From a virus (taxonomy: Duplodnaviria > Caudoviricetes), in IMG/VR virus record IMGVR_UViG_3300048861_000045, positions 1 through 51,392 of that record: 51,392 nucleotides of DNA; one strand, written 5' to 3'. Numbering within the stretch: position 1 is the first letter of the stretch; the number at the start of each line of letters is the position of its first letter. Positions 1-51,392 of the stretch are shown piece by piece. Below the pieces are notes generated by a model that did not search any database, was not told the origin of the DNA, and worked only from the letters and a program-made list of their open reading frames with translations. The translations under genes and the position numbers were made by a program.

Positions 1-127
1 TTCACCGAGCCAGGTTTTTTGTCGATTGCTGATTGGCAAGGACCGGCCTACGAATCGTACACCTATGCTCGCATTCGTGACTTCTGGATGTGGGCAATTC
101 AGTCGAGGGAAGCTCGACAGTTTCATA
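1..127. repeat. 127-bp terminal overlap identical to 51266-51392 (circular assembly, complete genome)
   Basis: The first 127 nt match the last 127 nt exactly, and an ORF reads through the junction. Confidence 0.95.
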
Positions 128-561
128 CATTCTGCTGCGATAGTTTGTCGCAGCTTGCAGAGATCATCCTTGAAGAAGAGTTCGCTGAACAGGCATCAGG
201 TAAGAACAAGAACGCTGATCCTCGCAATGCTTACGGCAATATGTCGAAGAAGGTCATGGAGATTTGCAACTGGATTTATTTCGCGAAAGACTTCAACGCA
301 ATCCTGATTGCTAAAGAAGGTTTCGATGACGAGAAGAAACGTTTTCGTCCCTACTTTCCAGGCCAAGATTTGAACGTCAAGATTCCACACTTGTTTGATT
401 CGGTGTGGCGTATGGAAGAGATCAAACTTCCGAACGGTACACCGCAACGTGTTATCCGCACACAAAAGAACTACTCCGCGTTTGCGCGAGATCGAAGCGG
501 CAAGTTAGCAGAGATCGAACACGCAGACTTCAACTATCTCATCCAAAAAGCACGATCATAA
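1..561 (+). CDS. 3' part of AAA_24/Sak4-like recombination ATPase
   Basis: Walker B-like CCDSLS, LIAKE, FDSVWRM and ARDRSG motifs; directly followed by a DUF669 SSB gene, the usual pairing. Confidence 0.8.
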   Translation, partial: FTEPGFLSIADWQGPAYESYTYARIRDFWMWAIQSREARQFHTFCCDSLSQLAEIILEEEFAEQASGKNKNADPRNAYGNMSKKVMEICNWIYFAKDFNAILIAKEGFDDEKKRFRPYFPGQDLNVKIPHLFDSVWRMEEIKLPNGTPQRVIRTQKNYSAFARDRSGKLAEIEHADFNYLIQKARS

Positions 562-576
562 CGAGGACAAGACAAC

Positions 577-1383
577 ATGGCATTTTTCAACTTTGACGAT
601 TCGCAAGATCAACTGCAACAGAACCTCGAACCGCTGCCTCCAGGTTGGTATCCGGCAGTGATGATCGAATCTGAACTGGTGCCCACAACGAACAAGGACG
701 GCGTTCGATTGAAGTGCGTCTTCGAGATCATCGATGGCCCAGGCAAAGGCCGCAAGCAGCAGTGCGGTTTCAACGTCGAAAATCCGAATCCTGAAGCCGT
801 TCGCATTGCTCGTAGCGAACTGAAGACGATGAAGGTCTGCATGGGTGTTCTTCATCCAATTGGCGACACTCAGGAGCTTCACGGTCGACCGTTGCAGATT
901 CGTTTGGCCAAGCAGAAGGATAGCGACTACAACGAAGTCAAAGGCTTCAAGTCTGCAACTGGTCAGGACGCGAAAGATGTTCTCGCTGCCGGTGGTGGAG
1001 CTGCGCTTCCTCCGATGGGCCACCAGCAGCAGCCACCCCAGGGCTTCGGCAATGCACCTGCTGCTCCCTATAGCGCACCGCCTGCTCCTCCAGCTCCACC
1101 GGCTGCTCCTGCTGCCGATCCTACTGCTGGCTGGCAGCGTCAGAACGGTTACCGTCTGAACCCTCACACGAACGCTTGGGAACAGGATGTGCCTGCTGCA
1201 CCACCCGCGCCACCGGCACCGCCTGCTGCTCCTCCTGCGCCTCCTGCTGCTGCATGGGCACCGCCTGTCGCACCGCAAGCTCCACCGGCACACACAGCGC
1301 CTCCAGCACCCCCTGCGCCGCCTGCATGGACTCCGAACACCGCACCGCCTGCACCGCCGTCTTGGACGCCTCCTGCGGCCTAG
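577..1383 (+). CDS. DUF669-type single-stranded DNA-binding protein with a long Pro/Ala-rich tail
   Basis: EPLPPGWYPAVMIESE...FEIIDGPGKGRK...NEVKGF; C-terminal PPAPPA repeats; RBS GAGGA. Confidence 0.8.
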   Translation: MAFFNFDDSQDQLQQNLEPLPPGWYPAVMIESELVPTTNKDGVRLKCVFEIIDGPGKGRKQQCGFNVENPNPEAVRIARSELKTMKVCMGVLHPIGDTQELHGRPLQIRLAKQKDSDYNEVKGFKSATGQDAKDVLAAGGGAALPPMGHQQQPPQGFGNAPAAPYSAPPAPPAPPAAPAADPTAGWQRQNGYRLNPHTNAWEQDVPAAPPAPPAPPAAPPAPPAAAWAPPVAPQAPPAHTAPPAPPAPPAWTPNTAPPAPPSWTPPAA

Positions 1384-1449
1384 CGTGTCGTCTATAGCCC
1401 ACACATGGGCGGCTTGTACAGCGCCCATTCACTTTTGGAAGGAGAGAGT

Positions 1450-1998
1450 ATGGCATCTCTGATGGATCACAAAGTAAATATCGGTATCGAAGCGATCTTC
1501 GACGGCAATGCAGCGAAGGCCGCAATCATCAACAACCTTGCTTTGGATGTTCACGAAGCAAACGCAAAGTGGTGGATCGATCTCCAGACTGGTGAGCCGC
1601 TGAAGCGCAACATTGGCGAGCTGCTGTGCCTCGTTCACAGCGAGATTGATGAAGCTCAGCAAGGTCGACGCAACGAACAAGAGATGGCGAACAACATCTA
1701 CGCTCTCTATCAACAGACAGTTTCGATCAATGGAGCCAACGCAGAAGCGTTGCTTGAGCTTCATCGTGCAATCAGCAGAGCGATGGAAGGTCATCGCAAG
1801 TCGATTGCTGACGACAAGCTTCCTCATCGCACCATGTTTGAAGTCGAGCTTGCAGATGCCTTCATTCGCATCCTCGATCTCGCTGCTGGCAACAACCTCG
1901 ATCTCGGCGGTGCATACGTAGAGAAGATGGCCTACAACGCACAGCGAGCCGATCACACACGCGAAGCTCGCCTCGCTCCTGGTGGAAAGGCTTACTAA
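1450..1998 (+). CDS. MazG-like NTP pyrophosphohydrolase
   Basis: ELLCLVHSEIDEA, MEGHRK, EVELADAFIRILDLA and EKMAYNAQR; RBS GGAGAG before the ATG at 1450. Confidence 0.8.
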   Translation: MASLMDHKVNIGIEAIFDGNAAKAAIINNLALDVHEANAKWWIDLQTGEPLKRNIGELLCLVHSEIDEAQQGRRNEQEMANNIYALYQQTVSINGANAEALLELHRAISRAMEGHRKSIADDKLPHRTMFEVELADAFIRILDLAAGNNLDLGGAYVEKMAYNAQRADHTREARLAPGGKAY

Positions 1999-1999
1999 C

Positions 2000-2620
2000 A
2001 TGCGCACACTGCGACGAATTGTGATTGCGCTGCTGACAGTTTCGATTGGCTTCTCTACCGCCGTCGTGACATCTGAGACCTGCCGCAAGGTCACGTTCGA
2101 TGCTCTGTGGGCAGCAAAGTTGAAAGCTCAGAAGATTTGGAACAAGAACAATCCTGGTTACGTGAAAGAGCACAACCTGACGCGAGATATGTCGAAGCAA
2201 ACTGCTCGTTCAAAGGCTTGGCTGAAGAAGCAATTGGAGGTTCAGTGTGCGAGTTTGGTTGATGATGTTCTTGCTGGTAGCGATGGCCTGGGAATTAGAG
2301 ATATCGATTCTATGGCCCTTGTTGTTCCTCTGTTCGAAACTTCTGCGGACCTACCGCTTGAAGATGCTCAGTTATCACAACTGATCGCTAAGCAGGAGTA
2401 TCCAAGTTATGAAAATCCTTCGCGTGATGCAACGGATGATGGAGGGTTCGGAACCAACCCAGGCTTTGGTGGTTGGTATGGCGGTGGTGGCTATGCTGGC
2501 GGTCATCCTGGGAGCGGCAATAGCGTTCCTCCACCCATAACGACGGTGCCCGAGCCGTCGACGTTTGTATTGGTCTTTGCACCGTTCCTATCTTTGTTCT
2601 TTCTGAGGAAGAGACGATGA
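2000..2620 (+). CDS. secreted PEP-CTERM sorting-domain protein
   Basis: N-terminal signal peptide MRTLRRIVIALLTVSIGFSTA, Gly-rich linker, C-terminal VPEPSTFVLVFAPFLSLFFLRKRR. Confidence 0.85.
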   Translation: MRTLRRIVIALLTVSIGFSTAVVTSETCRKVTFDALWAAKLKAQKIWNKNNPGYVKEHNLTRDMSKQTARSKAWLKKQLEVQCASLVDDVLAGSDGLGIRDIDSMALVVPLFETSADLPLEDAQLSQLIAKQEYPSYENPSRDATDDGGFGTNPGFGGWYGGGGYAGGHPGSGNSVPPPITTVPEPSTFVLVFAPFLSLFFLRKRR

Positions 2621-2871
2621 GCGAGCGCTTCTGTCACTACTGCGAACAACCCAAGTGCAAGTGCCGTTATCGTGCCGGTCGCAAAGGCGAGTTCTCACTT
2701 GAATGTCAGAACCACTCGCGACAAACAACCATCGGCGAATTGAAGAAGTTTGTCTCTGCAATCACTCTTGACGACTCGACGCCTGCTGTATGGCTGATGA
2801 GTTACACAACGATTGATCCCAACAAACCAACGAGAACGAAAGCTAAAAGCAATGAGCCGTCCGTGCGGTAA
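2617..2871 (+). CDS. hypothetical protein, Cys-rich N-terminus
   Basis: ATGA overlap with the upstream gene; CHYC..CKC. Confidence 0.6.
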   Translation: MSERFCHYCEQPKCKCRYRAGRKGEFSLECQNHSRQTTIGELKKFVSAITLDDSTPAVWLMSYTTIDPNKPTRTKAKSNEPSVR

Positions 2872-3061
2872 TCCCCTCTGTGGGCTTCATCGTGGTCACA
2901 AAGAGAATCATCGAGAAACAGTGTTGTTGGCATACGAAGCTGCTGATGAACTTCTATCGAAGTATCTAGGACCGCTCCACCCTGTTCGTTCTGAACTACG
3001 AAAGCTGATAAAGAGACATGATCCAGCCAGTAACAAAACTAGTTCAAATAACTCCTGTTAG
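2852..3061 (+). CDS. hypothetical protein (CxxxxC..H..H)
   Basis: Fills the operon gap and overlaps its neighbours. Confidence 0.5.
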   Translation: MSRPCGNPLCGLHRGHKENHRETVLLAYEAADELLSKYLGPLHPVRSELRKLIKRHDPASNKTSSNNSC

Positions 3062-3932
3062 CCCACAAGAGGCCGCGCAGTTCGATCTCTCTACGGCTGA
3101 CGGGAGATTCCAAATTGCTGATCGCTTGCTGCGCGATATAAACGAGTGGTGCAAGAAGGCATTCGATGATGGACCGCGTACACACCTTGGAGCTTCGATC
3201 ATCGCGGCAGAGTGCGACCGGCACATCTGGTATAGCTGGCGCTGGTTCAAGCACAAGATTTTCAGTGGCACTATGCAGCGACTTTTTCAAGATGGTCACT
3301 GGTACGAAGAGCGATTCATCGAAATGCTTCGTGGCATAGGTTGCACTGTGACCCAGGTTGACGACGACGGTGGTCAGATTCGCATCTACGACGTGCAAGG
3401 TCACTTTGGTGGATCGACAGATGGCTCTACGTTTCTTCCTCCGAGCTATAACCTACCAGTCAATTTTTTACTCGAATTCAAAACGGCTAACGACAAATGG
3501 TTTACTAAGTTCCACGATGTAGCGGAGAGCAAGCCTCAACATTGGGGTCAGATGTGTGTGTACGGATACAAGCGCGGAATCAAGTATGGAATCTATTTCA
3601 TCGTGAACAAGAACGATTCTGATCTGAAGATCGAGGTTGTTGAACTTGATTGGGCTTATGCTAAGCAACTAATCGACAAAGGCGAGTGGATTATTTATTC
3701 GCCGGTTCCACCTGCCAAGCTCAGTGATAACCCTTCAGACTGGCGCTGCAAGATGTGCGATCATCACAGCGTTTGTCACATGGGAGTCGAGCCGGATGTC
3801 AACTGTCGAACGTGCCGCCATTCATCGGCAATCGACAACAAGCAATGGAAGTGCAATCGTTGGAACATACTTATCCCTGGTCAGGTTGAAGCATTATCTG
3901 CTTGCACTGGCTACGAACGTTTGGTAGTCTAA
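3018..3932 (+). CDS. Cas4-like/PD-(D/E)xK exonuclease with probable Fe-S and Zn cysteines
   Basis: HLGASIIAAECDRHIWY, GSTDG, LLEFKT, QMCVY, CKMCDHHSVC and CRTC. Confidence 0.85.
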   Translation: MIQPVTKLVQITPVSPQEAAQFDLSTADGRFQIADRLLRDINEWCKKAFDDGPRTHLGASIIAAECDRHIWYSWRWFKHKIFSGTMQRLFQDGHWYEERFIEMLRGIGCTVTQVDDDGGQIRIYDVQGHFGGSTDGSTFLPPSYNLPVNFLLEFKTANDKWFTKFHDVAESKPQHWGQMCVYGYKRGIKYGIYFIVNKNDSDLKIEVVELDWAYAKQLIDKGEWIIYSPVPPAKLSDNPSDWRCKMCDHHSVCHMGVEPDVNCRTCRHSSAIDNKQWKCNRWNILIPGQVEALSACTGYERLVV

Positions 3933-3942
3933 AGTCGACATC

Positions 3943-5598
3943 ATGATTCAACTACGCCAATATCAAGAGGAAGCCGTACAAAGCGTTTTCGATTACTACG
4001 CTAGCGGCAACCAGGGCAACCCGGTGATCGCGATGCCCACAGGAACCGGTAAATCGGTCGTGATCGCTGAGTTTTGCCGCCGAGTTCTCCAGCATTGGCC
4101 GACACATAGGATCGTGGTTGCGACACATGTCAAAGAGCTGGTAGAGCAGAACGCTAAGAAAATGTTGGAGATATGGCCGACTGCACCTGTCGGCATCTAC
4201 TCAGCCGGTCTCGGCTCCCGCGACACGATGCAGTCCATCATCTTCGGCGGTGTAGCCTCGATCATTGGCGCTCAGGAGCGCTTTGGACTCCGGCACCTGA
4301 TGTTGGTCGATGAGGCGCACCTAGTGTCGCCTATAGTCGATAGCACGTACCAGAAGGTCATCAAAGGCTTCAAGCTCCTCAACCCTAACTTCAAGACTAT
4401 CGGCCTGACAGCGACCGACTACAGGACGGGACAGGGCGACATTGCCGGTGAGGGCAACCTGTTCACGGACGTTTGCTGCGATCAGACCAGCTTGAACAAG
4501 TTCAACTGGTTTATCAGCGAAGGTTATCTGTTGCCCCTGGTGCCTAAGCGCACCATGACTGAGCTTGACGTTAGCAACGTATCGATCACCAACGGCGACT
4601 ACTCGCAGAACGAGTTGCAGAAGGCTGTCGATCAGTACGGAATCACCTATCAGTGCTGCCGCGAAATTATGGAGTATGCATCGCAGAGACGGTCATGGCT
4701 GATTTTCGCATCTGGCGTCGAACACTCCGAACACGTTGCTCAGTGCTTACAGACGTTAGGTATTCAGGCTGCTGCCGTACACGCAAAGTTGACGAAGGCT
4801 GAACGTGACGAGCGAATCACTTCGTTCAAGAATGGAACGCTGCGATGCATAGTCAACAACAACGTTCTGACGACTGGATTCGACTACCCAGGTCTCGATT
4901 TTATCGGCATCTTGCGGCCAACAACCAGCACTGGTCTGTGGGTACAGATGCTAGGTCGTGGTACACGTCCTCTCTACTTCCCTGGTTACGATCTCAGCAC
5001 AAAGGAAGCTCGCCTTGCAGCAATCGCCCACAGCAGAAAACAGAACTGCCTCGTCCTCGACTTCGCCGGTAACACACGGCGTCTTGGCCCTATCAATGAT
5101 CCTGTGCGGCCTAAGAAACGCGTCAAAGGCAGTACGCCAGGAGTCGCACCTATCAAGATTTGTCCGAAGTGCGGCGTTTACAACCATGCTTCCGCAACGC
5201 GATGTGAGAACCCTGCCTGCGATGCCGTCTTCGAGCGAGCCGCAAAGCTCCTTCATGAAGCCAGTCGCGCCGAACTTATCCGTGCTGATGAACCTGTATA
5301 TCAGACCTTACCAGTCCAGCGGGTCTTATACACCAAACAGAACTTGAAGGGTAGACCGCCTGCATTGAAGGTTAGCTACTTCTGCGGCATGGATCACGTA
5401 ACAGAGATGCAGTTCTTCGAGAACAAAGGATCGTTCGCTCGCACTTCTGCGCGTCGTTGGTGGAGAGAGCGCAACGCTGGTGAACCACCAGATACGGTCG
5501 ATCTCGCGTTACAGATGCAGGAGTTTCTTCGCGAGCCTAAAGCGATCAAAGTCCAGTACAACCTCAAAAATCCGAAAATCGAGGAGTACATCTGGTAA
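3943..5598 (+). CDS. superfamily 2 DEAH helicase (RadD/YejH-like) with Zn ribbon
   Basis: LRQYQ, PTGTGKS, VDEAH, GLTAT, LTTGFDYP, QMLGRGTR and CPKC..C..C. Confidence 0.92.
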   Translation: MIQLRQYQEEAVQSVFDYYASGNQGNPVIAMPTGTGKSVVIAEFCRRVLQHWPTHRIVVATHVKELVEQNAKKMLEIWPTAPVGIYSAGLGSRDTMQSIIFGGVASIIGAQERFGLRHLMLVDEAHLVSPIVDSTYQKVIKGFKLLNPNFKTIGLTATDYRTGQGDIAGEGNLFTDVCCDQTSLNKFNWFISEGYLLPLVPKRTMTELDVSNVSITNGDYSQNELQKAVDQYGITYQCCREIMEYASQRRSWLIFASGVEHSEHVAQCLQTLGIQAAAVHAKLTKAERDERITSFKNGTLRCIVNNNVLTTGFDYPGLDFIGILRPTTSTGLWVQMLGRGTRPLYFPGYDLSTKEARLAAIAHSRKQNCLVLDFAGNTRRLGPINDPVRPKKRVKGSTPGVAPIKICPKCGVYNHASATRCENPACDAVFERAAKLLHEASRAELIRADEPVYQTLPVQRVLYTKQNLKGRPPALKVSYFCGMDHVTEMQFFENKGSFARTSARRWWRERNAGEPPDTVDLALQMQEFLREPKAIKVQYNLKNPKIEEYIW

Positions 5599-6407
5599 TG
5601 CCGCGATCAAATGATTTGATAGGACAGAAGTTCGGTCGTTTGCAAGTAGTCTCGGTTTCGCGCATTCATAAATATAAAACTTACTTCTTTTGCGTGTGCG
5701 ATTGCAACACACAAGCAACTGTTGAGAAAGCGCGATCCGAGTTAGTTGCAGGAAAAACAAGATCGTGCGGATGTTTGAGAAAAGAGATCGCAAAAGCACA
5801 ACTCATTGATCTCACAGGACAACGTTTTGGTCGATTGTTTGTGAAATCTGTTTCCGCCAATCAATCGTCTAGCAGAACAAAATGGTTGTGCGTGTGTGAT
5901 TGTGATCCAAAAACGACACTCGAAGTCGCAGGAAAAGAACTAAAGAACGGTGAATCGCAATCATGCGGATGTATCCGAAAAGAGCAAGCCAAACGTCTCG
6001 GTCAAAGCAATCTTGTTGATCTAATCGGCCAACGGTTTTGCAGGTTGACTGTGAAGGCTGCTTGGCAAGACGAACTTGATCATTCTTGTGCTTATTGGCT
6101 ATGCGTTTGCGATTGCGATCCCACAAAGCTAAGACGCATAGCCGGTTCATCATTGATCACCGGCAAAACAAAGTCCTGCGGATGCTTGAATCGAGATACA
6201 TCTACCAAACAAGTAAGAAAACTTTCAAAGAAAGAAAAAATCTCTGTGCATGAGGCTTTGGAATATATAACGCTTCAGGAAAATGCATTGAGCGAAGCTC
6301 AAATCGATCCGGCATGGAATGAACACGTTTCAAACGAGCTTCAACGTCGAAGCAATCCGTATGCAGGCGCAAAACTAGACACAACCAAACCGGCACCCTG
6401 GGAATAG
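5598..6407 (+). CDS. homing-endonuclease-associated protein with three tandem 'G.rFGrL...C.CDC...SCGC' modules and no recognisable nuclease domain
   Basis: Three repeats of DLxGQxFxRL...CVCDC...GxxxSCGC; DNA visibly AT-richer than the flanks. Confidence 0.7.
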   Translation: MPRSNDLIGQKFGRLQVVSVSRIHKYKTYFFCVCDCNTQATVEKARSELVAGKTRSCGCLRKEIAKAQLIDLTGQRFGRLFVKSVSANQSSSRTKWLCVCDCDPKTTLEVAGKELKNGESQSCGCIRKEQAKRLGQSNLVDLIGQRFCRLTVKAAWQDELDHSCAYWLCVCDCDPTKLRRIAGSSLITGKTKSCGCLNRDTSTKQVRKLSKKEKISVHEALEYITLQENALSEAQIDPAWNEHVSNELQRRSNPYAGAKLDTTKPAPWE

Positions 6408-6410
6408 CAT

Positions 6411-6656
6411 ATGAAAACTTTGCTACTAAAGCTGTGGAACTGGATCAAGCTTCGCATCGATGGTCCGCTTGAACCTGGAATTTATGTAGTTGAGGAACAA
6501 AGCCAGCTAAGCCGATTGCAGCAAGAAGACGAAGACGAGCGGTCAATGGTTCATGTCATCGATGGCAATTGGTACGTACGCATGAAGAACGGGGATGACT
6601 GCTTAGTAGGTACGGTCATTACCGGCGATTGGCTACAAGACAAATGGTTGAGATAG
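6411..6656 (+). CDS. hypothetical protein
   Basis: Tight operon spacing. Confidence 0.6.
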   Translation: MKTLLLKLWNWIKLRIDGPLEPGIYVVEEQSQLSRLQQEDEDERSMVHVIDGNWYVRMKNGDDCLVGTVITGDWLQDKWLR

Positions 6657-6664
6657 AGGAATTT

Positions 6665-6883
6665 ATGAGCCAGTCACACCACACAACGACAAAGATATTG
6701 CCTCGTCACCTAACTAAAGGTTGTTTGGTATGCGGTGCTAGCAAAGGTAGCAAGTGCAAAGGCAGATACGGCCAAGCAATCGCAGGCACCCATTCAGAAA
6801 GAGCGAGAGCAACCAAGCATGAACAGAGTTTACGTACCGGTGTGTTCGAAATGCGGTCATCCGATCAACTCAAAGAAGCATAA
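6665..6883 (+). CDS. small Zn-finger protein (CxxC...C...H)
   Basis: CLVCGASKGSKC...THSER; RBS GAGGA. Confidence 0.6.
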   Translation: MSQSHHTTTKILPRHLTKGCLVCGASKGSKCKGRYGQAIAGTHSERARATKHEQSLRTGVFEMRSSDQLKEA

Positions 6884-6889
6884 AAGGGA

Positions 6890-7126
6890 GTGCAACAAAT
6901 GATCAGCTTCACTATTGGTGAAACAACAATTGAATGCAACGATGCCGAGTATGCAATCAAAATCCTCGCTGACCAAATAGCGAGCCTGGAAGAGCGATTG
7001 ACAAAGCTTGAACCTAAGCAGCAAGAGCTAGACCTTTGGTTTGGTTGCAACTGTGTTCAGCCTTGGCTTGCAATGGGCAACCCTAACTGCCTGCGATGCG
7101 GCAAAGCCAATCGAGTCAAGGAATGA
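6890..7126 (+). CDS. hypothetical protein
   Basis: Operon position; coiled coil plus CxC/CxxC. Confidence 0.55.
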   Translation: MQQMISFTIGETTIECNDAEYAIKILADQIASLEERLTKLEPKQQELDLWFGCNCVQPWLAMGNPNCLRCGKANRVKE

Positions 7127-7323
7127 ATCTTTGGGACCGTCAATACGAGAGTGAAGCGATGAAGAAGTGGACCGAAGAAGACAAACTAAAGTCGTGTGCT
7201 CGGTGTAACAGTACGAATGATGAAGGACATGCTTTGTGCTTTCATTGCCGCGATTGCGGATATATGCAATGTTGCGCTGAAGCTTACGTAAAGAAGGATA
7301 AGAATGGCTCCTCGAAAGCCTAA
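7123..7323 (+). CDS. hypothetical Cys-rich protein
   Basis: ATGA overlap; CARC..CFHCRDC..CC. Confidence 0.55.
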   Translation: MNLWDRQYESEAMKKWTEEDKLKSCARCNSTNDEGHALCFHCRDCGYMQCCAEAYVKKDKNGSSKA

Positions 7324-8428
7324 ATCGATCAAACCGCTGTTCGTCAACCATCTGCTTGAGGCTGTAAAGTTCGTCAGCCATGCGCAGAAGAGCAAGGGTG
7401 ACGAGATGGCGACACACAGCACCATCCGCTACGGCAACATCCTTGCATTCGACCGTACCGTGGCGGCTGGCGCTCGCGTGATCGAGGAAGACCTTGACTG
7501 CTGCCCACAGACTGAACGGCTCCTGCTGGCGCTAGAACGCTGCGCAGAAGAGCACACAATCATTCAGCAGCCTGATAGCCTCTTTGTGCGCTCAGGCGAG
7601 TTCTCAGCCTATGTACCCCTCTGCGATGCCTCCAAGCTCACCATACCCATTCCTGATCCTCCGGTAGCGCCTCTTGGTGACGAGTTCAGGGCCGCGCTCA
7701 AGGCGACGAGCGTCCTGGTCAAGGAAAACGCTCCTACGGTGCTTCAGAGCTGCATCCAGATAGGCGCATACTCGGCCTGCTCCACCAACGGAACCGTCAT
7801 CATCGAGGCTTGGCACCCCTACGACATGCCTCCGGGCGGTTTCCTGATCCCCAAAGCCTTCGCAGAGTCCGTCCTGAAGATCAGGAAGGGTATCAAGTCT
7901 TTCGGCTTCTCGATGCCGACGATGCCCGGTCTTGCGACGTTCACGATCCACTTTGACGACGCGAGCTGGCTGCGCACCAATCTCTACAAAGAGAAGATTC
8001 CTAATATGCTCTCGAAGCTGGTGTCCTGCTCGCTCGCTCCAGCTCCCTTCCCTGTGGGCTTCTTTACCCAGGTGGAGCAGATTGCGAAGTGGTCAGAGGA
8101 TGGCCGTGTATACATCAACGACAAAACGATCTCGTCTCATCCTCCAACCATCGAACGTAGCGGCAGCGTGTTGACATATCCAATCGAAGACATGATCAAC
8201 GCGAGCTATCCAATCGCGGCACTCAAACTGATCTCGAAGCTCGCGACACACTACAACGATATTGCTGCCGACAAGATCACGATGTTCTTCGGTCACAACT
8301 TGCGCGGTGCGATTGCTCGCGAACCGATTGAAACCAAACACGTCGTTGATCCTAATAAGCCACTGTGCGCAGATTGTCCGAAACGCACCAACCCTAACGA
8401 GATTTGCGATTGCGACATACCGTTTTAG
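7304..8428 (+). CDS. DNA polymerase processivity factor (beta-clamp-like)
   Basis: About 370 aa, located upstream of the PolB gene; the pattern STNGTVIIEAWH..MPPG..LIPK resembles phage clamp-like proteins; ends in DIPF. Confidence 0.6.
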   Translation: MAPRKPKSIKPLFVNHLLEAVKFVSHAQKSKGDEMATHSTIRYGNILAFDRTVAAGARVIEEDLDCCPQTERLLLALERCAEEHTIIQQPDSLFVRSGEFSAYVPLCDASKLTIPIPDPPVAPLGDEFRAALKATSVLVKENAPTVLQSCIQIGAYSACSTNGTVIIEAWHPYDMPPGGFLIPKAFAESVLKIRKGIKSFGFSMPTMPGLATFTIHFDDASWLRTNLYKEKIPNMLSKLVSCSLAPAPFPVGFFTQVEQIAKWSEDGRVYINDKTISSHPPTIERSGSVLTYPIEDMINASYPIAALKLISKLATHYNDIAADKITMFFGHNLRGAIAREPIETKHVVDPNKPLCADCPKRTNPNEICDCDIPF

Positions 8429-8438
8429 GAGAGAGACA

Positions 8439-8678
8439 TTGATCAGTATCCGCGATGATGGCTATAAAGCCCTACAGGACGTAGCAAGAGAGCTTCAGCG
8501 CTTGTTGAATCATGTACCTGCAAATCAGAGAGCGCGAACCATGCGTTGCTACGCTCGCGTCAATGACGTTCTTGCAGGCGCGGACGATCTAATGCGCGAA
8601 CAGCCAACACAACGTCCACGCATAGCTCAATTCAACGATGTGCCACCTAAAGGATGGACAGGACCAGCTAACAAATGA
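8439..8678 (+). CDS. hypothetical protein
   Basis: RBS AGGAGAG then TTG start; stop overlaps the next ATG. Confidence 0.5.
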   Translation: MISIRDDGYKALQDVARELQRLLNHVPANQRARTMRCYARVNDVLAGADDLMREQPTQRPRIAQFNDVPPKGWTGPANK

Positions 8679-8923
8679 AGATCACTTCGATAATGACTCG
8701 CACTGCTATTCGGTTCATAAAACCGCTAGGAACTAATCAGGCGGTACGCACACCAATCTACATTGCCCGTCGATGCTGGCATGGTAGGGACGCATTGATG
8801 TTGCGAGAGGATCAGACGCTTGGCCGGGTCTACTCCGATGGATTTTGCTATGCCGACTTCATTCCAACCTTCAGCGATCTGGTTGCTGCTGATTGGTTCA
8901 TCGTAACGGAACTTGGTAAATGA
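8675..8923 (+). CDS. DUF2829/Tad2-like protein
   Basis: IARRCWHG...FIPTFSDLVAADWFIV resembles the family signature R..WNG...PSQTD.LA.DW. Confidence 0.6.
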   Translation: MKITSIMTRTAIRFIKPLGTNQAVRTPIYIARRCWHGRDALMLREDQTLGRVYSDGFCYADFIPTFSDLVAADWFIVTELGK

Positions 8924-11094
8924 GCGATCTCTTTTTCTTCAAAGAAGACTATCTAGTACGCAAGCCAAAACAGAAAGCTTGGAAGCCCAAGGAGGATCGC
9001 TTTCAGGACGCGTTTTCGTTTACGTACACTGATGCGTTGGTGGTCGAATGCCCTGAATACGAGCTTGGTCCGCTCGTTGGAACGACAGCGAAGTACGACG
9101 TTGAGTGCTATCCAAACTTCTTCTATATCGCATTCCTGCTTGAGAACGGCAAGTACATAACCTTCACCCAAGACGAACACAACAAGCTCAACATCCCTAA
9201 GCTCGAATGGGTATTGAACAACTTCTGTCTCGTAGGCTACTACAGCAAGCTCTACGACATGCTGATGGTGATGTACTCGCTACAGAATGTGACGTGCGCT
9301 GCGCTGCACAAAGCATCGTTAGAGATCATCGGTGGTATGCGCACTTACGCTTTCGAAAAGAAGTACAAGCTAAAAGCTGCACCGCGCAATCATATCGATC
9401 TGATCGAGGTTGCACCGTTACGCGGCGCATTGAAGCTCTACGCTGGTCGACTACACACGCGACGAATGCAAGATTTGCCGTTCGATCCTCTAAAAGCTCT
9501 GAACACAGATCAAAAGCTTCAGCTCACGATCTATTGCTGCAATGACCTTGTGAACACTGAGCTGCTGTTCAAAGAGCTGGAACCGCAATTGCTTTTGCGA
9601 TTGCAGATGAGCAAACAGTATCAGGTTGATCTTCGTTCAAAGTCCGATGCCCAGGTTGCTGAGGCTGTGATTACGAGCGAGCTGAATAAGCTGAACGGCA
9701 CCCTTGGTAAGCGACCTGAGATCAGCCCCGGCGAAGCGTACCGATACAGAGTGCCTTCGTTTGTGGGCTACAGAACGCCAGTGTTGCAGAACATGCTCGA
9801 TGTCGTTCGCAATGCAGAGTTCGTTGTCGACGGCGAAGGCTACATCGACATGCCTGAGTCCATTGCGACTCTGAAGCTGAATGTTGGCGGCTGCACCTAT
9901 GCAATGGGCATCGGTGGTTTGCACAGCACGGAGAAGACTGTCGCGCATTATGCTGATGAGAACACGCTGCTATTGGACCGTGACGTTGTTTCCTACTATC
10001 CGTCGATCATCCTGAATCAGAAGCTCTATCCTCGTCACCTGGGAACTTCCTTCCTGACGGTCTACAAAAGCATCGTGGATCGCCGCATCACGGCCAAGGA
10101 TCGAGCTGCCGAGATCGAGGATTCGTTGAAGCCTCTGAGCAAGATCGCTCAGCCTTCGATGGTCGAAAAAGCGCTGATAAAGAACCTTAGTGAAGAAAGA
10201 AAGACATGCAAAACCCAAGCCGACTCTCTGAAAATCACCATCAACGGTTCGTTCGGCAAACTCGGTTCGAAGTGGTCTGTGCTCTACGCTCCAGACCTGA
10301 TGTTGCAAGTCACGATCACCGGCCAACTGTGCCTGCTGATGTTGATCGAGATGATCGAAGACTTGGGTATTCCAGTCATCAGCGCCAACACCGATGGTGT
10401 GCTCATAAAGTGCCCCAAATCGCGCTACAGCGAGCTAGAGGAGCGTATCAAGTGGTGGGAGCAGATAACCAGCTTCAAGACTGAAGAGACGCGCTACAGG
10501 GCCATCTACAGCCGCGATGTGAACAACTATATTGCCCACAAGGACAAGCCCGGTGATCCCTCGGCTCGTTTCCTCGATCAGAAGCTAGGCTTCAAAACCA
10601 AAGGCAAGTACTGCGAGCGCGGCTCAGCGGGTGACAGCGTTCTATCGAAGAATCCCGAGTACCTGATTTGCATGGATGCTGTTCTCGCGATGCTTGCGAA
10701 TGGTACGCCTATCGAGCAGACTGTGCGCGAGTGCCGCGATATGACGCGCTTCGCCGTTGTTCGAAATGTGCAATCTCCAGGTGGAGCACAGAAGAGCGGT
10801 GTGCATCTCGGTAAGGTGATTCGCTGGTACTACTCAACAGAGATGAAAGGTGAGATCAACCGCGCCACTAAAGGCGACAAGATACCTGACAGCGATGGTG
10901 CGCGGCCTATGATGGAGCTGCCGGCCGTTTTTCCATCCGATGTCGATTACCAGAGATACATAGACGGAGCCATGAATATTCTCTACAAGATCGGCCACAC
11001 GCCAGAGCCGCCTAAGACGGTTGAGCTGGCACTGTTCGAAGAACCACAGGTTGTTCGTCGCGGTGTCTTCTTTGAAGAATCCCAGGTTGCATAG
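8920..11094 (+). CDS. family B DNA polymerase with N-terminal 3'-5' exonuclease
   Basis: Exonuclease motifs YDVEC and YCCND; polymerase motifs DVVSYYP, KITINGSFGK, NTDG and DVNNY. Confidence 0.92.
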   Translation: MSDLFFFKEDYLVRKPKQKAWKPKEDRFQDAFSFTYTDALVVECPEYELGPLVGTTAKYDVECYPNFFYIAFLLENGKYITFTQDEHNKLNIPKLEWVLNNFCLVGYYSKLYDMLMVMYSLQNVTCAALHKASLEIIGGMRTYAFEKKYKLKAAPRNHIDLIEVAPLRGALKLYAGRLHTRRMQDLPFDPLKALNTDQKLQLTIYCCNDLVNTELLFKELEPQLLLRLQMSKQYQVDLRSKSDAQVAEAVITSELNKLNGTLGKRPEISPGEAYRYRVPSFVGYRTPVLQNMLDVVRNAEFVVDGEGYIDMPESIATLKLNVGGCTYAMGIGGLHSTEKTVAHYADENTLLLDRDVVSYYPSIILNQKLYPRHLGTSFLTVYKSIVDRRITAKDRAAEIEDSLKPLSKIAQPSMVEKALIKNLSEERKTCKTQADSLKITINGSFGKLGSKWSVLYAPDLMLQVTITGQLCLLMLIEMIEDLGIPVISANTDGVLIKCPKSRYSELEERIKWWEQITSFKTEETRYRAIYSRDVNNYIAHKDKPGDPSARFLDQKLGFKTKGKYCERGSAGDSVLSKNPEYLICMDAVLAMLANGTPIEQTVRECRDMTRFAVVRNVQSPGGAQKSGVHLGKVIRWYYSTEMKGEINRATKGDKIPDSDGARPMMELPAVFPSDVDYQRYIDGAMNILYKIGHTPEPPKTVELALFEEPQVVRRGVFFEESQVA

Positions 11095-11115
11095 TTTTCG
11101 AACTGAGGATATGCT
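11087..11115 (+). promoter_or_regulatory. sigma70-like promoter TTGCAT-N17-TATGCT
   Basis: Exact 17-nt spacer, upstream of the small ORF at 11163. Confidence 0.5.
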
Positions 11116-11162
11116 TTCGCTGTCCCTACTTACATAAAGAAAGAGCAGTTGTGGGCAAAATC

Positions 11163-11300
11163 ATGCGTTTTGTTACCTTTTTCCTGCGAAATTGGATGTC
11201 TCACCGAAAATGTTCAAGCTGTAATAGTCGCCCAGGCTCCAACAAAAGTTGTAGAGAGTGCCAAGACCTAGACGACTTTCGAGCAAAGATGTCCTTCTAG
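11163..11300 (+). CDS. 45-aa CxxC...CxxC protein (absent from the ORF track)
   Basis: MRFVTFFLRNWMSHRKCSSCNSRPGSNKSCRECQDLDDFRAKMSF; stop overlaps the stop of the convergent tail gene. Confidence 0.45.
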   Translation: MRFVTFFLRNWMSHRKCSSCNSRPGSNKSCRECQDLDDFRAKMSF

Positions 11301-14300
11301 CTTTCTTGAACTACTAGCGTCGGCACCTGCAACCAATATGTCGACTGAGCTAGACCTGGATCAATAAAGGTGATCGTGTCTCCGCTCTTAGTTACGGTGC
11401 AGTTCACAGACACAGGGAACGTATCGCTAGCATCGACGGCTGACATCGCGTATCCGCTGATGGTCGCAACAGGATTGACCCATCCACTACCACCGTTGAT
11501 GATCGTTACCGAATTGACGTTGAAGTATTCCCTTCCAAGTGTTCCGTTCGGCAAGCTCTCTGGTGGGTAGCGCGACGTTACGAGATTGAACTGTGCGTTG
11601 TGAGGATCGCCGGAACCTGGGTCTCCAATCACTCCTGTAAATCCACTGTTGGGAATCGATTCGTAATCACCAAGATTGACTGAGCCGTTTATGAAATCCT
11701 GATCTCGCGAGTAGTAGCGATCATCGTAGTTCACAGCCTTGACCGTATATTGCATTCCGTCTTCAGGGTCTTTTTCTGACAACAAGAATGCCTTCGCGAC
11801 GTTGCTGCTGGTCGTCTGATCGACAATCCAATATGTTGTCGCCGCGTACTTGTCAGGATCGAGAACGAGCGGAACGATAGGAGCGCGTTGAAGATTGAGC
11901 GCCATCGATCTACTCTTTCCTTCATCGGTAGTGGTGATCGTTCCTGCTTGAGCTGTAACGACTATGCTGTCGACCGCACCATCGTAACGCTGAAGAAAGA
12001 TGATGTAGTTGTGGCCACCGATAACATCAAAGTTCTGCGACAAGAATAGAGTCAAGCCTGACTGTCCAGTGATTTGACCATCCTGTGTGTCAGCGCGAGT
12101 ATTGTCGGCGACTAGAATGCGATCCTGCAAAACAAGCAACGCAGCTTCCTGAGTCGATTTGAAGTCAACAGCAGTGTTCTGATAGATCAGCTTGTTATAA
12201 AGACGCCAGCCGAGCATCCATGCTTGCACACGATTCCGAATCCCCACAGAGGTTATCTTTTTAGGATTGACTGCGCTTTGATCGGGTGGAAAGTGCAGCG
12301 TCACCGTGGTATCGAGATCAGGATAATTCGGAGCAAACGGATCGATGTAATCCAACTCGATTCCGTCATAATCGTTTGTCTTGCCGAACGTGATCGTGCG
12401 CGTCTCGCTGCCTGGAATTTTGTTGCGATGGTTGAAAAGGAGAACGCTGTTTGCAGTCTGCCGCTCGAATGAAACAGACATCACGCTCCCGCGTCGAAAC
12501 GCAGTGCAGAACGTCGCCTGTGTAACGTCAGCAACAGACTCCTCGAAAGAGACTTGAGCATCGTCAAACGTGTAGCAAAACTCGGTGCATAGAGATGTGC
12601 CGAAATAGCTCTGCACTGATCCAGATGGACCAAGCACTGAGTACAGCTCTGCAACGTCGATCTCGGCCAAGGTTCTATTTCCGATATATGGTTCGGTTGC
12701 GAGATACATCAAAATGTCGGCAGCGTTCTTCGTTGCAATCGGTGCGCTCGCTGATCCACTCGCATACGACGGCAGCAAACGTGTCACTTGAAGATTTAGC
12801 TTGCGAGCCTTCACCGACAATGCGCTCGCGGTCGCATAGGTCAACGTCTGGATCGTTGTCACGTTGCCAAAGTTACTGACTGCTATAGGCGACACGGCAT
12901 ATAAGTCTCTCCACTGAACCTGATCGTTGACAGTTCCGTCGAAGTCTTTATCTGAAGCCGTAAGTCTGATGGCGCTTATTTGGCAGACACCAGCAACAGA
13001 ACCGTTAGCTCTTGTGGGCAGCTTGCACTTGACCGTCACGCCTCGCTGACTCTGCAAAACTGCTGAGCCTACCAGCGTTCCAGTGAACGCGATGATATCG
13101 CCAACAGGCTGATAGCTCGCATTCAAAGCCTGCAATTCGATCTGAACATCTACATCGATTGGATATTGATTGCCGCTCTCGTTGCTAATCTTGAAGAGAC
13201 CGTTTGGCGCTACGAAGTTGCACCAAACCTCAGTCATAGAGCCAACATTCAAGATGAATGGGCCGACGTGCCTGTCGTTCAAGTCCACAAGAACAGGACT
13301 GCCGTATGTGCTTGCAGCGCCAGTGAAGGATGCCAACGCTGCCCATCCTGCGGACACCGAGCTAGGATTCGCGAGAGTGAGAGAGTTGGTTGTTACAGCA
13401 AGCAAAGTGTAATCGCCAACAACACTGACGTTCGGATGAACGTGACCAGGATCAGCAGCATCGCCGTATACCAAACTAACGGTGTCACCAACAGCATAGT
13501 AGGCATTGAAGTCTATTGTGCCGTCGTTCGTCTCGACTGTTCCTGCTGCCGTTACACGAATGTTGTCCTTGCCCGTAAGATTACTGGCGTTTGGAGCACG
13601 TAACACTTGACCGTTGACACAGTTCGATGGCTGAATGTTTACGATTTGCGTGTTGATTGGATCTCCGACAGCCAACTGCGGAGCGTTGCCGGAGTTTGGC
13701 GATGTATTGGGGCCATAGATCGCAAAGCTTGAACCGTCGATCTCCTGAAGTGGAGTTGTATCGTCCTTCACGTCCCATACCACAGTCGGATCATCAACCG
13801 ATGTCGAATGAGTTTGCTCGATCTGATAGCTTCCCTTTCCGATGCAGCCGTAGAAGTGTTCAACCTCTTGGTTGTTGATGAAATACTTGTACGGCACGGC
13901 GATCAAGTCAGGCGTAGAGCGTACTGTACCCACAATGTCAGGAATGCGCTCGTTCGGCCTATTTGTGTTCTGACGATCAGAGAGCGAGTTGTTTGGAGAA
14001 GGCTGCTGGTTGTTCTGATTGAGCTTCGTGTTCGGCCTGATAAGGAAGGAGATGCCGATAGCGACCGCTGCAAGTACGACCGCAACGATGATTGCGATGA
14101 CTTCGAAGCCTTCTGGATACAGGACAACGTAGACATTGCCATTCAGTTTGCCGAGGGCTTCGATCTCATGCTCGTTCTTTGGCGTCACATCGCACGACTG
14201 AGCGACAGACCGGTGATAGATGCGAGCTGTCTTTGGAAACACAGGCCATTTGCTCTGAAACAGAGCGTGAATGTCTTCAACGTTATCGAACACTTCTCCA

Positions 14301-14344
14301 GCTTCAAGCTCAAGCGGATTATTGAAAATCGTTACGGTCGTCAC
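11297..14344 (-). CDS. tail tip/central fibre protein (lambda J-like)
   Basis: 1015 aa; RIPDIVGTVRSTPDL, FNHRNKIP and AVNYDDRYY; last gene of the tail module. Confidence 0.85.
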   Translation of the reverse strand: MTTVTIFNNPLELEAGEVFDNVEDIHALFQSKWPVFPKTARIYHRSVAQSCDVTPKNEHEIEALGKLNGNVYVVLYPEGFEVIAIIVAVVLAAVAIGISFLIRPNTKLNQNNQQPSPNNSLSDRQNTNRPNERIPDIVGTVRSTPDLIAVPYKYFINNQEVEHFYGCIGKGSYQIEQTHSTSVDDPTVVWDVKDDTTPLQEIDGSSFAIYGPNTSPNSGNAPQLAVGDPINTQIVNIQPSNCVNGQVLRAPNASNLTGKDNIRVTAAGTVETNDGTIDFNAYYAVGDTVSLVYGDAADPGHVHPNVSVVGDYTLLAVTTNSLTLANPSSVSAGWAALASFTGAASTYGSPVLVDLNDRHVGPFILNVGSMTEVWCNFVAPNGLFKISNESGNQYPIDVDVQIELQALNASYQPVGDIIAFTGTLVGSAVLQSQRGVTVKCKLPTRANGSVAGVCQISAIRLTASDKDFDGTVNDQVQWRDLYAVSPIAVSNFGNVTTIQTLTYATASALSVKARKLNLQVTRLLPSYASGSASAPIATKNAADILMYLATEPYIGNRTLAEIDVAELYSVLGPSGSVQSYFGTSLCTEFCYTFDDAQVSFEESVADVTQATFCTAFRRGSVMSVSFERQTANSVLLFNHRNKIPGSETRTITFGKTNDYDGIELDYIDPFAPNYPDLDTTVTLHFPPDQSAVNPKKITSVGIRNRVQAWMLGWRLYNKLIYQNTAVDFKSTQEAALLVLQDRILVADNTRADTQDGQITGQSGLTLFLSQNFDVIGGHNYIIFLQRYDGAVDSIVVTAQAGTITTTDEGKSRSMALNLQRAPIVPLVLDPDKYAATTYWIVDQTTSSNVAKAFLLSEKDPEDGMQYTVKAVNYDDRYYSRDQDFINGSVNLGDYESIPNSGFTGVIGDPGSGDPHNAQFNLVTSRYPPESLPNGTLGREYFNVNSVTIINGGSGWVNPVATISGYAMSAVDASDTFPVSVNCTVTKSGDTITFIDPGLAQSTYWLQVPTLVVQES

Positions 14345-14694
14345 TTATACCACCTGATTGTCTTGAATGCCCTCATCGCTATGCGAGGGGTCTGGTACTC
14401 CGGCATCTGATTCGTTGGAAGGTGAAGGATTCGGCCAAGGTAGAACACACCAATGTGCGGCTCCTGCCGAGGACGCTCCATCAGCGCGATACAGGGGCTT
14501 GTAGGCGCTTCCAGGCGCGAGAACATCCTTGCGCCCTTCAGACTGATCCTGCGCTGCGTAAAGCGCCCCTGTAGCCCAGGCATACGCTCACGCAAATCCT
14601 CTCCTGTCAGGTATAGCCACGCCTCAACTGCGAAGTTCCAGCAGTTGTACTCTGGCGTAGATACACGGTTCAAGAGATGATCAATGCTCTGCAT
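14341..14694 (-). CDS. NlpC/P60-like tail assembly protein
   Basis: YNCWNFA...HIGVF...ILHL. Confidence 0.8.
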   Translation of the reverse strand: MQSIDHLLNRVSTPEYNCWNFAVEAWLYLTGEDLRERMPGLQGRFTQRRISLKGARMFSRLEAPTSPCIALMERPRQEPHIGVFYLGRILHLPTNQMPEYQTPRIAMRAFKTIRWYK

Positions 14695-15188
14695 CAGAAG
14701 CCTCGAAGCGGAGTAAACCGCGAGAGATCGTAAAGCTCTCCTGTGCGGCTGTTGTTGAGGTTTGGAGCGTCGGCCTGGAAGGTTGCACCTTCACCATTGA
14801 ATGCGATATTGCTGATGACGAATCGCGTCGGACCTTCGACCATACTGAGATCATCGCTCCTGAAAGTGCGATAGACCAGCGTCGGTTTGATCACAAACGA
14901 GCCTGCATTGCTGCAACGATCCATCTCTGTAGGCAACAGTTGGCCGAGATCGCCAAGCGTCACCTTCATGGATTGATCGAGATCGTTGTCGGAACCAGTT
15001 GGAGTAATCTGCAATGGATAGTAGTCAAAGAACTGAGTACTGCCGTCTTCGAGATGCAGAGCAACACCGCTGACTGCATTGCTCACGACGCGATACGTCT
15101 GCGTGAAGCTAGGGTGCGATATCTCGCACGTCTCTAGTTGCACAACAGTCGAATTGCTATTCAGGTAATACTCGCTAAGGGCACTCAT
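14694..15188 (-). CDS. minor tail protein (DUF1833-like)
   Basis: LETCEISHPSF, YRTFRSDDL and TGELY..RF..LRG; synteny. Confidence 0.75.
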   Translation of the reverse strand: MSALSEYYLNSNSTVVQLETCEISHPSFTQTYRVVSNAVSGVALHLEDGSTQFFDYYPLQITPTGSDNDLDQSMKVTLGDLGQLLPTEMDRCSNAGSFVIKPTLVYRTFRSDDLSMVEGPTRFVISNIAFNGEGATFQADAPNLNNSRTGELYDLSRFTPLRGF

Positions 15189-15191
15189 GGT

Positions 15192-17009
15192 TTATGCATT
15201 CTGGCTGATGAAGCCTGCGACAGTCGGACCGTAGACAGAACCGAAATAGGCAATGGTGGGATGAACACCATCGCTGATTGTGGTCCTGTTGATGTCATTC
15301 ATTCCGAGCCTTTTGAACATGCTCAGATACGGAACCGCAAACGATTCGCAGACAGCTTGAATAGCTGCATCGTTGGCCGCAATTGTCGCCTTGGTTCCGT
15401 AGGTAGTCCAAGCAGGACCGACAACGAGAATGCGCATCGACTTGTTTGCAGTGATGAGCGAAGTAAGCGCATTCTTGACTGTGCCATATATCGTTTGCGC
15501 TGTTACGTCGTCAGCAGCAGTGCCTAGTGCAGTGGTGTAGTCGTTCGTACCGAGCGGCACAACCATGATGTCAAGGGCAGCTAGGTTCTGAGCTAACGTT
15601 TGGCCTAGAACGCAACCGAAAGTATGTTCATCGTTTGCACCAGCAGAGCCGGTCACACCGTTGGTGTCGCACGTTCCTGTGCCAGCTCCACCGCCGTAGT
15701 GCGAGAAGATACCATGTACTGTGTCACCAGTGGTTGCGACCGAATCAACGCCCCACTTGCGACCGGCGATAGCATCTTGAAACGTCTGGTTGATCTGCAA
15801 ACGCTGCGAAACAACATTCTGCCAAGTCTGAAGGAATGCCTCGCGGCCTGAATAGCTGTCGCCAAATACGCCCCACTTCTTAGCCGACGAGGGCAGCTTT
15901 TGATAGAGCAAATCGGTATCAGACTGAAGCAGATACTTGCTCGTTTTGTACGATGCTGGAATTGCTGTGCCCTCGTAAATACCGAGAACAGCCTTGTTCG
16001 GCACATCAGCATTGGCGAACTGCAACCGTGCGTAATATGCCCCTGTGGGCACTGCGATAGGCGTGTTCGCTGCGACAATAACGCTCGCACCAGAGAGCCA
16101 GCTCTGATCAGCTTTGTAGAACGCATAGCCGAAGCCAGAGCCGTTTGTTTGAACATGCGATGCAACAATGTTTGGCATTCCCAGGACTGGCATGAAGTCA
16201 GTCGTGAAGTAGGTATTTACACCGGACGATACAAGCCCGTTGCCACTGACCAATGCGCCCACAGAGGTTCGCGTTGCATCGAACAGGTTGATTTTGTTGT
16301 TAGCTGTCTGACGCGCCGTGATCGCACCGCTCGCGACTTGTGAAGCGATAGATGCAGACACCGTTGCAACATCTGTGCTGTTGGCATAGCCGTAAGGCTT
16401 GTATGTCGCAACTGCTGTACCAAGATTGAACATCAAACCAGCGACATCCTGAACAGGTGCGCCAGCAGCGTTTGTCGCATTCGCAACCATGAAGCGCATA
16501 TACGCAGTTCCAGCCGGAGGAGTCGTAGCAGTGCCAGCAACTACAGTTGCCGCATTGATCGAGATGAAAGTGAAATAAGCATCATAGTAAGCTTGACCAG
16601 CATTCACAGCACCGTAGAGATCGCGGTTGCAAATCCATTGGGATGTGCCCACAGGAATGTAATCGGATGTCGTAAATCCGTTCTGATTTGCGGTAGTGCC
16701 GTTTGCAATAAGCTGTTTGTTCACCTGCGCGGCAGCAGGGTTATAGAGCTGCTTCCCAGGCTCGAAGAACTTCGATGCTACCGAAGCCGAAGCGAGACCG
16801 AGCTGAGCCTTGCTGACTTCACCAGGAATGCCTTGTGCTCCTGTGTCGCCTTTGGCCATCGTCGCAGCAACCTTGCGAAGCGTCATCGCAGTGCCGCCAT
16901 TGCGCAAAACAACATCAGGGTCAGTCGATGCACCGTTGATGATCTTGCCCATGTTGTTTGCATCAATGCCAGCGTTGACAAGATCGGAGAGTGTAATAGG
17001 GCTTCCCAT
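15192..17009 (-). CDS. tail fibre/spike with C-terminal SGNH esterase domain
   Basis: GDSYS, GTND and DGVHP catalytic blocks; two repeated beta-rich modules upstream. Confidence 0.8.
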   Translation of the reverse strand: MGSPITLSDLVNAGIDANNMGKIINGASTDPDVVLRNGGTAMTLRKVAATMAKGDTGAQGIPGEVSKAQLGLASASVASKFFEPGKQLYNPAAAQVNKQLIANGTTANQNGFTTSDYIPVGTSQWICNRDLYGAVNAGQAYYDAYFTFISINAATVVAGTATTPPAGTAYMRFMVANATNAAGAPVQDVAGLMFNLGTAVATYKPYGYANSTDVATVSASIASQVASGAITARQTANNKINLFDATRTSVGALVSGNGLVSSGVNTYFTTDFMPVLGMPNIVASHVQTNGSGFGYAFYKADQSWLSGASVIVAANTPIAVPTGAYYARLQFANADVPNKAVLGIYEGTAIPASYKTSKYLLQSDTDLLYQKLPSSAKKWGVFGDSYSGREAFLQTWQNVVSQRLQINQTFQDAIAGRKWGVDSVATTGDTVHGIFSHYGGGAGTGTCDTNGVTGSAGANDEHTFGCVLGQTLAQNLAALDIMVVPLGTNDYTTALGTAADDVTAQTIYGTVKNALTSLITANKSMRILVVGPAWTTYGTKATIAANDAAIQAVCESFAVPYLSMFKRLGMNDINRTTISDGVHPTIAYFGSVYGPTVAGFISQNA

Positions 17010-17023
17010 TAGGCGTTATCCTT

Positions 17024-17959
17024 TTATAGGTTTGAAGATAAGGTTGTGTTGACAAACGTTCCAAGAGCACTCAACAGGTTCAACGGATTACCAAGAGCGA
17101 ACATATCGACAATGCTCTGGTCATATGCTGGATTCGGAGGATTGGGCACAACGTTCAACGTCGCACCGAGAACATAAGTCTGTCCTTGTTGGGATATAAG
17201 CCGCCAACTTCCAGGTTCAACCGTCACAACGTAGAATTGCGGTTGCGACGTGTCTAAGATCAGCTTGGCAAGGATTCTCTTCGCTCCGTATCCGTTAGCA
17301 CGATACAAAGCTTGCAAATATTCAAAGTTTGGGCTGTCTGTAGTCCACTGAACGTTCACCTGTGAAACAGCACCTAGTTGTGTTGCGCGAATACGAGGAG
17401 CACCGCCATCCAACTTTGTCGATACAACAGGCGATGAGTTGGCACCGCTATAACCACTCGAATCAGGAAGCAAGGTTATAGCATCGTATGCACCCGATAC
17501 AGTTACATCGTCAACCTGAGTACCGCCTGCCGTTTGGTTGAACAAGGCAATATCGACCACGAAATAAGCTGCGTTAGATGGTGCAATTCCGCTAACGAAC
17601 GATTGCATCCAACCAGCGACCGTTTGATAGTTGCCGTCGAACGTTGCTATGTAATTATTATTTGAATCAATGAAATTTATTCGACAACCAGCAGCACCGC
17701 CGCCACTCGACTGCGGTGTGCTTTGATATACCCATGCGCTTGCAGAAACAAGTTGCCCAGGCGCGCAAAGAAATCTCGCGTTGTTTGTGATAGCTGAGGT
17801 TGGCACAGACGGATGCGCACCATGCCATGCTTGCCAAGTTCCTACCGAGCCAGGACGTATACCAAACGGAGACGGAGGAGACTGAACAATCTGCCAAACA
17901 TCTTGCTTATTCCATCCGGTATCGCCTTGCTCGAATCCAGGGTTGTACAGGTTCGCCAT
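17024..17959 (-). CDS. distal tail-like protein with N-terminal carbohydrate-binding module
   Basis: NLYNPGFEQG...VDDVTV CBM-like region, then STKLDGGAPR; follows the tape measure gene. Confidence 0.65.
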   Translation of the reverse strand: MANLYNPGFEQGDTGWNKQDVWQIVQSPPSPFGIRPGSVGTWQAWHGAHPSVPTSAITNNARFLCAPGQLVSASAWVYQSTPQSSGGGAAGCRINFIDSNNNYIATFDGNYQTVAGWMQSFVSGIAPSNAAYFVVDIALFNQTAGGTQVDDVTVSGAYDAITLLPDSSGYSGANSSPVVSTKLDGGAPRIRATQLGAVSQVNVQWTTDSPNFEYLQALYRANGYGAKRILAKLILDTSQPQFYVVTVEPGSWRLISQQGQTYVLGATLNVVPNPPNPAYDQSIVDMFALGNPLNLLSALGTFVNTTLSSNL

Positions 17960-20900
17960 TAGCGTTGCCGCCTTGCTGTGGTGCTAGTACGTAGCGCCTT
18001 CGATGTTTTGGAGTTTGGATTGTTGACGGCATTTGCAACGGCCAAATCGCTATGCTGACTTACAGCTTGCTCAGCAGCATCCTGCGCAATGATTCTCATC
18101 TCAGAAGCACCAATCTGAACCTTCTGGAACTTGACACCTGACGTGTGATCCTCGATAACGACCTTCATCTGCGGTGAGCTGCCCACAGAGCCGGAACGCG
18201 TCTGCTGAACCGTCTGACCCTTCTGTGCTCCACCGCTGTTGATCGCGTGAAGGAGATCGAGGTTCTTTGACGTGGCAGCAGCATTGACGACGTACTCGCC
18301 GTGCGACAGAAGCCTCAAATTCGAATCCGAACGGCCTGTACCTGCGCCGACGATCAAGCCGCCGTCCTTGTGGCCTGCAATGCCGATTCCGCTTAGCGCA
18401 GCGACCGTCTCAGAGATCGCGGTGGTAGCGATTATGCCTGCGCTTGCCGGTCCTGCATTAGCGCCAAGGGTTGCCAAGCTGACGAGCGATGCAGCCGGTG
18501 CCCAGGCCGCTGCCGTGGTCGCTGCTGCCGCTGTGTTGCTGGTGGTCTCAGTCTCGCCAAAGATGGCCGTCACAGCCTTCAGGACAAGCATCTGTAGGCC
18601 AACCTTGATCAGACCGCTGATGAGCTGGCTGATGGCGTTCCGAGCCACATCCTTGAAGGCATCTCCCAGGTTGTCAGCGTAGACAATAGCGCGACCGATG
18701 CTGTCTGCTATGCCGTCCGCAATCGTCTTGAAGGTATCGGAGTACACCTGCTTGATCTGTTTCGCTGCTGTGGTGAAGTTGCTCACGTAGTCAGCCAGCG
18801 CACCAGCAAACGGAGACTTCTGCGAGGTCGCTTGACCATTCGCGAGGTTAGAGTCATTGATCTGATTGTTGATTCGCGCAAGCTGACTCTGTTTTGCCAT
18901 GTTCGACAACTCAGTAGTCGCGGCGTTGTTGACTGCAACCTTCTGCGCAGCTAGCTTTTGCAACGATCCGGTTGTCTGATCGTACAAGTCACGGCTTGCA
19001 GCTTCGATGAGGTTGCGCTGTGCAAGCAATGTCAGAGTTGTGCGTAGCTGAGCTTCTTCCTGGGTGCTGAGCGTAATGCCTTGCTGCCGAAGCTGATTCT
19101 CGACTTGCTGAATCTCTTGACTGACCTGCAAGGCAATACCGTACTGACCATAAAGCTCAGTTTGTTGTTCTAAGCCACGCGAATATTCAAACAACGGTTG
19201 TGTTGCGTCCGTGTAGCTTTGAGTAGCCTTAGCAACGGCCTGAGCGATGCGGCTTTGCAGTTCAGGATGATCAGCAGCAACCTGATCAGCAGCAGTAATG
19301 AAGTCGTTATAGTTCTTCTGAACGTTGTTTGCTTGATCGTAAACGCTGTTCAGAGCACGTTGCTTATCGACGTTGTGCTGAATGTAATCAGCAGTGATCG
19401 TCAGAAGATCGATCTGATCGTCAGACAACGTGATGTGTTTCTTCTGTGCTTCCTGAAAGATTCGATCAAGCTCAGTTGTTTCTTTTAGAGCCTCGCCATA
19501 CTTGGTCAGAGCAGACGCCTGATCAGCCAACTTCTGAATGGCTTCATCGCCAAAGGTTTGATCAGCGATCTGATTGCGGAACGGCAACTCTTTCGCCTGA
19601 AGCTTGCTTGCATTCAGCGGGTTGATGCTTGACTCTTTGCCCACAAGAAAGTTCAAGTCTTGTTGAGGCGTCGCCTTCTTTCCAGTGCTCTGAAGGATGC
19701 TGGTCTGGTACTTGGTGAACTCAGCTTCGAGGTTCTTCCACTCAGCAGCAGCAAGCTTGGTCTCAGCTCGCATCGAAGACGTTTGATCGCGCAGAGCGTC
19801 GACAGCCTTGTTCTTGCCGATGTTATCCATCGTAAGATCGAGACCGCGCAATTCTTGCTGCGCCAACTGCACTGACTTGCCAAGCAGGGTTAGATTAGCA
19901 GTCTGATCTTTCAGACCGTTGTATTGCACTGCTGAACCGTACGGAGTCGACGCAAGGCTGGTGCCCTGTTGCTTGAATTTATCCTGAATCTTCTGACGAG
20001 CGTTATACTCTGCGTTCAGAGTGGTGATGGTCGCTTGGATTGCTTTGCGCTCTTCTTCATATGCGGTGACTGTTGCCGCCTGAGCCGCCTTAGAATCTTT
20101 GTTTCCCGCTGCGACATCGAGTGCGGATGTCGCCTTGGAACGCGCTTCATCGATTTTTTCAAAGGCTGATCGTATCGAGGCTTCGACATCGTTCGTAGTT
20201 CCTTGTCCTGTGATTACCGATTGAACGAATCCAATGCGGTTCTTTGATAGAAGCTTGTCGAGGTCGCCTTGCACACGCTGAAGAGACGTGTCGAGTCGAT
20301 CAGCAGCCTGACGCGCTTCATCCAGCGCCAGTTGTGCGCCGTTACTCGTCGGCTTGTGTTCTAACCGTGAGATAGTCTGATCCAACTTGTCATTCGCTAC
20401 TGCAAGCGAGTCGTTCGTCTTTCGCAGAGGAATGATCGCTTCGTCAAACGCGATGCCTATGTTGTGGGCAGAGTCGACGGCCTTACGAACAAAGTCATAC
20501 AGAGCCGTGCCAGCCTCTTTCAGAATCTCGATGAATGCGACACCGCCGATGATTGGGAAAACAGCTTTCAGTGCAGGACCAAGCGAAAGCGTCTTTGTCA
20601 AGAAGTTCTCAAAGGCACGGCGCGACGATACGCCTGAAAGAACTATCGAGGCGGCACTAGCTGCTTGCAATTCGGTCAAGCCATGTATCTTGGTTCCTAG
20701 TGCTTCAGTCGCAGCAGCGTTTGCAAGCTTCGCTTCAGTGTCACGTACTTCAGCACTGATGACATCGCCCATAACCGTTGCAACCAAGCGTTGCGTCTCG
20801 GCAAACCGCTCATCTGCACTCACCAGACTCTCAGTCGCAAGACGCAACTGATCCTGTTCAACAATCTCTTCAGTGGTCAACCGTCGACGCTGATCAAACG

Positions 20901-21528
20901 TTTCGAGCCAGATGACGCCTTGCGCTTCGAGCGCGGCGGTCGTCTCAGCCAGGGTTGCGCCAAAGACCTGCTCTTGTTGCGTCGTTGCTTTGATCGCGGC
21001 AGTGCTCAGCTCATAGCTTGCAGCCATCTTCAATATCGATTCGCTGTATGCCTGTGCTTCAGCGATTATGCTTTCGTACTCAACAACGCCAGCAGCAACC
21101 GCTTCGTTGATCGCCTCTTGCATGGCCAACTCTTCGGCCATCGCGGCAGCAGTGTCGCTACTATTTGCAGCCATGACCGCATTTGCGTTTGCCTGTTCAG
21201 TGATCGCTGCTGCTGCTGACTTGGCACCCGCTGTCTGTTTGGCTAGAGCAGAAGCGGTAACGTTCAGTGCGCTTGCAGCAGACTTCTGACTGGTAACAAG
21301 TCCTTCGGTCTCCCGCGCCAGTGCTGACGTGCTTCCCTCGGCGCTGGTGAGCAGGGACAGGAGACCACCAAGGCCAGACGACTTCAGAGAGTCGAGCTGT
21401 GCCTTCAGGGAGCCAATTTTAGAGGCTGCTTTGTCTGCGCCGTCAGCAATTGAGATAAGCCGAGGGGCTATTTGGGGGTCTACACTATTTTGGACGACAA
21501 TATCAATTGAATTGTTGCTGTCGGCCAT
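17959..21528 (-). CDS. tail tape measure protein
   Basis: 1189 aa, Ala-rich and helical; C-terminal GHKDGG.I.G.GTGRSD...LSHGEYVVNA. Confidence 0.9.
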   Translation of the reverse strand: MADSNNSIDIVVQNSVDPQIAPRLISIADGADKAASKIGSLKAQLDSLKSSGLGGLLSLLTSAEGSTSALARETEGLVTSQKSAASALNVTASALAKQTAGAKSAAAAITEQANANAVMAANSSDTAAAMAEELAMQEAINEAVAAGVVEYESIIAEAQAYSESILKMAASYELSTAAIKATTQQEQVFGATLAETTAALEAQGVIWLETFDQRRRLTTEEIVEQDQLRLATESLVSADERFAETQRLVATVMGDVISAEVRDTEAKLANAAATEALGTKIHGLTELQAASAASIVLSGVSSRRAFENFLTKTLSLGPALKAVFPIIGGVAFIEILKEAGTALYDFVRKAVDSAHNIGIAFDEAIIPLRKTNDSLAVANDKLDQTISRLEHKPTSNGAQLALDEARQAADRLDTSLQRVQGDLDKLLSKNRIGFVQSVITGQGTTNDVEASIRSAFEKIDEARSKATSALDVAAGNKDSKAAQAATVTAYEEERKAIQATITTLNAEYNARQKIQDKFKQQGTSLASTPYGSAVQYNGLKDQTANLTLLGKSVQLAQQELRGLDLTMDNIGKNKAVDALRDQTSSMRAETKLAAAEWKNLEAEFTKYQTSILQSTGKKATPQQDLNFLVGKESSINPLNASKLQAKELPFRNQIADQTFGDEAIQKLADQASALTKYGEALKETTELDRIFQEAQKKHITLSDDQIDLLTITADYIQHNVDKQRALNSVYDQANNVQKNYNDFITAADQVAADHPELQSRIAQAVAKATQSYTDATQPLFEYSRGLEQQTELYGQYGIALQVSQEIQQVENQLRQQGITLSTQEEAQLRTTLTLLAQRNLIEAASRDLYDQTTGSLQKLAAQKVAVNNAATTELSNMAKQSQLARINNQINDSNLANGQATSQKSPFAGALADYVSNFTTAAKQIKQVYSDTFKTIADGIADSIGRAIVYADNLGDAFKDVARNAISQLISGLIKVGLQMLVLKAVTAIFGETETTSNTAAAATTAAAWAPAASLVSLATLGANAGPASAGIIATTAISETVAALSGIGIAGHKDGGLIVGAGTGRSDSNLRLLSHGEYVVNAAATSKNLDLLHAINSGGAQKGQTVQQTRSGSVGSSPQMKVVIEDHTSGVKFQKVQIGASEMRIIAQDAAEQAVSQHSDLAVANAVNNPNSKTSKALRTSTTARRQR

Positions 21529-21539
21529 AGTCTACACTC

Positions 21540-22025
21540 CTAGTCAACGAGTGTAGCGCGACTTACTAATTTTTCAGCCAAAAGAATTGACTTATCAACA
21601 AATAATTCTGCCTGGGAAGAATGACCTTCATCCAAAGCACGAATATACGGCAACGTGTTAGTTATGTGAATAGATTGATCGTTCCCACAAGTGTTGATTG
21701 TCGCGTTGGCCAACTCTAAAGCCGGAGCTATGTTCGCCTGTCGAGTCGTCTCGGTATCGCCTCGATGCGTCCATGCTTTCGCACCGTCAGTCTGTTGCAT
21801 GTAACCTTCAGCAGATGGCTTGAACGCTGGTCGTGGCGCGGTCGCTGCTTCATCCAGGTTCACTTGCCAGTTCGATAAGGCAAGCCCTGTGTCGACCGGA
21901 GTTGTTTGCAGCAGGTTGAAGTTGATCGTGCTCGCAACCTGCTGCTTTAGTGTGTTGGCGCGAGCTGGAATATCGGTAGCCAACTTACGCATTTGTCTTC
22001 CGAGATCACCTAACTTACGCGCCAT
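21540..22025 (-). CDS. HK97 gp10-like tail completion protein
   Basis: TPVDTGLALSNWQV and ITNTLPYIRALDEGHSSQA. Confidence 0.85.
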   Translation of the reverse strand: MARKLGDLGRQMRKLATDIPARANTLKQQVASTINFNLLQTTPVDTGLALSNWQVNLDEAATAPRPAFKPSAEGYMQQTDGAKAWTHRGDTETTRQANIAPALELANATINTCGNDQSIHITNTLPYIRALDEGHSSQAELFVDKSILLAEKLVSRATLVD

Positions 22026-22029
22026 TGAG

Positions 22030-22296
22030 TTACTTCCTTTTCTTTGGAAAGTTGACTACCTGGACATTCGGCCAATAACCGTTCTTAGCTCGAAAGTTGA
22101 TTGCATGTTTGCGTTCGGAGTAAGACAGCGCACCGATTGTTATGTAGAACTCATAACCACCGCTACGTCCCTTGAAGTGACGCTTCGTAACCTTCGTTTT
22201 CTTCGGCAGTCGTTTGGAACGGTCGTGTTGAAGAATCACATAGCTCTTCACAGTCTTGTTCGCTTTGAGTAGGCTTACAGCGGTTTCAACGTTCAT
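22030..22296 (-). CDS. small basic hypothetical protein inserted in the tail module
   Basis: ATG 1 nt after the upstream stop; Lys/Arg-rich. Confidence 0.55.
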   Translation of the reverse strand: MNVETAVSLLKANKTVKSYVILQHDRSKRLPKKTKVTKRHFKGRSGGYEFYITIGALSYSERKHAINFRAKNGYWPNVQVVNFPKKRK

Positions 22297-22297
22297 G

Positions 22298-22630
22298 TTA
22301 TTTGTCCTTGTTCTGCTCAACCAGCCTGTTGATGTGAGCCGTATCCATAGCTCTAATGTGGGCAAACATACACTCTGCTTGATCTTCAGTTAGATCGTAG
22401 AACTCGATATATCTAGCAATCGAACTCCAAGGTATGTAGGTCCAACCAGTTCCATGATTACGATCTCGATCCAGTTCAAACCATGCGTCGTAGTAAAGCT
22501 CCAAACCCATTCGCAACTCAGGTGCATTTTGGAACTTGTCAGGAGCCTTACCACGAACCCGCATTGCGCTGTTGCTGACGGCCTGCTGCACTGGTCCTTG
22601 TTCAAGGCTGTACAGCAGAACGTCAACTAG
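22298..22630 (-). CDS. tail assembly chaperone, -1 frameshift extension (gpT-like)
   Basis: The -1 frame is open from the slippery site (NLVDVLLYSLEQGPVQQ...); IPWSSIARY...IRAMD. Confidence 0.7.
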   Translation of the reverse strand, partial: LVDVLLYSLEQGPVQQAVSNSAMRVRGKAPDKFQNAPELRMGLELYYDAWFELDRDRNHGTGWTYIPWSSIARYIEFYDLTEDQAECMFAHIRAMDTAHINRLVEQNKDK

Positions 22631-23061
22631 ATTTTTGAGTCTGCGGCAATCTCCGACTCACGAAAGAGCGACATCTTCTGTGCGTTCTCTCGCAGGCTTG
22701 TGTAAAGCTCAGGAAGCGCCTTGAACAGCTTCTCAGCATTCTCCGGCGTGTACTCAACACGTTCATGCGTGTCGAACACTTCAGGTACGATCAAATCTTT
22801 CCATCCGAGCAGGATTGTGGCGATGAACACGCGCATCGTGATTGCTTCGTCAATCGCTGGATCGAGTGTGTCATTGCGAATCGCGAAGATGTGCGGTTTG
22901 GTCTCCTGCTCAACCATCTTCTGATACCGTTTGTTGTTGCGGTGCATTCGAGCGATGCGGAACGTCGGCATGGAGCCATCCTCGTTCGCGCCTCCGAACG
23001 TTACTTCGATTCCTTCTACTTCGGCCTGACGGTTTGTTGCGAATTGCTTGAATAGTGACAT
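22627..23061 (-). CDS. tail assembly chaperone (gpG-like)
   Basis: Follows the tail tube gene; ILLGW..YTPENAEKLF..LPELY. Confidence 0.8.
   Translation of the reverse strand: MSLFKQFATNRQAEVEGIEVTFGGANEDGSMPTFRIARMHRNNKRYQKMVEQETKPHIFAIRNDTLDPAIDEAITMRVFIATILLGWKDLIVPEVFDTHERVEYTPENAEKLFKALPELYTSLRENAQKMSLFRESEIAADSKI
22631..22637 (-). other. predicted programmed -1 frameshift site (TCA AAA ATC TAG)
   Basis: A5 run just before the chaperone stop; a -1 shift joins the downstream ORF. Confidence 0.7.
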
Positions 23062-23085
23062 TGTTTTCCTCGTTCTAGATAGATA

Positions 23086-23107
23086 CAGGGGGTATCGCTA
23101 CCCCCTG
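23086..23107 (-). terminator. hairpin CAGGGGGTA-GCGA-TACCCCCTG after the tail tube gene
   Basis: Perfect 9-bp stem with GNRA loop; weak U-tract. Confidence 0.6.
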
Positions 23108-23131
23108 CTTGGTGCATGAAGCGTTCTTACG

Positions 23132-24781
23132 TTAGCCCTTGTAGTTGGCCATTGCGGAGTCAGGCAAATAGTGAAACTTGTTGTAGAGCGCCGTGTAGTT
23201 CTGCGCACCAGGAGATGCGGTCTGCGTGATGTCGGCCATGATCGGTTTGTCCTTCTCAACCTTCAGTCCATTCAGACCAAGAGTGAGTAGTGGAAGATCG
23301 ATCAAGAAGCCTTCGTTCTGCTTGGCGAAGATGTTGGTGAGACCGACATCAGCGTTGTTGCGAACCGCCTGCTGAGCTGCGATGTCATCGAAGTAGCAGG
23401 TGAGTGTGCCTGATACGTCGAAGTTGCCCACAGTGCCCTCGAAGCCGCCGACGACTCCGATTGCCTTGTTGACCGAAGCGTTATTGTTGATGGTCAACTT
23501 CTCGTCGGTCGCGTAACCGAAGAGCGGTGCCTGGGTGGTTGCAGCGGTGTTGATGATGTAGAGCAACATCGCATATACGTCCTGCGAAGTGTTGTAGGCA
23601 GTCTCACGCGAAAGAGCCGAGTACGTTCCAGGCAGGCTTGCGGTGTACTGCTGAGCCGTGTCCATAGCAACGAAGCTCATATCGCAATCGAGCTTGCTGT
23701 TGGACGCCATATTGAGAGTGAACTGATCAGGAATTGCACCAGACACAGACTCAAGATTGTCTTGGTTGCCGACACCCTTGCCCAGATAGCGTTGCAGAGT
23801 GTACGTCCGACGAATGATGTCTGCCACAGCAGGCTCGTTGCGAATGACCGTGCCAAAGAACAAGCTAACGTAAGCAGAGGCACCAATCGCAATCGATCCA
23901 TCACCTGTGCCGCTCAGCGCCCATGCATCCGAACCAATTGAGATGTCAAAGGTGAGCTGAGTTGCAGTGATCGAACCAATGCGGCAGAAGCCACGGCAGC
24001 GCACGTTGCCAGTTCCGATGAAGTTGAACTCGGTCGCTCCGGTATCCGCGAGCGAATCAGTGCTGTCACCCAGGTAAACCCATTCGCCAGGGATCAGGCC
24101 GAGAGTTGTGAAGTTCAGCGTTGCGGACGAAAGGAACGGCTGAATCACCGGGCCACCGCCGAACGTAGAACCAGGGCCATAGAGCTTGACATCGCCGCTC
24201 AGGGCAAAGCCGACAACGCGGAGCCTTGCAGTGGACGGAGGGGCCGGCTCATCGACCAGGGCATGAGCAGGTTTGTTGGCAAGGTGACTCACCGCTGTAA
24301 CCTTCGCAGCAGTTGAGATCGTTACGCGAGACAGTGTGTTGTTCGCGTTCTTGCCGAAGCCTTCGCTCTTGACGATGGCACCCACAAGGGGCGTCAGACC
24401 GTTTGCAGCGTTGAAGTTCTGAATCGTTGGCCCTGATGTCGCCAGAACGCTTGTGACCGGCACCTGAGTGCCATTCAAAGGCTGCGTAGCGAACTTCTCA
24501 CGCGCAGTCGAGAAGAAGAAGCCTTGCAGCAGACGAGTGATCTGATTCTGAACGAAATCGAGGTTGAAGCCTGCGCTTACGTCGAGATCGGTGACAGTTC
24601 CCTTCGCTCGCTGACGAGATGCGTTGATGGGTTCGCGTGGTGTGGTTTTGAGGTCGCCGCCGAAACTCGCGTAGGTATTAGGCTCCAGTGGATACCATAC
24701 CGGCGTGGTTGGAAGCACCTTCAGGCTTGCTTCCTCAGCGTAGGTTAGATTTGTCTTATTGCTGTCAATCGTTGCTGGCAT
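23132..24781 (-). CDS. major tail tube protein
   Basis: LEPNTYASFGG..REPINASRQR.KG..TDLD; G.FDVSGTLTCYF; synteny. Confidence 0.85.
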   Translation of the reverse strand: MPATIDSNKTNLTYAEEASLKVLPTTPVWYPLEPNTYASFGGDLKTTPREPINASRQRAKGTVTDLDVSAGFNLDFVQNQITRLLQGFFFSTAREKFATQPLNGTQVPVTSVLATSGPTIQNFNAANGLTPLVGAIVKSEGFGKNANNTLSRVTISTAAKVTAVSHLANKPAHALVDEPAPPSTARLRVVGFALSGDVKLYGPGSTFGGGPVIQPFLSSATLNFTTLGLIPGEWVYLGDSTDSLADTGATEFNFIGTGNVRCRGFCRIGSITATQLTFDISIGSDAWALSGTGDGSIAIGASAYVSLFFGTVIRNEPAVADIIRRTYTLQRYLGKGVGNQDNLESVSGAIPDQFTLNMASNSKLDCDMSFVAMDTAQQYTASLPGTYSALSRETAYNTSQDVYAMLLYIINTAATTQAPLFGYATDEKLTINNNASVNKAIGVVGGFEGTVGNFDVSGTLTCYFDDIAAQQAVRNNADVGLTNIFAKQNEGFLIDLPLLTLGLNGLKVEKDKPIMADITQTASPGAQNYTALYNKFHYLPDSAMANYKG

Positions 24782-24791
24782 GGTAAAGCCC

Positions 24792-25241
24792 TCACTTAGT
24801 TGTTCTGTAGGTGCAGGTGATAACTACGTTCACTTGGTTCTTTGTTTCATTTCCGGCAACGGGAGAAACCCTCTGCCCCCGAAACCAAACTTCGCCTGAC
24901 GTTGAAGGTGTGCAGAACGCATTCCTCACTACGTCAGCCATCTGCTTTGCGGTGCGTAATGCGCTCGCCTTCTTCTTCGGCGCATAAATCTGCATCGCAA
25001 ACAATCCGTCTTCCTCGTACGTGCTCACACCCTGATAGCGGCTCAGTGATGCTTGCTCTGCGGTAACGACACTGAAACTGCACCGCGCATAAATCTCATC
25101 AACGTCTGCTGGTGGAACAGGGCTATCGGGAAAATAGAGCTTCGGTTGATAGTGCAATCCGCTGCCGTCTATAGACGACACCCATGCCCTGTTTGCGATA
25201 CCGTAAATCTCGTCTTCGGCTTGTAGATAGGTGATGCTCAC
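24792..25241 (-). CDS. tail terminator-like protein
   Basis: GLFAMQIYAP..G.VWFR; synteny. Confidence 0.65.
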   Translation of the reverse strand: MSITYLQAEDEIYGIANRAWVSSIDGSGLHYQPKLYFPDSPVPPADVDEIYARCSFSVVTAEQASLSRYQGVSTYEEDGLFAMQIYAPKKKASALRTAKQMADVVRNAFCTPSTSGEVWFRGQRVSPVAGNETKNQVNVVITCTYRTTK

Positions 25242-25612
25242 GACTTGAACACCAACTTCCAGAGGATGATTTGACCGTTCGGTGCAAGCTTCGTTGCAGA
25301 CTTCAAAGCCATCTTCGTTCCATCGCCGCGAACAATTGTGTCGTCAGCTTTCGGTGTGAAGCCCACAGATGCCATCAACGCTTTCTGGCTACCTTCTTCA
25401 ACCGGCGAACCACTCAACAACTGAAAGAAAGGATTGCCGCTATTGATGGTGAACAATACCGAAACATCGTGCGTATCAGGCACACCTTCTGTCTGAATCC
25501 AAGGGGTGTCAGGACCGGACGTTGGCGCACCAGCAATAACGCACTGACAAAGCTCTCCGTTCTCCTCAATCAACCGCTGCGCCAGCGCAACTTGACGATC
25601 AAACCGACCCAT
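25238..25612 (-). CDS. head closure/head-tail protein
   Basis: AQRLIEENG..LAPNG..ILW; synteny. Confidence 0.6.
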   Translation of the reverse strand: MGRFDRQVALAQRLIEENGELCQCVIAGAPTSGPDTPWIQTEGVPDTHDVSVLFTINSGNPFFQLLSGSPVEEGSQKALMASVGFTPKADDTIVRGDGTKMALKSATKLAPNGQIILWKLVFKS

Positions 25613-26121
25613 TACACCCTCACCGTTCGAAGTGAGAATGAGCCGCCGCCTCGAATAAGCAAATCACGAAGCAACGCATTCACAGCAGGCATTGTCGGTG
25701 TTGCAAGCGTTCCAAGCGTCTCAGAATAAGTTGTCTCGATGACATCAACCTTCTCTCGCGTAACAAACTTGCCGCCATCGCCACCAGCAGTTGTAGGCAT
25801 CAATTCGATACCTTTCGATTGCTCAATGACGAGCTGGCACTGAGCTTTAGCGAGCTTGTCAGACATAACATAGTCTGTTGCTGAGTTGCTTACTTTGCGC
25901 GGCCAAGCAAGCGCCTGAGTCGTTGTTGCAGGTATGAAGATGTACGACAGAGATTCGAGGTAATCGGTAGCTAGGACAAGCCAAGGCTCAACAGGATCAA
26001 CCTCGCCTTGAACATCAGGAAGGGCAATACCGCGATCACTTGCATACTGACGCGCTCCTGCGGCGTCTACATAAGCATTTGCGTTCGGTTTGCCCGTTCC
26101 GTCCTCGACTACGATTGGCAT
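25612..26121 (-). CDS. head-tail adaptor (DnaT_2-like family)
   Basis: VEDGTG..NANAYV, QALAWPR and EKVDVIETTY. Confidence 0.8.
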   Translation of the reverse strand: MPIVVEDGTGKPNANAYVDAAGARQYASDRGIALPDVQGEVDPVEPWLVLATDYLESLSYIFIPATTTQALAWPRKVSNSATDYVMSDKLAKAQCQLVIEQSKGIELMPTTAGGDGGKFVTREKVDVIETTYSETLGTLATPTMPAVNALLRDLLIRGGGSFSLRTVRV

Positions 26122-26453
26122 TACTTCTCCTCAACCTCATCTTCGGTTGCAACATCGCTCTGACCTTCGTTCGCAGCAGGAGCAGGCACAGGCGTCAAAG
26201 TAACAGATGCGTTGAACTGCTGAGTCTCGATGTGCTGATTGGTACGAAATTCAGTCATGGCCGCTTCTGCTGATGCTTTGTCAGAATACTGAGCAGGAAC
26301 GTGAACACCTGCTACACCGTCACACTCTTCTGCTGGATCGTCAGCTTTGACGTTGTTCAGGTTGCGGAACTGGACACCAGACAGCGAAGCGACAACCTGA
26401 CGGTCGTAATTGCTTGGCTGCGATCCATCGATAAAGTAAAGAATCTTTGGCAT
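26121..26453 (-). CDS. virion-associated hypothetical protein
   Basis: KILYFIDG..VQFRN..EECDGVAG; located in the head module; RBS AGGAG. Confidence 0.65.
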   Translation of the reverse strand: MPKILYFIDGSQPSNYDRQVVASLSGVQFRNLNNVKADDPAEECDGVAGVHVPAQYSDKASAEAAMTEFRTNQHIETQQFNASVTLTPVPAPAANEGQSDVATEDEVEEK

Positions 26454-26467
26454 AATGACTCCTGAAG

Positions 26468-26491
26468 AAGAGGGGTATCGCTACCCCTCTT
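26468..26491 (-). terminator. hairpin AAGAGGGGTA-GCGA-TACCCCTCTT
   Basis: Perfect 10-bp stem; 16-nt core identical to the 23086 hairpin. Confidence 0.65.
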
Positions 26492-26502
26492 TCATCGGTT
26501 GA

Positions 26503-27006
26503 TTAGGCGTTCTGCTTCCAGACCGGTGTAGCCGTGGTGGGCTTCGCAGGGCCGTTGGCCGCAGCGACCAGAGCCGCCTTCTTCGCAGGATCGGTCTCAG
26601 CGTCAATCGCGTCCTGTGCCTGCTTTGCAGCAAGCGCAGCAGCGGTATCAGCGTCCTGCTGACGCTCAAGCTCCTCGTCGGAAAGCTCAACCTCAACACC
26701 ATTCTCCGCGTCGATTGCATCAGCCTTTTCGAGATCGTTCTGAGCAGCCTCAGCAGGCGTCAGAGGAGCAGGAGCCTGCACCTGTTTCACAACCCTGGAC
26801 TCGCGCAGAATACGCTCTGCAACTCGCCGGTTGTTGTCGTTGTAGCCGAAAGGATGTTCAGTATCGTCCATCGGTTCAGGCTTTTTGAAAGGATCAGCCT
26901 GGGGTGGGACCGTAGATTTGGTCTTCGCCTGAGCCTCTGCCTTCTCATTGTTATTGCGAGCAACGTTGTGCGCTGCAAGAAGTTCCTGTTGGGTGGGCTT
27001 TGCCAT
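26503..27006 (-). CDS. Ala/Glu-rich hypothetical protein downstream of the capsid gene
   Basis: RBS GAGGA; operon position. Confidence 0.65.
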   Translation of the reverse strand: MAKPTQQELLAAHNVARNNNEKAEAQAKTKSTVPPQADPFKKPEPMDDTEHPFGYNDNNRRVAERILRESRVVKQVQAPAPLTPAEAAQNDLEKADAIDAENGVEVELSDEELERQQDADTAAALAAKQAQDAIDAETDPAKKAALVAAANGPAKPTTATPVWKQNA

Positions 27007-27071
27007 GTCGTTTCCTCGTAGTGCAGAAGATGAAGTAAGGGCGATCCTTTACGAGCAATCGCCCACAGGTG

Positions 27072-28091
27072 TTATCCGTTGGTGCGGAGGAAGGTCATCG
27101 GAACCAGCTTGCGGGTTACGACACGCGCCCAATTAGCAGCGAGCGTGAGGTTCGCGTTCGTGGCGTTGGTTCCAGCGCTTACAGTGTTGTTCGTGAACTG
27201 GTAGCCGAAGGGATGGATGATCCACCGCTTACGCTCACCAATCGACTGAACACCTGCACCGTTGCCCTTCAGCGGCTCACTGAGGACTTCAGTGGGAAGC
27301 TTGGAAGGAACGCCTTCAGCGTATCCGATTGCACCCTTCCCGAACAGAATCGACGTATAGACGAATCCGTTGGTAGCTCCGGCGACCACCGGCATACCGT
27401 CATCAACGATGACCTGTTTGCCCATGAAGATGCCGATAGCAGGCTCGTTCTCGGACGGCTTGAAATACTGGATCATGTTGTTCTTGACCATCTGCGCTTC
27501 GACCACCGAATGAACGGCGACCGCAACGATCTGATCAGCAGCATCACCCATCGTGTACAGAGCGTTGACGAAAGCGGTTCCAGACATCAGGTTTGCAGAG
27601 GTTGCCGACAAACCAGCAGGAATCGACACGTCAACAACCATGTCGCCAGCATTCTGTGCAACGTTGGCGTTGTACAGACCCTTGCAGAGAGCGAGCAAAC
27701 GCTTCTGCCACTGACGAGTCCACCAAGTACCGAAACGGTTCTTGATATGCTGCATCGGATCGCTACCGGAGAGGTCGGTAACAAGGTTCGCATCCGAGTA
27801 CCACTTATTGAGATCGGCAATGCGAGTAACCATCTTGGCCGAACCGACTTTATCCGGCACAGCAAGATCGGTAGGACTGTCGGTGCCATAGTTCGGCTCC
27901 GCAGTGTCATCAAGATCGTTCCAGAAAGGAAGATCGACAGTTGAGCCGCCAGCAGAGAAAGCATTGATCAATGCTTCATTGGTGACAGCGACACCCGAAG
28001 AGAAGAAGGCAGTCTTTTCGGGACTATCCACCGAAGTCATGGTTGCATAGACTTGGGGGATATAAGCATCGGTAAGCTGAACGAGAGCCAT
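27072..28091 (-). CDS. major capsid protein
   Basis: GGSTVDLPFWNDL, DLSGSDPM, HSVV, G..VIVDDGMP and IIHPFG. Confidence 0.9.
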   Translation of the reverse strand: MALVQLTDAYIPQVYATMTSVDSPEKTAFFSSGVAVTNEALINAFSAGGSTVDLPFWNDLDDTAEPNYGTDSPTDLAVPDKVGSAKMVTRIADLNKWYSDANLVTDLSGSDPMQHIKNRFGTWWTRQWQKRLLALCKGLYNANVAQNAGDMVVDVSIPAGLSATSANLMSGTAFVNALYTMGDAADQIVAVAVHSVVEAQMVKNNMIQYFKPSENEPAIGIFMGKQVIVDDGMPVVAGATNGFVYTSILFGKGAIGYAEGVPSKLPTEVLSEPLKGNGAGVQSIGERKRWIIHPFGYQFTNNTVSAGTNATNANLTLAANWARVVTRKLVPMTFLRTNG

Positions 28092-28124
28092 GGTAGGCGA
28101 TCCTTAGTTGGGTAAAAGTGGGTG

Positions 28125-28889
28125 TTACCGAGTAGGCGAAAACCGGATTGCGTTCTGTTGCTTCTGAAAGTCATCAGCGGCTTGCTGGAAACCCTTTGGG
28201 TCAGACTTGAACCAATCGACCTTTTCAGGACCAGTGAGCTTGCCAAATTCCTTCTTATTAGGACCGGTAGCGGCACCGCCGTTCGCTCCACTTCCACCCG
28301 AGCCACCGGCTCCAGATGCCTTGCTTCCTACCACCACCGTTGCAAAGGTGGGTGTTGCAACGAACTCCTTCTGAAGCTCGTCAAAGTTCATTGCCGACAC
28401 GCGACCATCTTTGTCCTTCACCTTGACTGTGGGCACGTCACCGTCATAGACGACTTCGAGCCGAGTCAGGATATGAGGCAGCATCAGCGATGCATTCTCA
28501 GGACTACCAGTGATCGCACCGGCAATCTTGTTGGCCGCGCTTTCTACCAGGGTCTTGTTGAGCGTCCCTGTCAGCGCGGTAATTTTTGCGGTATCAACCG
28601 CCTTCTGAGCATCGAGCTTCTGTTGCCACGAAGCTTCGAGGGTTTTGATGTCGCCAGACTTGCGAGCGGGATCAAGCTTCATCGCATCCAGGTCAGCCTG
28701 CAATGCGTCAGCCTTCTCTTTAGCAATGCGTTTCTCTTCCTTTTCGCGAGCGAGAGCACGAACCAGAGGGCCGTTGTCCTCATCCTCACCAGTGAGTACC
28801 AGCTTGAAATTGTCGCCATCGGCTACGTAGAACAGTTTCAGCTCAGGTGAGAGTGCTTCCCATTCGGCCTTCGTCAGTTTGCGCTTCAT
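28125..28889 (-). CDS. capsid scaffold protein
   Basis: Coiled coil, GSKASGAGG tail, immediately upstream of the capsid gene. Confidence 0.75.
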   Translation of the reverse strand: MKRKLTKAEWEALSPELKLFYVADGDNFKLVLTGEDEDNGPLVRALAREKEEKRIAKEKADALQADLDAMKLDPARKSGDIKTLEASWQQKLDAQKAVDTAKITALTGTLNKTLVESAANKIAGAITGSPENASLMLPHILTRLEVVYDGDVPTVKVKDKDGRVSAMNFDELQKEFVATPTFATVVVGSKASGAGGSGGSGANGGAATGPNKKEFGKLTGPEKVDWFKSDPKGFQQAADDFQKQQNAIRFSPTR

Positions 28890-28898
28890 AAATCCCCT

Positions 28899-29999
28899 TT
28901 AGGTTCTGTCGTCTATGGTCGACATAGTTATGAAATCGATCTTCTTATGGTATTGAGTAAGTGTCAAGGGAATTACAACTCCACTTATAGAAATGTCCTT
29001 CGCTGACTTACTACCTGCCAAGATGCTCGCTGCTAGAGTTACACCAAGCATGTCAACCAGCACCGCTTTAGGTTGTGTGATCAACCATGCGTAGAACGTA
29101 TCAGGGATGTTGTGAAGCTCTGACCCCTCGACTAGCGAGACAGCTTTACTACGGCAGTTGTAGTGAGCTGGCGGCAATGGTCCTTCACCGTAGACGAACA
29201 CTTTGCCGTCAAGCGACATACATATTTCGGTTGTTCTGCTGTCAAGGATTGCAACCCATTGATATTCGTTATAGTAGACGCTGGCGATTGCTGCTTGAGC
29301 CATGCTGCTTATGTGCTGAAGAACAGTTGCGATCAAGGATGTGTTCTGGTTATTGAAGGTGTTGAACAGACCATCTCTGAACTTTAGATCAGGCTCACCG
29401 ACGATCTCAGCTAATGCGTCTTGCGGCGTTTTGCCTAGCGCATAACCTATCGTCAATACACGTCGAGTACGTTCCATCGCTGACTGTGCGAAGCTATCGA
29501 AGGCTTCTTCTATAGTCAGACCTATGCCTGGGATGATCGCTTTGGATATGGATGCCCACAGGAGATTGTTGGCGTCGTTAGTGCCTAGCGTATGCCCGAC
29601 ACCTAGAGTAGAAGGCTTATCGTCAGGCTGTGGCTTGTGGTCGGCAGTCGTAACACCTGCGACTGCTTTATAGATCGCTTGTGTCACGCCCACGTCGGCT
29701 GCAAGGAACTGTTTTAGCAACCCTATAAGTTGCTTGGTGTACCTGCTGTAAAAGATTTGCTGTGCTAATTGAAAGCGCCTAATGAATTCGTTCAGTTCAG
29801 CTTTGGTGAATGCATCTAGGGTTGAATACCTTGTCTTGCCGATGTACTTTGCAAACTCATCGTACAGTTCATTCAGAATCGCTTTGTAGTTCCCTGCAAA
29901 GCCAGATTTGACACCCTCTAGATAAACCTGATGACGAAACAAAAGATCGAACAAGTACCGATTCGAAGGTGTGTTTAGATTGTCCAGTCTCTTGTTCAT
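28899..29999 (-). CDS. minor head morphogenesis protein (Mu gpF/SPP1 gp7-like)
   Basis: WVAILDSRTTEICMSLDG..PPAHYNCRS. Confidence 0.9.
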   Translation of the reverse strand: MNKRLDNLNTPSNRYLFDLLFRHQVYLEGVKSGFAGNYKAILNELYDEFAKYIGKTRYSTLDAFTKAELNEFIRRFQLAQQIFYSRYTKQLIGLLKQFLAADVGVTQAIYKAVAGVTTADHKPQPDDKPSTLGVGHTLGTNDANNLLWASISKAIIPGIGLTIEEAFDSFAQSAMERTRRVLTIGYALGKTPQDALAEIVGEPDLKFRDGLFNTFNNQNTSLIATVLQHISSMAQAAIASVYYNEYQWVAILDSRTTEICMSLDGKVFVYGEGPLPPAHYNCRSKAVSLVEGSELHNIPDTFYAWLITQPKAVLVDMLGVTLAASILAGSKSAKDISISGVVIPLTLTQYHKKIDFITMSTIDDRT

Positions 30000-30211
30000 G
30001 GTTTCACCCTCAAATGCTTTTCACAGAAACAGCATGGAAACATTCGCGTACCGGCTGGCCATACACCAACAAACGTCGACCGGCAATGCTTGCAGTACAA
30101 CTCTGCAAACCTCCAACCTTGTTTGCGCTCAGGCTTGTTCAAGCAGGCAACCGCATAACCGAAACGGTTGCCGCTTATTTTTAGTGCGCGAATTGGATTG
30201 CGGCAGCTCAC
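29996..30211 (-). CDS. Cys-rich hypothetical protein
   Basis: GTGA and ATGA overlaps at the two ends; CKHC and CCFC. Confidence 0.5.
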   Translation of the reverse strand: MSCRNPIRALKISGNRFGYAVACLNKPERKQGWRFAELYCKHCRSTFVGVWPAGTRMFPCCFCEKHLRVKP

Positions 30212-30345
30212 GATTGTTTATTTAGTGCTTTTGGCAATACAGCGTTCACAAGATCACCCAAGCTTTGATACACGAAGAAGTTAGGATCAGTTAGCTGTTG
30301 TTGCCAAAAGAAGTTGAGTGCTCCGTAATTGAGTTGTCTCTTCAT
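30208..30345 (-). CDS. 45-aa hypothetical protein (absent from the ORF track)
   Basis: MKRQLNYGALNFFWQQQLTDPNFFVYQSLGDLVNAVLPKALNKQS; starts 2 nt after the portal stop. Confidence 0.45.
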   Translation of the reverse strand: MKRQLNYGALNFFWQQQLTDPNFFVYQSLGDLVNAVLPKALNKQS

Positions 30346-30347
30346 AG

Positions 30348-31931
30348 TTAGGCTGCTTTGCTTTCTGGTGCTGGTGCGATTGGCGGTGCCTTAGCTGGCG
30401 TTGGAGCGTTCTCAGGTGATGTCGGCTCCTTCGCTTGCAGAGGATCGGCAATTGGAGCACCGCCAACTGTCATTGCTGCTGCGAGTTCTTTGCTGATCTG
30501 GTCAGCAGCTTCTTTGTCGTCAAGATAGGCTGTGCCGTCAACCTTCAACACTGTGCGCATCTCTTCGAATGCAATAGCTCCGCTCTGCCACAGCTTGACG
30601 ACAGCTAGCCTATCGTTCGCATTCATGCGAGTCAGTTCAAACTCAGTATTCAGTTGATATTCGATCTCGCTATCGTCAGCACCGACGAACCTGCAAGCCC
30701 ACTTCAAACACTTTTCCATTGCAGCAGATACGTTCTTCGCTACGTTGTGAAGAGTAGAGCTTTCAGAAGTGGTGTCAACCATGACTTCGGTCGCCGTACG
30801 TACTGTCTTCTGATTCATAACGAGCTTCGCACCTAGTGCTAGAGCCTGCTCTTCTTTGGCCTTCATGGCCTCTAGGGGCATCTGATTTGGTTCAGCCTGC
30901 AACAACTTTGCATCAGCGTTAGGCGGTAGTGAAATCGAGCCTCTTGATCCAAGCTGAACGGCACCCTTTAGAACGTTCTCAACCCATTGCTCAGTAACAC
31001 CAGTTATGACAGGCGTTGGCTGACCAACCATAAAGCAAGACTCCTCGTAGTCTGCCGAGTTTCGATAATGAGCAATGTTGATCGATGCGAGATCGTACAA
31101 CGGCGGTCGATCAGGCCATACGTCATTTGCCTCGGAGCCTGTGAACTGAAACGGAATCTCGTCAAACGCTTTACCGTTTGAATCTCGCGGTGTGTACGTT
31201 TGGGTAGGTGAATGATCGGCCTTATCAGGAGCAGTTTTGCTCCATATTGTTACCGTGTATGTCCAGGTGGTTGGATCAAGCCTCAAGACACGATAGGTAA
31301 TGGCATCTTCAAGTTGGAACTCATCAACCTCAACCTTGTTGATCTCCTTCAGTACGACAAGCGAAAGTACATGTTTAGCGCCTCGCTGTATCGTAGCCCA
31401 ATTGATAATCTGCCACGGCCAATATTGTTTGATAGTCGGCTGGATGTTGTTGGTCTTCATCTCGGCAACAGTCGTTGCGCCGTTTGTGGGTGGATAGTCA
31501 GTAAGCAAACCGCCACGGCCAAACGATATTGCACTCTGAACGGATCGTTTGCTTACTTGCTCAAGATTGAGACCGTCGCCATCAGCGTTATCCTCCAACA
31601 TCGACAACTCTTTCGGAATAGTAGACACCGGAGGACGAAGGAACACCTGTCCAACCAGACCATCCCGAGTGCGCGAGGTCATGTTGTACCATACTGCTCG
31701 CTCAACATAAGCTTTGTATCGAGCATCGTTTTCCGATGATCGATCAGTTGGATTAGGTTGAGGCAAATACTTGCGAGCGTTCCGGCGGTCAACAGTCAAT
31801 CCGTTGTAATATTCTGCTCGCATCCCATACTCACCCTTGATCGCGGTTTCGCCCTCGATTGCATCGCGAACCATCAACCAGATAGGCATCATGTATGCTG
31901 CTTCAGACCTTACGAAACCGACATTCGGCAT
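30348..31931 (-). CDS. portal protein (DUF4055-type)
   Basis: YLPQP..Y..RA.WYN; PLYDLASINIAHYRNSADYEE; follows terL. Confidence 0.9.
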   Translation of the reverse strand: MPNVGFVRSEAAYMMPIWLMVRDAIEGETAIKGEYGMRAEYYNGLTVDRRNARKYLPQPNPTDRSSENDARYKAYVERAVWYNMTSRTRDGLVGQVFLRPPVSTIPKELSMLEDNADGDGLNLEQVSKRSVQSAISFGRGGLLTDYPPTNGATTVAEMKTNNIQPTIKQYWPWQIINWATIQRGAKHVLSLVVLKEINKVEVDEFQLEDAITYRVLRLDPTTWTYTVTIWSKTAPDKADHSPTQTYTPRDSNGKAFDEIPFQFTGSEANDVWPDRPPLYDLASINIAHYRNSADYEESCFMVGQPTPVITGVTEQWVENVLKGAVQLGSRGSISLPPNADAKLLQAEPNQMPLEAMKAKEEQALALGAKLVMNQKTVRTATEVMVDTTSESSTLHNVAKNVSAAMEKCLKWACRFVGADDSEIEYQLNTEFELTRMNANDRLAVVKLWQSGAIAFEEMRTVLKVDGTAYLDDKEAADQISKELAAAMTVGGAPIADPLQAKEPTSPENAPTPAKAPPIAPAPESKAA

Positions 31932-31942
31932 GTGTTGCTCCC

Positions 31943-33508
31943 TTATGCTGCAAACTTGACTTTTACAAACTTGGCGGTGCGATCTGTGCCCTCTAACACT
32001 CGGTAACGAGTGTCGTCATACGGGTGATCTTCAGACTCAGAATCAACGTCATCTTCGTTCTCTTCGTCTCGCGATAAAACCGGAATAGTTGAGATTGCCG
32101 CGATACAATTTGCAGTAAAGTACAACCCTGGGCCTTCGCCTTTGACTGCGTTCTCAAAGCGACCGCGAATCAATTCAAGGCCATGCTTGCGCGAGCCTTG
32201 CGACTTATCACTCTTTGTCCAGCGAATGCCTTCATCAGCCATCTTCTTCTCGATAGTTTCAACGTCACTCTCGCGCACATCTCGAATCTGATTGTCAGCA
32301 GGTCCAGAGTAAGGTTGGCTGAGAATCCAACCCTTCGCCATCATGTCTATTTCGCGATCTCGTATTCCTCTTGCGATGTCCTTGGCAGACATCTTCACGC
32401 CTTTGTTGATGATCTTCGAATCGCAGCCGTACCACTCAGCTATGCGAATAATTGAACCGCGCTGAGGCGTCCAAGTTTTGCCGTCAAGCATTGTGACAGT
32501 CTCACCATTGGCTTCGCACCACCAGCCCACAGAGAAGGGCGCTGAGCTGCCCCAATCGAACGTTCTATTGATGTACCAGTTCGCCGGTACAACGAAGCGA
32601 GGAACGACGTGTATAGCGCGATTCCAGAGATCGTCAAAAGCACCACCAGAGATGACATCCCAACTACCTTCGAGCCAGGACTTACGCTGATTAGGATCGC
32701 TGATCTCTTCCAGCTCTGCGATGTATGCAGGATCGAGATAGATGTTCTCTTTGTACGAACCGAAGATTGCAACCTGGGTCTTTACGAACTTCTCGCGCTT
32801 CTGTGTCTTCGGATTGAAGACCCATGTTTCTCTGCTGAAAGGTACGCCATACGGCGCAACGTCGATGAAACGAGCCTTTACCCAACGATGACCAGGACCA
32901 GAGCTGTTGCATGTTGAGAAGGTCTCAAGACGCATCGGCGGCACAAGGTAAATGCCGTTCTTGTCCTTCGGACTATCCTTCTCTTGCGTCCACGATGAGC
33001 GGTTGCAAGACATCATCATGTCGTACAGCTCAGATGTCGGATACTTCGTCAGCTCGTTCCAACCAATGAACGGATATTCATGACCGTGATAGTTGTCATA
33101 GTCGGCCTTCTTACGAATGACACGAAACAACAGTTCTTCGCCGGTATCCCAAACCCACTTGTAATCGCCCTTCGATTCGAGGAAACGGCAACGATTGCCA
33201 AAGATGCGTGGAAACCACTTCTTCGACTTGTTTACAAGGTCGTCAAGGTTCTTGTAGGCACGATCAAAGATGATTCCTCGCCACGCTTCGCCATAGCCAA
33301 CACCAACCTTTCGAGCAAAGCGCATGAGTTGTGTATCGGTCTTACCAGGACCACGCGAACCTGTGTACAACGTATGATCGGCGCGAGAGTCCAGCGCGAA
33401 AGCCTGCGATGACTGAGGTATCGGTTGCCAAACAACATTCAACGGAGCCTGACGTTTGTCGTTGGCTCGCGTGATACTCCGCAGTGCGTCGTCGCTAGTT
33501 AGCGGCAT
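31943..33508 (-). CDS. terL: terminase large subunit
   Basis: GSRGPGKT Walker A, IGWNEL Walker B, FDWGSS nuclease motif, EDHPYDDTRY. Confidence 0.92.
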   Translation of the reverse strand: MPLTSDDALRSITRANDKRQAPLNVVWQPIPQSSQAFALDSRADHTLYTGSRGPGKTDTQLMRFARKVGVGYGEAWRGIIFDRAYKNLDDLVNKSKKWFPRIFGNRCRFLESKGDYKWVWDTGEELLFRVIRKKADYDNYHGHEYPFIGWNELTKYPTSELYDMMMSCNRSSWTQEKDSPKDKNGIYLVPPMRLETFSTCNSSGPGHRWVKARFIDVAPYGVPFSRETWVFNPKTQKREKFVKTQVAIFGSYKENIYLDPAYIAELEEISDPNQRKSWLEGSWDVISGGAFDDLWNRAIHVVPRFVVPANWYINRTFDWGSSAPFSVGWWCEANGETVTMLDGKTWTPQRGSIIRIAEWYGCDSKIINKGVKMSAKDIARGIRDREIDMMAKGWILSQPYSGPADNQIRDVRESDVETIEKKMADEGIRWTKSDKSQGSRKHGLELIRGRFENAVKGEGPGLYFTANCIAAISTIPVLSRDEENEDDVDSESEDHPYDDTRYRVLEGTDRTAKFVKVKFAA

Positions 33509-33959
33509 TCAGCACCAAGTTCTTCTGTTGTGCGGCTGCTTTATTTGCCCACTGATCATCGGAGCCGTGATCAGTCATAACCAGCACGTTGTTGACTTTG
33601 ACATCGACAGCAACATTCGCACCGGGCTTCTCGATATAGCCCATTACGTTGCAGTACAGCTTCATCAGCTTCTCGAAACCTTCTGCATCACGAATATCTT
33701 TTGCTCGCTCCAAGATCATCCGTGCGATCTCGTATCGATTCGGCAAGAATGCTGCTTCGCCGTTTTCTTCGGTCAACCGCTCCATCTCTTCAATAACAAA
33801 TAGATCGAAGGGCAGCTCCTTAGCTGCGAGCAACGCTACACCAGGATTAGCAATGATTGAGAGCGCAGCGGTGTTCGCGTTCTTCGTTCGAAGAAGTTCG
33901 CGAGCAAAGCGGGTCTTCGTTGCATTGTCAATTGTCGGAATAGCGGGAGCGGTTGCCAT
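33495..33959 (-). CDS. terS: terminase small subunit
   Basis: Directly upstream of and overlapping terL; size; KLYCNVMGYIEKP. Confidence 0.65.
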   Translation of the reverse strand: MATAPAIPTIDNATKTRFARELLRTKNANTAALSIIANPGVALLAAKELPFDLFVIEEMERLTEENGEAAFLPNRYEIARMILERAKDIRDAEGFEKLMKLYCNVMGYIEKPGANVAVDVKVNNVLVMTDHGSDDQWANKAAAQQKNLVLNAAN

Positions 33960-33971
33960 TGAAATTTCGCC

Positions 33972-34340
33972 TTACTGTTGAACAGGTTGATTTGAAGTCG
34001 GTGCGGGGAACGTCGGTGCAGGCTGATCTTCTGGAACGGTTACTGTTGGCGGTGCGATACTGATTTGCTGAGTTGCACTTGGGAACAACGAAGTGAACGC
34101 AGCAACCTTCGATTCAGCCAGGGATAGATCAGTCTTGAGATCGAGAATGACTTGGCTTGTCTCGCCTCTTGCTCTCTCGAAAGCAGTCTTCAATTCGTCA
34201 GCCTGAGCCTGAAGCGCAGCTACTTCCTTCGCATGTTTCTCTTTCACTTCGCTAACGCAGTTTGCAACGAAGGTTCGAACTGTGGGACCAGCGATGATGC
34301 CAACAACAAACGCAATGGCAATGTAGACAATAGACGACAT
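33972..34340 (-). CDS. membrane-anchored coiled-coil protein (lysis cassette)
   Basis: N-terminal TM, coiled coil, Pro-rich tail; RBS GGAGG. Confidence 0.55.
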   Translation of the reverse strand: MSSIVYIAIAFVVGIIAGPTVRTFVANCVSEVKEKHAKEVAALQAQADELKTAFERARGETSQVILDLKTDLSLAESKVAAFTSLFPSATQQISIAPPTVTVPEDQPAPTFPAPTSNQPVQQ

Positions 34341-34353
34341 GTGATACCTCCCT

Positions 34354-34965
34354 TTAGTGGTGTTCGACAACTAAGGCAACAACTGCGCCTGTAGCAGCGC
34401 CAGCGCCTAACCATTTCAAAGCAGTCTTAGTTCGCTGCCACTTCGTTCCACCTTTCAACGCTTGGTGGTCCTGTTCAATTTGTGTGTCCTTGATCGCGAT
34501 TGTTGATTCTTGGTTGGCGACCGTAACCTGGCACGATGCAAGTTTGACTTCGTTCGCTTTGCAATCAACCTGTGTATCGTAGAATGCTTTAGCGTCGATT
34601 CCAGGGATGATCAAATCCCCTTCCTTCGGTCCATCTGGAATCTCTTCAACCGCTTTGGCTTGCTCCGGTGTAACCTGCCTAATCGGTTCACCAAGCTTGA
34701 TCACTTGCGACAGAGCTTTGACCACCTGAGCAGGCGTCTGTACCTGTTGCTTCATCGCGACGTAGGTCTTCAGCGCGTCGGCAAGCTGCTGCTGGTTTGC
34801 CTTCTCTCGCGTCAGGATCGCATCAGCAGCGGCCTTGTTGACCTTCTCTTGAGCTGCGAGAACAGCGTTTGCCTCATGCTCTTTGATCCAGGCGTAGCCA
34901 ACGAAAGCAACGACGCCAGTCAAACAAAGTGCAAGCGCGAGTGTGATCTTGTGTGCGTTAGTCAT
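34354..34965 (-). CDS. spanin-like (Rz-like) membrane protein
   Basis: N-terminal TM, coiled coil, two Cys and a C-terminal hydrophobic segment; downstream of the endolysin. Confidence 0.5.
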   Translation of the reverse strand: MTNAHKITLALALCLTGVVAFVGYAWIKEHEANAVLAAQEKVNKAAADAILTREKANQQQLADALKTYVAMKQQVQTPAQVVKALSQVIKLGEPIRQVTPEQAKAVEEIPDGPKEGDLIIPGIDAKAFYDTQVDCKANEVKLASCQVTVANQESTIAIKDTQIEQDHQALKGGTKWQRTKTALKWLGAGAATGAVVALVVEHH

Positions 34966-35254
34966 ATCCTTCAACTTTCCGAGGAGTCTTAGGTTCGTCT
35001 TTCATCGCACCGATGTGCCAATCCATACTAGGAATACGTTTGCGCCAGTTCAACGCACCTAATGCAACAACCTTCGTCATACCCATCCAAAACCAACGCA
35101 GCTTAGGTCGAGCAATTCGCTCGTATTTGGGCAGCGCGTTCGCAGCGACCGAACAACCGGTGACAACAAGCATGGCGAACTTTCCCATGCTCATAAGCTT
35201 CGCGCTGAGTGCATCGAAGTCTGTTGCCCACAGTGATTGAATGATAGGTTTCAT
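34958..35254 (-). CDS. putative holin
   Basis: Two hydrophobic segments and a charged C-terminus; ATGA-coupled to the endolysin. Confidence 0.45.
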   Translation of the reverse strand: MKPIIQSLWATDFDALSAKLMSMGKFAMLVVTGCSVAANALPKYERIARPKLRWFWMGMTKVVALGALNWRKRIPSMDWHIGAMKDEPKTPRKVEGYD

Positions 35255-35694
35255 GGCCGCAGGAACAACTCTCTTTCTGCCGCACGGCGACGAGTCAAAC
35301 CCTTGTTCGGTACTCCACCAGCCTTGTTCCAACGTCCAAACTCATTCGCAGCAGCTTGAACGTTGCCAGAGCGAAGATAGGTCATCAAAGTGGAGCCTGC
35401 GAGCGATTGACCGCCAAGATTGAAGACGAAACTAACAAGAGCGTCGTGCTGGTGTTGAGTGATGTTTAGACCGTTGCAAATACGGTTCACGTCGTCATCA
35501 CACGCACCGAGATTGTGATCCAAGTCAGCGTCAGCCTGTGCCTGGGTGATTGGTTTGGTTGCCGCAGTGACACCGTGCGTATTGCCGTAGCCGTTGGTCC
35601 AAACGCCAACCTGATCTTTGTAGGCTTTCAGCTCGCATCCTTCGAACTCTTTGACGAGCGAAGTGCAAGCATCACTATGTGTGCGCTGCGTCAT
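35251..35694 (-). CDS. endolysin, GH24 lysozyme
   Basis: FEG..L.AY.D..GVWT.GYG.T, ALVSFVFNLG and GLTRRRAAE. Confidence 0.92.
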   Translation of the reverse strand: MTQRTHSDACTSLVKEFEGCELKAYKDQVGVWTNGYGNTHGVTAATKPITQAQADADLDHNLGACDDDVNRICNGLNITQHQHDALVSFVFNLGGQSLAGSTLMTYLRSGNVQAAANEFGRWNKAGGVPNKGLTRRRAAERELFLRP

Positions 35695-36124
35695 GATTCC
35701 TTCTTCCCTCGGCAGACTTTGGTGTTCGCCCAATGGACTGTATGCCGATTTGTCCACCTAAGATCGCGCAGATGATCCAAAAGAAAAACGTCTGCTTTGT
35801 GTCTTGACTGGCTAGTTCTTTCCCTTGTGAAACGACTGTGGTTGTCAGTTCTTTGTTCGAAGTAACCAACGCATCGATGCTTGCCTTCATATAGGCGATA
35901 TCGCCGTCCTGCTTGATGTCCTCGCCGGACACAGGAACCGTTGTCCAGGGGGTAGGTGACTGAGCACCTGAAGGCGGATGACCGCTCAAAGCTGCAATTG
36001 CAACGATGATCAGGAGAGACACTTTTAGACCAAGGGTTATGCGTTCACGAAGAGACAAGTCGGAGATCCTCTGATGTAACGTCCATGACCTTCTGCCTCG
36101 CAAGTGCGCATAGACACGGTTCAT
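35675..36124 (-). CDS. two-TM membrane protein, first gene of the late operon (holin/antiholin candidate)
   Basis: Two TM segments flanking a coiled coil; ATG 6 nt after a -10 box. Confidence 0.55.
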   Translation of the reverse strand: MNRVYAHLRGRRSWTLHQRISDLSLRERITLGLKVSLLIIVAIAALSGHPPSGAQSPTPWTTVPVSGEDIKQDGDIAYMKASIDALVTSNKELTTTVVSQGKELASQDTKQTFFFWIICAILGGQIGIQSIGRTPKSAEGRRNHDAAHT

Positions 36125-36130
36125 TTTCGG

Positions 36131-36159
36131 ATAGTAACACTGTCGACTATTGACGACAA
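36131..36159 (-). promoter_or_regulatory. late operon promoter TTGTCG-N17-TACTAT, leaderless, overlapped by a perfect 18-bp operator (36141-36158)
   Basis: 17-nt spacer; ATG 6 nt downstream of the -10; TGTCGACTATTGACGACA. Confidence 0.65.
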
Positions 36160-36176
36160 GATTTATCACACATGCA

Positions 36177-36208
36177 GAAAAACCAGCCCCTTGTTGCGAG
36201 GCTGGTTC
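36177..36208 (-). terminator. rho-independent terminator
   Basis: AACCAGCC...GGCTGGTT stem running into TTTTTC on the minus strand. Confidence 0.7.
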
Positions 36209-36232
36209 TCTACTTCACTTTGGGAGAGCTGG

Positions 36233-36808
36233 TTACTTCTCGCGGATCACGTACGCGCCAGTGATCTTTCCATCTTCGATCTTCTTACGAACGGTGAACT
36301 TCGCGCCGTTCTTGGCTCGCTTGTTAGCACTGCCAACCGTCGATGCGAGGCTCTTAGCCGGGTTTGGCTTGGCATCGGTCGCCGGAACGAAGATCGCAGC
36401 GTACTTGATCTTTCCATCGATCTCTTTAGGAGCTTCGAGGGATTCGAACTTGTAATCGCCGCCCTTGTTGCCGCCTTTGTTGATCGGAGGTAGTTCGTCA
36501 AGCCAAACCGGTTCAAAATTCATTGGTTCTGGCTTTGACTCAGCTTTGCTTGCCGTCGCCGAAGTTGAAGTGGTTGCGTTTGCAGCAATAGCGTCGATTG
36601 CTTCCTGAGTTGCAACAGCCTTCACATTGCCTTCTGAATCCTTGGTGCTGGCATCGATGGTGATGAAACTAGGCTCAGCCTTATGAAGCTTGTCAAGCTC
36701 TGCCTTCGGTGCGAAACCAAAACCTGCCGAAGTAGTTGCGCCGACAATAAAAGTCAGCAGGCCGAAAAGACCTTCACGTTGTGCCTTATTCTTGACTGAA
36801 TCGAGCAT
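36233..36808 (-). CDS. hypothetical phage protein, possibly DNA-binding
   Basis: Own promoter, RBS AGGAG and terminator; YKFESLE..IFVPAT..LASTVGSANKR..FTVR. Confidence 0.7.
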   Translation of the reverse strand: MLDSVKNKAQREGLFGLLTFIVGATTSAGFGFAPKAELDKLHKAEPSFITIDASTKDSEGNVKAVATQEAIDAIAANATTSTSATASKAESKPEPMNFEPVWLDELPPINKGGNKGGDYKFESLEAPKEIDGKIKYAAIFVPATDAKPNPAKSLASTVGSANKRAKNGAKFTVRKKIEDGKITGAYVIREK

Positions 36809-36859
36809 GAATTATGTTCTCCTGTGGTTTATAACTCGTAGATGTTTGCGTGTGAACTA

Positions 36860-36888
36860 ACCTTATTCGCACGGTCAATCGATGTCAA
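36860..36888 (-). promoter_or_regulatory. sigma70-like promoter TTGACA-N17-TAAGGT
   Basis: Consensus -35 and 17-nt spacer. Confidence 0.65.
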
Positions 36889-36889
36889 A

Positions 36890-37159
36890 CTAAATTTGAT
36901 ATTGTTTGATCAACCAAGTTCGTTGATTGTCGACACCATTCTCCTTCCACGTTTCCAGATAACCTATGCAAACTCCTGGCAGATGCTTGAACATGCCGAG
37001 TGCAACAGGAGTGATGTCGTGATCAACATTTCCAACGGCATCCCTCAATTGATTGAATGCTTCAGTCAGAGATGTGTTGACAATAGACGACATTGGATCG
37101 CCAGCCGAATAACTACCGTCGCCGTGATCAATTCCTTCTACAATCAGATACTTGCTCAT
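36890..37159 (-). CDS. hypothetical protein
   Basis: RBS GGAGAG before MSKYLIV. Confidence 0.6.
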   Translation of the reverse strand: MSKYLIVEGIDHGDGSYSAGDPMSSIVNTSLTEAFNQLRDAVGNVDHDITPVALGMFKHLPGVCIGYLETWKENGVDNQRTWLIKQYQI

Positions 37160-37226
37160 ATTAAACTCTCCAGATACATACCTAGGACAAACAGCGCCAT
37201 AACGATAGGTAGTGCTACTCGCGCTC

Positions 37227-38162
37227 TCATAGCTCGCTGTTATACGCATCCGCAGCGTCAGCTGATGCCCCTCCGACCGCGCCTTCCCAATAACGCGAAA
37301 CAAGCTTCAGCTCTTCCCTTGATTTGCGTTCCCTTTCGAGCGCGGCGTTGAACTTCTTCATATCGAGTCTGCCGACTATAGACGACATGACCAATCTGTC
37401 TATCTCACGCGACGGCAGCGCGTCAAGCTCCCAGGACGTATCACCAAAGCGTCTGATGTACTCCTGTGCTCTGCTGTCAGTGAGCTTCGCTGGATCAGGT
37501 GGAAGGCTGTAGGCTTCTATCTGATCCTGATTTAGCGCCAAGCGCACCAGCTCGACGCCTGCGAGGGTTCTGGTGAACATGTTTAGACGTTCATCGTTGT
37601 CTCGACTCATGTCCAGGCCGCTAGGATCGTGATCGCCCAGGTGGAAGACGGTAATATGCTTTCCCTGGTCCATCTTGCGCCTGAGCCGCACTCCAGCCTC
37701 ATAGAGACCGGACTGAGACGCATACCCCCTGCAAGCGAAGAACGGAACGCGATAGGTGACACAAGGGCGCTCGATCACGCCAACTAGAGCGTCTTTCTCA
37801 ATCCAGACCTCGCAGTAGGCGTCCTGGTCTGCCCACAAGTCCTCAGCAAAGTAATCGGTCTGCTTGGTGACGAAGTGACCAGGGCCATCGTAGGTTGGAA
37901 TCTCACGAACAACGCGCATACGATCTTCAATGGCATCCCAATCGATCAGACCTGCCAGCCTAGCATCGTTGATCACGCTGCCGATTCGCTTGTATTCGCT
38001 CTGCTTGTTTTCGATCAGCTTGCGGTGAACAAACTGGTAGTAGAGCTGGCGAAGGGTTAGTACATAACCCTCGGCCTGATGCTCGCGGATGATGATATTT
38101 GCATGGTCGATGATCGCTCGACTCGACCTGTTGAACCTCTTTTCAATGAACGCTTCTTTCAT
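37227..38162 (-). CDS. Topoisomerase VI subunit A/Spo11-like TOPRIM protein
   Basis: LRQLYYQ (Tyr-bearing winged helix), EVWIEKDA, GDHDPSG and WELDAL. Confidence 0.75.
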   Translation of the reverse strand: MKEAFIEKRFNRSSRAIIDHANIIIREHQAEGYVLTLRQLYYQFVHRKLIENKQSEYKRIGSVINDARLAGLIDWDAIEDRMRVVREIPTYDGPGHFVTKQTDYFAEDLWADQDAYCEVWIEKDALVGVIERPCVTYRVPFFACRGYASQSGLYEAGVRLRRKMDQGKHITVFHLGDHDPSGLDMSRDNDERLNMFTRTLAGVELVRLALNQDQIEAYSLPPDPAKLTDSRAQEYIRRFGDTSWELDALPSREIDRLVMSSIVGRLDMKKFNAALERERKSREELKLVSRYWEGAVGGASADAADAYNSEL

Positions 38163-38401
38163 TGGCCCACCACTCTCCAATTGGTTGCAGTCATGTCGTC
38201 CCAATCAAAAGATGTAGGTGACTCGCGAACACCAAACCTGGGTGAAAGGGTGCGAGTGAACAGATACTTCTTTCCGTTGCTTTCTACTAGGAAAAACGAG
38301 GAGTTAGCGAGGGGCATTCCGTCGCGTGTGATATGTTGACCGGCCTCAAGTGCGGCCTGTGCTTCAGTTATGTTCATCGTTGCTGCAATAACTTGGCCCA
38401 A
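38159..38401 (-). CDS. second DUF2829/Tad2-like protein
   Basis: MNITEAQAALEAGQHITRDG...DDMTATNWRVV; TTG with RBS GGGAG (alternative ATG at 38377). Confidence 0.6.
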   Translation of the reverse strand: MGQVIAATMNITEAQAALEAGQHITRDGMPLANSSFFLVESNGKKYLFTRTLSPRFGVRESPTSFDWDDMTATNWRVVGQ

Positions 38402-38442
38402 TGTAAATCTCCCTGTAAATCTCTGCGTTTGAAAGTTGATGT

Positions 38443-38847
38443 CTAACGAAGCGTCGGCAGTGCCATGTACCAAATGAGCAAATCTCTCGCTTGCTCCCAC
38501 CCGACGCATACGTAACCTGCGAATCCTTCTGCTTTGGCTTCCATTAGGAATGCAGCCTGTTCTTTGCTCGCTCTGCCGCCGACTTTCTTTAGCTCGATAT
38601 AGAGACCGTGATAGCCACCGCGAGGAACCGAGAGAAATATATCTGCTGTCCCTGCTTTAGTTCCAGTCGCCTTCATCTTTGCTGCGACCGCTATGTGACG
38701 TTCACCGCCGTTAGGAATAGCGAACAACAGGTACTTGAATTCTGGATACTTCGTTTGTTGTTCGGGCAATGCGGACCAACAAAACAAAGCCGCTTGGTGG
38801 TTGTCTTCAGTTCCGTTGTGGGCTAATCGTTCAGGCGTTACAGGCAT
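38443..38847 (-). CDS. VRR-NUC nuclease (resolvase-like)
   Basis: EDNHQ, FAIPNGG.R, GTADIFL, LYIELK and EQ. Confidence 0.85.
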   Translation of the reverse strand: MPVTPERLAHNGTEDNHQAALFCWSALPEQQTKYPEFKYLLFAIPNGGERHIAVAAKMKATGTKAGTADIFLSVPRGGYHGLYIELKKVGGRASKEQAAFLMEAKAEGFAGYVCVGWEQARDLLIWYMALPTLR

Positions 38848-38984
38848 CGCACCACCTTCGTGCAACGTCCTTGCTTGCGGAGCAGTTTTCGATGCTGTTC
38901 AACTGAACCGGCGATCAGTGTGATCTCGATCCAATCTTGAGCTATCACGCTCCAAGCGAATAGTTTGCTCTGGTTCGTGCTCAT
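38838..38984 (-). CDS. small hypothetical protein
   Basis: ATGA overlap with the upstream gene. Confidence 0.4.
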   Translation of the reverse strand: MSTNQSKLFAWSVIAQDWIEITLIAGSVEQHRKLLRKQGRCTKVVRCL

Positions 38985-39307
38985 CGGATCAAGCCATCCT
39001 TCTTCAGATTGTGGATCGCTCGACTGATGCAACCATTCCAGATGTACTCAAGCGTTTGGCCGCTCGATGCGCTCACCAGCTCTGACAAGCCTATAAACGA
39101 GTACGCTATGACAAGATTCTTTTCATCAGGCGACAGGAAAATCTCTTTCTTGTCGACCTGGGTAAAGGTTGGTATCAGGTTGTGAAGGTTGAATCGCTTT
39201 TCCTCTGCGGTTGCGTTCAACTGTTCTTGCTGTTCAATGATTCGCTGTTGTTCGGCAGCTTGCTTCGCCTGCCATTCGGGGCTTGAATCGATCTGCGATT
39301 GGGTCAT
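38981..39307 (-). CDS. hypothetical protein
   Basis: First ORF left of attP. Confidence 0.6.
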   Translation of the reverse strand: MTQSQIDSSPEWQAKQAAEQQRIIEQQEQLNATAEEKRFNLHNLIPTFTQVDKKEIFLSPDEKNLVIAYSFIGLSELVSASSGQTLEYIWNGCISRAIHNLKKDGLIR

Positions 39308-39433
39308 GATTGGCCTTTGAACCAGAGTCAGTTAGAGACACCAAGGAAAATGCTCCTCGTAACTAACTGATTCTAAAGTGCCTTCTATAGTCTACAGCGT
39401 AAAGAAAGGCTTTAGAATCAGTACATGTTTTGC

Positions 39434-39478
39434 CTCATAACCCAAAGGTCGTAGGTTCAAATCCTACCCCCGCAACCA
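39434..39478 (+). other. attP: attP core: 3' half of an initiator tRNA-fMet
   Basis: CTCATAACCCAAAGGTCGTAGGTTCAAATCCTACCCCCGCAACCA is the anticodon loop through CCA of a tRNA-fMet with no 5' half; about 95 bp from the integrase stop; flanked by paired AGAGWCA arm-like repeats. Confidence 0.9.
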
Positions 39479-39572
39479 TTTAGCTGCTAAGAGTTAGAGG
39501 CAAAACGAAGAGGAAGGCCAAGAGACAAGATAGAGACACCTAAAATTGGCCTTCCTTACTACGGCAACCTTA

Positions 39573-40790
39573 CTAGTTTCCTTTCTTTCCAAGAATCGCT
39601 TCGATCAGCTTAGTATTCGCTTCACGCTTCAAAGTTAGTGAGCCATCATCGCGACCGTATTCGTTGGTCGTTCGAATGTCAGCATGACGCATAAGCATCA
39701 TCTGAACTTCACTTGGAATACCTTCAGCACGGAGAAGAGTTACATGAGTATGCCGAAACGTATGCCAGCCAAGATTGATGATTGCGTTCCTACTCCCCGC
39801 AGGCGCAAGATGATCAGCCTGAAGCGCGTCTCTGTGAAACGGCCTGCCGGTCGCAAAGCTCTCAAATACCCATCCGTTCTTGCTAACACTGTTGCTTCGC
39901 CAAGCGATCAGCGTTTCAACAAGGTACTGATGGAGTGGAAGTATGGTGTCACTAGCGGCGGTTTTCGCGTTATGGATATTCTTACCCACAGAGCTAAGTT
40001 CGATCAGAATCGTTCCGGCCTCTAAATCAATCTTGTCCCATTTCAAACCCAAAACTTCGCTGATGCGCAGACCAAGGTAGAGGCACAGTTTGCTCATAAC
40101 CTTGACGTGCTCTTCCAGGTTTTTATCAGCCATCAACTTGAAGAACTGATTGAGCGTGAGCGGAATCTTCAAACGCTTCCTGGGTTGAATGCCGACCGTC
40201 TTGATCTCGATCAACGCAATCGGATTTACCTGCCTCGGCATGTAGCCCCACTTCATTGCGCAATTGATCATGCGATGGAGCAACGCCTTCACACTCTGCT
40301 TGCTCTTCTTTGAAAGCGGTCTCCCTGGTCTACCTTTGATGAACTTCCCTCTCGTTACTCGATCCTCTGTGGGAAACGTCTTGAGATCGCGCAACCAATT
40401 TTGGATAGCCATAAGATCGATCAACATTTCTTCCAGCGGCACATCAGACCAGCGTTCCTTTATATGGCGCAACTGAGACTTGTAAGAGAGAACAGTCTGA
40501 TTGCGAAGCGTCACTTCCTCATTCGCTATTTCTGTCAAACCTAGTTCATCGGTCTCATACTTGGCCGCAAGATGACCAAACGTATGAACCATCATTCGAT
40601 TATCGGTCAATCCCGGCATCAACCTAGCGGCTTCGCGAAGCGCGTCAGCCTTTGTCGGCAATGACATTTCAGTGCCGATAGTGAGAGCTTTGCGCTTGCC
40701 GTCCTTGTTGTAGCGCAGAACCCAACGTTTACCCTTGTTGGTCTCAATTGGCTGAACGGTGCCAGCTTGGAATGTATGACGGCGGCTCAT
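39573..40790 (-). CDS. int: tyrosine integrase
   Basis: GLRISE, AKT, HTFRH and MRHADIRTTNEY catalytic residues; N-terminal arm-binding-like region. Confidence 0.95.
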   Translation of the reverse strand: MSRRHTFQAGTVQPIETNKGKRWVLRYNKDGKRKALTIGTEMSLPTKADALREAARLMPGLTDNRMMVHTFGHLAAKYETDELGLTEIANEEVTLRNQTVLSYKSQLRHIKERWSDVPLEEMLIDLMAIQNWLRDLKTFPTEDRVTRGKFIKGRPGRPLSKKSKQSVKALLHRMINCAMKWGYMPRQVNPIALIEIKTVGIQPRKRLKIPLTLNQFFKLMADKNLEEHVKVMSKLCLYLGLRISEVLGLKWDKIDLEAGTILIELSSVGKNIHNAKTAASDTILPLHQYLVETLIAWRSNSVSKNGWVFESFATGRPFHRDALQADHLAPAGSRNAIINLGWHTFRHTHVTLLRAEGIPSEVQMMLMRHADIRTTNEYGRDDGSLTLKREANTKLIEAILGKKGN

Positions 40791-41248
40791 TCAGACACCG
40801 CCTCAAAGCTACGCGACCAGTCCGAAAGCAGACGTGCCCAAACGTTTCCATTCTCGCCCTGATATACGACGGTTGGTTCATAGTCAGGATTAGTCGAGGC
40901 TGTATTCGCTATGAGCAGAACTGTGTAGAGGTTGCCATTGCGATGCTTCCAACGCGAACCGGGCACGATCTCTTCAATCAACCAAGAACCCTGAATAAAC
41001 TTGCTGTAAGCATGAGCAGGAAATTGATCCATTAGCTCACGGAGGTTGCGTTTGCCGTCTTCCGTGATCTGCTCACGTAGACTATCGCTCGGCATCGTTT
41101 CGCGAGACAAAAGCAACTGCTCACACTTGCAACCTGGGTGATTGCACTTGCCGTACTCGATACGCGAGACGGTGTTGTCTAGGTGAAAACCACGACCGTG
41201 AAAGCATCCGGCTCGCACACACATCGCATTTTGGTTCTGATCGCTCAT
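40787..41248 (-). CDS. hypothetical protein with C-terminal DUF1653-like SH3 domain
   Basis: GSRWKHRNGNLYTVL..VVYQ..G.VWAR; N-terminal Cys/His cluster. Confidence 0.65.
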   Translation of the reverse strand: MSDQNQNAMCVRAGCFHGRGFHLDNTVSRIEYGKCNHPGCKCEQLLLSRETMPSDSLREQITEDGKRNLRELMDQFPAHAYSKFIQGSWLIEEIVPGSRWKHRNGNLYTVLLIANTASTNPDYEPTVVYQGENGNVWARLLSDWSRSFEAVSE

Positions 41249-41297
41249 TGAATGTCCTATGTACTTCTGATAGTTCCGTATCGGTAATGCTACTGCT

Positions 41298-41573
41298 CTA
41301 GCGCGGTGTGGATTCTGGAAAAGGCTTGTTCCAAGGTGGAGCAGGAATGTTACGCCGTGGTGCAGGAAGCGAAGAATCAGACGGTCCACCGTTGCCCTTC
41401 AAAGGATCGAACGGCAAAGGCTGCGCAGGCCGATCAGTCAAATCCTGAATGTAGTTGTTCAACGCCACTTCGCTTGACCAAAGCTTTTTCTGCTGAATAA
41501 GAAATTCAGCCTTGTCGTTTACAACTTCTTCAGTTAGTTCTTTCAACCGCTCTGCCTGATCTTCTGTCATCAT
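41298..41573 (-). CDS. hypothetical protein
   Basis: ORF downstream of the tRNA; coiled coil plus Pro-rich tail. Confidence 0.45.
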   Translation of the reverse strand: MMTEDQAERLKELTEEVVNDKAEFLIQQKKLWSSEVALNNYIQDLTDRPAQPLPFDPLKGNGGPSDSSLPAPRRNIPAPPWNKPFPESTPR

Positions 41574-41621
41574 CTCTCGCCTCGTTTTTCTACCATGACC
41601 GAATTTGTGGATCGAATTTCT

Positions 41622-41698
41622 TGGACCTCGCATCGGGATTCGAACCCGAAGCCCCCAACTTATGAGGTTGGCGCTCTAACCGATTGAGCTATGCGAGG
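41622..41698 (-). tRNA. tRNA with CAU anticodon (elongator Met or Ile2), CCA encoded
   Basis: CCTCGCA/TGCGAGG acceptor stem, GCTC/GAGC D-arm, CCAAC-CTCATAA-GTTGG anticodon arm, TCGGG-TTCGAAT-CCCGA T-arm. Confidence 0.93.
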
Positions 41699-41704
41699 AA
41701 GCCT

Positions 41705-41944
41705 TCAATTGAGGCATACGTTCGTGTTCGCCTGCCGACGCATGTATTCCTCAACCTGGGAGAGCTTGAAGCGCCAGTAGGTCTTCTTCCCGTTTTGCAT
41801 CTTGGCTCCTGGGAGCTTCCCTGCATTTGCAAGCTTACGAACGTGGTCATGTTCAAACCCAATGAACTCTCCGACCGTCTTCGCATCCACCCAGGGTTCA
41901 ATTGCTGGTGTGGTTGACGTATTTTCCTGTGAACTGTGGCCCAT
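41705..41944 (-). CDS. xis: excisionase-like HTH protein
   Basis: WVDAKTVGEFIG...VRKLANAGKLPG.K...WRFKLSQVEEY; heads the operon that ends in int. Confidence 0.8.
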   Translation of the reverse strand: MGHSSQENTSTTPAIEPWVDAKTVGEFIGFEHDHVRKLANAGKLPGAKMQNGKKTYWRFKLSQVEEYMRRQANTNVCLN

Positions 41945-41970
41945 TGCCGTCTCCGTGTTGACTATTGACG

Positions 41971-41999
41971 ACAGTACCAGCGATTCTAAACAGTGTCAA
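41971..41999 (-). promoter_or_regulatory. xis/tRNA/int promoter TTGACA-N17-TACTGT with operator 41956-41973 over the -10/+1
   Basis: Consensus -35, 17-nt spacer, TGTTGACTATTGACGACA. Confidence 0.7.
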
Positions 42000-42216
42000 C
42001 GGCTTTTTATACGTCAAAAGTAGTATTTAGGTGGCTTTCTCTGTGCAAAAACTACCCGAAATGACGCAAAAGTTCGCACCATAGGGAAGATTTTACCGAA
42101 AGCAGCCTATAGACGACCGTAATACCGCCTATCAACTACAGGCTGCTTCGCGTACATCGGCTATGGACGATCAAACGATTGGCGCTCGTTACATTCTTGA
42201 TGCCCACAATGAATCC

Positions 42217-42483
42217 TCAAACTCCCTTTACTAATTGCGAGATCGTCATCGAGAACACTTCGGCCAATTGCGCCAGCGTATCAATAGTAGGAGCCTTCTT
42301 TCCGTTCTCTAGGTCGCTAATGTAACTGCGATCCAGCTCGGATGCTGTTGCAAGCTGTAGTTGCGTCAAACCACGCTCTGACCTCAGTTCCGCTAACTTG
42401 ATTCCAAACCTGCTCGCTGGTGTTGATGTCGGTCTATACGTTGGTGGTGGTGTTCCATCATGGTTATGCATAGTCGTCTCCAT
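42217..42483 (-). CDS. XRE-family HTH transcriptional regulator
   Basis: LRSERGLTQLQLATASELDRSYISDLENGKKAPTIDTL; no peptidase domain; RBS AAGGAG. Confidence 0.9.
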   Translation of the reverse strand: METTMHNHDGTPPPTYRPTSTPASRFGIKLAELRSERGLTQLQLATASELDRSYISDLENGKKAPTIDTLAQLAEVFSMTISQLVKGV

Positions 42484-42819
42484 TACTTCTTCACTCCTTC
42501 TTTTGTCTATTACATCGACCTATTTGATGTTCACTATAGTCCACGTTCTTCATTCTTTATATAAGTATTTTTGTAAAACTTCAATGTAACTTACTGTGTA
42601 TGCAGGTGTTTGCGATGATGATCGTTCTTGCTGTCGACTATTGTCCTCAGTGAGTACGTTATTGGGGTCAGCCCCAGTTTTACTTTGATGTCTAGGATGG
42701 ACGGAGATGCCTCCCGGCGCTCCTGGGTAAGCATTCTTGGGGTGGTGGGGGTCTCCTTGCTCGAATCAGCTCAATCTAAGCCACTTATAGGACGCATTGA
42801 ACAGCTATATGACTCTGTT

Positions 42820-43370
42820 TACATCATAACTTGTTCATTCTATTGATGATATGTATGTACATCGTTGGGTTATGTACCAAACGAGCATGATCAATATGGT
42901 GCGTTTATCATAACCTGTTGATTATAAAGAAGTTATGACATAACGCGTTTAGAATCATACATATAAGTCACTTTGGAGCTGTTTCAAGGGTCAAAAGTAG
43001 TCAAAAATCATAACGTCTAAATCCTATTTTTCATATCTAAATATATATAGAATCAATAAGTTATGTAAGTTATGAAGTTATGGAACTCCTAGCAAACGGT
43101 GTTAGAGCAGTGATAACTTCAATGGATTTAGGGTCAGTCCCAACTATCTAGGTTATATGTCATAACTCCATAACTTTCATAACTTGGTCATTCTATTGGA
43201 GTTACGCTATAAAAAGCACATATTGACGTTATGATTCGATCTCCATCTAACAATAATTCGTAATATCGCATTCATTCTAAAGAGGTTATGTCATAACTCC
43301 TTTATTTCCAATAACCTGTAACTTGTTGAGAACACTCAGGTTATGACATAACGCCTTTAGAATCAATAGC
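42820..43370. repeat. AT-rich iteron cluster (CATAAC/GTTATG), probable replication origin
   Basis: 17 exact hexamer copies counted by eye, three GTTATGWCATAAC palindromes, opposed triplets and IHF-like sites. Confidence 0.7.
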
Positions 43371-43483
43371 ATATTTCAGTCGACAAGCGACGACAAACCA
43401 ACGAATCAAGCACCAATAACAGCCCAATCACTGTAGTCAATCAACTACGGTGAGGTTGTCGTATTTATTTGCGATTTATTTCG

Positions 43484-43521
43484 TATCGACTATTGACAAC
43501 ACAACGAACGTTTGAGAATCT
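43484..43521 (+). promoter_or_regulatory. early promoter (TTGACA at 43493; weak -10 GAATCT with TG extension) overlapped by operator 43484-43501
   Basis: Consensus -35 inside TATCGACTATTGACAACA; RBS GGAGG downstream. Confidence 0.5.
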
Positions 43522-43551
43522 ATAGAAGCTTCATCAACGGAGGTTAGAAAG

Positions 43552-44274
43552 ATGCAGAGTCAACAAGACACAAAGCGAGTGACGGCTAAGCAACAAAGCC
43601 AGTCCGCTAGACCACAACTTAGCAAATGGGCACAAGACAAACAGCGCGTAACTGAAGCGATTGCGTCTTTCCCCAAAACGTTCTCTTTACGCGCATACAA
43701 GGGAACGTTTTCCATTTGCCCCAATGCTTCATATGTAAATGACTCAGATGATGTCCAGCTAGTTGTCATCAACGCTGATACCAATCAGGAGCTTTGCAAA
43801 GGCTACATCGCTGAGCTGAGCGACGAAATCGTTATTACCGATGCTGCCATCATCGAAGTTGTCAAGAAACAGGCTGATCAGCAGAACGTGCATTTGAGCG
43901 ATGCTGAGGCTTTGGCTATTGGCAAACAGAATCTTCCCATAGATCGCGAACAGCGCATCGCTGACGCCTTTGGTATCAAGTACGGTGTTACTGCTGATGC
44001 GCCTTGCACTGGCTGCACCGTTGCAGGTTGCGAGTGTGGTTTGATTCCTGTTGAACCGAGCGTGACTCTCAAATGCGGTATGAAACATGGATGCATTGAG
44101 CCTGTCACCCATATAGACAACAAAGGTTTTTTGTATTGCGTTTCTTGCGCTGCAATTAGACACAATACTCATCCAGTTCGCGCTATGCGCAAATGGGAGA
44201 TAGCTCGTCTGGAAAATGGAAAAACAATTTGGTACGAGCGCAAATCGCGTTTGTCCTATAAGGACGGAGAGTAG
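43552..44274 (+). CDS. early hypothetical protein with Cys-rich C-terminal modules
   Basis: Strong RBS GGAGG; CTGC..CEC and C..C..CVSC. Confidence 0.75.
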   Translation: MQSQQDTKRVTAKQQSQSARPQLSKWAQDKQRVTEAIASFPKTFSLRAYKGTFSICPNASYVNDSDDVQLVVINADTNQELCKGYIAELSDEIVITDAAIIEVVKKQADQQNVHLSDAEALAIGKQNLPIDREQRIADAFGIKYGVTADAPCTGCTVAGCECGLIPVEPSVTLKCGMKHGCIEPVTHIDNKGFLYCVSCAAIRHNTHPVRAMRKWEIARLENGKTIWYERKSRLSYKDGE

Positions 44275-44278
44275 CGAA

Positions 44279-44374
44279 GTGACCACGTTTTCAGCCCTTG
44301 TCATCCTGGCTGTTTCTGTTGTGGTCAGCTTTGGAACCTTGTTCGTATTCGCAGTTCTAACGACGTTGCTTTGA
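44279..44374 (+). CDS. 31-aa single-TM peptide
   Basis: MTTFSALVILAVSVVVSFGTLFVFAVLTTLL; RBS GGAG; not in the ORF track. Confidence 0.4.
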   Translation: MTTFSALVILAVSVVVSFGTLFVFAVLTTLL

Positions 44375-44383
44375 GGTTTCACC

Positions 44384-44530
44384 ATGAACTATGCAGTATG
44401 CTTCTTTATCGTTTGTGTGTTGTTCTTCCCTGCTTTGGCTGAGCTAGTCAAGCGCGTGATTTGTGGCGCGTTTTATAAGCAGAAGCCTGTCGTCTATAGT
44501 CAGCAACCTATTCGCATCAAGCGAGGTTAG
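44384..44530 (+). CDS. 48-aa membrane peptide
   Basis: RBS GAGG; hydrophobic N-terminus and basic tail; not in the ORF track. Confidence 0.45.
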   Translation: MNYAVCFFIVCVLFFPALAELVKRVICGAFYKQKPVVYSQQPIRIKRG

Positions 44531-44534
44531 ATCA

Positions 44535-44666
44535 ATGGAATATTCAACCTGCAATAACTGCCAAAGCAAGATAGCAAGCTTGAATGGCGCGAAATGGATT
44601 CATGTTTTTGAGGTTTACCGTCTGCGATGCGGCAAACCAAACCCAATTGAAACTAAGCAGCTTTAG
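44535..44666 (+). CDS. small Cys/His protein
   Basis: RBS GAGG; CNNC...WIH...C. Confidence 0.5.
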   Translation: MEYSTCNNCQSKIASLNGAKWIHVFEVYRLRCGKPNPIETKQL

Positions 44667-44736
44667 CCTGTCGACTATTGCCAACAATCAACCATCAACC
44701 TAGTCCGCACATAGCGAGTGACAGGAGAGAAACAAG

Positions 44737-45753
44737 ATGCGTTATAAAGTTCGCACTCACGAAATTGGTCATCTTTGGGCACATCAATCACAGGACAGAG
44801 CTGATGCGTCAAATATGTCCTTCAATGGCGTCAACTTCCGTTCTTATCAAGCTTGCATTGCTTCAATCGTAACCAACAAGAAAGGCGACAAAGCATATTT
44901 GCTTTCGTCGCGCAAATGGAGCGTCACTACATCTCAACATCAATCAGATGTCAGAAGCGCAATTCCTAACGACGCAAAAATTATCTATTGCCTTGATCCC
45001 ACAGTTGGCAATGGTCGAATGTATGTTCCAGTTGGCAACGATGAAGAGTACGACGAGAACAAACATGGATGGATGGATGATCCAGAAGGCAAGCATCCTG
45101 ATCACAACAAAAATTTAGAATATTGGCGCGGTACGTTTGATGGTGAGCTTGAGACAGCGAACAAGTCTCGCGAACCAAAGAAAACTCGCCTGATGCAAGA
45201 AGCAGCGGCAACGCTGGAACAGATGCGCGAATATGCTGCATTCTTCGGTCTGAAAAAAGTCAAGTATCCGAAGATGCCGGTAAACAAAGATGAGCTTGCA
45301 TCGTTGATCGAGACACGCGAACGTCAAAAAGCTAAAGCCGAAGCAGCGCGAAAGAAGCGCATCGAAGAGCAGAACAAAGAAAAGATTGCAGAGGCAAAGG
45401 AATACATGCACGATTGGTTGGTTGATCCAACTGTGCGCTATAACGATTATTTCCGTTTTCTTCCCACAGAGCTTCGGATAGTTGGCGACGAGATCGAAAC
45501 GTCACGTGGTGCGCGGTTCCCTGTTACTCATGCGAAACGTGGTCTAGCTCTTGTTGAGTCTGTAATAGCTCGCGGTGAAGAGTGGAGACGCAACGGCCAA
45601 ACCTGCAAACTCGGTTTCTATCAAATCGACAACATTGAAGCTAACGGAACAGTCCATGCAGGTTGCCACACTGTACCCTATGCCGCTATTGCTCGCGTAC
45701 GCGAAGCCATTGTTGCTTTCGTAGCTGTCGCAGAAGAAAGCGAGGTTGCATAA
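44737..45753 (+). CDS. early hypothetical protein
   Basis: 338 aa; RBS AGGAG; HLWAHQ..WSVTTSQHQ..ETSRGA..AGCH. Confidence 0.8.
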   Translation: MRYKVRTHEIGHLWAHQSQDRADASNMSFNGVNFRSYQACIASIVTNKKGDKAYLLSSRKWSVTTSQHQSDVRSAIPNDAKIIYCLDPTVGNGRMYVPVGNDEEYDENKHGWMDDPEGKHPDHNKNLEYWRGTFDGELETANKSREPKKTRLMQEAAATLEQMREYAAFFGLKKVKYPKMPVNKDELASLIETRERQKAKAEAARKKRIEEQNKEKIAEAKEYMHDWLVDPTVRYNDYFRFLPTELRIVGDEIETSRGARFPVTHAKRGLALVESVIARGEEWRRNGQTCKLGFYQIDNIEANGTVHAGCHTVPYAAIARVREAIVAFVAVAEESEVA

Positions 45754-46023
45754 ATGGCGCAACTCACCTTCCAACAAGCACAAGCAATGTACGTTCATCG
45801 TTTCACTGTTGATCACGTTCCCAATTGGGCTAAGACTGCCGCACCAAATGGCAAGTTTTATGCGCCACATTACAGCAGTGATGCCGAGTGGTTCGCTAGC
45901 ACAAAGTTTCCACCTAACAATCCTTATGCGCTCAGCAAACGAGACACAAGTTGCCACAGCAGCAACCAATCTTGGCCATTAGGTCAGTGGTTAGATCAAC
46001 CGTTTAGCAAGGCGGTGCGGTAA
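45754..46023 (+). CDS. early hypothetical protein
   Basis: RBS GAGG; abuts the upstream stop. Confidence 0.7.
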   Translation: MAQLTFQQAQAMYVHRFTVDHVPNWAKTAAPNGKFYAPHYSSDAEWFASTKFPPNNPYALSKRDTSCHSSNQSWPLGQWLDQPFSKAVR

Positions 46024-46304
46024 TGGAAACTCTCACGTCAGGAGCTAAAGCCTATCTCGATTCATTCACCGGTCTTATTCCCTGCAAGGTTCTTTCAATT
46101 GTGGGAAACAGCACACCGTTTGCGTCTTCTACTCATTGTGTAACCGTTGAGATCACAGGCAATGGACGCGCATACAAAAAGGGTCAACAAGAGACAACGA
46201 ACTCTATCCGAGTCATTCCGCGTAAAGCGATCAGAAGACGCAAATACTCGACAACGATCAGGCTGTATAAAGTTCAATGTGACTCCCAGGAGTTGAGCAA
46301 GTGA
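46023..46304 (+). CDS. early hypothetical protein
   Basis: TAATG overlap. Confidence 0.7.
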   Translation: METLTSGAKAYLDSFTGLIPCKVLSIVGNSTPFASSTHCVTVEITGNGRAYKKGQQETTNSIRVIPRKAIRRRKYSTTIRLYKVQCDSQELSK

Positions 46305-46621
46305 AAGACAACGATAAGCAGATAAATGCACAACAAACTCTTCGTGCAATGCTTGAAGCATCAGCACGGCTTTATATGGTTCAAACTCATCAATCGAGAG
46401 CTGGTACGATTCGCCACTACAAAATTCTGATCGCTGATCAACTCTGCAAGATTGAAGACTGCACTGTTCTAGTCTGCTTGGCTATTGGTCGCAAGGTCGA
46501 CAAGGATAGAAAGACATTCAACGTACGCGGTTTCACTCATGCCCAGGACCATCACAACTTATCGTTTCTACTGCATAACGCTTTGAAGATGCCTGCTGTT
46601 ATTCCTGTTCATGTTCTGTAG
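46301..46621 (+). CDS. early hypothetical protein
   Basis: GTGA overlap; RBS AGGAG. Confidence 0.65.
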   Translation: MKDNDKQINAQQTLRAMLEASARLYMVQTHQSRAGTIRHYKILIADQLCKIEDCTVLVCLAIGRKVDKDRKTFNVRGFTHAQDHHNLSFLLHNALKMPAVIPVHVL

Positions 46622-46645
46622 TGTCGTCTATTGTCTATAGCGGTT

Positions 46646-46744
46646 TATATGCCGCTAACAGCATTCCTGAATCGATCTCCTAATGAGTAGTGCGGTGGTG
46701 CGCATAAACGTTTAGAGATTTGGGAATGCTGTTAGGGGCATATA
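46646..46744 (+). other. long intergenic RNA stem-loop (RNase III-site-like)
   Basis: TATATGCCGCTAACAGCATTCCTGAATC pairs with GATTTGGGAATGCTGTTAGGGGCATATA. Confidence 0.65.
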
Positions 46745-46762
46745 GCTCCATTTGGAGATCGA

Positions 46763-47155
46763 ATGAATACAGCAAAGGAAAAAGTATTAGAACGTTGGCC
46801 TGATGCGGTCGAACGTGAATCCATTGCAACAGGCTGTTTGGCAATATTCACTAGCAAAGGTTGGTTGGGTAGCAGTTGGGATCAGTTAGCTTTATCAATC
46901 GATGAAATGTCCAATGCTACATTGTGTCCAGTTGAGATCATCGGCAATCACTACATTCATCGTGAACCGTCCGACAGCGATGCAAAGTTCTATCTGCGAT
47001 CAGATGTAGACAAGCTATTGCAGGAGATCAGAGAGGCGGCCAAGCAGCTCTTAGACTGCAATTGTACGTCTATGCTTCCCTATAGCGGACGTGCGCAACA
47101 TGACACCTTGCCAACCGTCATCACACTGCGCAAAGTTGCAGAGATGGAGCTGTGA
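46763..47155 (+). CDS. hypothetical protein
   Basis: RBS GGAG. Confidence 0.65.
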   Translation: MNTAKEKVLERWPDAVERESIATGCLAIFTSKGWLGSSWDQLALSIDEMSNATLCPVEIIGNHYIHREPSDSDAKFYLRSDVDKLLQEIREAAKQLLDCNCTSMLPYSGRAQHDTLPTVITLRKVAEMEL

Positions 47156-47409
47156 TGCCTACAGAGATACACAAAGGCGAAGCTAGAACGCCTGTTCCAA
47201 ACGCTGATCTACGTGTCTTGATCACTAGAGCTGCATCCGACACTAGCAAGCGATCAAGGCGAGAATGCAGGCGTCTCGTTATCGACGCTGTTTACCAGTG
47301 TGGTTATCCAATCGGGCAAGCTAAGACGCTGGCTGATCAGTTCATCTCAGAACGTCGACGGGAGATCGCCCAGGTTACACAGGGTCAGGGTGAGCAAGCC
47401 AGCTCCTGA
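47152..47409 (+). CDS. hypothetical protein
   Basis: Overlaps the upstream stop; RBS GGAG. Confidence 0.55.
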   Translation: MMPTEIHKGEARTPVPNADLRVLITRAASDTSKRSRRECRRLVIDAVYQCGYPIGQAKTLADQFISERRREIAQVTQGQGEQASS

Positions 47410-47508
47410 AAATTTGAAAATCGGAGGGGTGGTCAAGGGCTACGGAAAAACGGAGGGTCTAGGAGCGTTGGTCAGCTCCTAGACTTTTCAAATTCCGAGG
47501 GGTGGTCA
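47400..47508. repeat. two imperfect 36-bp direct repeats (47400-47435 and 47473-47508)
   Basis: CAGCTCCT-N16-GAGGGGTGGTCA, 29/36 identical. Confidence 0.75.
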
Positions 47509-47541
47509 GAGGCCGTTTACATTAGGAATGGAGATAATGAA

Positions 47542-47709
47542 ATGACAGTGTGGATTGTATTCAACAATGGTGTCGTCAGCGCAGTTTTCGACAACGAAGA
47601 AGGAGCCGAGCGCTACGCTGAGAAAGTTAGAACAGGTTTAGCAAACGTTCCAGGCAAGTACAAAATAACAGTCGAAGAAGAGAAGGTTTATCAGTCTCAG
47701 GATGCTTAG
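47542..47709 (+). CDS. 55-aa hypothetical protein (absent from the ORF track)
   Basis: MTVWIVFNNGVVSAVFDNEEGAERYAE...; RBS GGAG; stop overlaps the primase stop. Confidence 0.6.
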   Translation: MTVWIVFNNGVVSAVFDNEEGAERYAEKVRTGLANVPGKYKITVEEEKVYQSQDA

Positions 47710-49961
47710 TCCAGCTTGTCAACGTTGCTGATGAAGTACGCTTTGCCTGTGTTACTGTATCGACGCTGCATTTGATCTTGAGACATCTCAACTGTGACAC
47801 CAGCAGAGATTAGATTATCCATCGCTCGCTTGAGTGCGAATGTTGCACCCATACGATCATCGCGGAAACAATTCTTCTGCATCAGTCGCTTTGTGAGATA
47901 GTGCCACTGAACAACGCGATCTCGCTTCATCTTTTCGTTCACACCGTAACGCGCCAGGGAGTCATCGAAAGGACGATATACATAGTCTTTGAGCACTGTT
48001 AGAAGTTGATCGGCCTGATTCTTCTCATTGCTGTCACGACCGATTTTGCCTGACTCAAATCGATCAATGACATTCACGATATCCTTCTCAACCATGTTGC
48101 AAGCCCACTGCGCAATTTCCTTTGTGATTACCGGCTGAAAGTAGTCGACGCCCACGGCGATCAGTGCAGAGAGCTTCAGGAGCTTCATGTGTGCGCGAGT
48201 CCATAGCTGCCGCGCTACTTCAGTCTCAGCACCATTGATTCGCGTATCGCATTTTGTGTTGAACTCTTCAATGAACACAGCGCCTTCTTCGTCTTCAACA
48301 ACGTCGATCACAGCTCTATTTTGCGTGAGCGCCATAACGTTAGAGCAGAGCGCGATCATGTTTGAAACGAGATGGGGAGAAGGTACAGCGTGTGAGTGTG
48401 CTTTGTTCAGAGGACCACGCTTGCCAGTGTATTCAATGCAGGTGAAGCGAGGAAACAAACCTTGCGCAATGATGTCCTCATTCAAGTGTGGGTAGAAGCT
48501 ATCTGGTGTTGTCTCTCCCAGGATGCTGAACGCAGGCGAATGAATGATTGCAGTGTTGTTCGATTTGTCGCTGTAGATGGTTTGTTGCAGAGTGTCATTC
48601 TTACCGGATTTGCCGAATAGATCGAGGATCACTTTGCGCTTTGAAACCTCTGACGAGCTGGCGTTTGGTGCGCACATCTGTTGCAGCGTCAAACCAAACT
48701 CACCGAGGATCGAGACGAAGCACGGATTGTTGCTCATGTACTTCACAAGTGCCTGTCCACTGGCGATGTCCGCTGGTCCTATGAAGTCAGCAGCAGAAGG
48801 CACAGCTTCACTCACTTTGCGCATGAGCTTTGACATACCGGCCTTTGCAGCTTCCTTGCCTCTGCCGGTGGTCGCGAGGACCAGGATGTATTGGTTCAAC
48901 CCTGTGCTAGAGACGTTGTATGCGCGGCCACAGATGCCTGCCATGAGGCCGATAGCGCCAGCAAGGGCAATCTCCTGCACTGGACGAGGAGCGGCTTCGT
49001 AGATGAACTTTGCGATCTCTCCGATTAGCCCAGGCGGTAACGTCCAACCTTCACCGAAAACAGGCGGTGGTTCCTTGACTTGTTTCTCTCGCGCCTGCTC
49101 AAGCTGCACCATCAAATTACCCATAAGCTGATCGAGCGAGATGTCTGGAATCAGGTTGTCGAATGATCGATCGATCATCTTTTTGAGGTAGTCTTTGCGA
49201 TGTGCTTTAGGCCGCTTGCCAAGCTCGCTGTACAAGAACAAACGTGCAATCTGTTCAGGGTTTCGAGAGAAGAAAGAGATGATGTTGACAAGCGCAAAAT
49301 CAGCTTCGCTTTGCGAGTTGTACCATTCCTGATACTTCCCTTGAAACAGCGGCAGAAATTTTTCGTTGCTATTGCTGGCGCGTGTGTAAACTTCTTCGTC
49401 GCTCCATCGTTGTGGACTGCCGCTAGGTGCTTCGATAGCTGGCGTTGCGTGATTGGAGCCAGCAAGCTCTTCCCACAGACGAGCGAGAAAGTAATCGTTG
49501 TCACCAATCGGCGCATCGCGGTATGTGTGGCCGGTCATGGTGAAATAACGCTCTGTGCTATACAGCTCAACCTTGCCGCGCCGTCGACCACCAGGGACAG
49601 AGCCGTGCAAGATGATGTGCATTCCATTGCCGCTAGGTGATATCTCGCTGTATGTGTCGAAGGTTTCGAGAATGCGCTTCGCGATCTCAGTATCCTGTGG
49701 GCTTCCACTCGGATCGTCCAAGTCGATGATCGCGTAAGGATCGCGCTCACTAAGTACGAAGCCGATGCCGCTGTATGAACCAACACCGGAACGCCATAGT
49801 GTCAGTGCGTCGTGATATGTGCCCCAATGCGAAGGCTCAGTGACGCTCGCTCGCTGATGTGTACGAGGAGAGTACGGCATCTTAGTCGGCTTACCGTTGC
49901 GGTCTTCATACCGCCATACAACCCAGGAAGGATAGTGCGTCATTTCTACAGGAATTGCCAT
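47706..49961 (-). CDS. primase-polymerase (NrS-1-like AEP plus helix bundle) fused to a DUF3987-like helicase/ATPase domain
   Basis: WVVWRY..KMPY, IDLDD, EISPSGNGMHI, SQSEADFAL and ATTGRGKE. Confidence 0.85.
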   Translation of the reverse strand: MAIPVEMTHYPSWVVWRYEDRNGKPTKMPYSPRTHQRASVTEPSHWGTYHDALTLWRSGVGSYSGIGFVLSERDPYAIIDLDDPSGSPQDTEIAKRILETFDTYSEISPSGNGMHIILHGSVPGGRRRGKVELYSTERYFTMTGHTYRDAPIGDNDYFLARLWEELAGSNHATPAIEAPSGSPQRWSDEEVYTRASNSNEKFLPLFQGKYQEWYNSQSEADFALVNIISFFSRNPEQIARLFLYSELGKRPKAHRKDYLKKMIDRSFDNLIPDISLDQLMGNLMVQLEQAREKQVKEPPPVFGEGWTLPPGLIGEIAKFIYEAAPRPVQEIALAGAIGLMAGICGRAYNVSSTGLNQYILVLATTGRGKEAAKAGMSKLMRKVSEAVPSAADFIGPADIASGQALVKYMSNNPCFVSILGEFGLTLQQMCAPNASSSEVSKRKVILDLFGKSGKNDTLQQTIYSDKSNNTAIIHSPAFSILGETTPDSFYPHLNEDIIAQGLFPRFTCIEYTGKRGPLNKAHSHAVPSPHLVSNMIALCSNVMALTQNRAVIDVVEDEEGAVFIEEFNTKCDTRINGAETEVARQLWTRAHMKLLKLSALIAVGVDYFQPVITKEIAQWACNMVEKDIVNVIDRFESGKIGRDSNEKNQADQLLTVLKDYVYRPFDDSLARYGVNEKMKRDRVVQWHYLTKRLMQKNCFRDDRMGATFALKRAMDNLISAGVTVEMSQDQMQRRYSNTGKAYFISNVDKLD

Positions 49962-49962
49962 G

Positions 49963-50142
49963 TTAGACACCGTGTCTCTTTGCTTTTTCCTCGACAGCTT
50001 GCCGAATGACCTCTTGAATGGGCCACGTTTTACCAGTCTGTTTTTCGAGTTTTCCCCGCAAAGAGAGCAGTTTCCTGTTCTGATCAGCCGTAAAGACCGT
50101 GCTTCGGCTTACAGGTTTTTGGTCGTCAACCTCTGTCGTCAT
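49963..50142 (-). CDS. 59-aa ribbon-helix-helix DNA-binding protein (below the ORF-track cutoff), candidate operator-binding repressor
   Basis: MTTEVDDQKPVSRSTVFTADQNRKLLSLRGKLEKQTGKTWPIQEVIRQAVEEKAKRHGV shows a strand-helix-turn-helix pattern with IQEVIRQAV; the stop lies 1 nt before the primase ATG. Confidence 0.7.
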   Translation of the reverse strand: MTTEVDDQKPVSRSTVFTADQNRKLLSLRGKLEKQTGKTWPIQEVIRQAVEEKAKRHGV

Positions 50143-50148
50143 TAGGCG

Positions 50149-50177
50149 ACACTATCAACTCGTTCGATGTTTGTAAA
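50149..50177 (-). promoter_or_regulatory. leaderless promoter TTTACA-N17-TAGTGT for the RHH-primase operon, with operator 50134-50151 over the start
   Basis: 17-nt spacer; ATG 6 nt after the -10; no RBS. Confidence 0.65.
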
Positions 50178-50203
50178 GGCTGAAAATTATTTGGATATTC
50201 CGC

Positions 50204-50232
50204 TTGACGATGTAGACAATAGCCGATATGTT
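50204..50232 (+). promoter_or_regulatory. promoter TTGACG-N17-TATGTT for the replication operon, with operator 50211-50228 in the spacer
   Basis: 17-nt spacer; AT-rich upstream element; divergent from the RHH promoter. Confidence 0.7.
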
Positions 50233-50238
50233 TCATTC

Positions 50239-50429
50239 ATGCCGTGGAACTAAAGCAGGCAAACATGGTTGTCGGATCGCCTTATTCAAAGAAACTTCTA
50301 CCGTACATGCGGCAGGCGATATGTCAAACAACGCGGAACCTGCCACGGCATAGACATTTTAGAAATTGCCGGGTGAGCCTAGCGGCCACTGGAACACCCA
50401 ACGGTGAGAGCTGTACCTAGCACCGGCAA
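50239..50429 (+). ncRNA. structured 5' leader with two stem-loop domains
   Basis: ATGCCGTGG/CCACGGCAT enclosing ATCGCCT/AGGCGAT; second domain closed by TTGCCGG/CCGGCAA. Confidence 0.5.
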
Positions 50430-50447
50430 AACCTTTGAGGAAGACGA

Positions 50448-50897
50448 ATGCCAAAGAAAGCGCAACAAGTCGAGTGGACACAAGAACAGATTGCCGCTAT
50501 TCAGGTCTGGTCAGCAAGCAAGAACCAACTCGACGTAACGAAGGCTGAAGAGTTGGAACTTCGATTGAAGGTTGTTCGCATCGCGCCATTCAATCAGCAC
50601 AAAGAGGAAGGTGGTCAAACTCTTCCACTCGCGAACGGCTGGCGCATCGCGCTCGACAGGCCGATGTACTACTCGATTGAAACAAAGGACAACAACAAAG
50701 TTGTTGAGTGCGTAAATGCACTTGCTGCGAAGAATCCGCTCGCAGCTCAAGACATTATCAAATGGGTGCCTGTGCTCTCGGAGAGCGGATACAAAAAGCT
50801 CTCCGATGAGGAGCAAGTAATCATGGCTCCGGTTGTGACGATCAAGCCAGGAACACCAGCTATCGAATTGAAACCACCCGCTACACCAAAAGACTAA
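50448..50897 (+). CDS. hypothetical phage protein, first gene of the replication operon
   Basis: RBS GAGGA; K.EELELR..WVP.LS..GYKKL..IKPGTP. Confidence 0.75.
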   Translation: MPKKAQQVEWTQEQIAAIQVWSASKNQLDVTKAEELELRLKVVRIAPFNQHKEEGGQTLPLANGWRIALDRPMYYSIETKDNNKVVECVNALAAKNPLAAQDIIKWVPVLSESGYKKLSDEEQVIMAPVVTIKPGTPAIELKPPATPKD

Positions 50898-50915
50898 ACC
50901 ATCATACGGAGAAGT

Positions 50916-51137
50916 ATGCAACACACATCAACACGTTCAAACATCGATCAACAAACAGTAGTTGTAACCCTGACTCGCTTTCGTCTGATTCGCATTCGTA
51001 CCTGCCTAGAGGATCGCATTCAGTTCTTGAAGCTTATGCACACTCGCGCTGAAGGCAAGCGCAAAGAGGCAATCGAGCGCGACATTGCCGCAACCAACCG
51101 CGATCTCAAATCCATGAATGGGTTACTCGTCCAATGA
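50916..51137 (+). CDS. hypothetical protein
   Basis: RBS GGAG; ATGA overlap with the ATPase gene. Confidence 0.65.
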   Translation: MQHTSTRSNIDQQTVVVTLTRFRLIRIRTCLEDRIQFLKLMHTRAEGKRKEAIERDIAATNRDLKSMNGLLVQ

Positions 51138-51392
51138 TGACGATCAACGATCTCGTTGCAACCAGCTCGCTAGTGAAGCGATACGGTGTGAAAGCGATCC
51201 TGTATAGCGAACCAGGATTAGGCAAAACACCGTTGATCAAGACAGCGGCAGCGCCAGTCATCAACTTCACCGAGCCAGGTTTTTTGTCGATTGCTGATTG
51301 GCAAGGACCGGCCTACGAATCGTACACCTATGCTCGCATTCGTGACTTCTGGATGTGGGCAATTCAGTCGAGGGAAGCTCGACAGTTTCATA
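51134..51392 (+). CDS. 5' part of AAA_24/Sak4-like ATPase (continues at 1-561)
   Basis: MMTINDLVATSSLVKRYGVKAILYSEPGLGKTPLIK contains a Walker A motif. It is in frame with ORF 19..561 across the overlap, and its ATG overlaps the upstream stop. Confidence 0.85.
   Translation, partial: MMTINDLVATSSLVKRYGVKAILYSEPGLGKTPLIKTAAAPVINFTEPGFLSIADWQGPAYESYTYARIRDFWMWAIQSREARQFH
51266..51392. repeat. second copy of the 127-bp terminal overlap
   Basis: Identical to 1-127. Confidence 0.95.

What the first reader, a model, noticed from the sequence alone, without database searches (positions are those of the whole stretch)
1386..50228. Genome-wide array of about 20 copies of an 18-bp quasi-palindromic operator (stoperator-like silencing system)
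Seen: the consensus TGTCGWCWATWGWCGACA occurs with 3 or fewer mismatches at 1386, 3923, 4325, 21519, 25163, 28907, 34322, 36141 (perfect), 37075, 37370, 39379, 41956, 42632, 43378, 43484, 44488, 44669, 46622, 50134 and 50211. Weaker copies lie near 42101, 42155, 42528 and 43432. A rough uniform-composition estimate gives about 0.2 such hits by chance in 51 kb, although the consensus was derived from these same hits. Five copies overlap promoters (late 36141, xis/int 41956, early 43484, RHH/primase 50134, replication 50211). Others cover or abut start codons (helicase, tape measure, 34340 gene) or lie just upstream of one (scaffold). Several are embedded in coding sequence, giving recurring SSIV/SSID/SPIV peptides. 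Known: cluster A mycobacteriophages scatter repressor sites (stoperators) to block elongation, but those are asymmetric 13-mers bound by an HTH repressor. Inference: this is an analogous, symmetric, genome-wide repression or DNA-organising system in a phage of a Gram-negative host.
Basis: partly seen in the sequence, partly recalled or inferred. Interest (0 to 1): 0.88.

Follow-up and report, generated by a model that had tools for sequence, protein, structure and literature searches.

The report
Phage-wide array of C-box operators
A soil phage carries about twenty copies of an 18-letter DNA site of the type bound by the small 'controller' regulators of restriction systems, and it encodes such a regulator, so one protein probably silences the whole phage genome.

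Summary
TGTCGWCWATWGWCGACA occurs 20 times with 3 or fewer mismatches, against 0.30 expected and 1.1 in codon-shuffled genomes.

One syntenic relative, G006 (62-73% nt identity), carries 12 copies. About 2.3 Mb of other related phage DNA has no array. Eight orthologous sites are 86% identical against 57% for their flanks.

Sites concentrate at gene junctions, and their better half faces upstream with respect to transcription (14:2).

The main new result is the likely binder. The 88-aa XRE protein (42217-42483) is closest in sequence and fold to restriction-modification controller (C) proteins such as C.AhdI, C.BclI and C.Esp1396I, and it shares their DRSY/DRTY recognition helix. The 18-mer has the same layout as the high-affinity C.Esp1396I operator: TG, GAC, TATA, GTC and CA at the same positions (PMC2691842, PMC3488213).

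Best reading: this C-like repressor has a genome-wide operator array that blocks both initiation and elongation, like stoperators. One C protein is already a proven roadblock (PMC6237814).

I rate it a new variant of known kinds. Binding and silencing are inferred, not shown.

The parts
1386..1403 (+). Operator site with 2 mismatches, filling the gap between the stop of the SSB-like gene (1383) and the next ATG (1405).
   Evidence: A positional orthologue lies in G006 at 33603.
3923..3940 (+). Operator site with 3 mismatches. It overlaps the stop of the Cas4-type exonuclease gene and ends 2 nt before the helicase ATG (3943).
   Evidence: G006 has a site at the same junction, shifted by about 24 nt (35748).
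4325..4342 (+). Operator-like site with 2 mismatches inside the helicase gene.
   Evidence: It is not conserved in G006.
21519..21536 (-). Operator site with 3 mismatches. The tape-measure ATG sits at its centre.
   Evidence: It is 18/18 identical in G006 at 4892 while the flanks diverge.
25163..25180 (-). Operator-like site with 1 mismatch inside ORF 24792-25241.
   Evidence: It is not conserved in G006.
28907..28924 (-). Operator site with 1 mismatch in the last 8 codons of gene 28899-29999, 17 nt upstream of the scaffold start (28889).
   Evidence: The orthologue in G006 at 11515 is 16/18 identical.
34322..34339 (-). Operator site with 1 mismatch. It starts at the TG of the start codon ATG 34340, which is preceded by GGGAGG.
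36141..36158 (-). Perfect operator site in the gap between the DUF7303 gene and the head of the long leftward structural gene block.
   Evidence: The orthologue in G006 at 18418 is 14/18 identical.
37075..37092 (-). Operator site with 1 mismatch. It probably abuts the true start ATG 37093 of a 67-aa protein.
   Evidence: Homology to the G006 ORF 19158-19430 begins after this ATG. The start assignment is inferred.
37370..37387 (-). Operator-like site with 1 mismatch inside the phrog_6247 gene (37227-38204).
   Evidence: G006 at 19682 keeps one half (14/18).
39379..39396 (-). Operator site with 3 mismatches, 55 bp from the attP core, between 12-bp inverted repeats.
   Evidence: The orthologue in G006 at 21163 is 16/18 identical.
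41956..41973 (-). Operator site with 1 mismatch, 11 nt upstream of the xis (HTH_17) ATG 41944.
42632..42649 (+). Operator site with 2 mismatches, 149 bp upstream of the XRE start and followed by a conserved terminator-like hairpin.
   Evidence: A weak counterpart lies in G006 at 24765 (8.0 bits).
43378..43395 (+). Operator site with 3 mismatches, upstream of the rightward early genes.
   Evidence: G006 has two sites (25492, 25532) at the equivalent place.
43484..43501 (+). Operator site with 2 mismatches, 50 nt upstream of the first early ATG (43552).
44488..44505 (+). Operator site with 2 mismatches. It is probably intergenic, about 30 nt upstream of a likely true start near 44536 with a GAGG ribosome site.
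   Evidence: The start assignment is inferred.
44669..44686 (+). Operator site with 2 mismatches. It begins 2 nt after a stop codon and lies 50 nt upstream of ATG 44737.
46622..46639 (+). Operator site with 2 mismatches, immediately after the stop of gene 46301-46621.
50134..50151 (-). Operator site with 2 mismatches. The ATG (50142) of the 59-aa ribbon-helix-helix-like gene sits at its centre.
   Evidence: The orthologue in G006 at 30916 is 16/18 identical.
50211..50228 (+). Operator site with 3 mismatches in the spacer of the only independent promoter-like match (TTGACG-17-TATGTT), ahead of the rightward replication genes.
   Evidence: The orthologue in G006 at 30993 is 16/18 identical.
42217..42483 (-). 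Gene for the 88-aa XRE/HTH_3 protein with a controller (C)-protein-like fold and a DRSY recognition helix. This is the predicted binder of the 18-mers.
   Evidence: Pfam HTH_3, E = 9e-15. PDB profile hits: C.AhdI 1.2e-12, C.BclI 1.1e-10, C.Esp1396I about 1e-8. Foldseek top hits: C.BclI and C.AhdI, rmsd 0.8-0.9. The G006 orthologue is 41% identical and keeps helix 2 and DRSY.
49963..50142 (-). Gene for a 59-aa ribbon-helix-helix-like protein heading the primase operon. This is the rival binder.
   Evidence: No Pfam or PDB sequence hit. The model has two helices. The best structural match is the TraM N-terminal domain, Z 5.2. Homodimer ipSAE is 0.74 against 0.00 for controls.
42528..42545 (-). 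Weak operator-like site (4 mismatches, 12.5 bits), 45 bp upstream of the XRE start.
42101..42118 (-). Weak operator-like site (9.1 bits) between the XRE stop and the xis promoter region.
12877..12894 (-). Weak operator-like site (4 mismatches, 14.5 bits) inside the 1015-aa ORF 11297-14344.

Best explanation
The 18-mers are operators for one phage-encoded dimeric regulator, the 88-aa XRE protein at 42217-42483. This protein is a relative of the controller (C) proteins of restriction-modification systems.

Inferred reading of the site, by analogy with the solved C.Esp1396I-OM complex:
- Arg52 reads the outer TG/CA.
- Ser53 and Lys63 read the GWC/GWC triplets.
- The central WATW is read through DNA bending.

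Inferred action: made from the lysogeny module, the protein occupies about 20 sites. Sites at the heads of the xis-int, early, replication and late gene blocks would block initiation. Sites in the tiny gaps between genes, or on start codons, would act as roadblocks to elongating RNA polymerase. The prophage would then stay silent, including against read-through from the repressor gene itself and from host DNA at attR.

Shown here: enrichment of the motif, its conservation, its placement and polarity, and the protein's family and recognition helix.

Inferred: who binds the sites, and that binding silences transcription.
For: 1. The sites are real and under selection.
- 20 sites against 0.30 expected and 1.1 after codon shuffling.
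- G006 has 12 sites.
- 8 orthologous sites are 124/144 identical, against 395/688 for their flanks.
- Other relatives have no arrays in about 2.3 Mb.

2. The placement fits transcription control.
- Only 7.8% of the genome is non-coding, yet 10 of 20 sites are wholly non-coding and 3 partly so. 8 of 20 site centres lie within 27 nt of a start codon.

3. The sites are polar with respect to transcription.
- The 5' half is better in 14 sites, the 3' half in 2, with 4 ties.
- One-sided 12-mer seeds are co-oriented 9:3 in the window and 8:1 in G006.

4. The binder can be predicted.
- The XRE profile hits C.AhdI (1.2e-12), C.BclI and C.Esp1396I, and the LDRSY recognition helix aligns with that of C.AhdI.
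- The best fold matches are C.BclI and C.AhdI; the C.Esp1396I-OM complex is also listed.
- The C.Esp1396I OM operator is 18 bp, with TG at positions 1-2, GAC including positions 6-7, a central TATA dyad, GTC, and CA at 17-18. Only positions 4 and 15 are asymmetric and uncontacted (PMC2691842 and PMC3488213, passages read). Our motif has the same letters at the same positions.
- In our sites, positions 4 and 15 are the least conserved apart from the W positions.
- The contact-only pattern TGNNGWCWATWGWCNNCA with at most 1 mismatch gives 14 hits in the window, 7 in G006, and 0.2 per 51 kb in 2.31 Mb of other loci.
- Three XRE relatives share helix 2 but lack DRSY. All three have 0 sites within 10 kb either side.

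5. A C protein can block elongation. C.Kpn2I is an experimentally shown roadblock (PMC6237814, abstract read).

6. All 7 sites with at most 1 mismatch lie at 25.1-42.0 kb. That is the leftward gene block co-directional with, and downstream of, the XRE gene. The simple scan found no terminator after the XRE gene.
Against: - No binding or expression data exist.
- Only two genomes carry the system, so co-variation between protein and site rests on 2 positive and 4 negative cases.
- The XRE alone scores better against DdrO-type repressors (7e-10) than against C.AhdI (1e-6).
- The residue equivalent to Arg46 is a Lys in both phages. This mapping rests on residue numbering, not on an alignment I could print.
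- The XRE gene lacks the canonical double C-box just upstream and has a ribosome-binding site, so it is not leaderless.
- A dimer on a symmetric site does not by itself explain the polarity.
- Each half-site core (GTCGWC) is itself nearly palindromic, with centres 10 bp apart. That would also suit a ribbon-helix-helix tetramer.
- Two intragenic sites (4325, 25163) are not conserved in G006.
- Promoter assignments are not verifiable.
Confidence: 0.55

Rival explanations
1. The 59-aa ribbon-helix-helix-like protein (49963-50142) is the binder. Two dimers would each sit on a nearly palindromic GTCGWC box, with box centres 10 bp apart on one face of the helix. Its own start codon lies in the middle of a conserved site, giving autoregulation of the primase operon.
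For: - Site 50134 covers its ATG in both phages.
- The homodimer model scores 0.74 against a best control of 0.00. That mark was reached by 20 of 30 proteins solved as pairs of one chain and 1 of 23 solved as single chains. The runs share at least 94% of contacts, and partner pLDDT is at least 83. The model has an antiparallel 11-17 ribbon. Ribbon-helix-helix dimers have been solved, so this pass may reflect likeness to them.
- The best structural match is the TraM N-terminal domain (Z 5.2, rmsd 2.3, 46 aa), and further ribbon-helix-helix rows score Z 3.2-3.6.
- The half-site cores are internally symmetric.
Against: - The family label is weak: no Pfam or PDB sequence hit, all Z scores are under 8, and the Atlas cluster carries RHH_1 in only 36% of members.
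- The ribbon residues differ between the two phages (only Arg13 is invariant), although both phages have the same motif.
- No solved ribbon-helix-helix operator that I could check matches this layout. The C-protein operator matches position for position.
- A silencer co-transcribed with a primase is an odd lysogeny design.
Confidence: 0.13
2. The XRE protein binds the sites but works as a C-protein-style timing switch during lytic growth. It would activate from sites with one strong half and repress at high concentration, rather than silence the prophage or block elongation.
For: - C proteins activate from the distal operator and repress from the proximal one (PMC2691842 and PMC2647307, passages read).
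- Sites with one strong half resemble the lower-affinity OL operator, which lacks one TG (PMC3488213).
- Contigs from a soil RNA library that are identical to the phage lie on the early region, so the phage is not only a silent prophage in nature.
Against: - Several sites leave no room for a promoter before the next gene. The ATG lies 2 nt after the site at 1386 and 3923, and inside the site at 21519 and 50134.
- No -10 element at a fixed distance was seen downstream of the sites (flanks).
- The operator pairs spaced 15 bp apart that C-protein switches use are absent.
Confidence: 0.15
3. The sites serve something other than a phage regulator. Candidates are a host DNA-binding protein, short homology 'linkers' that promote module exchange between phages, or an RNA hairpin or translational operator on the mRNA.
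For: - Nucleotide similarity blocks between the window and G006 begin or end at sites 1386, 37370 and 39379.
- Non-homologous gene sets lie between conserved sites 34322 and 36141.
- Many sites fall within the stretch of mRNA that a ribosome would cover at start codons.
Against: - Hairpin: only 97 of 140 arm positions can pair. Positions 6 and 13 are complementary in 2 of 20 sites, and changes between orthologues are not compensated.
- Linkers: 18 imperfect bp give little homology, and this idea does not explain the strict position-specific conservation.
- Host factor: no evidence either way, but the phage encodes a regulator of exactly the matching type.
Confidence: 0.08

Closest known systems
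Restriction-modification controller (C) proteins and their C-box operators, especially C.Esp1396I with its OM operator (also C.AhdI, C.BclI, C.PvuII)
   Same: - A small XRE-type HTH dimer with a D-R-(T/S)-Y recognition helix.
- An 18-bp operator with TG, GAC, TATA, GTC and CA at the same positions, and uncontacted, variable positions 4 and 15.
- Best sequence and fold matches of the phage protein (PMC2691842, PMC3488213, PMC2647307).
   Different: - About 20 sites spread over 51 kb, instead of 1-3 at the system's own promoters.
- No linked endonuclease or methylase genes found.
- No double box 15 bp apart in front of its own gene, which also has a ribosome site rather than being leaderless.
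- The context is an integrase/excisionase lysogeny module.
[quoted passage not shown]
   Same: A C-family protein bound inside a transcribed region stalls RNA polymerase. This is the mechanism proposed here for the junction and intragenic sites.
   Different: It has one site, inside its own gene, in a restriction-modification system. Here there are many sites in other genes' junctions, and the roadblock is not tested.
Cluster A mycobacteriophage repressor-stoperator system (L5 gp71, TipsytheTRex), and its relatives in Rhodococcus cluster CA and Streptomyces R4-like phages (PMC9283540, PMC13313380, PMC10276819; passages read)
   Same: - More than 20 repressor sites at promoters and in short intergenic gaps or over gene termini.
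- Orientation correlated with transcription.
- A temperate phage.
   Different: - Those sites are asymmetric 13-14-mers bound by a monomer with two domains.
- Here the core is dyad-symmetric and the predicted binder is a small C-like HTH dimer.
- No gp71-type protein was found.
- The 12-of-14 match of our positions 4-17 to the Rasputin consensus is probably coincidence.
Phage P1 C1 repressor with 22 dispersed 17-bp operators (PMC8546580, passage read)
   Same: One repressor with operators scattered over the genome of a temperate phage of a Gram-negative host.
   Different: The operators are asymmetric and the repressor family is unrelated. They act at promoters of separate operons rather than in gene junctions.
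Cluster O mycobacteriophage 17-bp dyad repeats (PMC4351075, passages read), and the T1/Stevie 22-bp oriented repeats (PMC4319613, passage read)
   Same: Tens of copies of a short repeat across the genome. Many are intergenic, and about a third are in coding sequence (Cluster O). Those authors also predicted a dimeric binder.
   Different: - Their function and binder are unknown.
- Cluster O phages are not obviously temperate, and their repeats show no orientation bias.
- The sequences are unrelated.
- Here a specific binder can be predicted.

Membership tests
Restriction-modification controller (C) protein / C-box system | Small XRE-type HTH protein with a (D/H)-R-(T/S)-Y recognition helix and a C-protein fold | tested here: met
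   - 88 aa, Pfam HTH_3.
- Profile hits: C.AhdI 1.2e-12, C.BclI 1.1e-10, C.Esp1396I about 1e-8, with LDRSY aligned to C.AhdI LDRSY.
- Foldseek ranks 1-4 are C.BclI and C.AhdI, rmsd 0.8-1.0.
- Caveat: DdrO-type repressors score as well or better.
Restriction-modification controller (C) protein / C-box system | Operator with TG / GAC / TATA-type centre / GTC / CA symmetric about the central dyad (18 bp in OM) | tested here: met
   The motif letters and their conservation per position were compared with the operator as described in PMC2691842 and PMC3488213 (passages read). TG is at 1-2, GWC at 5-7, WATW at 8-11, GWC at 12-14 and CA at 17-18. The triplet centres are 7 bp apart.
Restriction-modification controller (C) protein / C-box system | Paired operators (centres 15 bp apart) directly upstream of its own, usually leaderless, gene | tested here: not met
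   The nearest sites are 42528 (4 mismatches) and 42632, which are 104 bp apart. The gene has AAGGAG 8 nt before its ATG.
Restriction-modification controller (C) protein / C-box system | Linked restriction endonuclease and methyltransferase genes | tested here: not met
   No such family appeared among the non-structural ORFs scanned with Pfam or PHROGs. The ORFs of the structural block at 11.3-36 kb were not scanned, apart from 35675-36169.
Cluster A-type repressor-stoperator system | Many repressor sites at promoters and in short intergenic gaps or gene termini across the genome | tested here: met
   There are 20 sites. 10 are wholly and 3 partly non-coding, in a genome that is 7.8% non-coding. 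The junction sites are conserved in G006.
Cluster A-type repressor-stoperator system | Asymmetric site in one orientation relative to transcription | tested here: inconclusive
   The core is dyad-symmetric, but the stronger half faces upstream 14:2. One-sided seeds are co-oriented 9:3 in the window and 8:1 in G006. Transcription directions are my own block map drawn.
Cluster A-type repressor-stoperator system | gp71-type monomeric repressor with two DNA-binding domains | tested here: not met
   No such protein appeared among the ORFs scanned. The predicted binder is an 88-aa single-domain HTH.
Cluster A-type repressor-stoperator system | Repressor-dependent block of transcription elongation | not testable with these tools
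   This needs reporter or transcriptome experiments.
Ribbon-helix-helix proteins (for the 59-aa product of 49963-50142) | Strand-helix-helix fold forming an intertwined dimer with a two-stranded antiparallel ribbon | tested here: inconclusive
   - The monomer model has two helices and a loose N-terminus.
- Foldseek gave no hit at E <= 0.001.
- VIA-align's best match is the TraM N-terminal domain at Z 5.2.
- The dimer model scores 0.74 against 0.00 for controls, with residues 11-17 paired antiparallel.
- No Pfam hit even at E <= 10.

The most novel reading that the evidence does not exclude
Controller-type (C-protein) regulators are so far known only as local switches at one to three operators of restriction-modification systems. 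In some temperate phages they may serve as master repressors, with operators multiplied into a genome-wide polar array that stops RNA polymerase at gene junctions and on start codons. That would be a second, independent invention of the stoperator strategy, built on a symmetric dimer. It would also explain why most uncharacterised C-family genes lie in phage-related loci, and it might point to a phage origin of restriction-modification controllers.
Probability: 0.35. Interest if true: 0.72.

Novelty: new variant of a known kind. Interest (0 to 1): 0.56.

Why it matters
The finding links two fields that have not been connected.

- Dispersed repressor sites (stoperators) are understood mechanistically only for the unusual monomeric repressors of actinobacteriophages. 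Symmetric dispersed repeats, such as those of Cluster O, remain unexplained.
- C proteins have been solved in complex with DNA but are regarded as local restriction-modification switches. Yet 68% of 169 newly found family members sit in phage-related loci with no known role (PMC2632904).

Here a concrete protein-site pair is predicted down to the contacting residues. One purified 88-aa protein and a few oligonucleotides would test it. The site polarity offers a way to ask how a symmetric dimer could block RNA polymerase directionally.

If the prediction fails, the array is still a clean, conserved example of a selected genome-wide motif in an uncultured soil phage.

Tried and rejected
**RNA or DNA hairpin.** Rejected. 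Only 97 of 140 arm positions can pair, positions 6 and 13 are complementary in 2 of 20 sites, and there are no compensatory changes.

**Activator site for a promoter at a fixed distance downstream.** Rejected. No common -10 element was seen, and several sites have no room for a promoter.

**Looking for more relatives.**
- Megablast of 12 kb against cultured phages found nothing.
- Capsid relatives are at most 39% identical.
- DNA polymerase relatives G007-G010 have 0-1 sites.
- The primase profile found nothing in metagenomes.
- The terminase profile in genomes gave one distant contig binned as a Verrucomicrobiales MAG.
- 80 metagenome loci and 58 viral loci from the terminase profile gave no arrays except in G006.
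- The XRE and 59-aa profiles found only G006 or relatives with other recognition helices.

**Exact-pattern scan of IMG/VR.** It found 6 contigs with a perfect site. 5 of the 6 were scanned whole and have 1-2 sites each, which is about chance.

**De novo search for analogous arrays in relatives.** My exact-dyad, k-mer-neighbourhood and dyad-family scripts were too noisy and gave nothing usable.

**Pectobacterium phage Taid.** Its regulator is 40% identical to the XRE, lacks DRSY, and the 39.9-kb genome has 0 sites.

**The 59-aa protein.** No PDB sequence hit, no Pfam hit and no Foldseek hit.

**RNA-library contigs (run X2).** They left stretches such as 41.4-43.4 kb and 47.4-49.4 kb uncovered. 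Contigs cannot show absence, so I draw nothing from this.

**Supplementary files of papers were closed.**
- The supplement to PMC2632904 lists C-protein motifs and loci and could show whether similar phage-borne C-family genes were already catalogued.
- The stoperator table of PMC10276819 could not be seen either.

**Searches behind 'not in print'.** Searches returned no paper describing a genome-wide C-box array in a phage. The library searched is limited to open-access papers and bioRxiv.

Full report
**The record.** The window is a complete IMG/VR virus record of 51,392 bases with a 127-bp terminal repeat. In the soil sample that may be its source it assembles as a circle at depth 165.

It is a temperate tailed phage. 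Its features are:
- A tyrosine integrase (39573-40790) and an HTH_17 excisionase-like gene (41705-41944).
- A full tRNA-Met gene (41622-41698).
- The 3' part of a tRNA-Met-like gene at 39434-39482 next to the integrase gene. This is the likely attP core.
- A rightward replication block with Sak4-like, SSB-like, Cas4-type exonuclease, helicase, clamp and DNA polymerase genes.
- A leftward primase gene.
- A long leftward structural block.

No cultured phage is close. Megablast found nothing, and the terminase is at most 61% identical to phages of Proteobacteria.

**The observation.**
- All 20 coordinates match TGTCGWCWATWGWCGACA with 0-3 mismatches. Shuffles gave a mean of 0.30 and a maximum of 3.
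- Shuffling synonymous codons within my gene model gave a mean of 1.1 and a maximum of 3 in 60 trials.
- 13 of 16 perfect 9-mer half-sites lie within full sites, so the two-part structure is not an artefact of the search pattern.

**One relative shares the array.**
- G006 is a 42.5-kb IMG/VR contig, 82% complete and syntenic with the window. Nucleotide identity is 62-73% in alignable blocks, and the terminase and DNA polymerase are 75% and 61% identical.
- It has 12 sites with at most 3 mismatches, while four other polymerase relatives have 0-1.
- A weight matrix trained only on window sites finds 22 hits of at least 6 bits in G006, against 4.9 in simulations.
- In about 2.3 Mb of other related loci, no locus has more than one hit.
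- Nine junction or promoter-region sites are positional orthologues. They include the tape-measure site, which is 18/18 identical with the start codon at its centre, and the site on the start codon of the 59-aa gene.
- Over 8 exactly aligned pairs the sites are 124/144 identical, against 395/688 for 40-nt flanks.
- The two deep intragenic sites (4325, 25163) are not conserved.

**Placement.**
- My gene model leaves 7.8% of the genome non-coding, yet 10 sites are wholly non-coding and 3 partly so. 8 of 20 site centres lie within 27 nt of a start codon.
- Two 'intragenic' sites probably are not intragenic. 44488 lies upstream of a likely true start with a ribosome site. 37075 abuts an ATG after which homology to G006 begins.
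- All 7 ORF-embedded sites share one reading frame. I cannot explain this.
- All 7 sites with at most 1 mismatch lie between 25.1 and 42.0 kb. That stretch is the leftward block that starts with the XRE gene.

**Polarity.**
- Oriented by local transcription, the 5' half has 10 mismatches in total and the 3' half has 27. The 5' half is better in 14 sites, worse in 2, and tied in 4. The transcription map is my own, drawn.
- I then used a 12-mer seed (half-site plus centre, at most 1 mismatch), which does not force the second half to match. Sites that match in one orientation only are co-oriented with transcription 9:3 in the window and 8:1 in G006. Orthologous sites are not independent of each other.

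**Not a hairpin.** Only 97 of 140 arm positions can pair, and positions 6 and 13 are complementary in 2 of 20 sites. Differences between orthologues are not compensated.

**Promoters.** A generic sigma-70 scan of 34.0-51.4 kb is not enriched (10 found against 15.8 in shuffles). Only 50204-50232 spans a site with hexamers of its own.

**The binder.** Three DNA-binding candidates are shared with G006:
- the XRE protein (41% identical),
- the excisionase-like protein (46% identical),
- the 59-aa protein (37% identical).

The XRE profile matches C.AhdI (1.2e-12), C.BclI (1.1e-10) and C.Esp1396I (about 1e-8), besides DdrO-type repressors. Its recognition helix LDRSY aligns with that of C.AhdI. Helix 2 and D-R-S-Y are invariant between the two phages while the rest of the protein diverges. 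The predicted fold has pLDDT 84. It is closest to C.BclI and C.AhdI (rmsd 0.8-1.0), and the list also includes C.Esp1396I bound to its OM operator.

From the papers I read passages only. They say the following:
- OM is an 18-bp site with TG at positions 1-2 and CA at 17-18, GAC/GTC triplets and a central TATA dyad.
- Only positions 4 and 15 break the symmetry.
- Mutating TG, CA or GAC abolishes binding (PMC2691842).
- Arg35 reads TG. Thr36 and Arg46 read GTC. TATA is read by bending. The asymmetric position is not contacted (PMC3488213).
- C.AhdI and C.Esp1396I belong to the DRTY subfamily, and the operator co-varies with this helix (PMC2647307).

The phage 18-mer has these elements at the same positions, with triplet centres 7 bp apart. 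Positions 4 and 15 are its least conserved positions apart from the W positions. By residue numbering, Arg52, Ser53 and Lys63 correspond to Arg35, Thr36 and Arg46. This mapping is inferred.

Controls:
- A contact-only pattern (at most 1 mismatch) gives 14 hits in the window, 7 in G006, and 0.2 per 51 kb elsewhere.
- Three XRE relatives that share helix 2 but lack DRSY have no sites within 10 kb either side.
- Phage Taid, whose regulator also lacks DRSY, has none.

**The rival binder.**
- The 59-aa protein has no family hit.
- Its dimer model passes: 0.74 against 0.00 for the best control. That mark was reached by 20 of 30 proteins solved as pairs of one chain and 1 of 23 solved as single chains. 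The runs share at least 94% of contacts and partner pLDDT is at least 83. This may be likeness to solved ribbon-helix-helix dimers.
- Its weak structural neighbours include several ribbon-helix-helix proteins.
- The near-palindromic GTCGWC boxes 10 bp apart would suit such a tetramer, so it stays as a rival.

**Mechanism.**
- The shown steps are listed in the sections above.
- The inferred steps are that the C-like XRE dimer binds the sites and that binding represses transcription.
- A C protein acting as an elongation roadblock has been shown for C.Kpn2I (PMC6237814, abstract).
- The layout fits silencing. The strongest sites lie downstream of the XRE gene on its own strand, where the simple scan found no terminator.
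- Site 39379 would be the first element inside the prophage's right end, facing incoming leftward transcription. This follows and is inferred.

**Comparison and novelty.**
- Dispersed repressor sites are known in Cluster A and CA phages, Streptomyces R4-like phages and phage P1.
- Dispersed dyad repeats of unknown role are known in Cluster O, and oriented repeats in T1-like phages (PMC9283540, PMC13313380, PMC10276819, PMC8546580, PMC4351075, PMC4319613).
- C-family genes are common in phage-related loci, with an open function (PMC2632904).
- My searches returned no report of a genome-wide C-box array.
- I therefore rate this as a new variant of known kinds. It is not a member of the restriction-modification controller systems, because two defining features are not met.

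Noticed in passing
whole window, e.g. 681, 1397, 4035, 16257, 35226; G006 (L042-L044): A second over-represented word, GCCCACA (extended TGCCCACAR). The window has 32 copies against 2.5 expected from 40 second-order Markov simulations (maximum 7). G006 has 24 copies, 20 on one strand and 4 on the other, regardless of gene direction. They lie mostly inside genes, about every 1.6 kb. This could be a Chi-like or other polar DNA-level signal.
   Followed up: partly
window 39434-39482 (+), 41622-41698 (-): The 3' part of a tRNA-Met-like gene (CAT anticodon loop, T arm, CCA end) lies next to the integrase gene and is the likely attP core. It falls in a 109-bp block that is 85% identical to G006, higher than the coding DNA. 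The resemblance to initiator tRNA is recalled, not tested. The phage also carries a complete tRNA-Met gene.
   Followed up: partly
window 42820-43380: This is an AT-rich (42% GC) non-coding stretch of about 1 kb between the XRE gene and the early genes. It holds three GTTATGWCATAAC palindromes and many CATAAC/GTTATG repeats. G006 has a non-coding stretch at the same place with different repeats (GGTCTTGACCCCA-like) and a (TA)n run. It may be a replication origin with phage-specific iterons.
   Followed up: partly
window 39368-39379, 39410-39421, 41982, 42948, 43356: A third repeat, TTTAGAATC, flanks site 39379 as a 12-bp inverted pair and lies within 25 bp of sites 41956 and 43378. It could be the site of a second protein, such as integrase arm-binding or excisionase.
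   Followed up: no
window 42661-42690 (+): A terminator-like hairpin with a T-rich tail lies 11 nt after site 42632. It is conserved in G006 after its weak counterpart site. It could be a short RNA or an attenuator.
   Followed up: no
window 4325, 25163, 28907, 34322, 37075, 37370, 44488: All 7 ORF-embedded sites lie in the same reading frame (motif base 1 at codon position 2), which gives x-S-S/T/P-I-V/D. In 4 of them the preceding base makes an in-frame ATG. This is unexplained.
   Followed up: partly
window 1305-1421, 37378, 39370; 33972-36112: Nucleotide similarity blocks with G006 begin or end at or beside sites 1386, 37370 and 39379. The genes between sites 34322 and 36141 are replaced by unrelated genes in G006, so sites coincide with mosaic boundaries.
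   Followed up: partly
window 43545-47106, 49875-50131, 36648-37010, 32749-32990: Contigs of a soil metatranscriptome library (coded run X2, a different study from the source) match the phage with no differences, mainly over the rightward early genes. Contigs show neither strand nor level, and DNA carry-over is possible.
   Followed up: partly
window sites such as 37075, 34322, 46622 (transcription orientation, positions 4-17): Positions 4-17 match the published stoperator consensus of Rhodococcus phage Rasputin at 12 of 14 positions (PMC13313380, passage read). No cluster-A-type repressor was found here, so this is probably coincidence.
   Followed up: partly
window 38159-38509 (-): A weak, below-threshold Pfam match to the Tad2-like Thoeris anti-defence domain (E = 0.0026, 18.7 bits against a cut-off of 25).
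   Followed up: no
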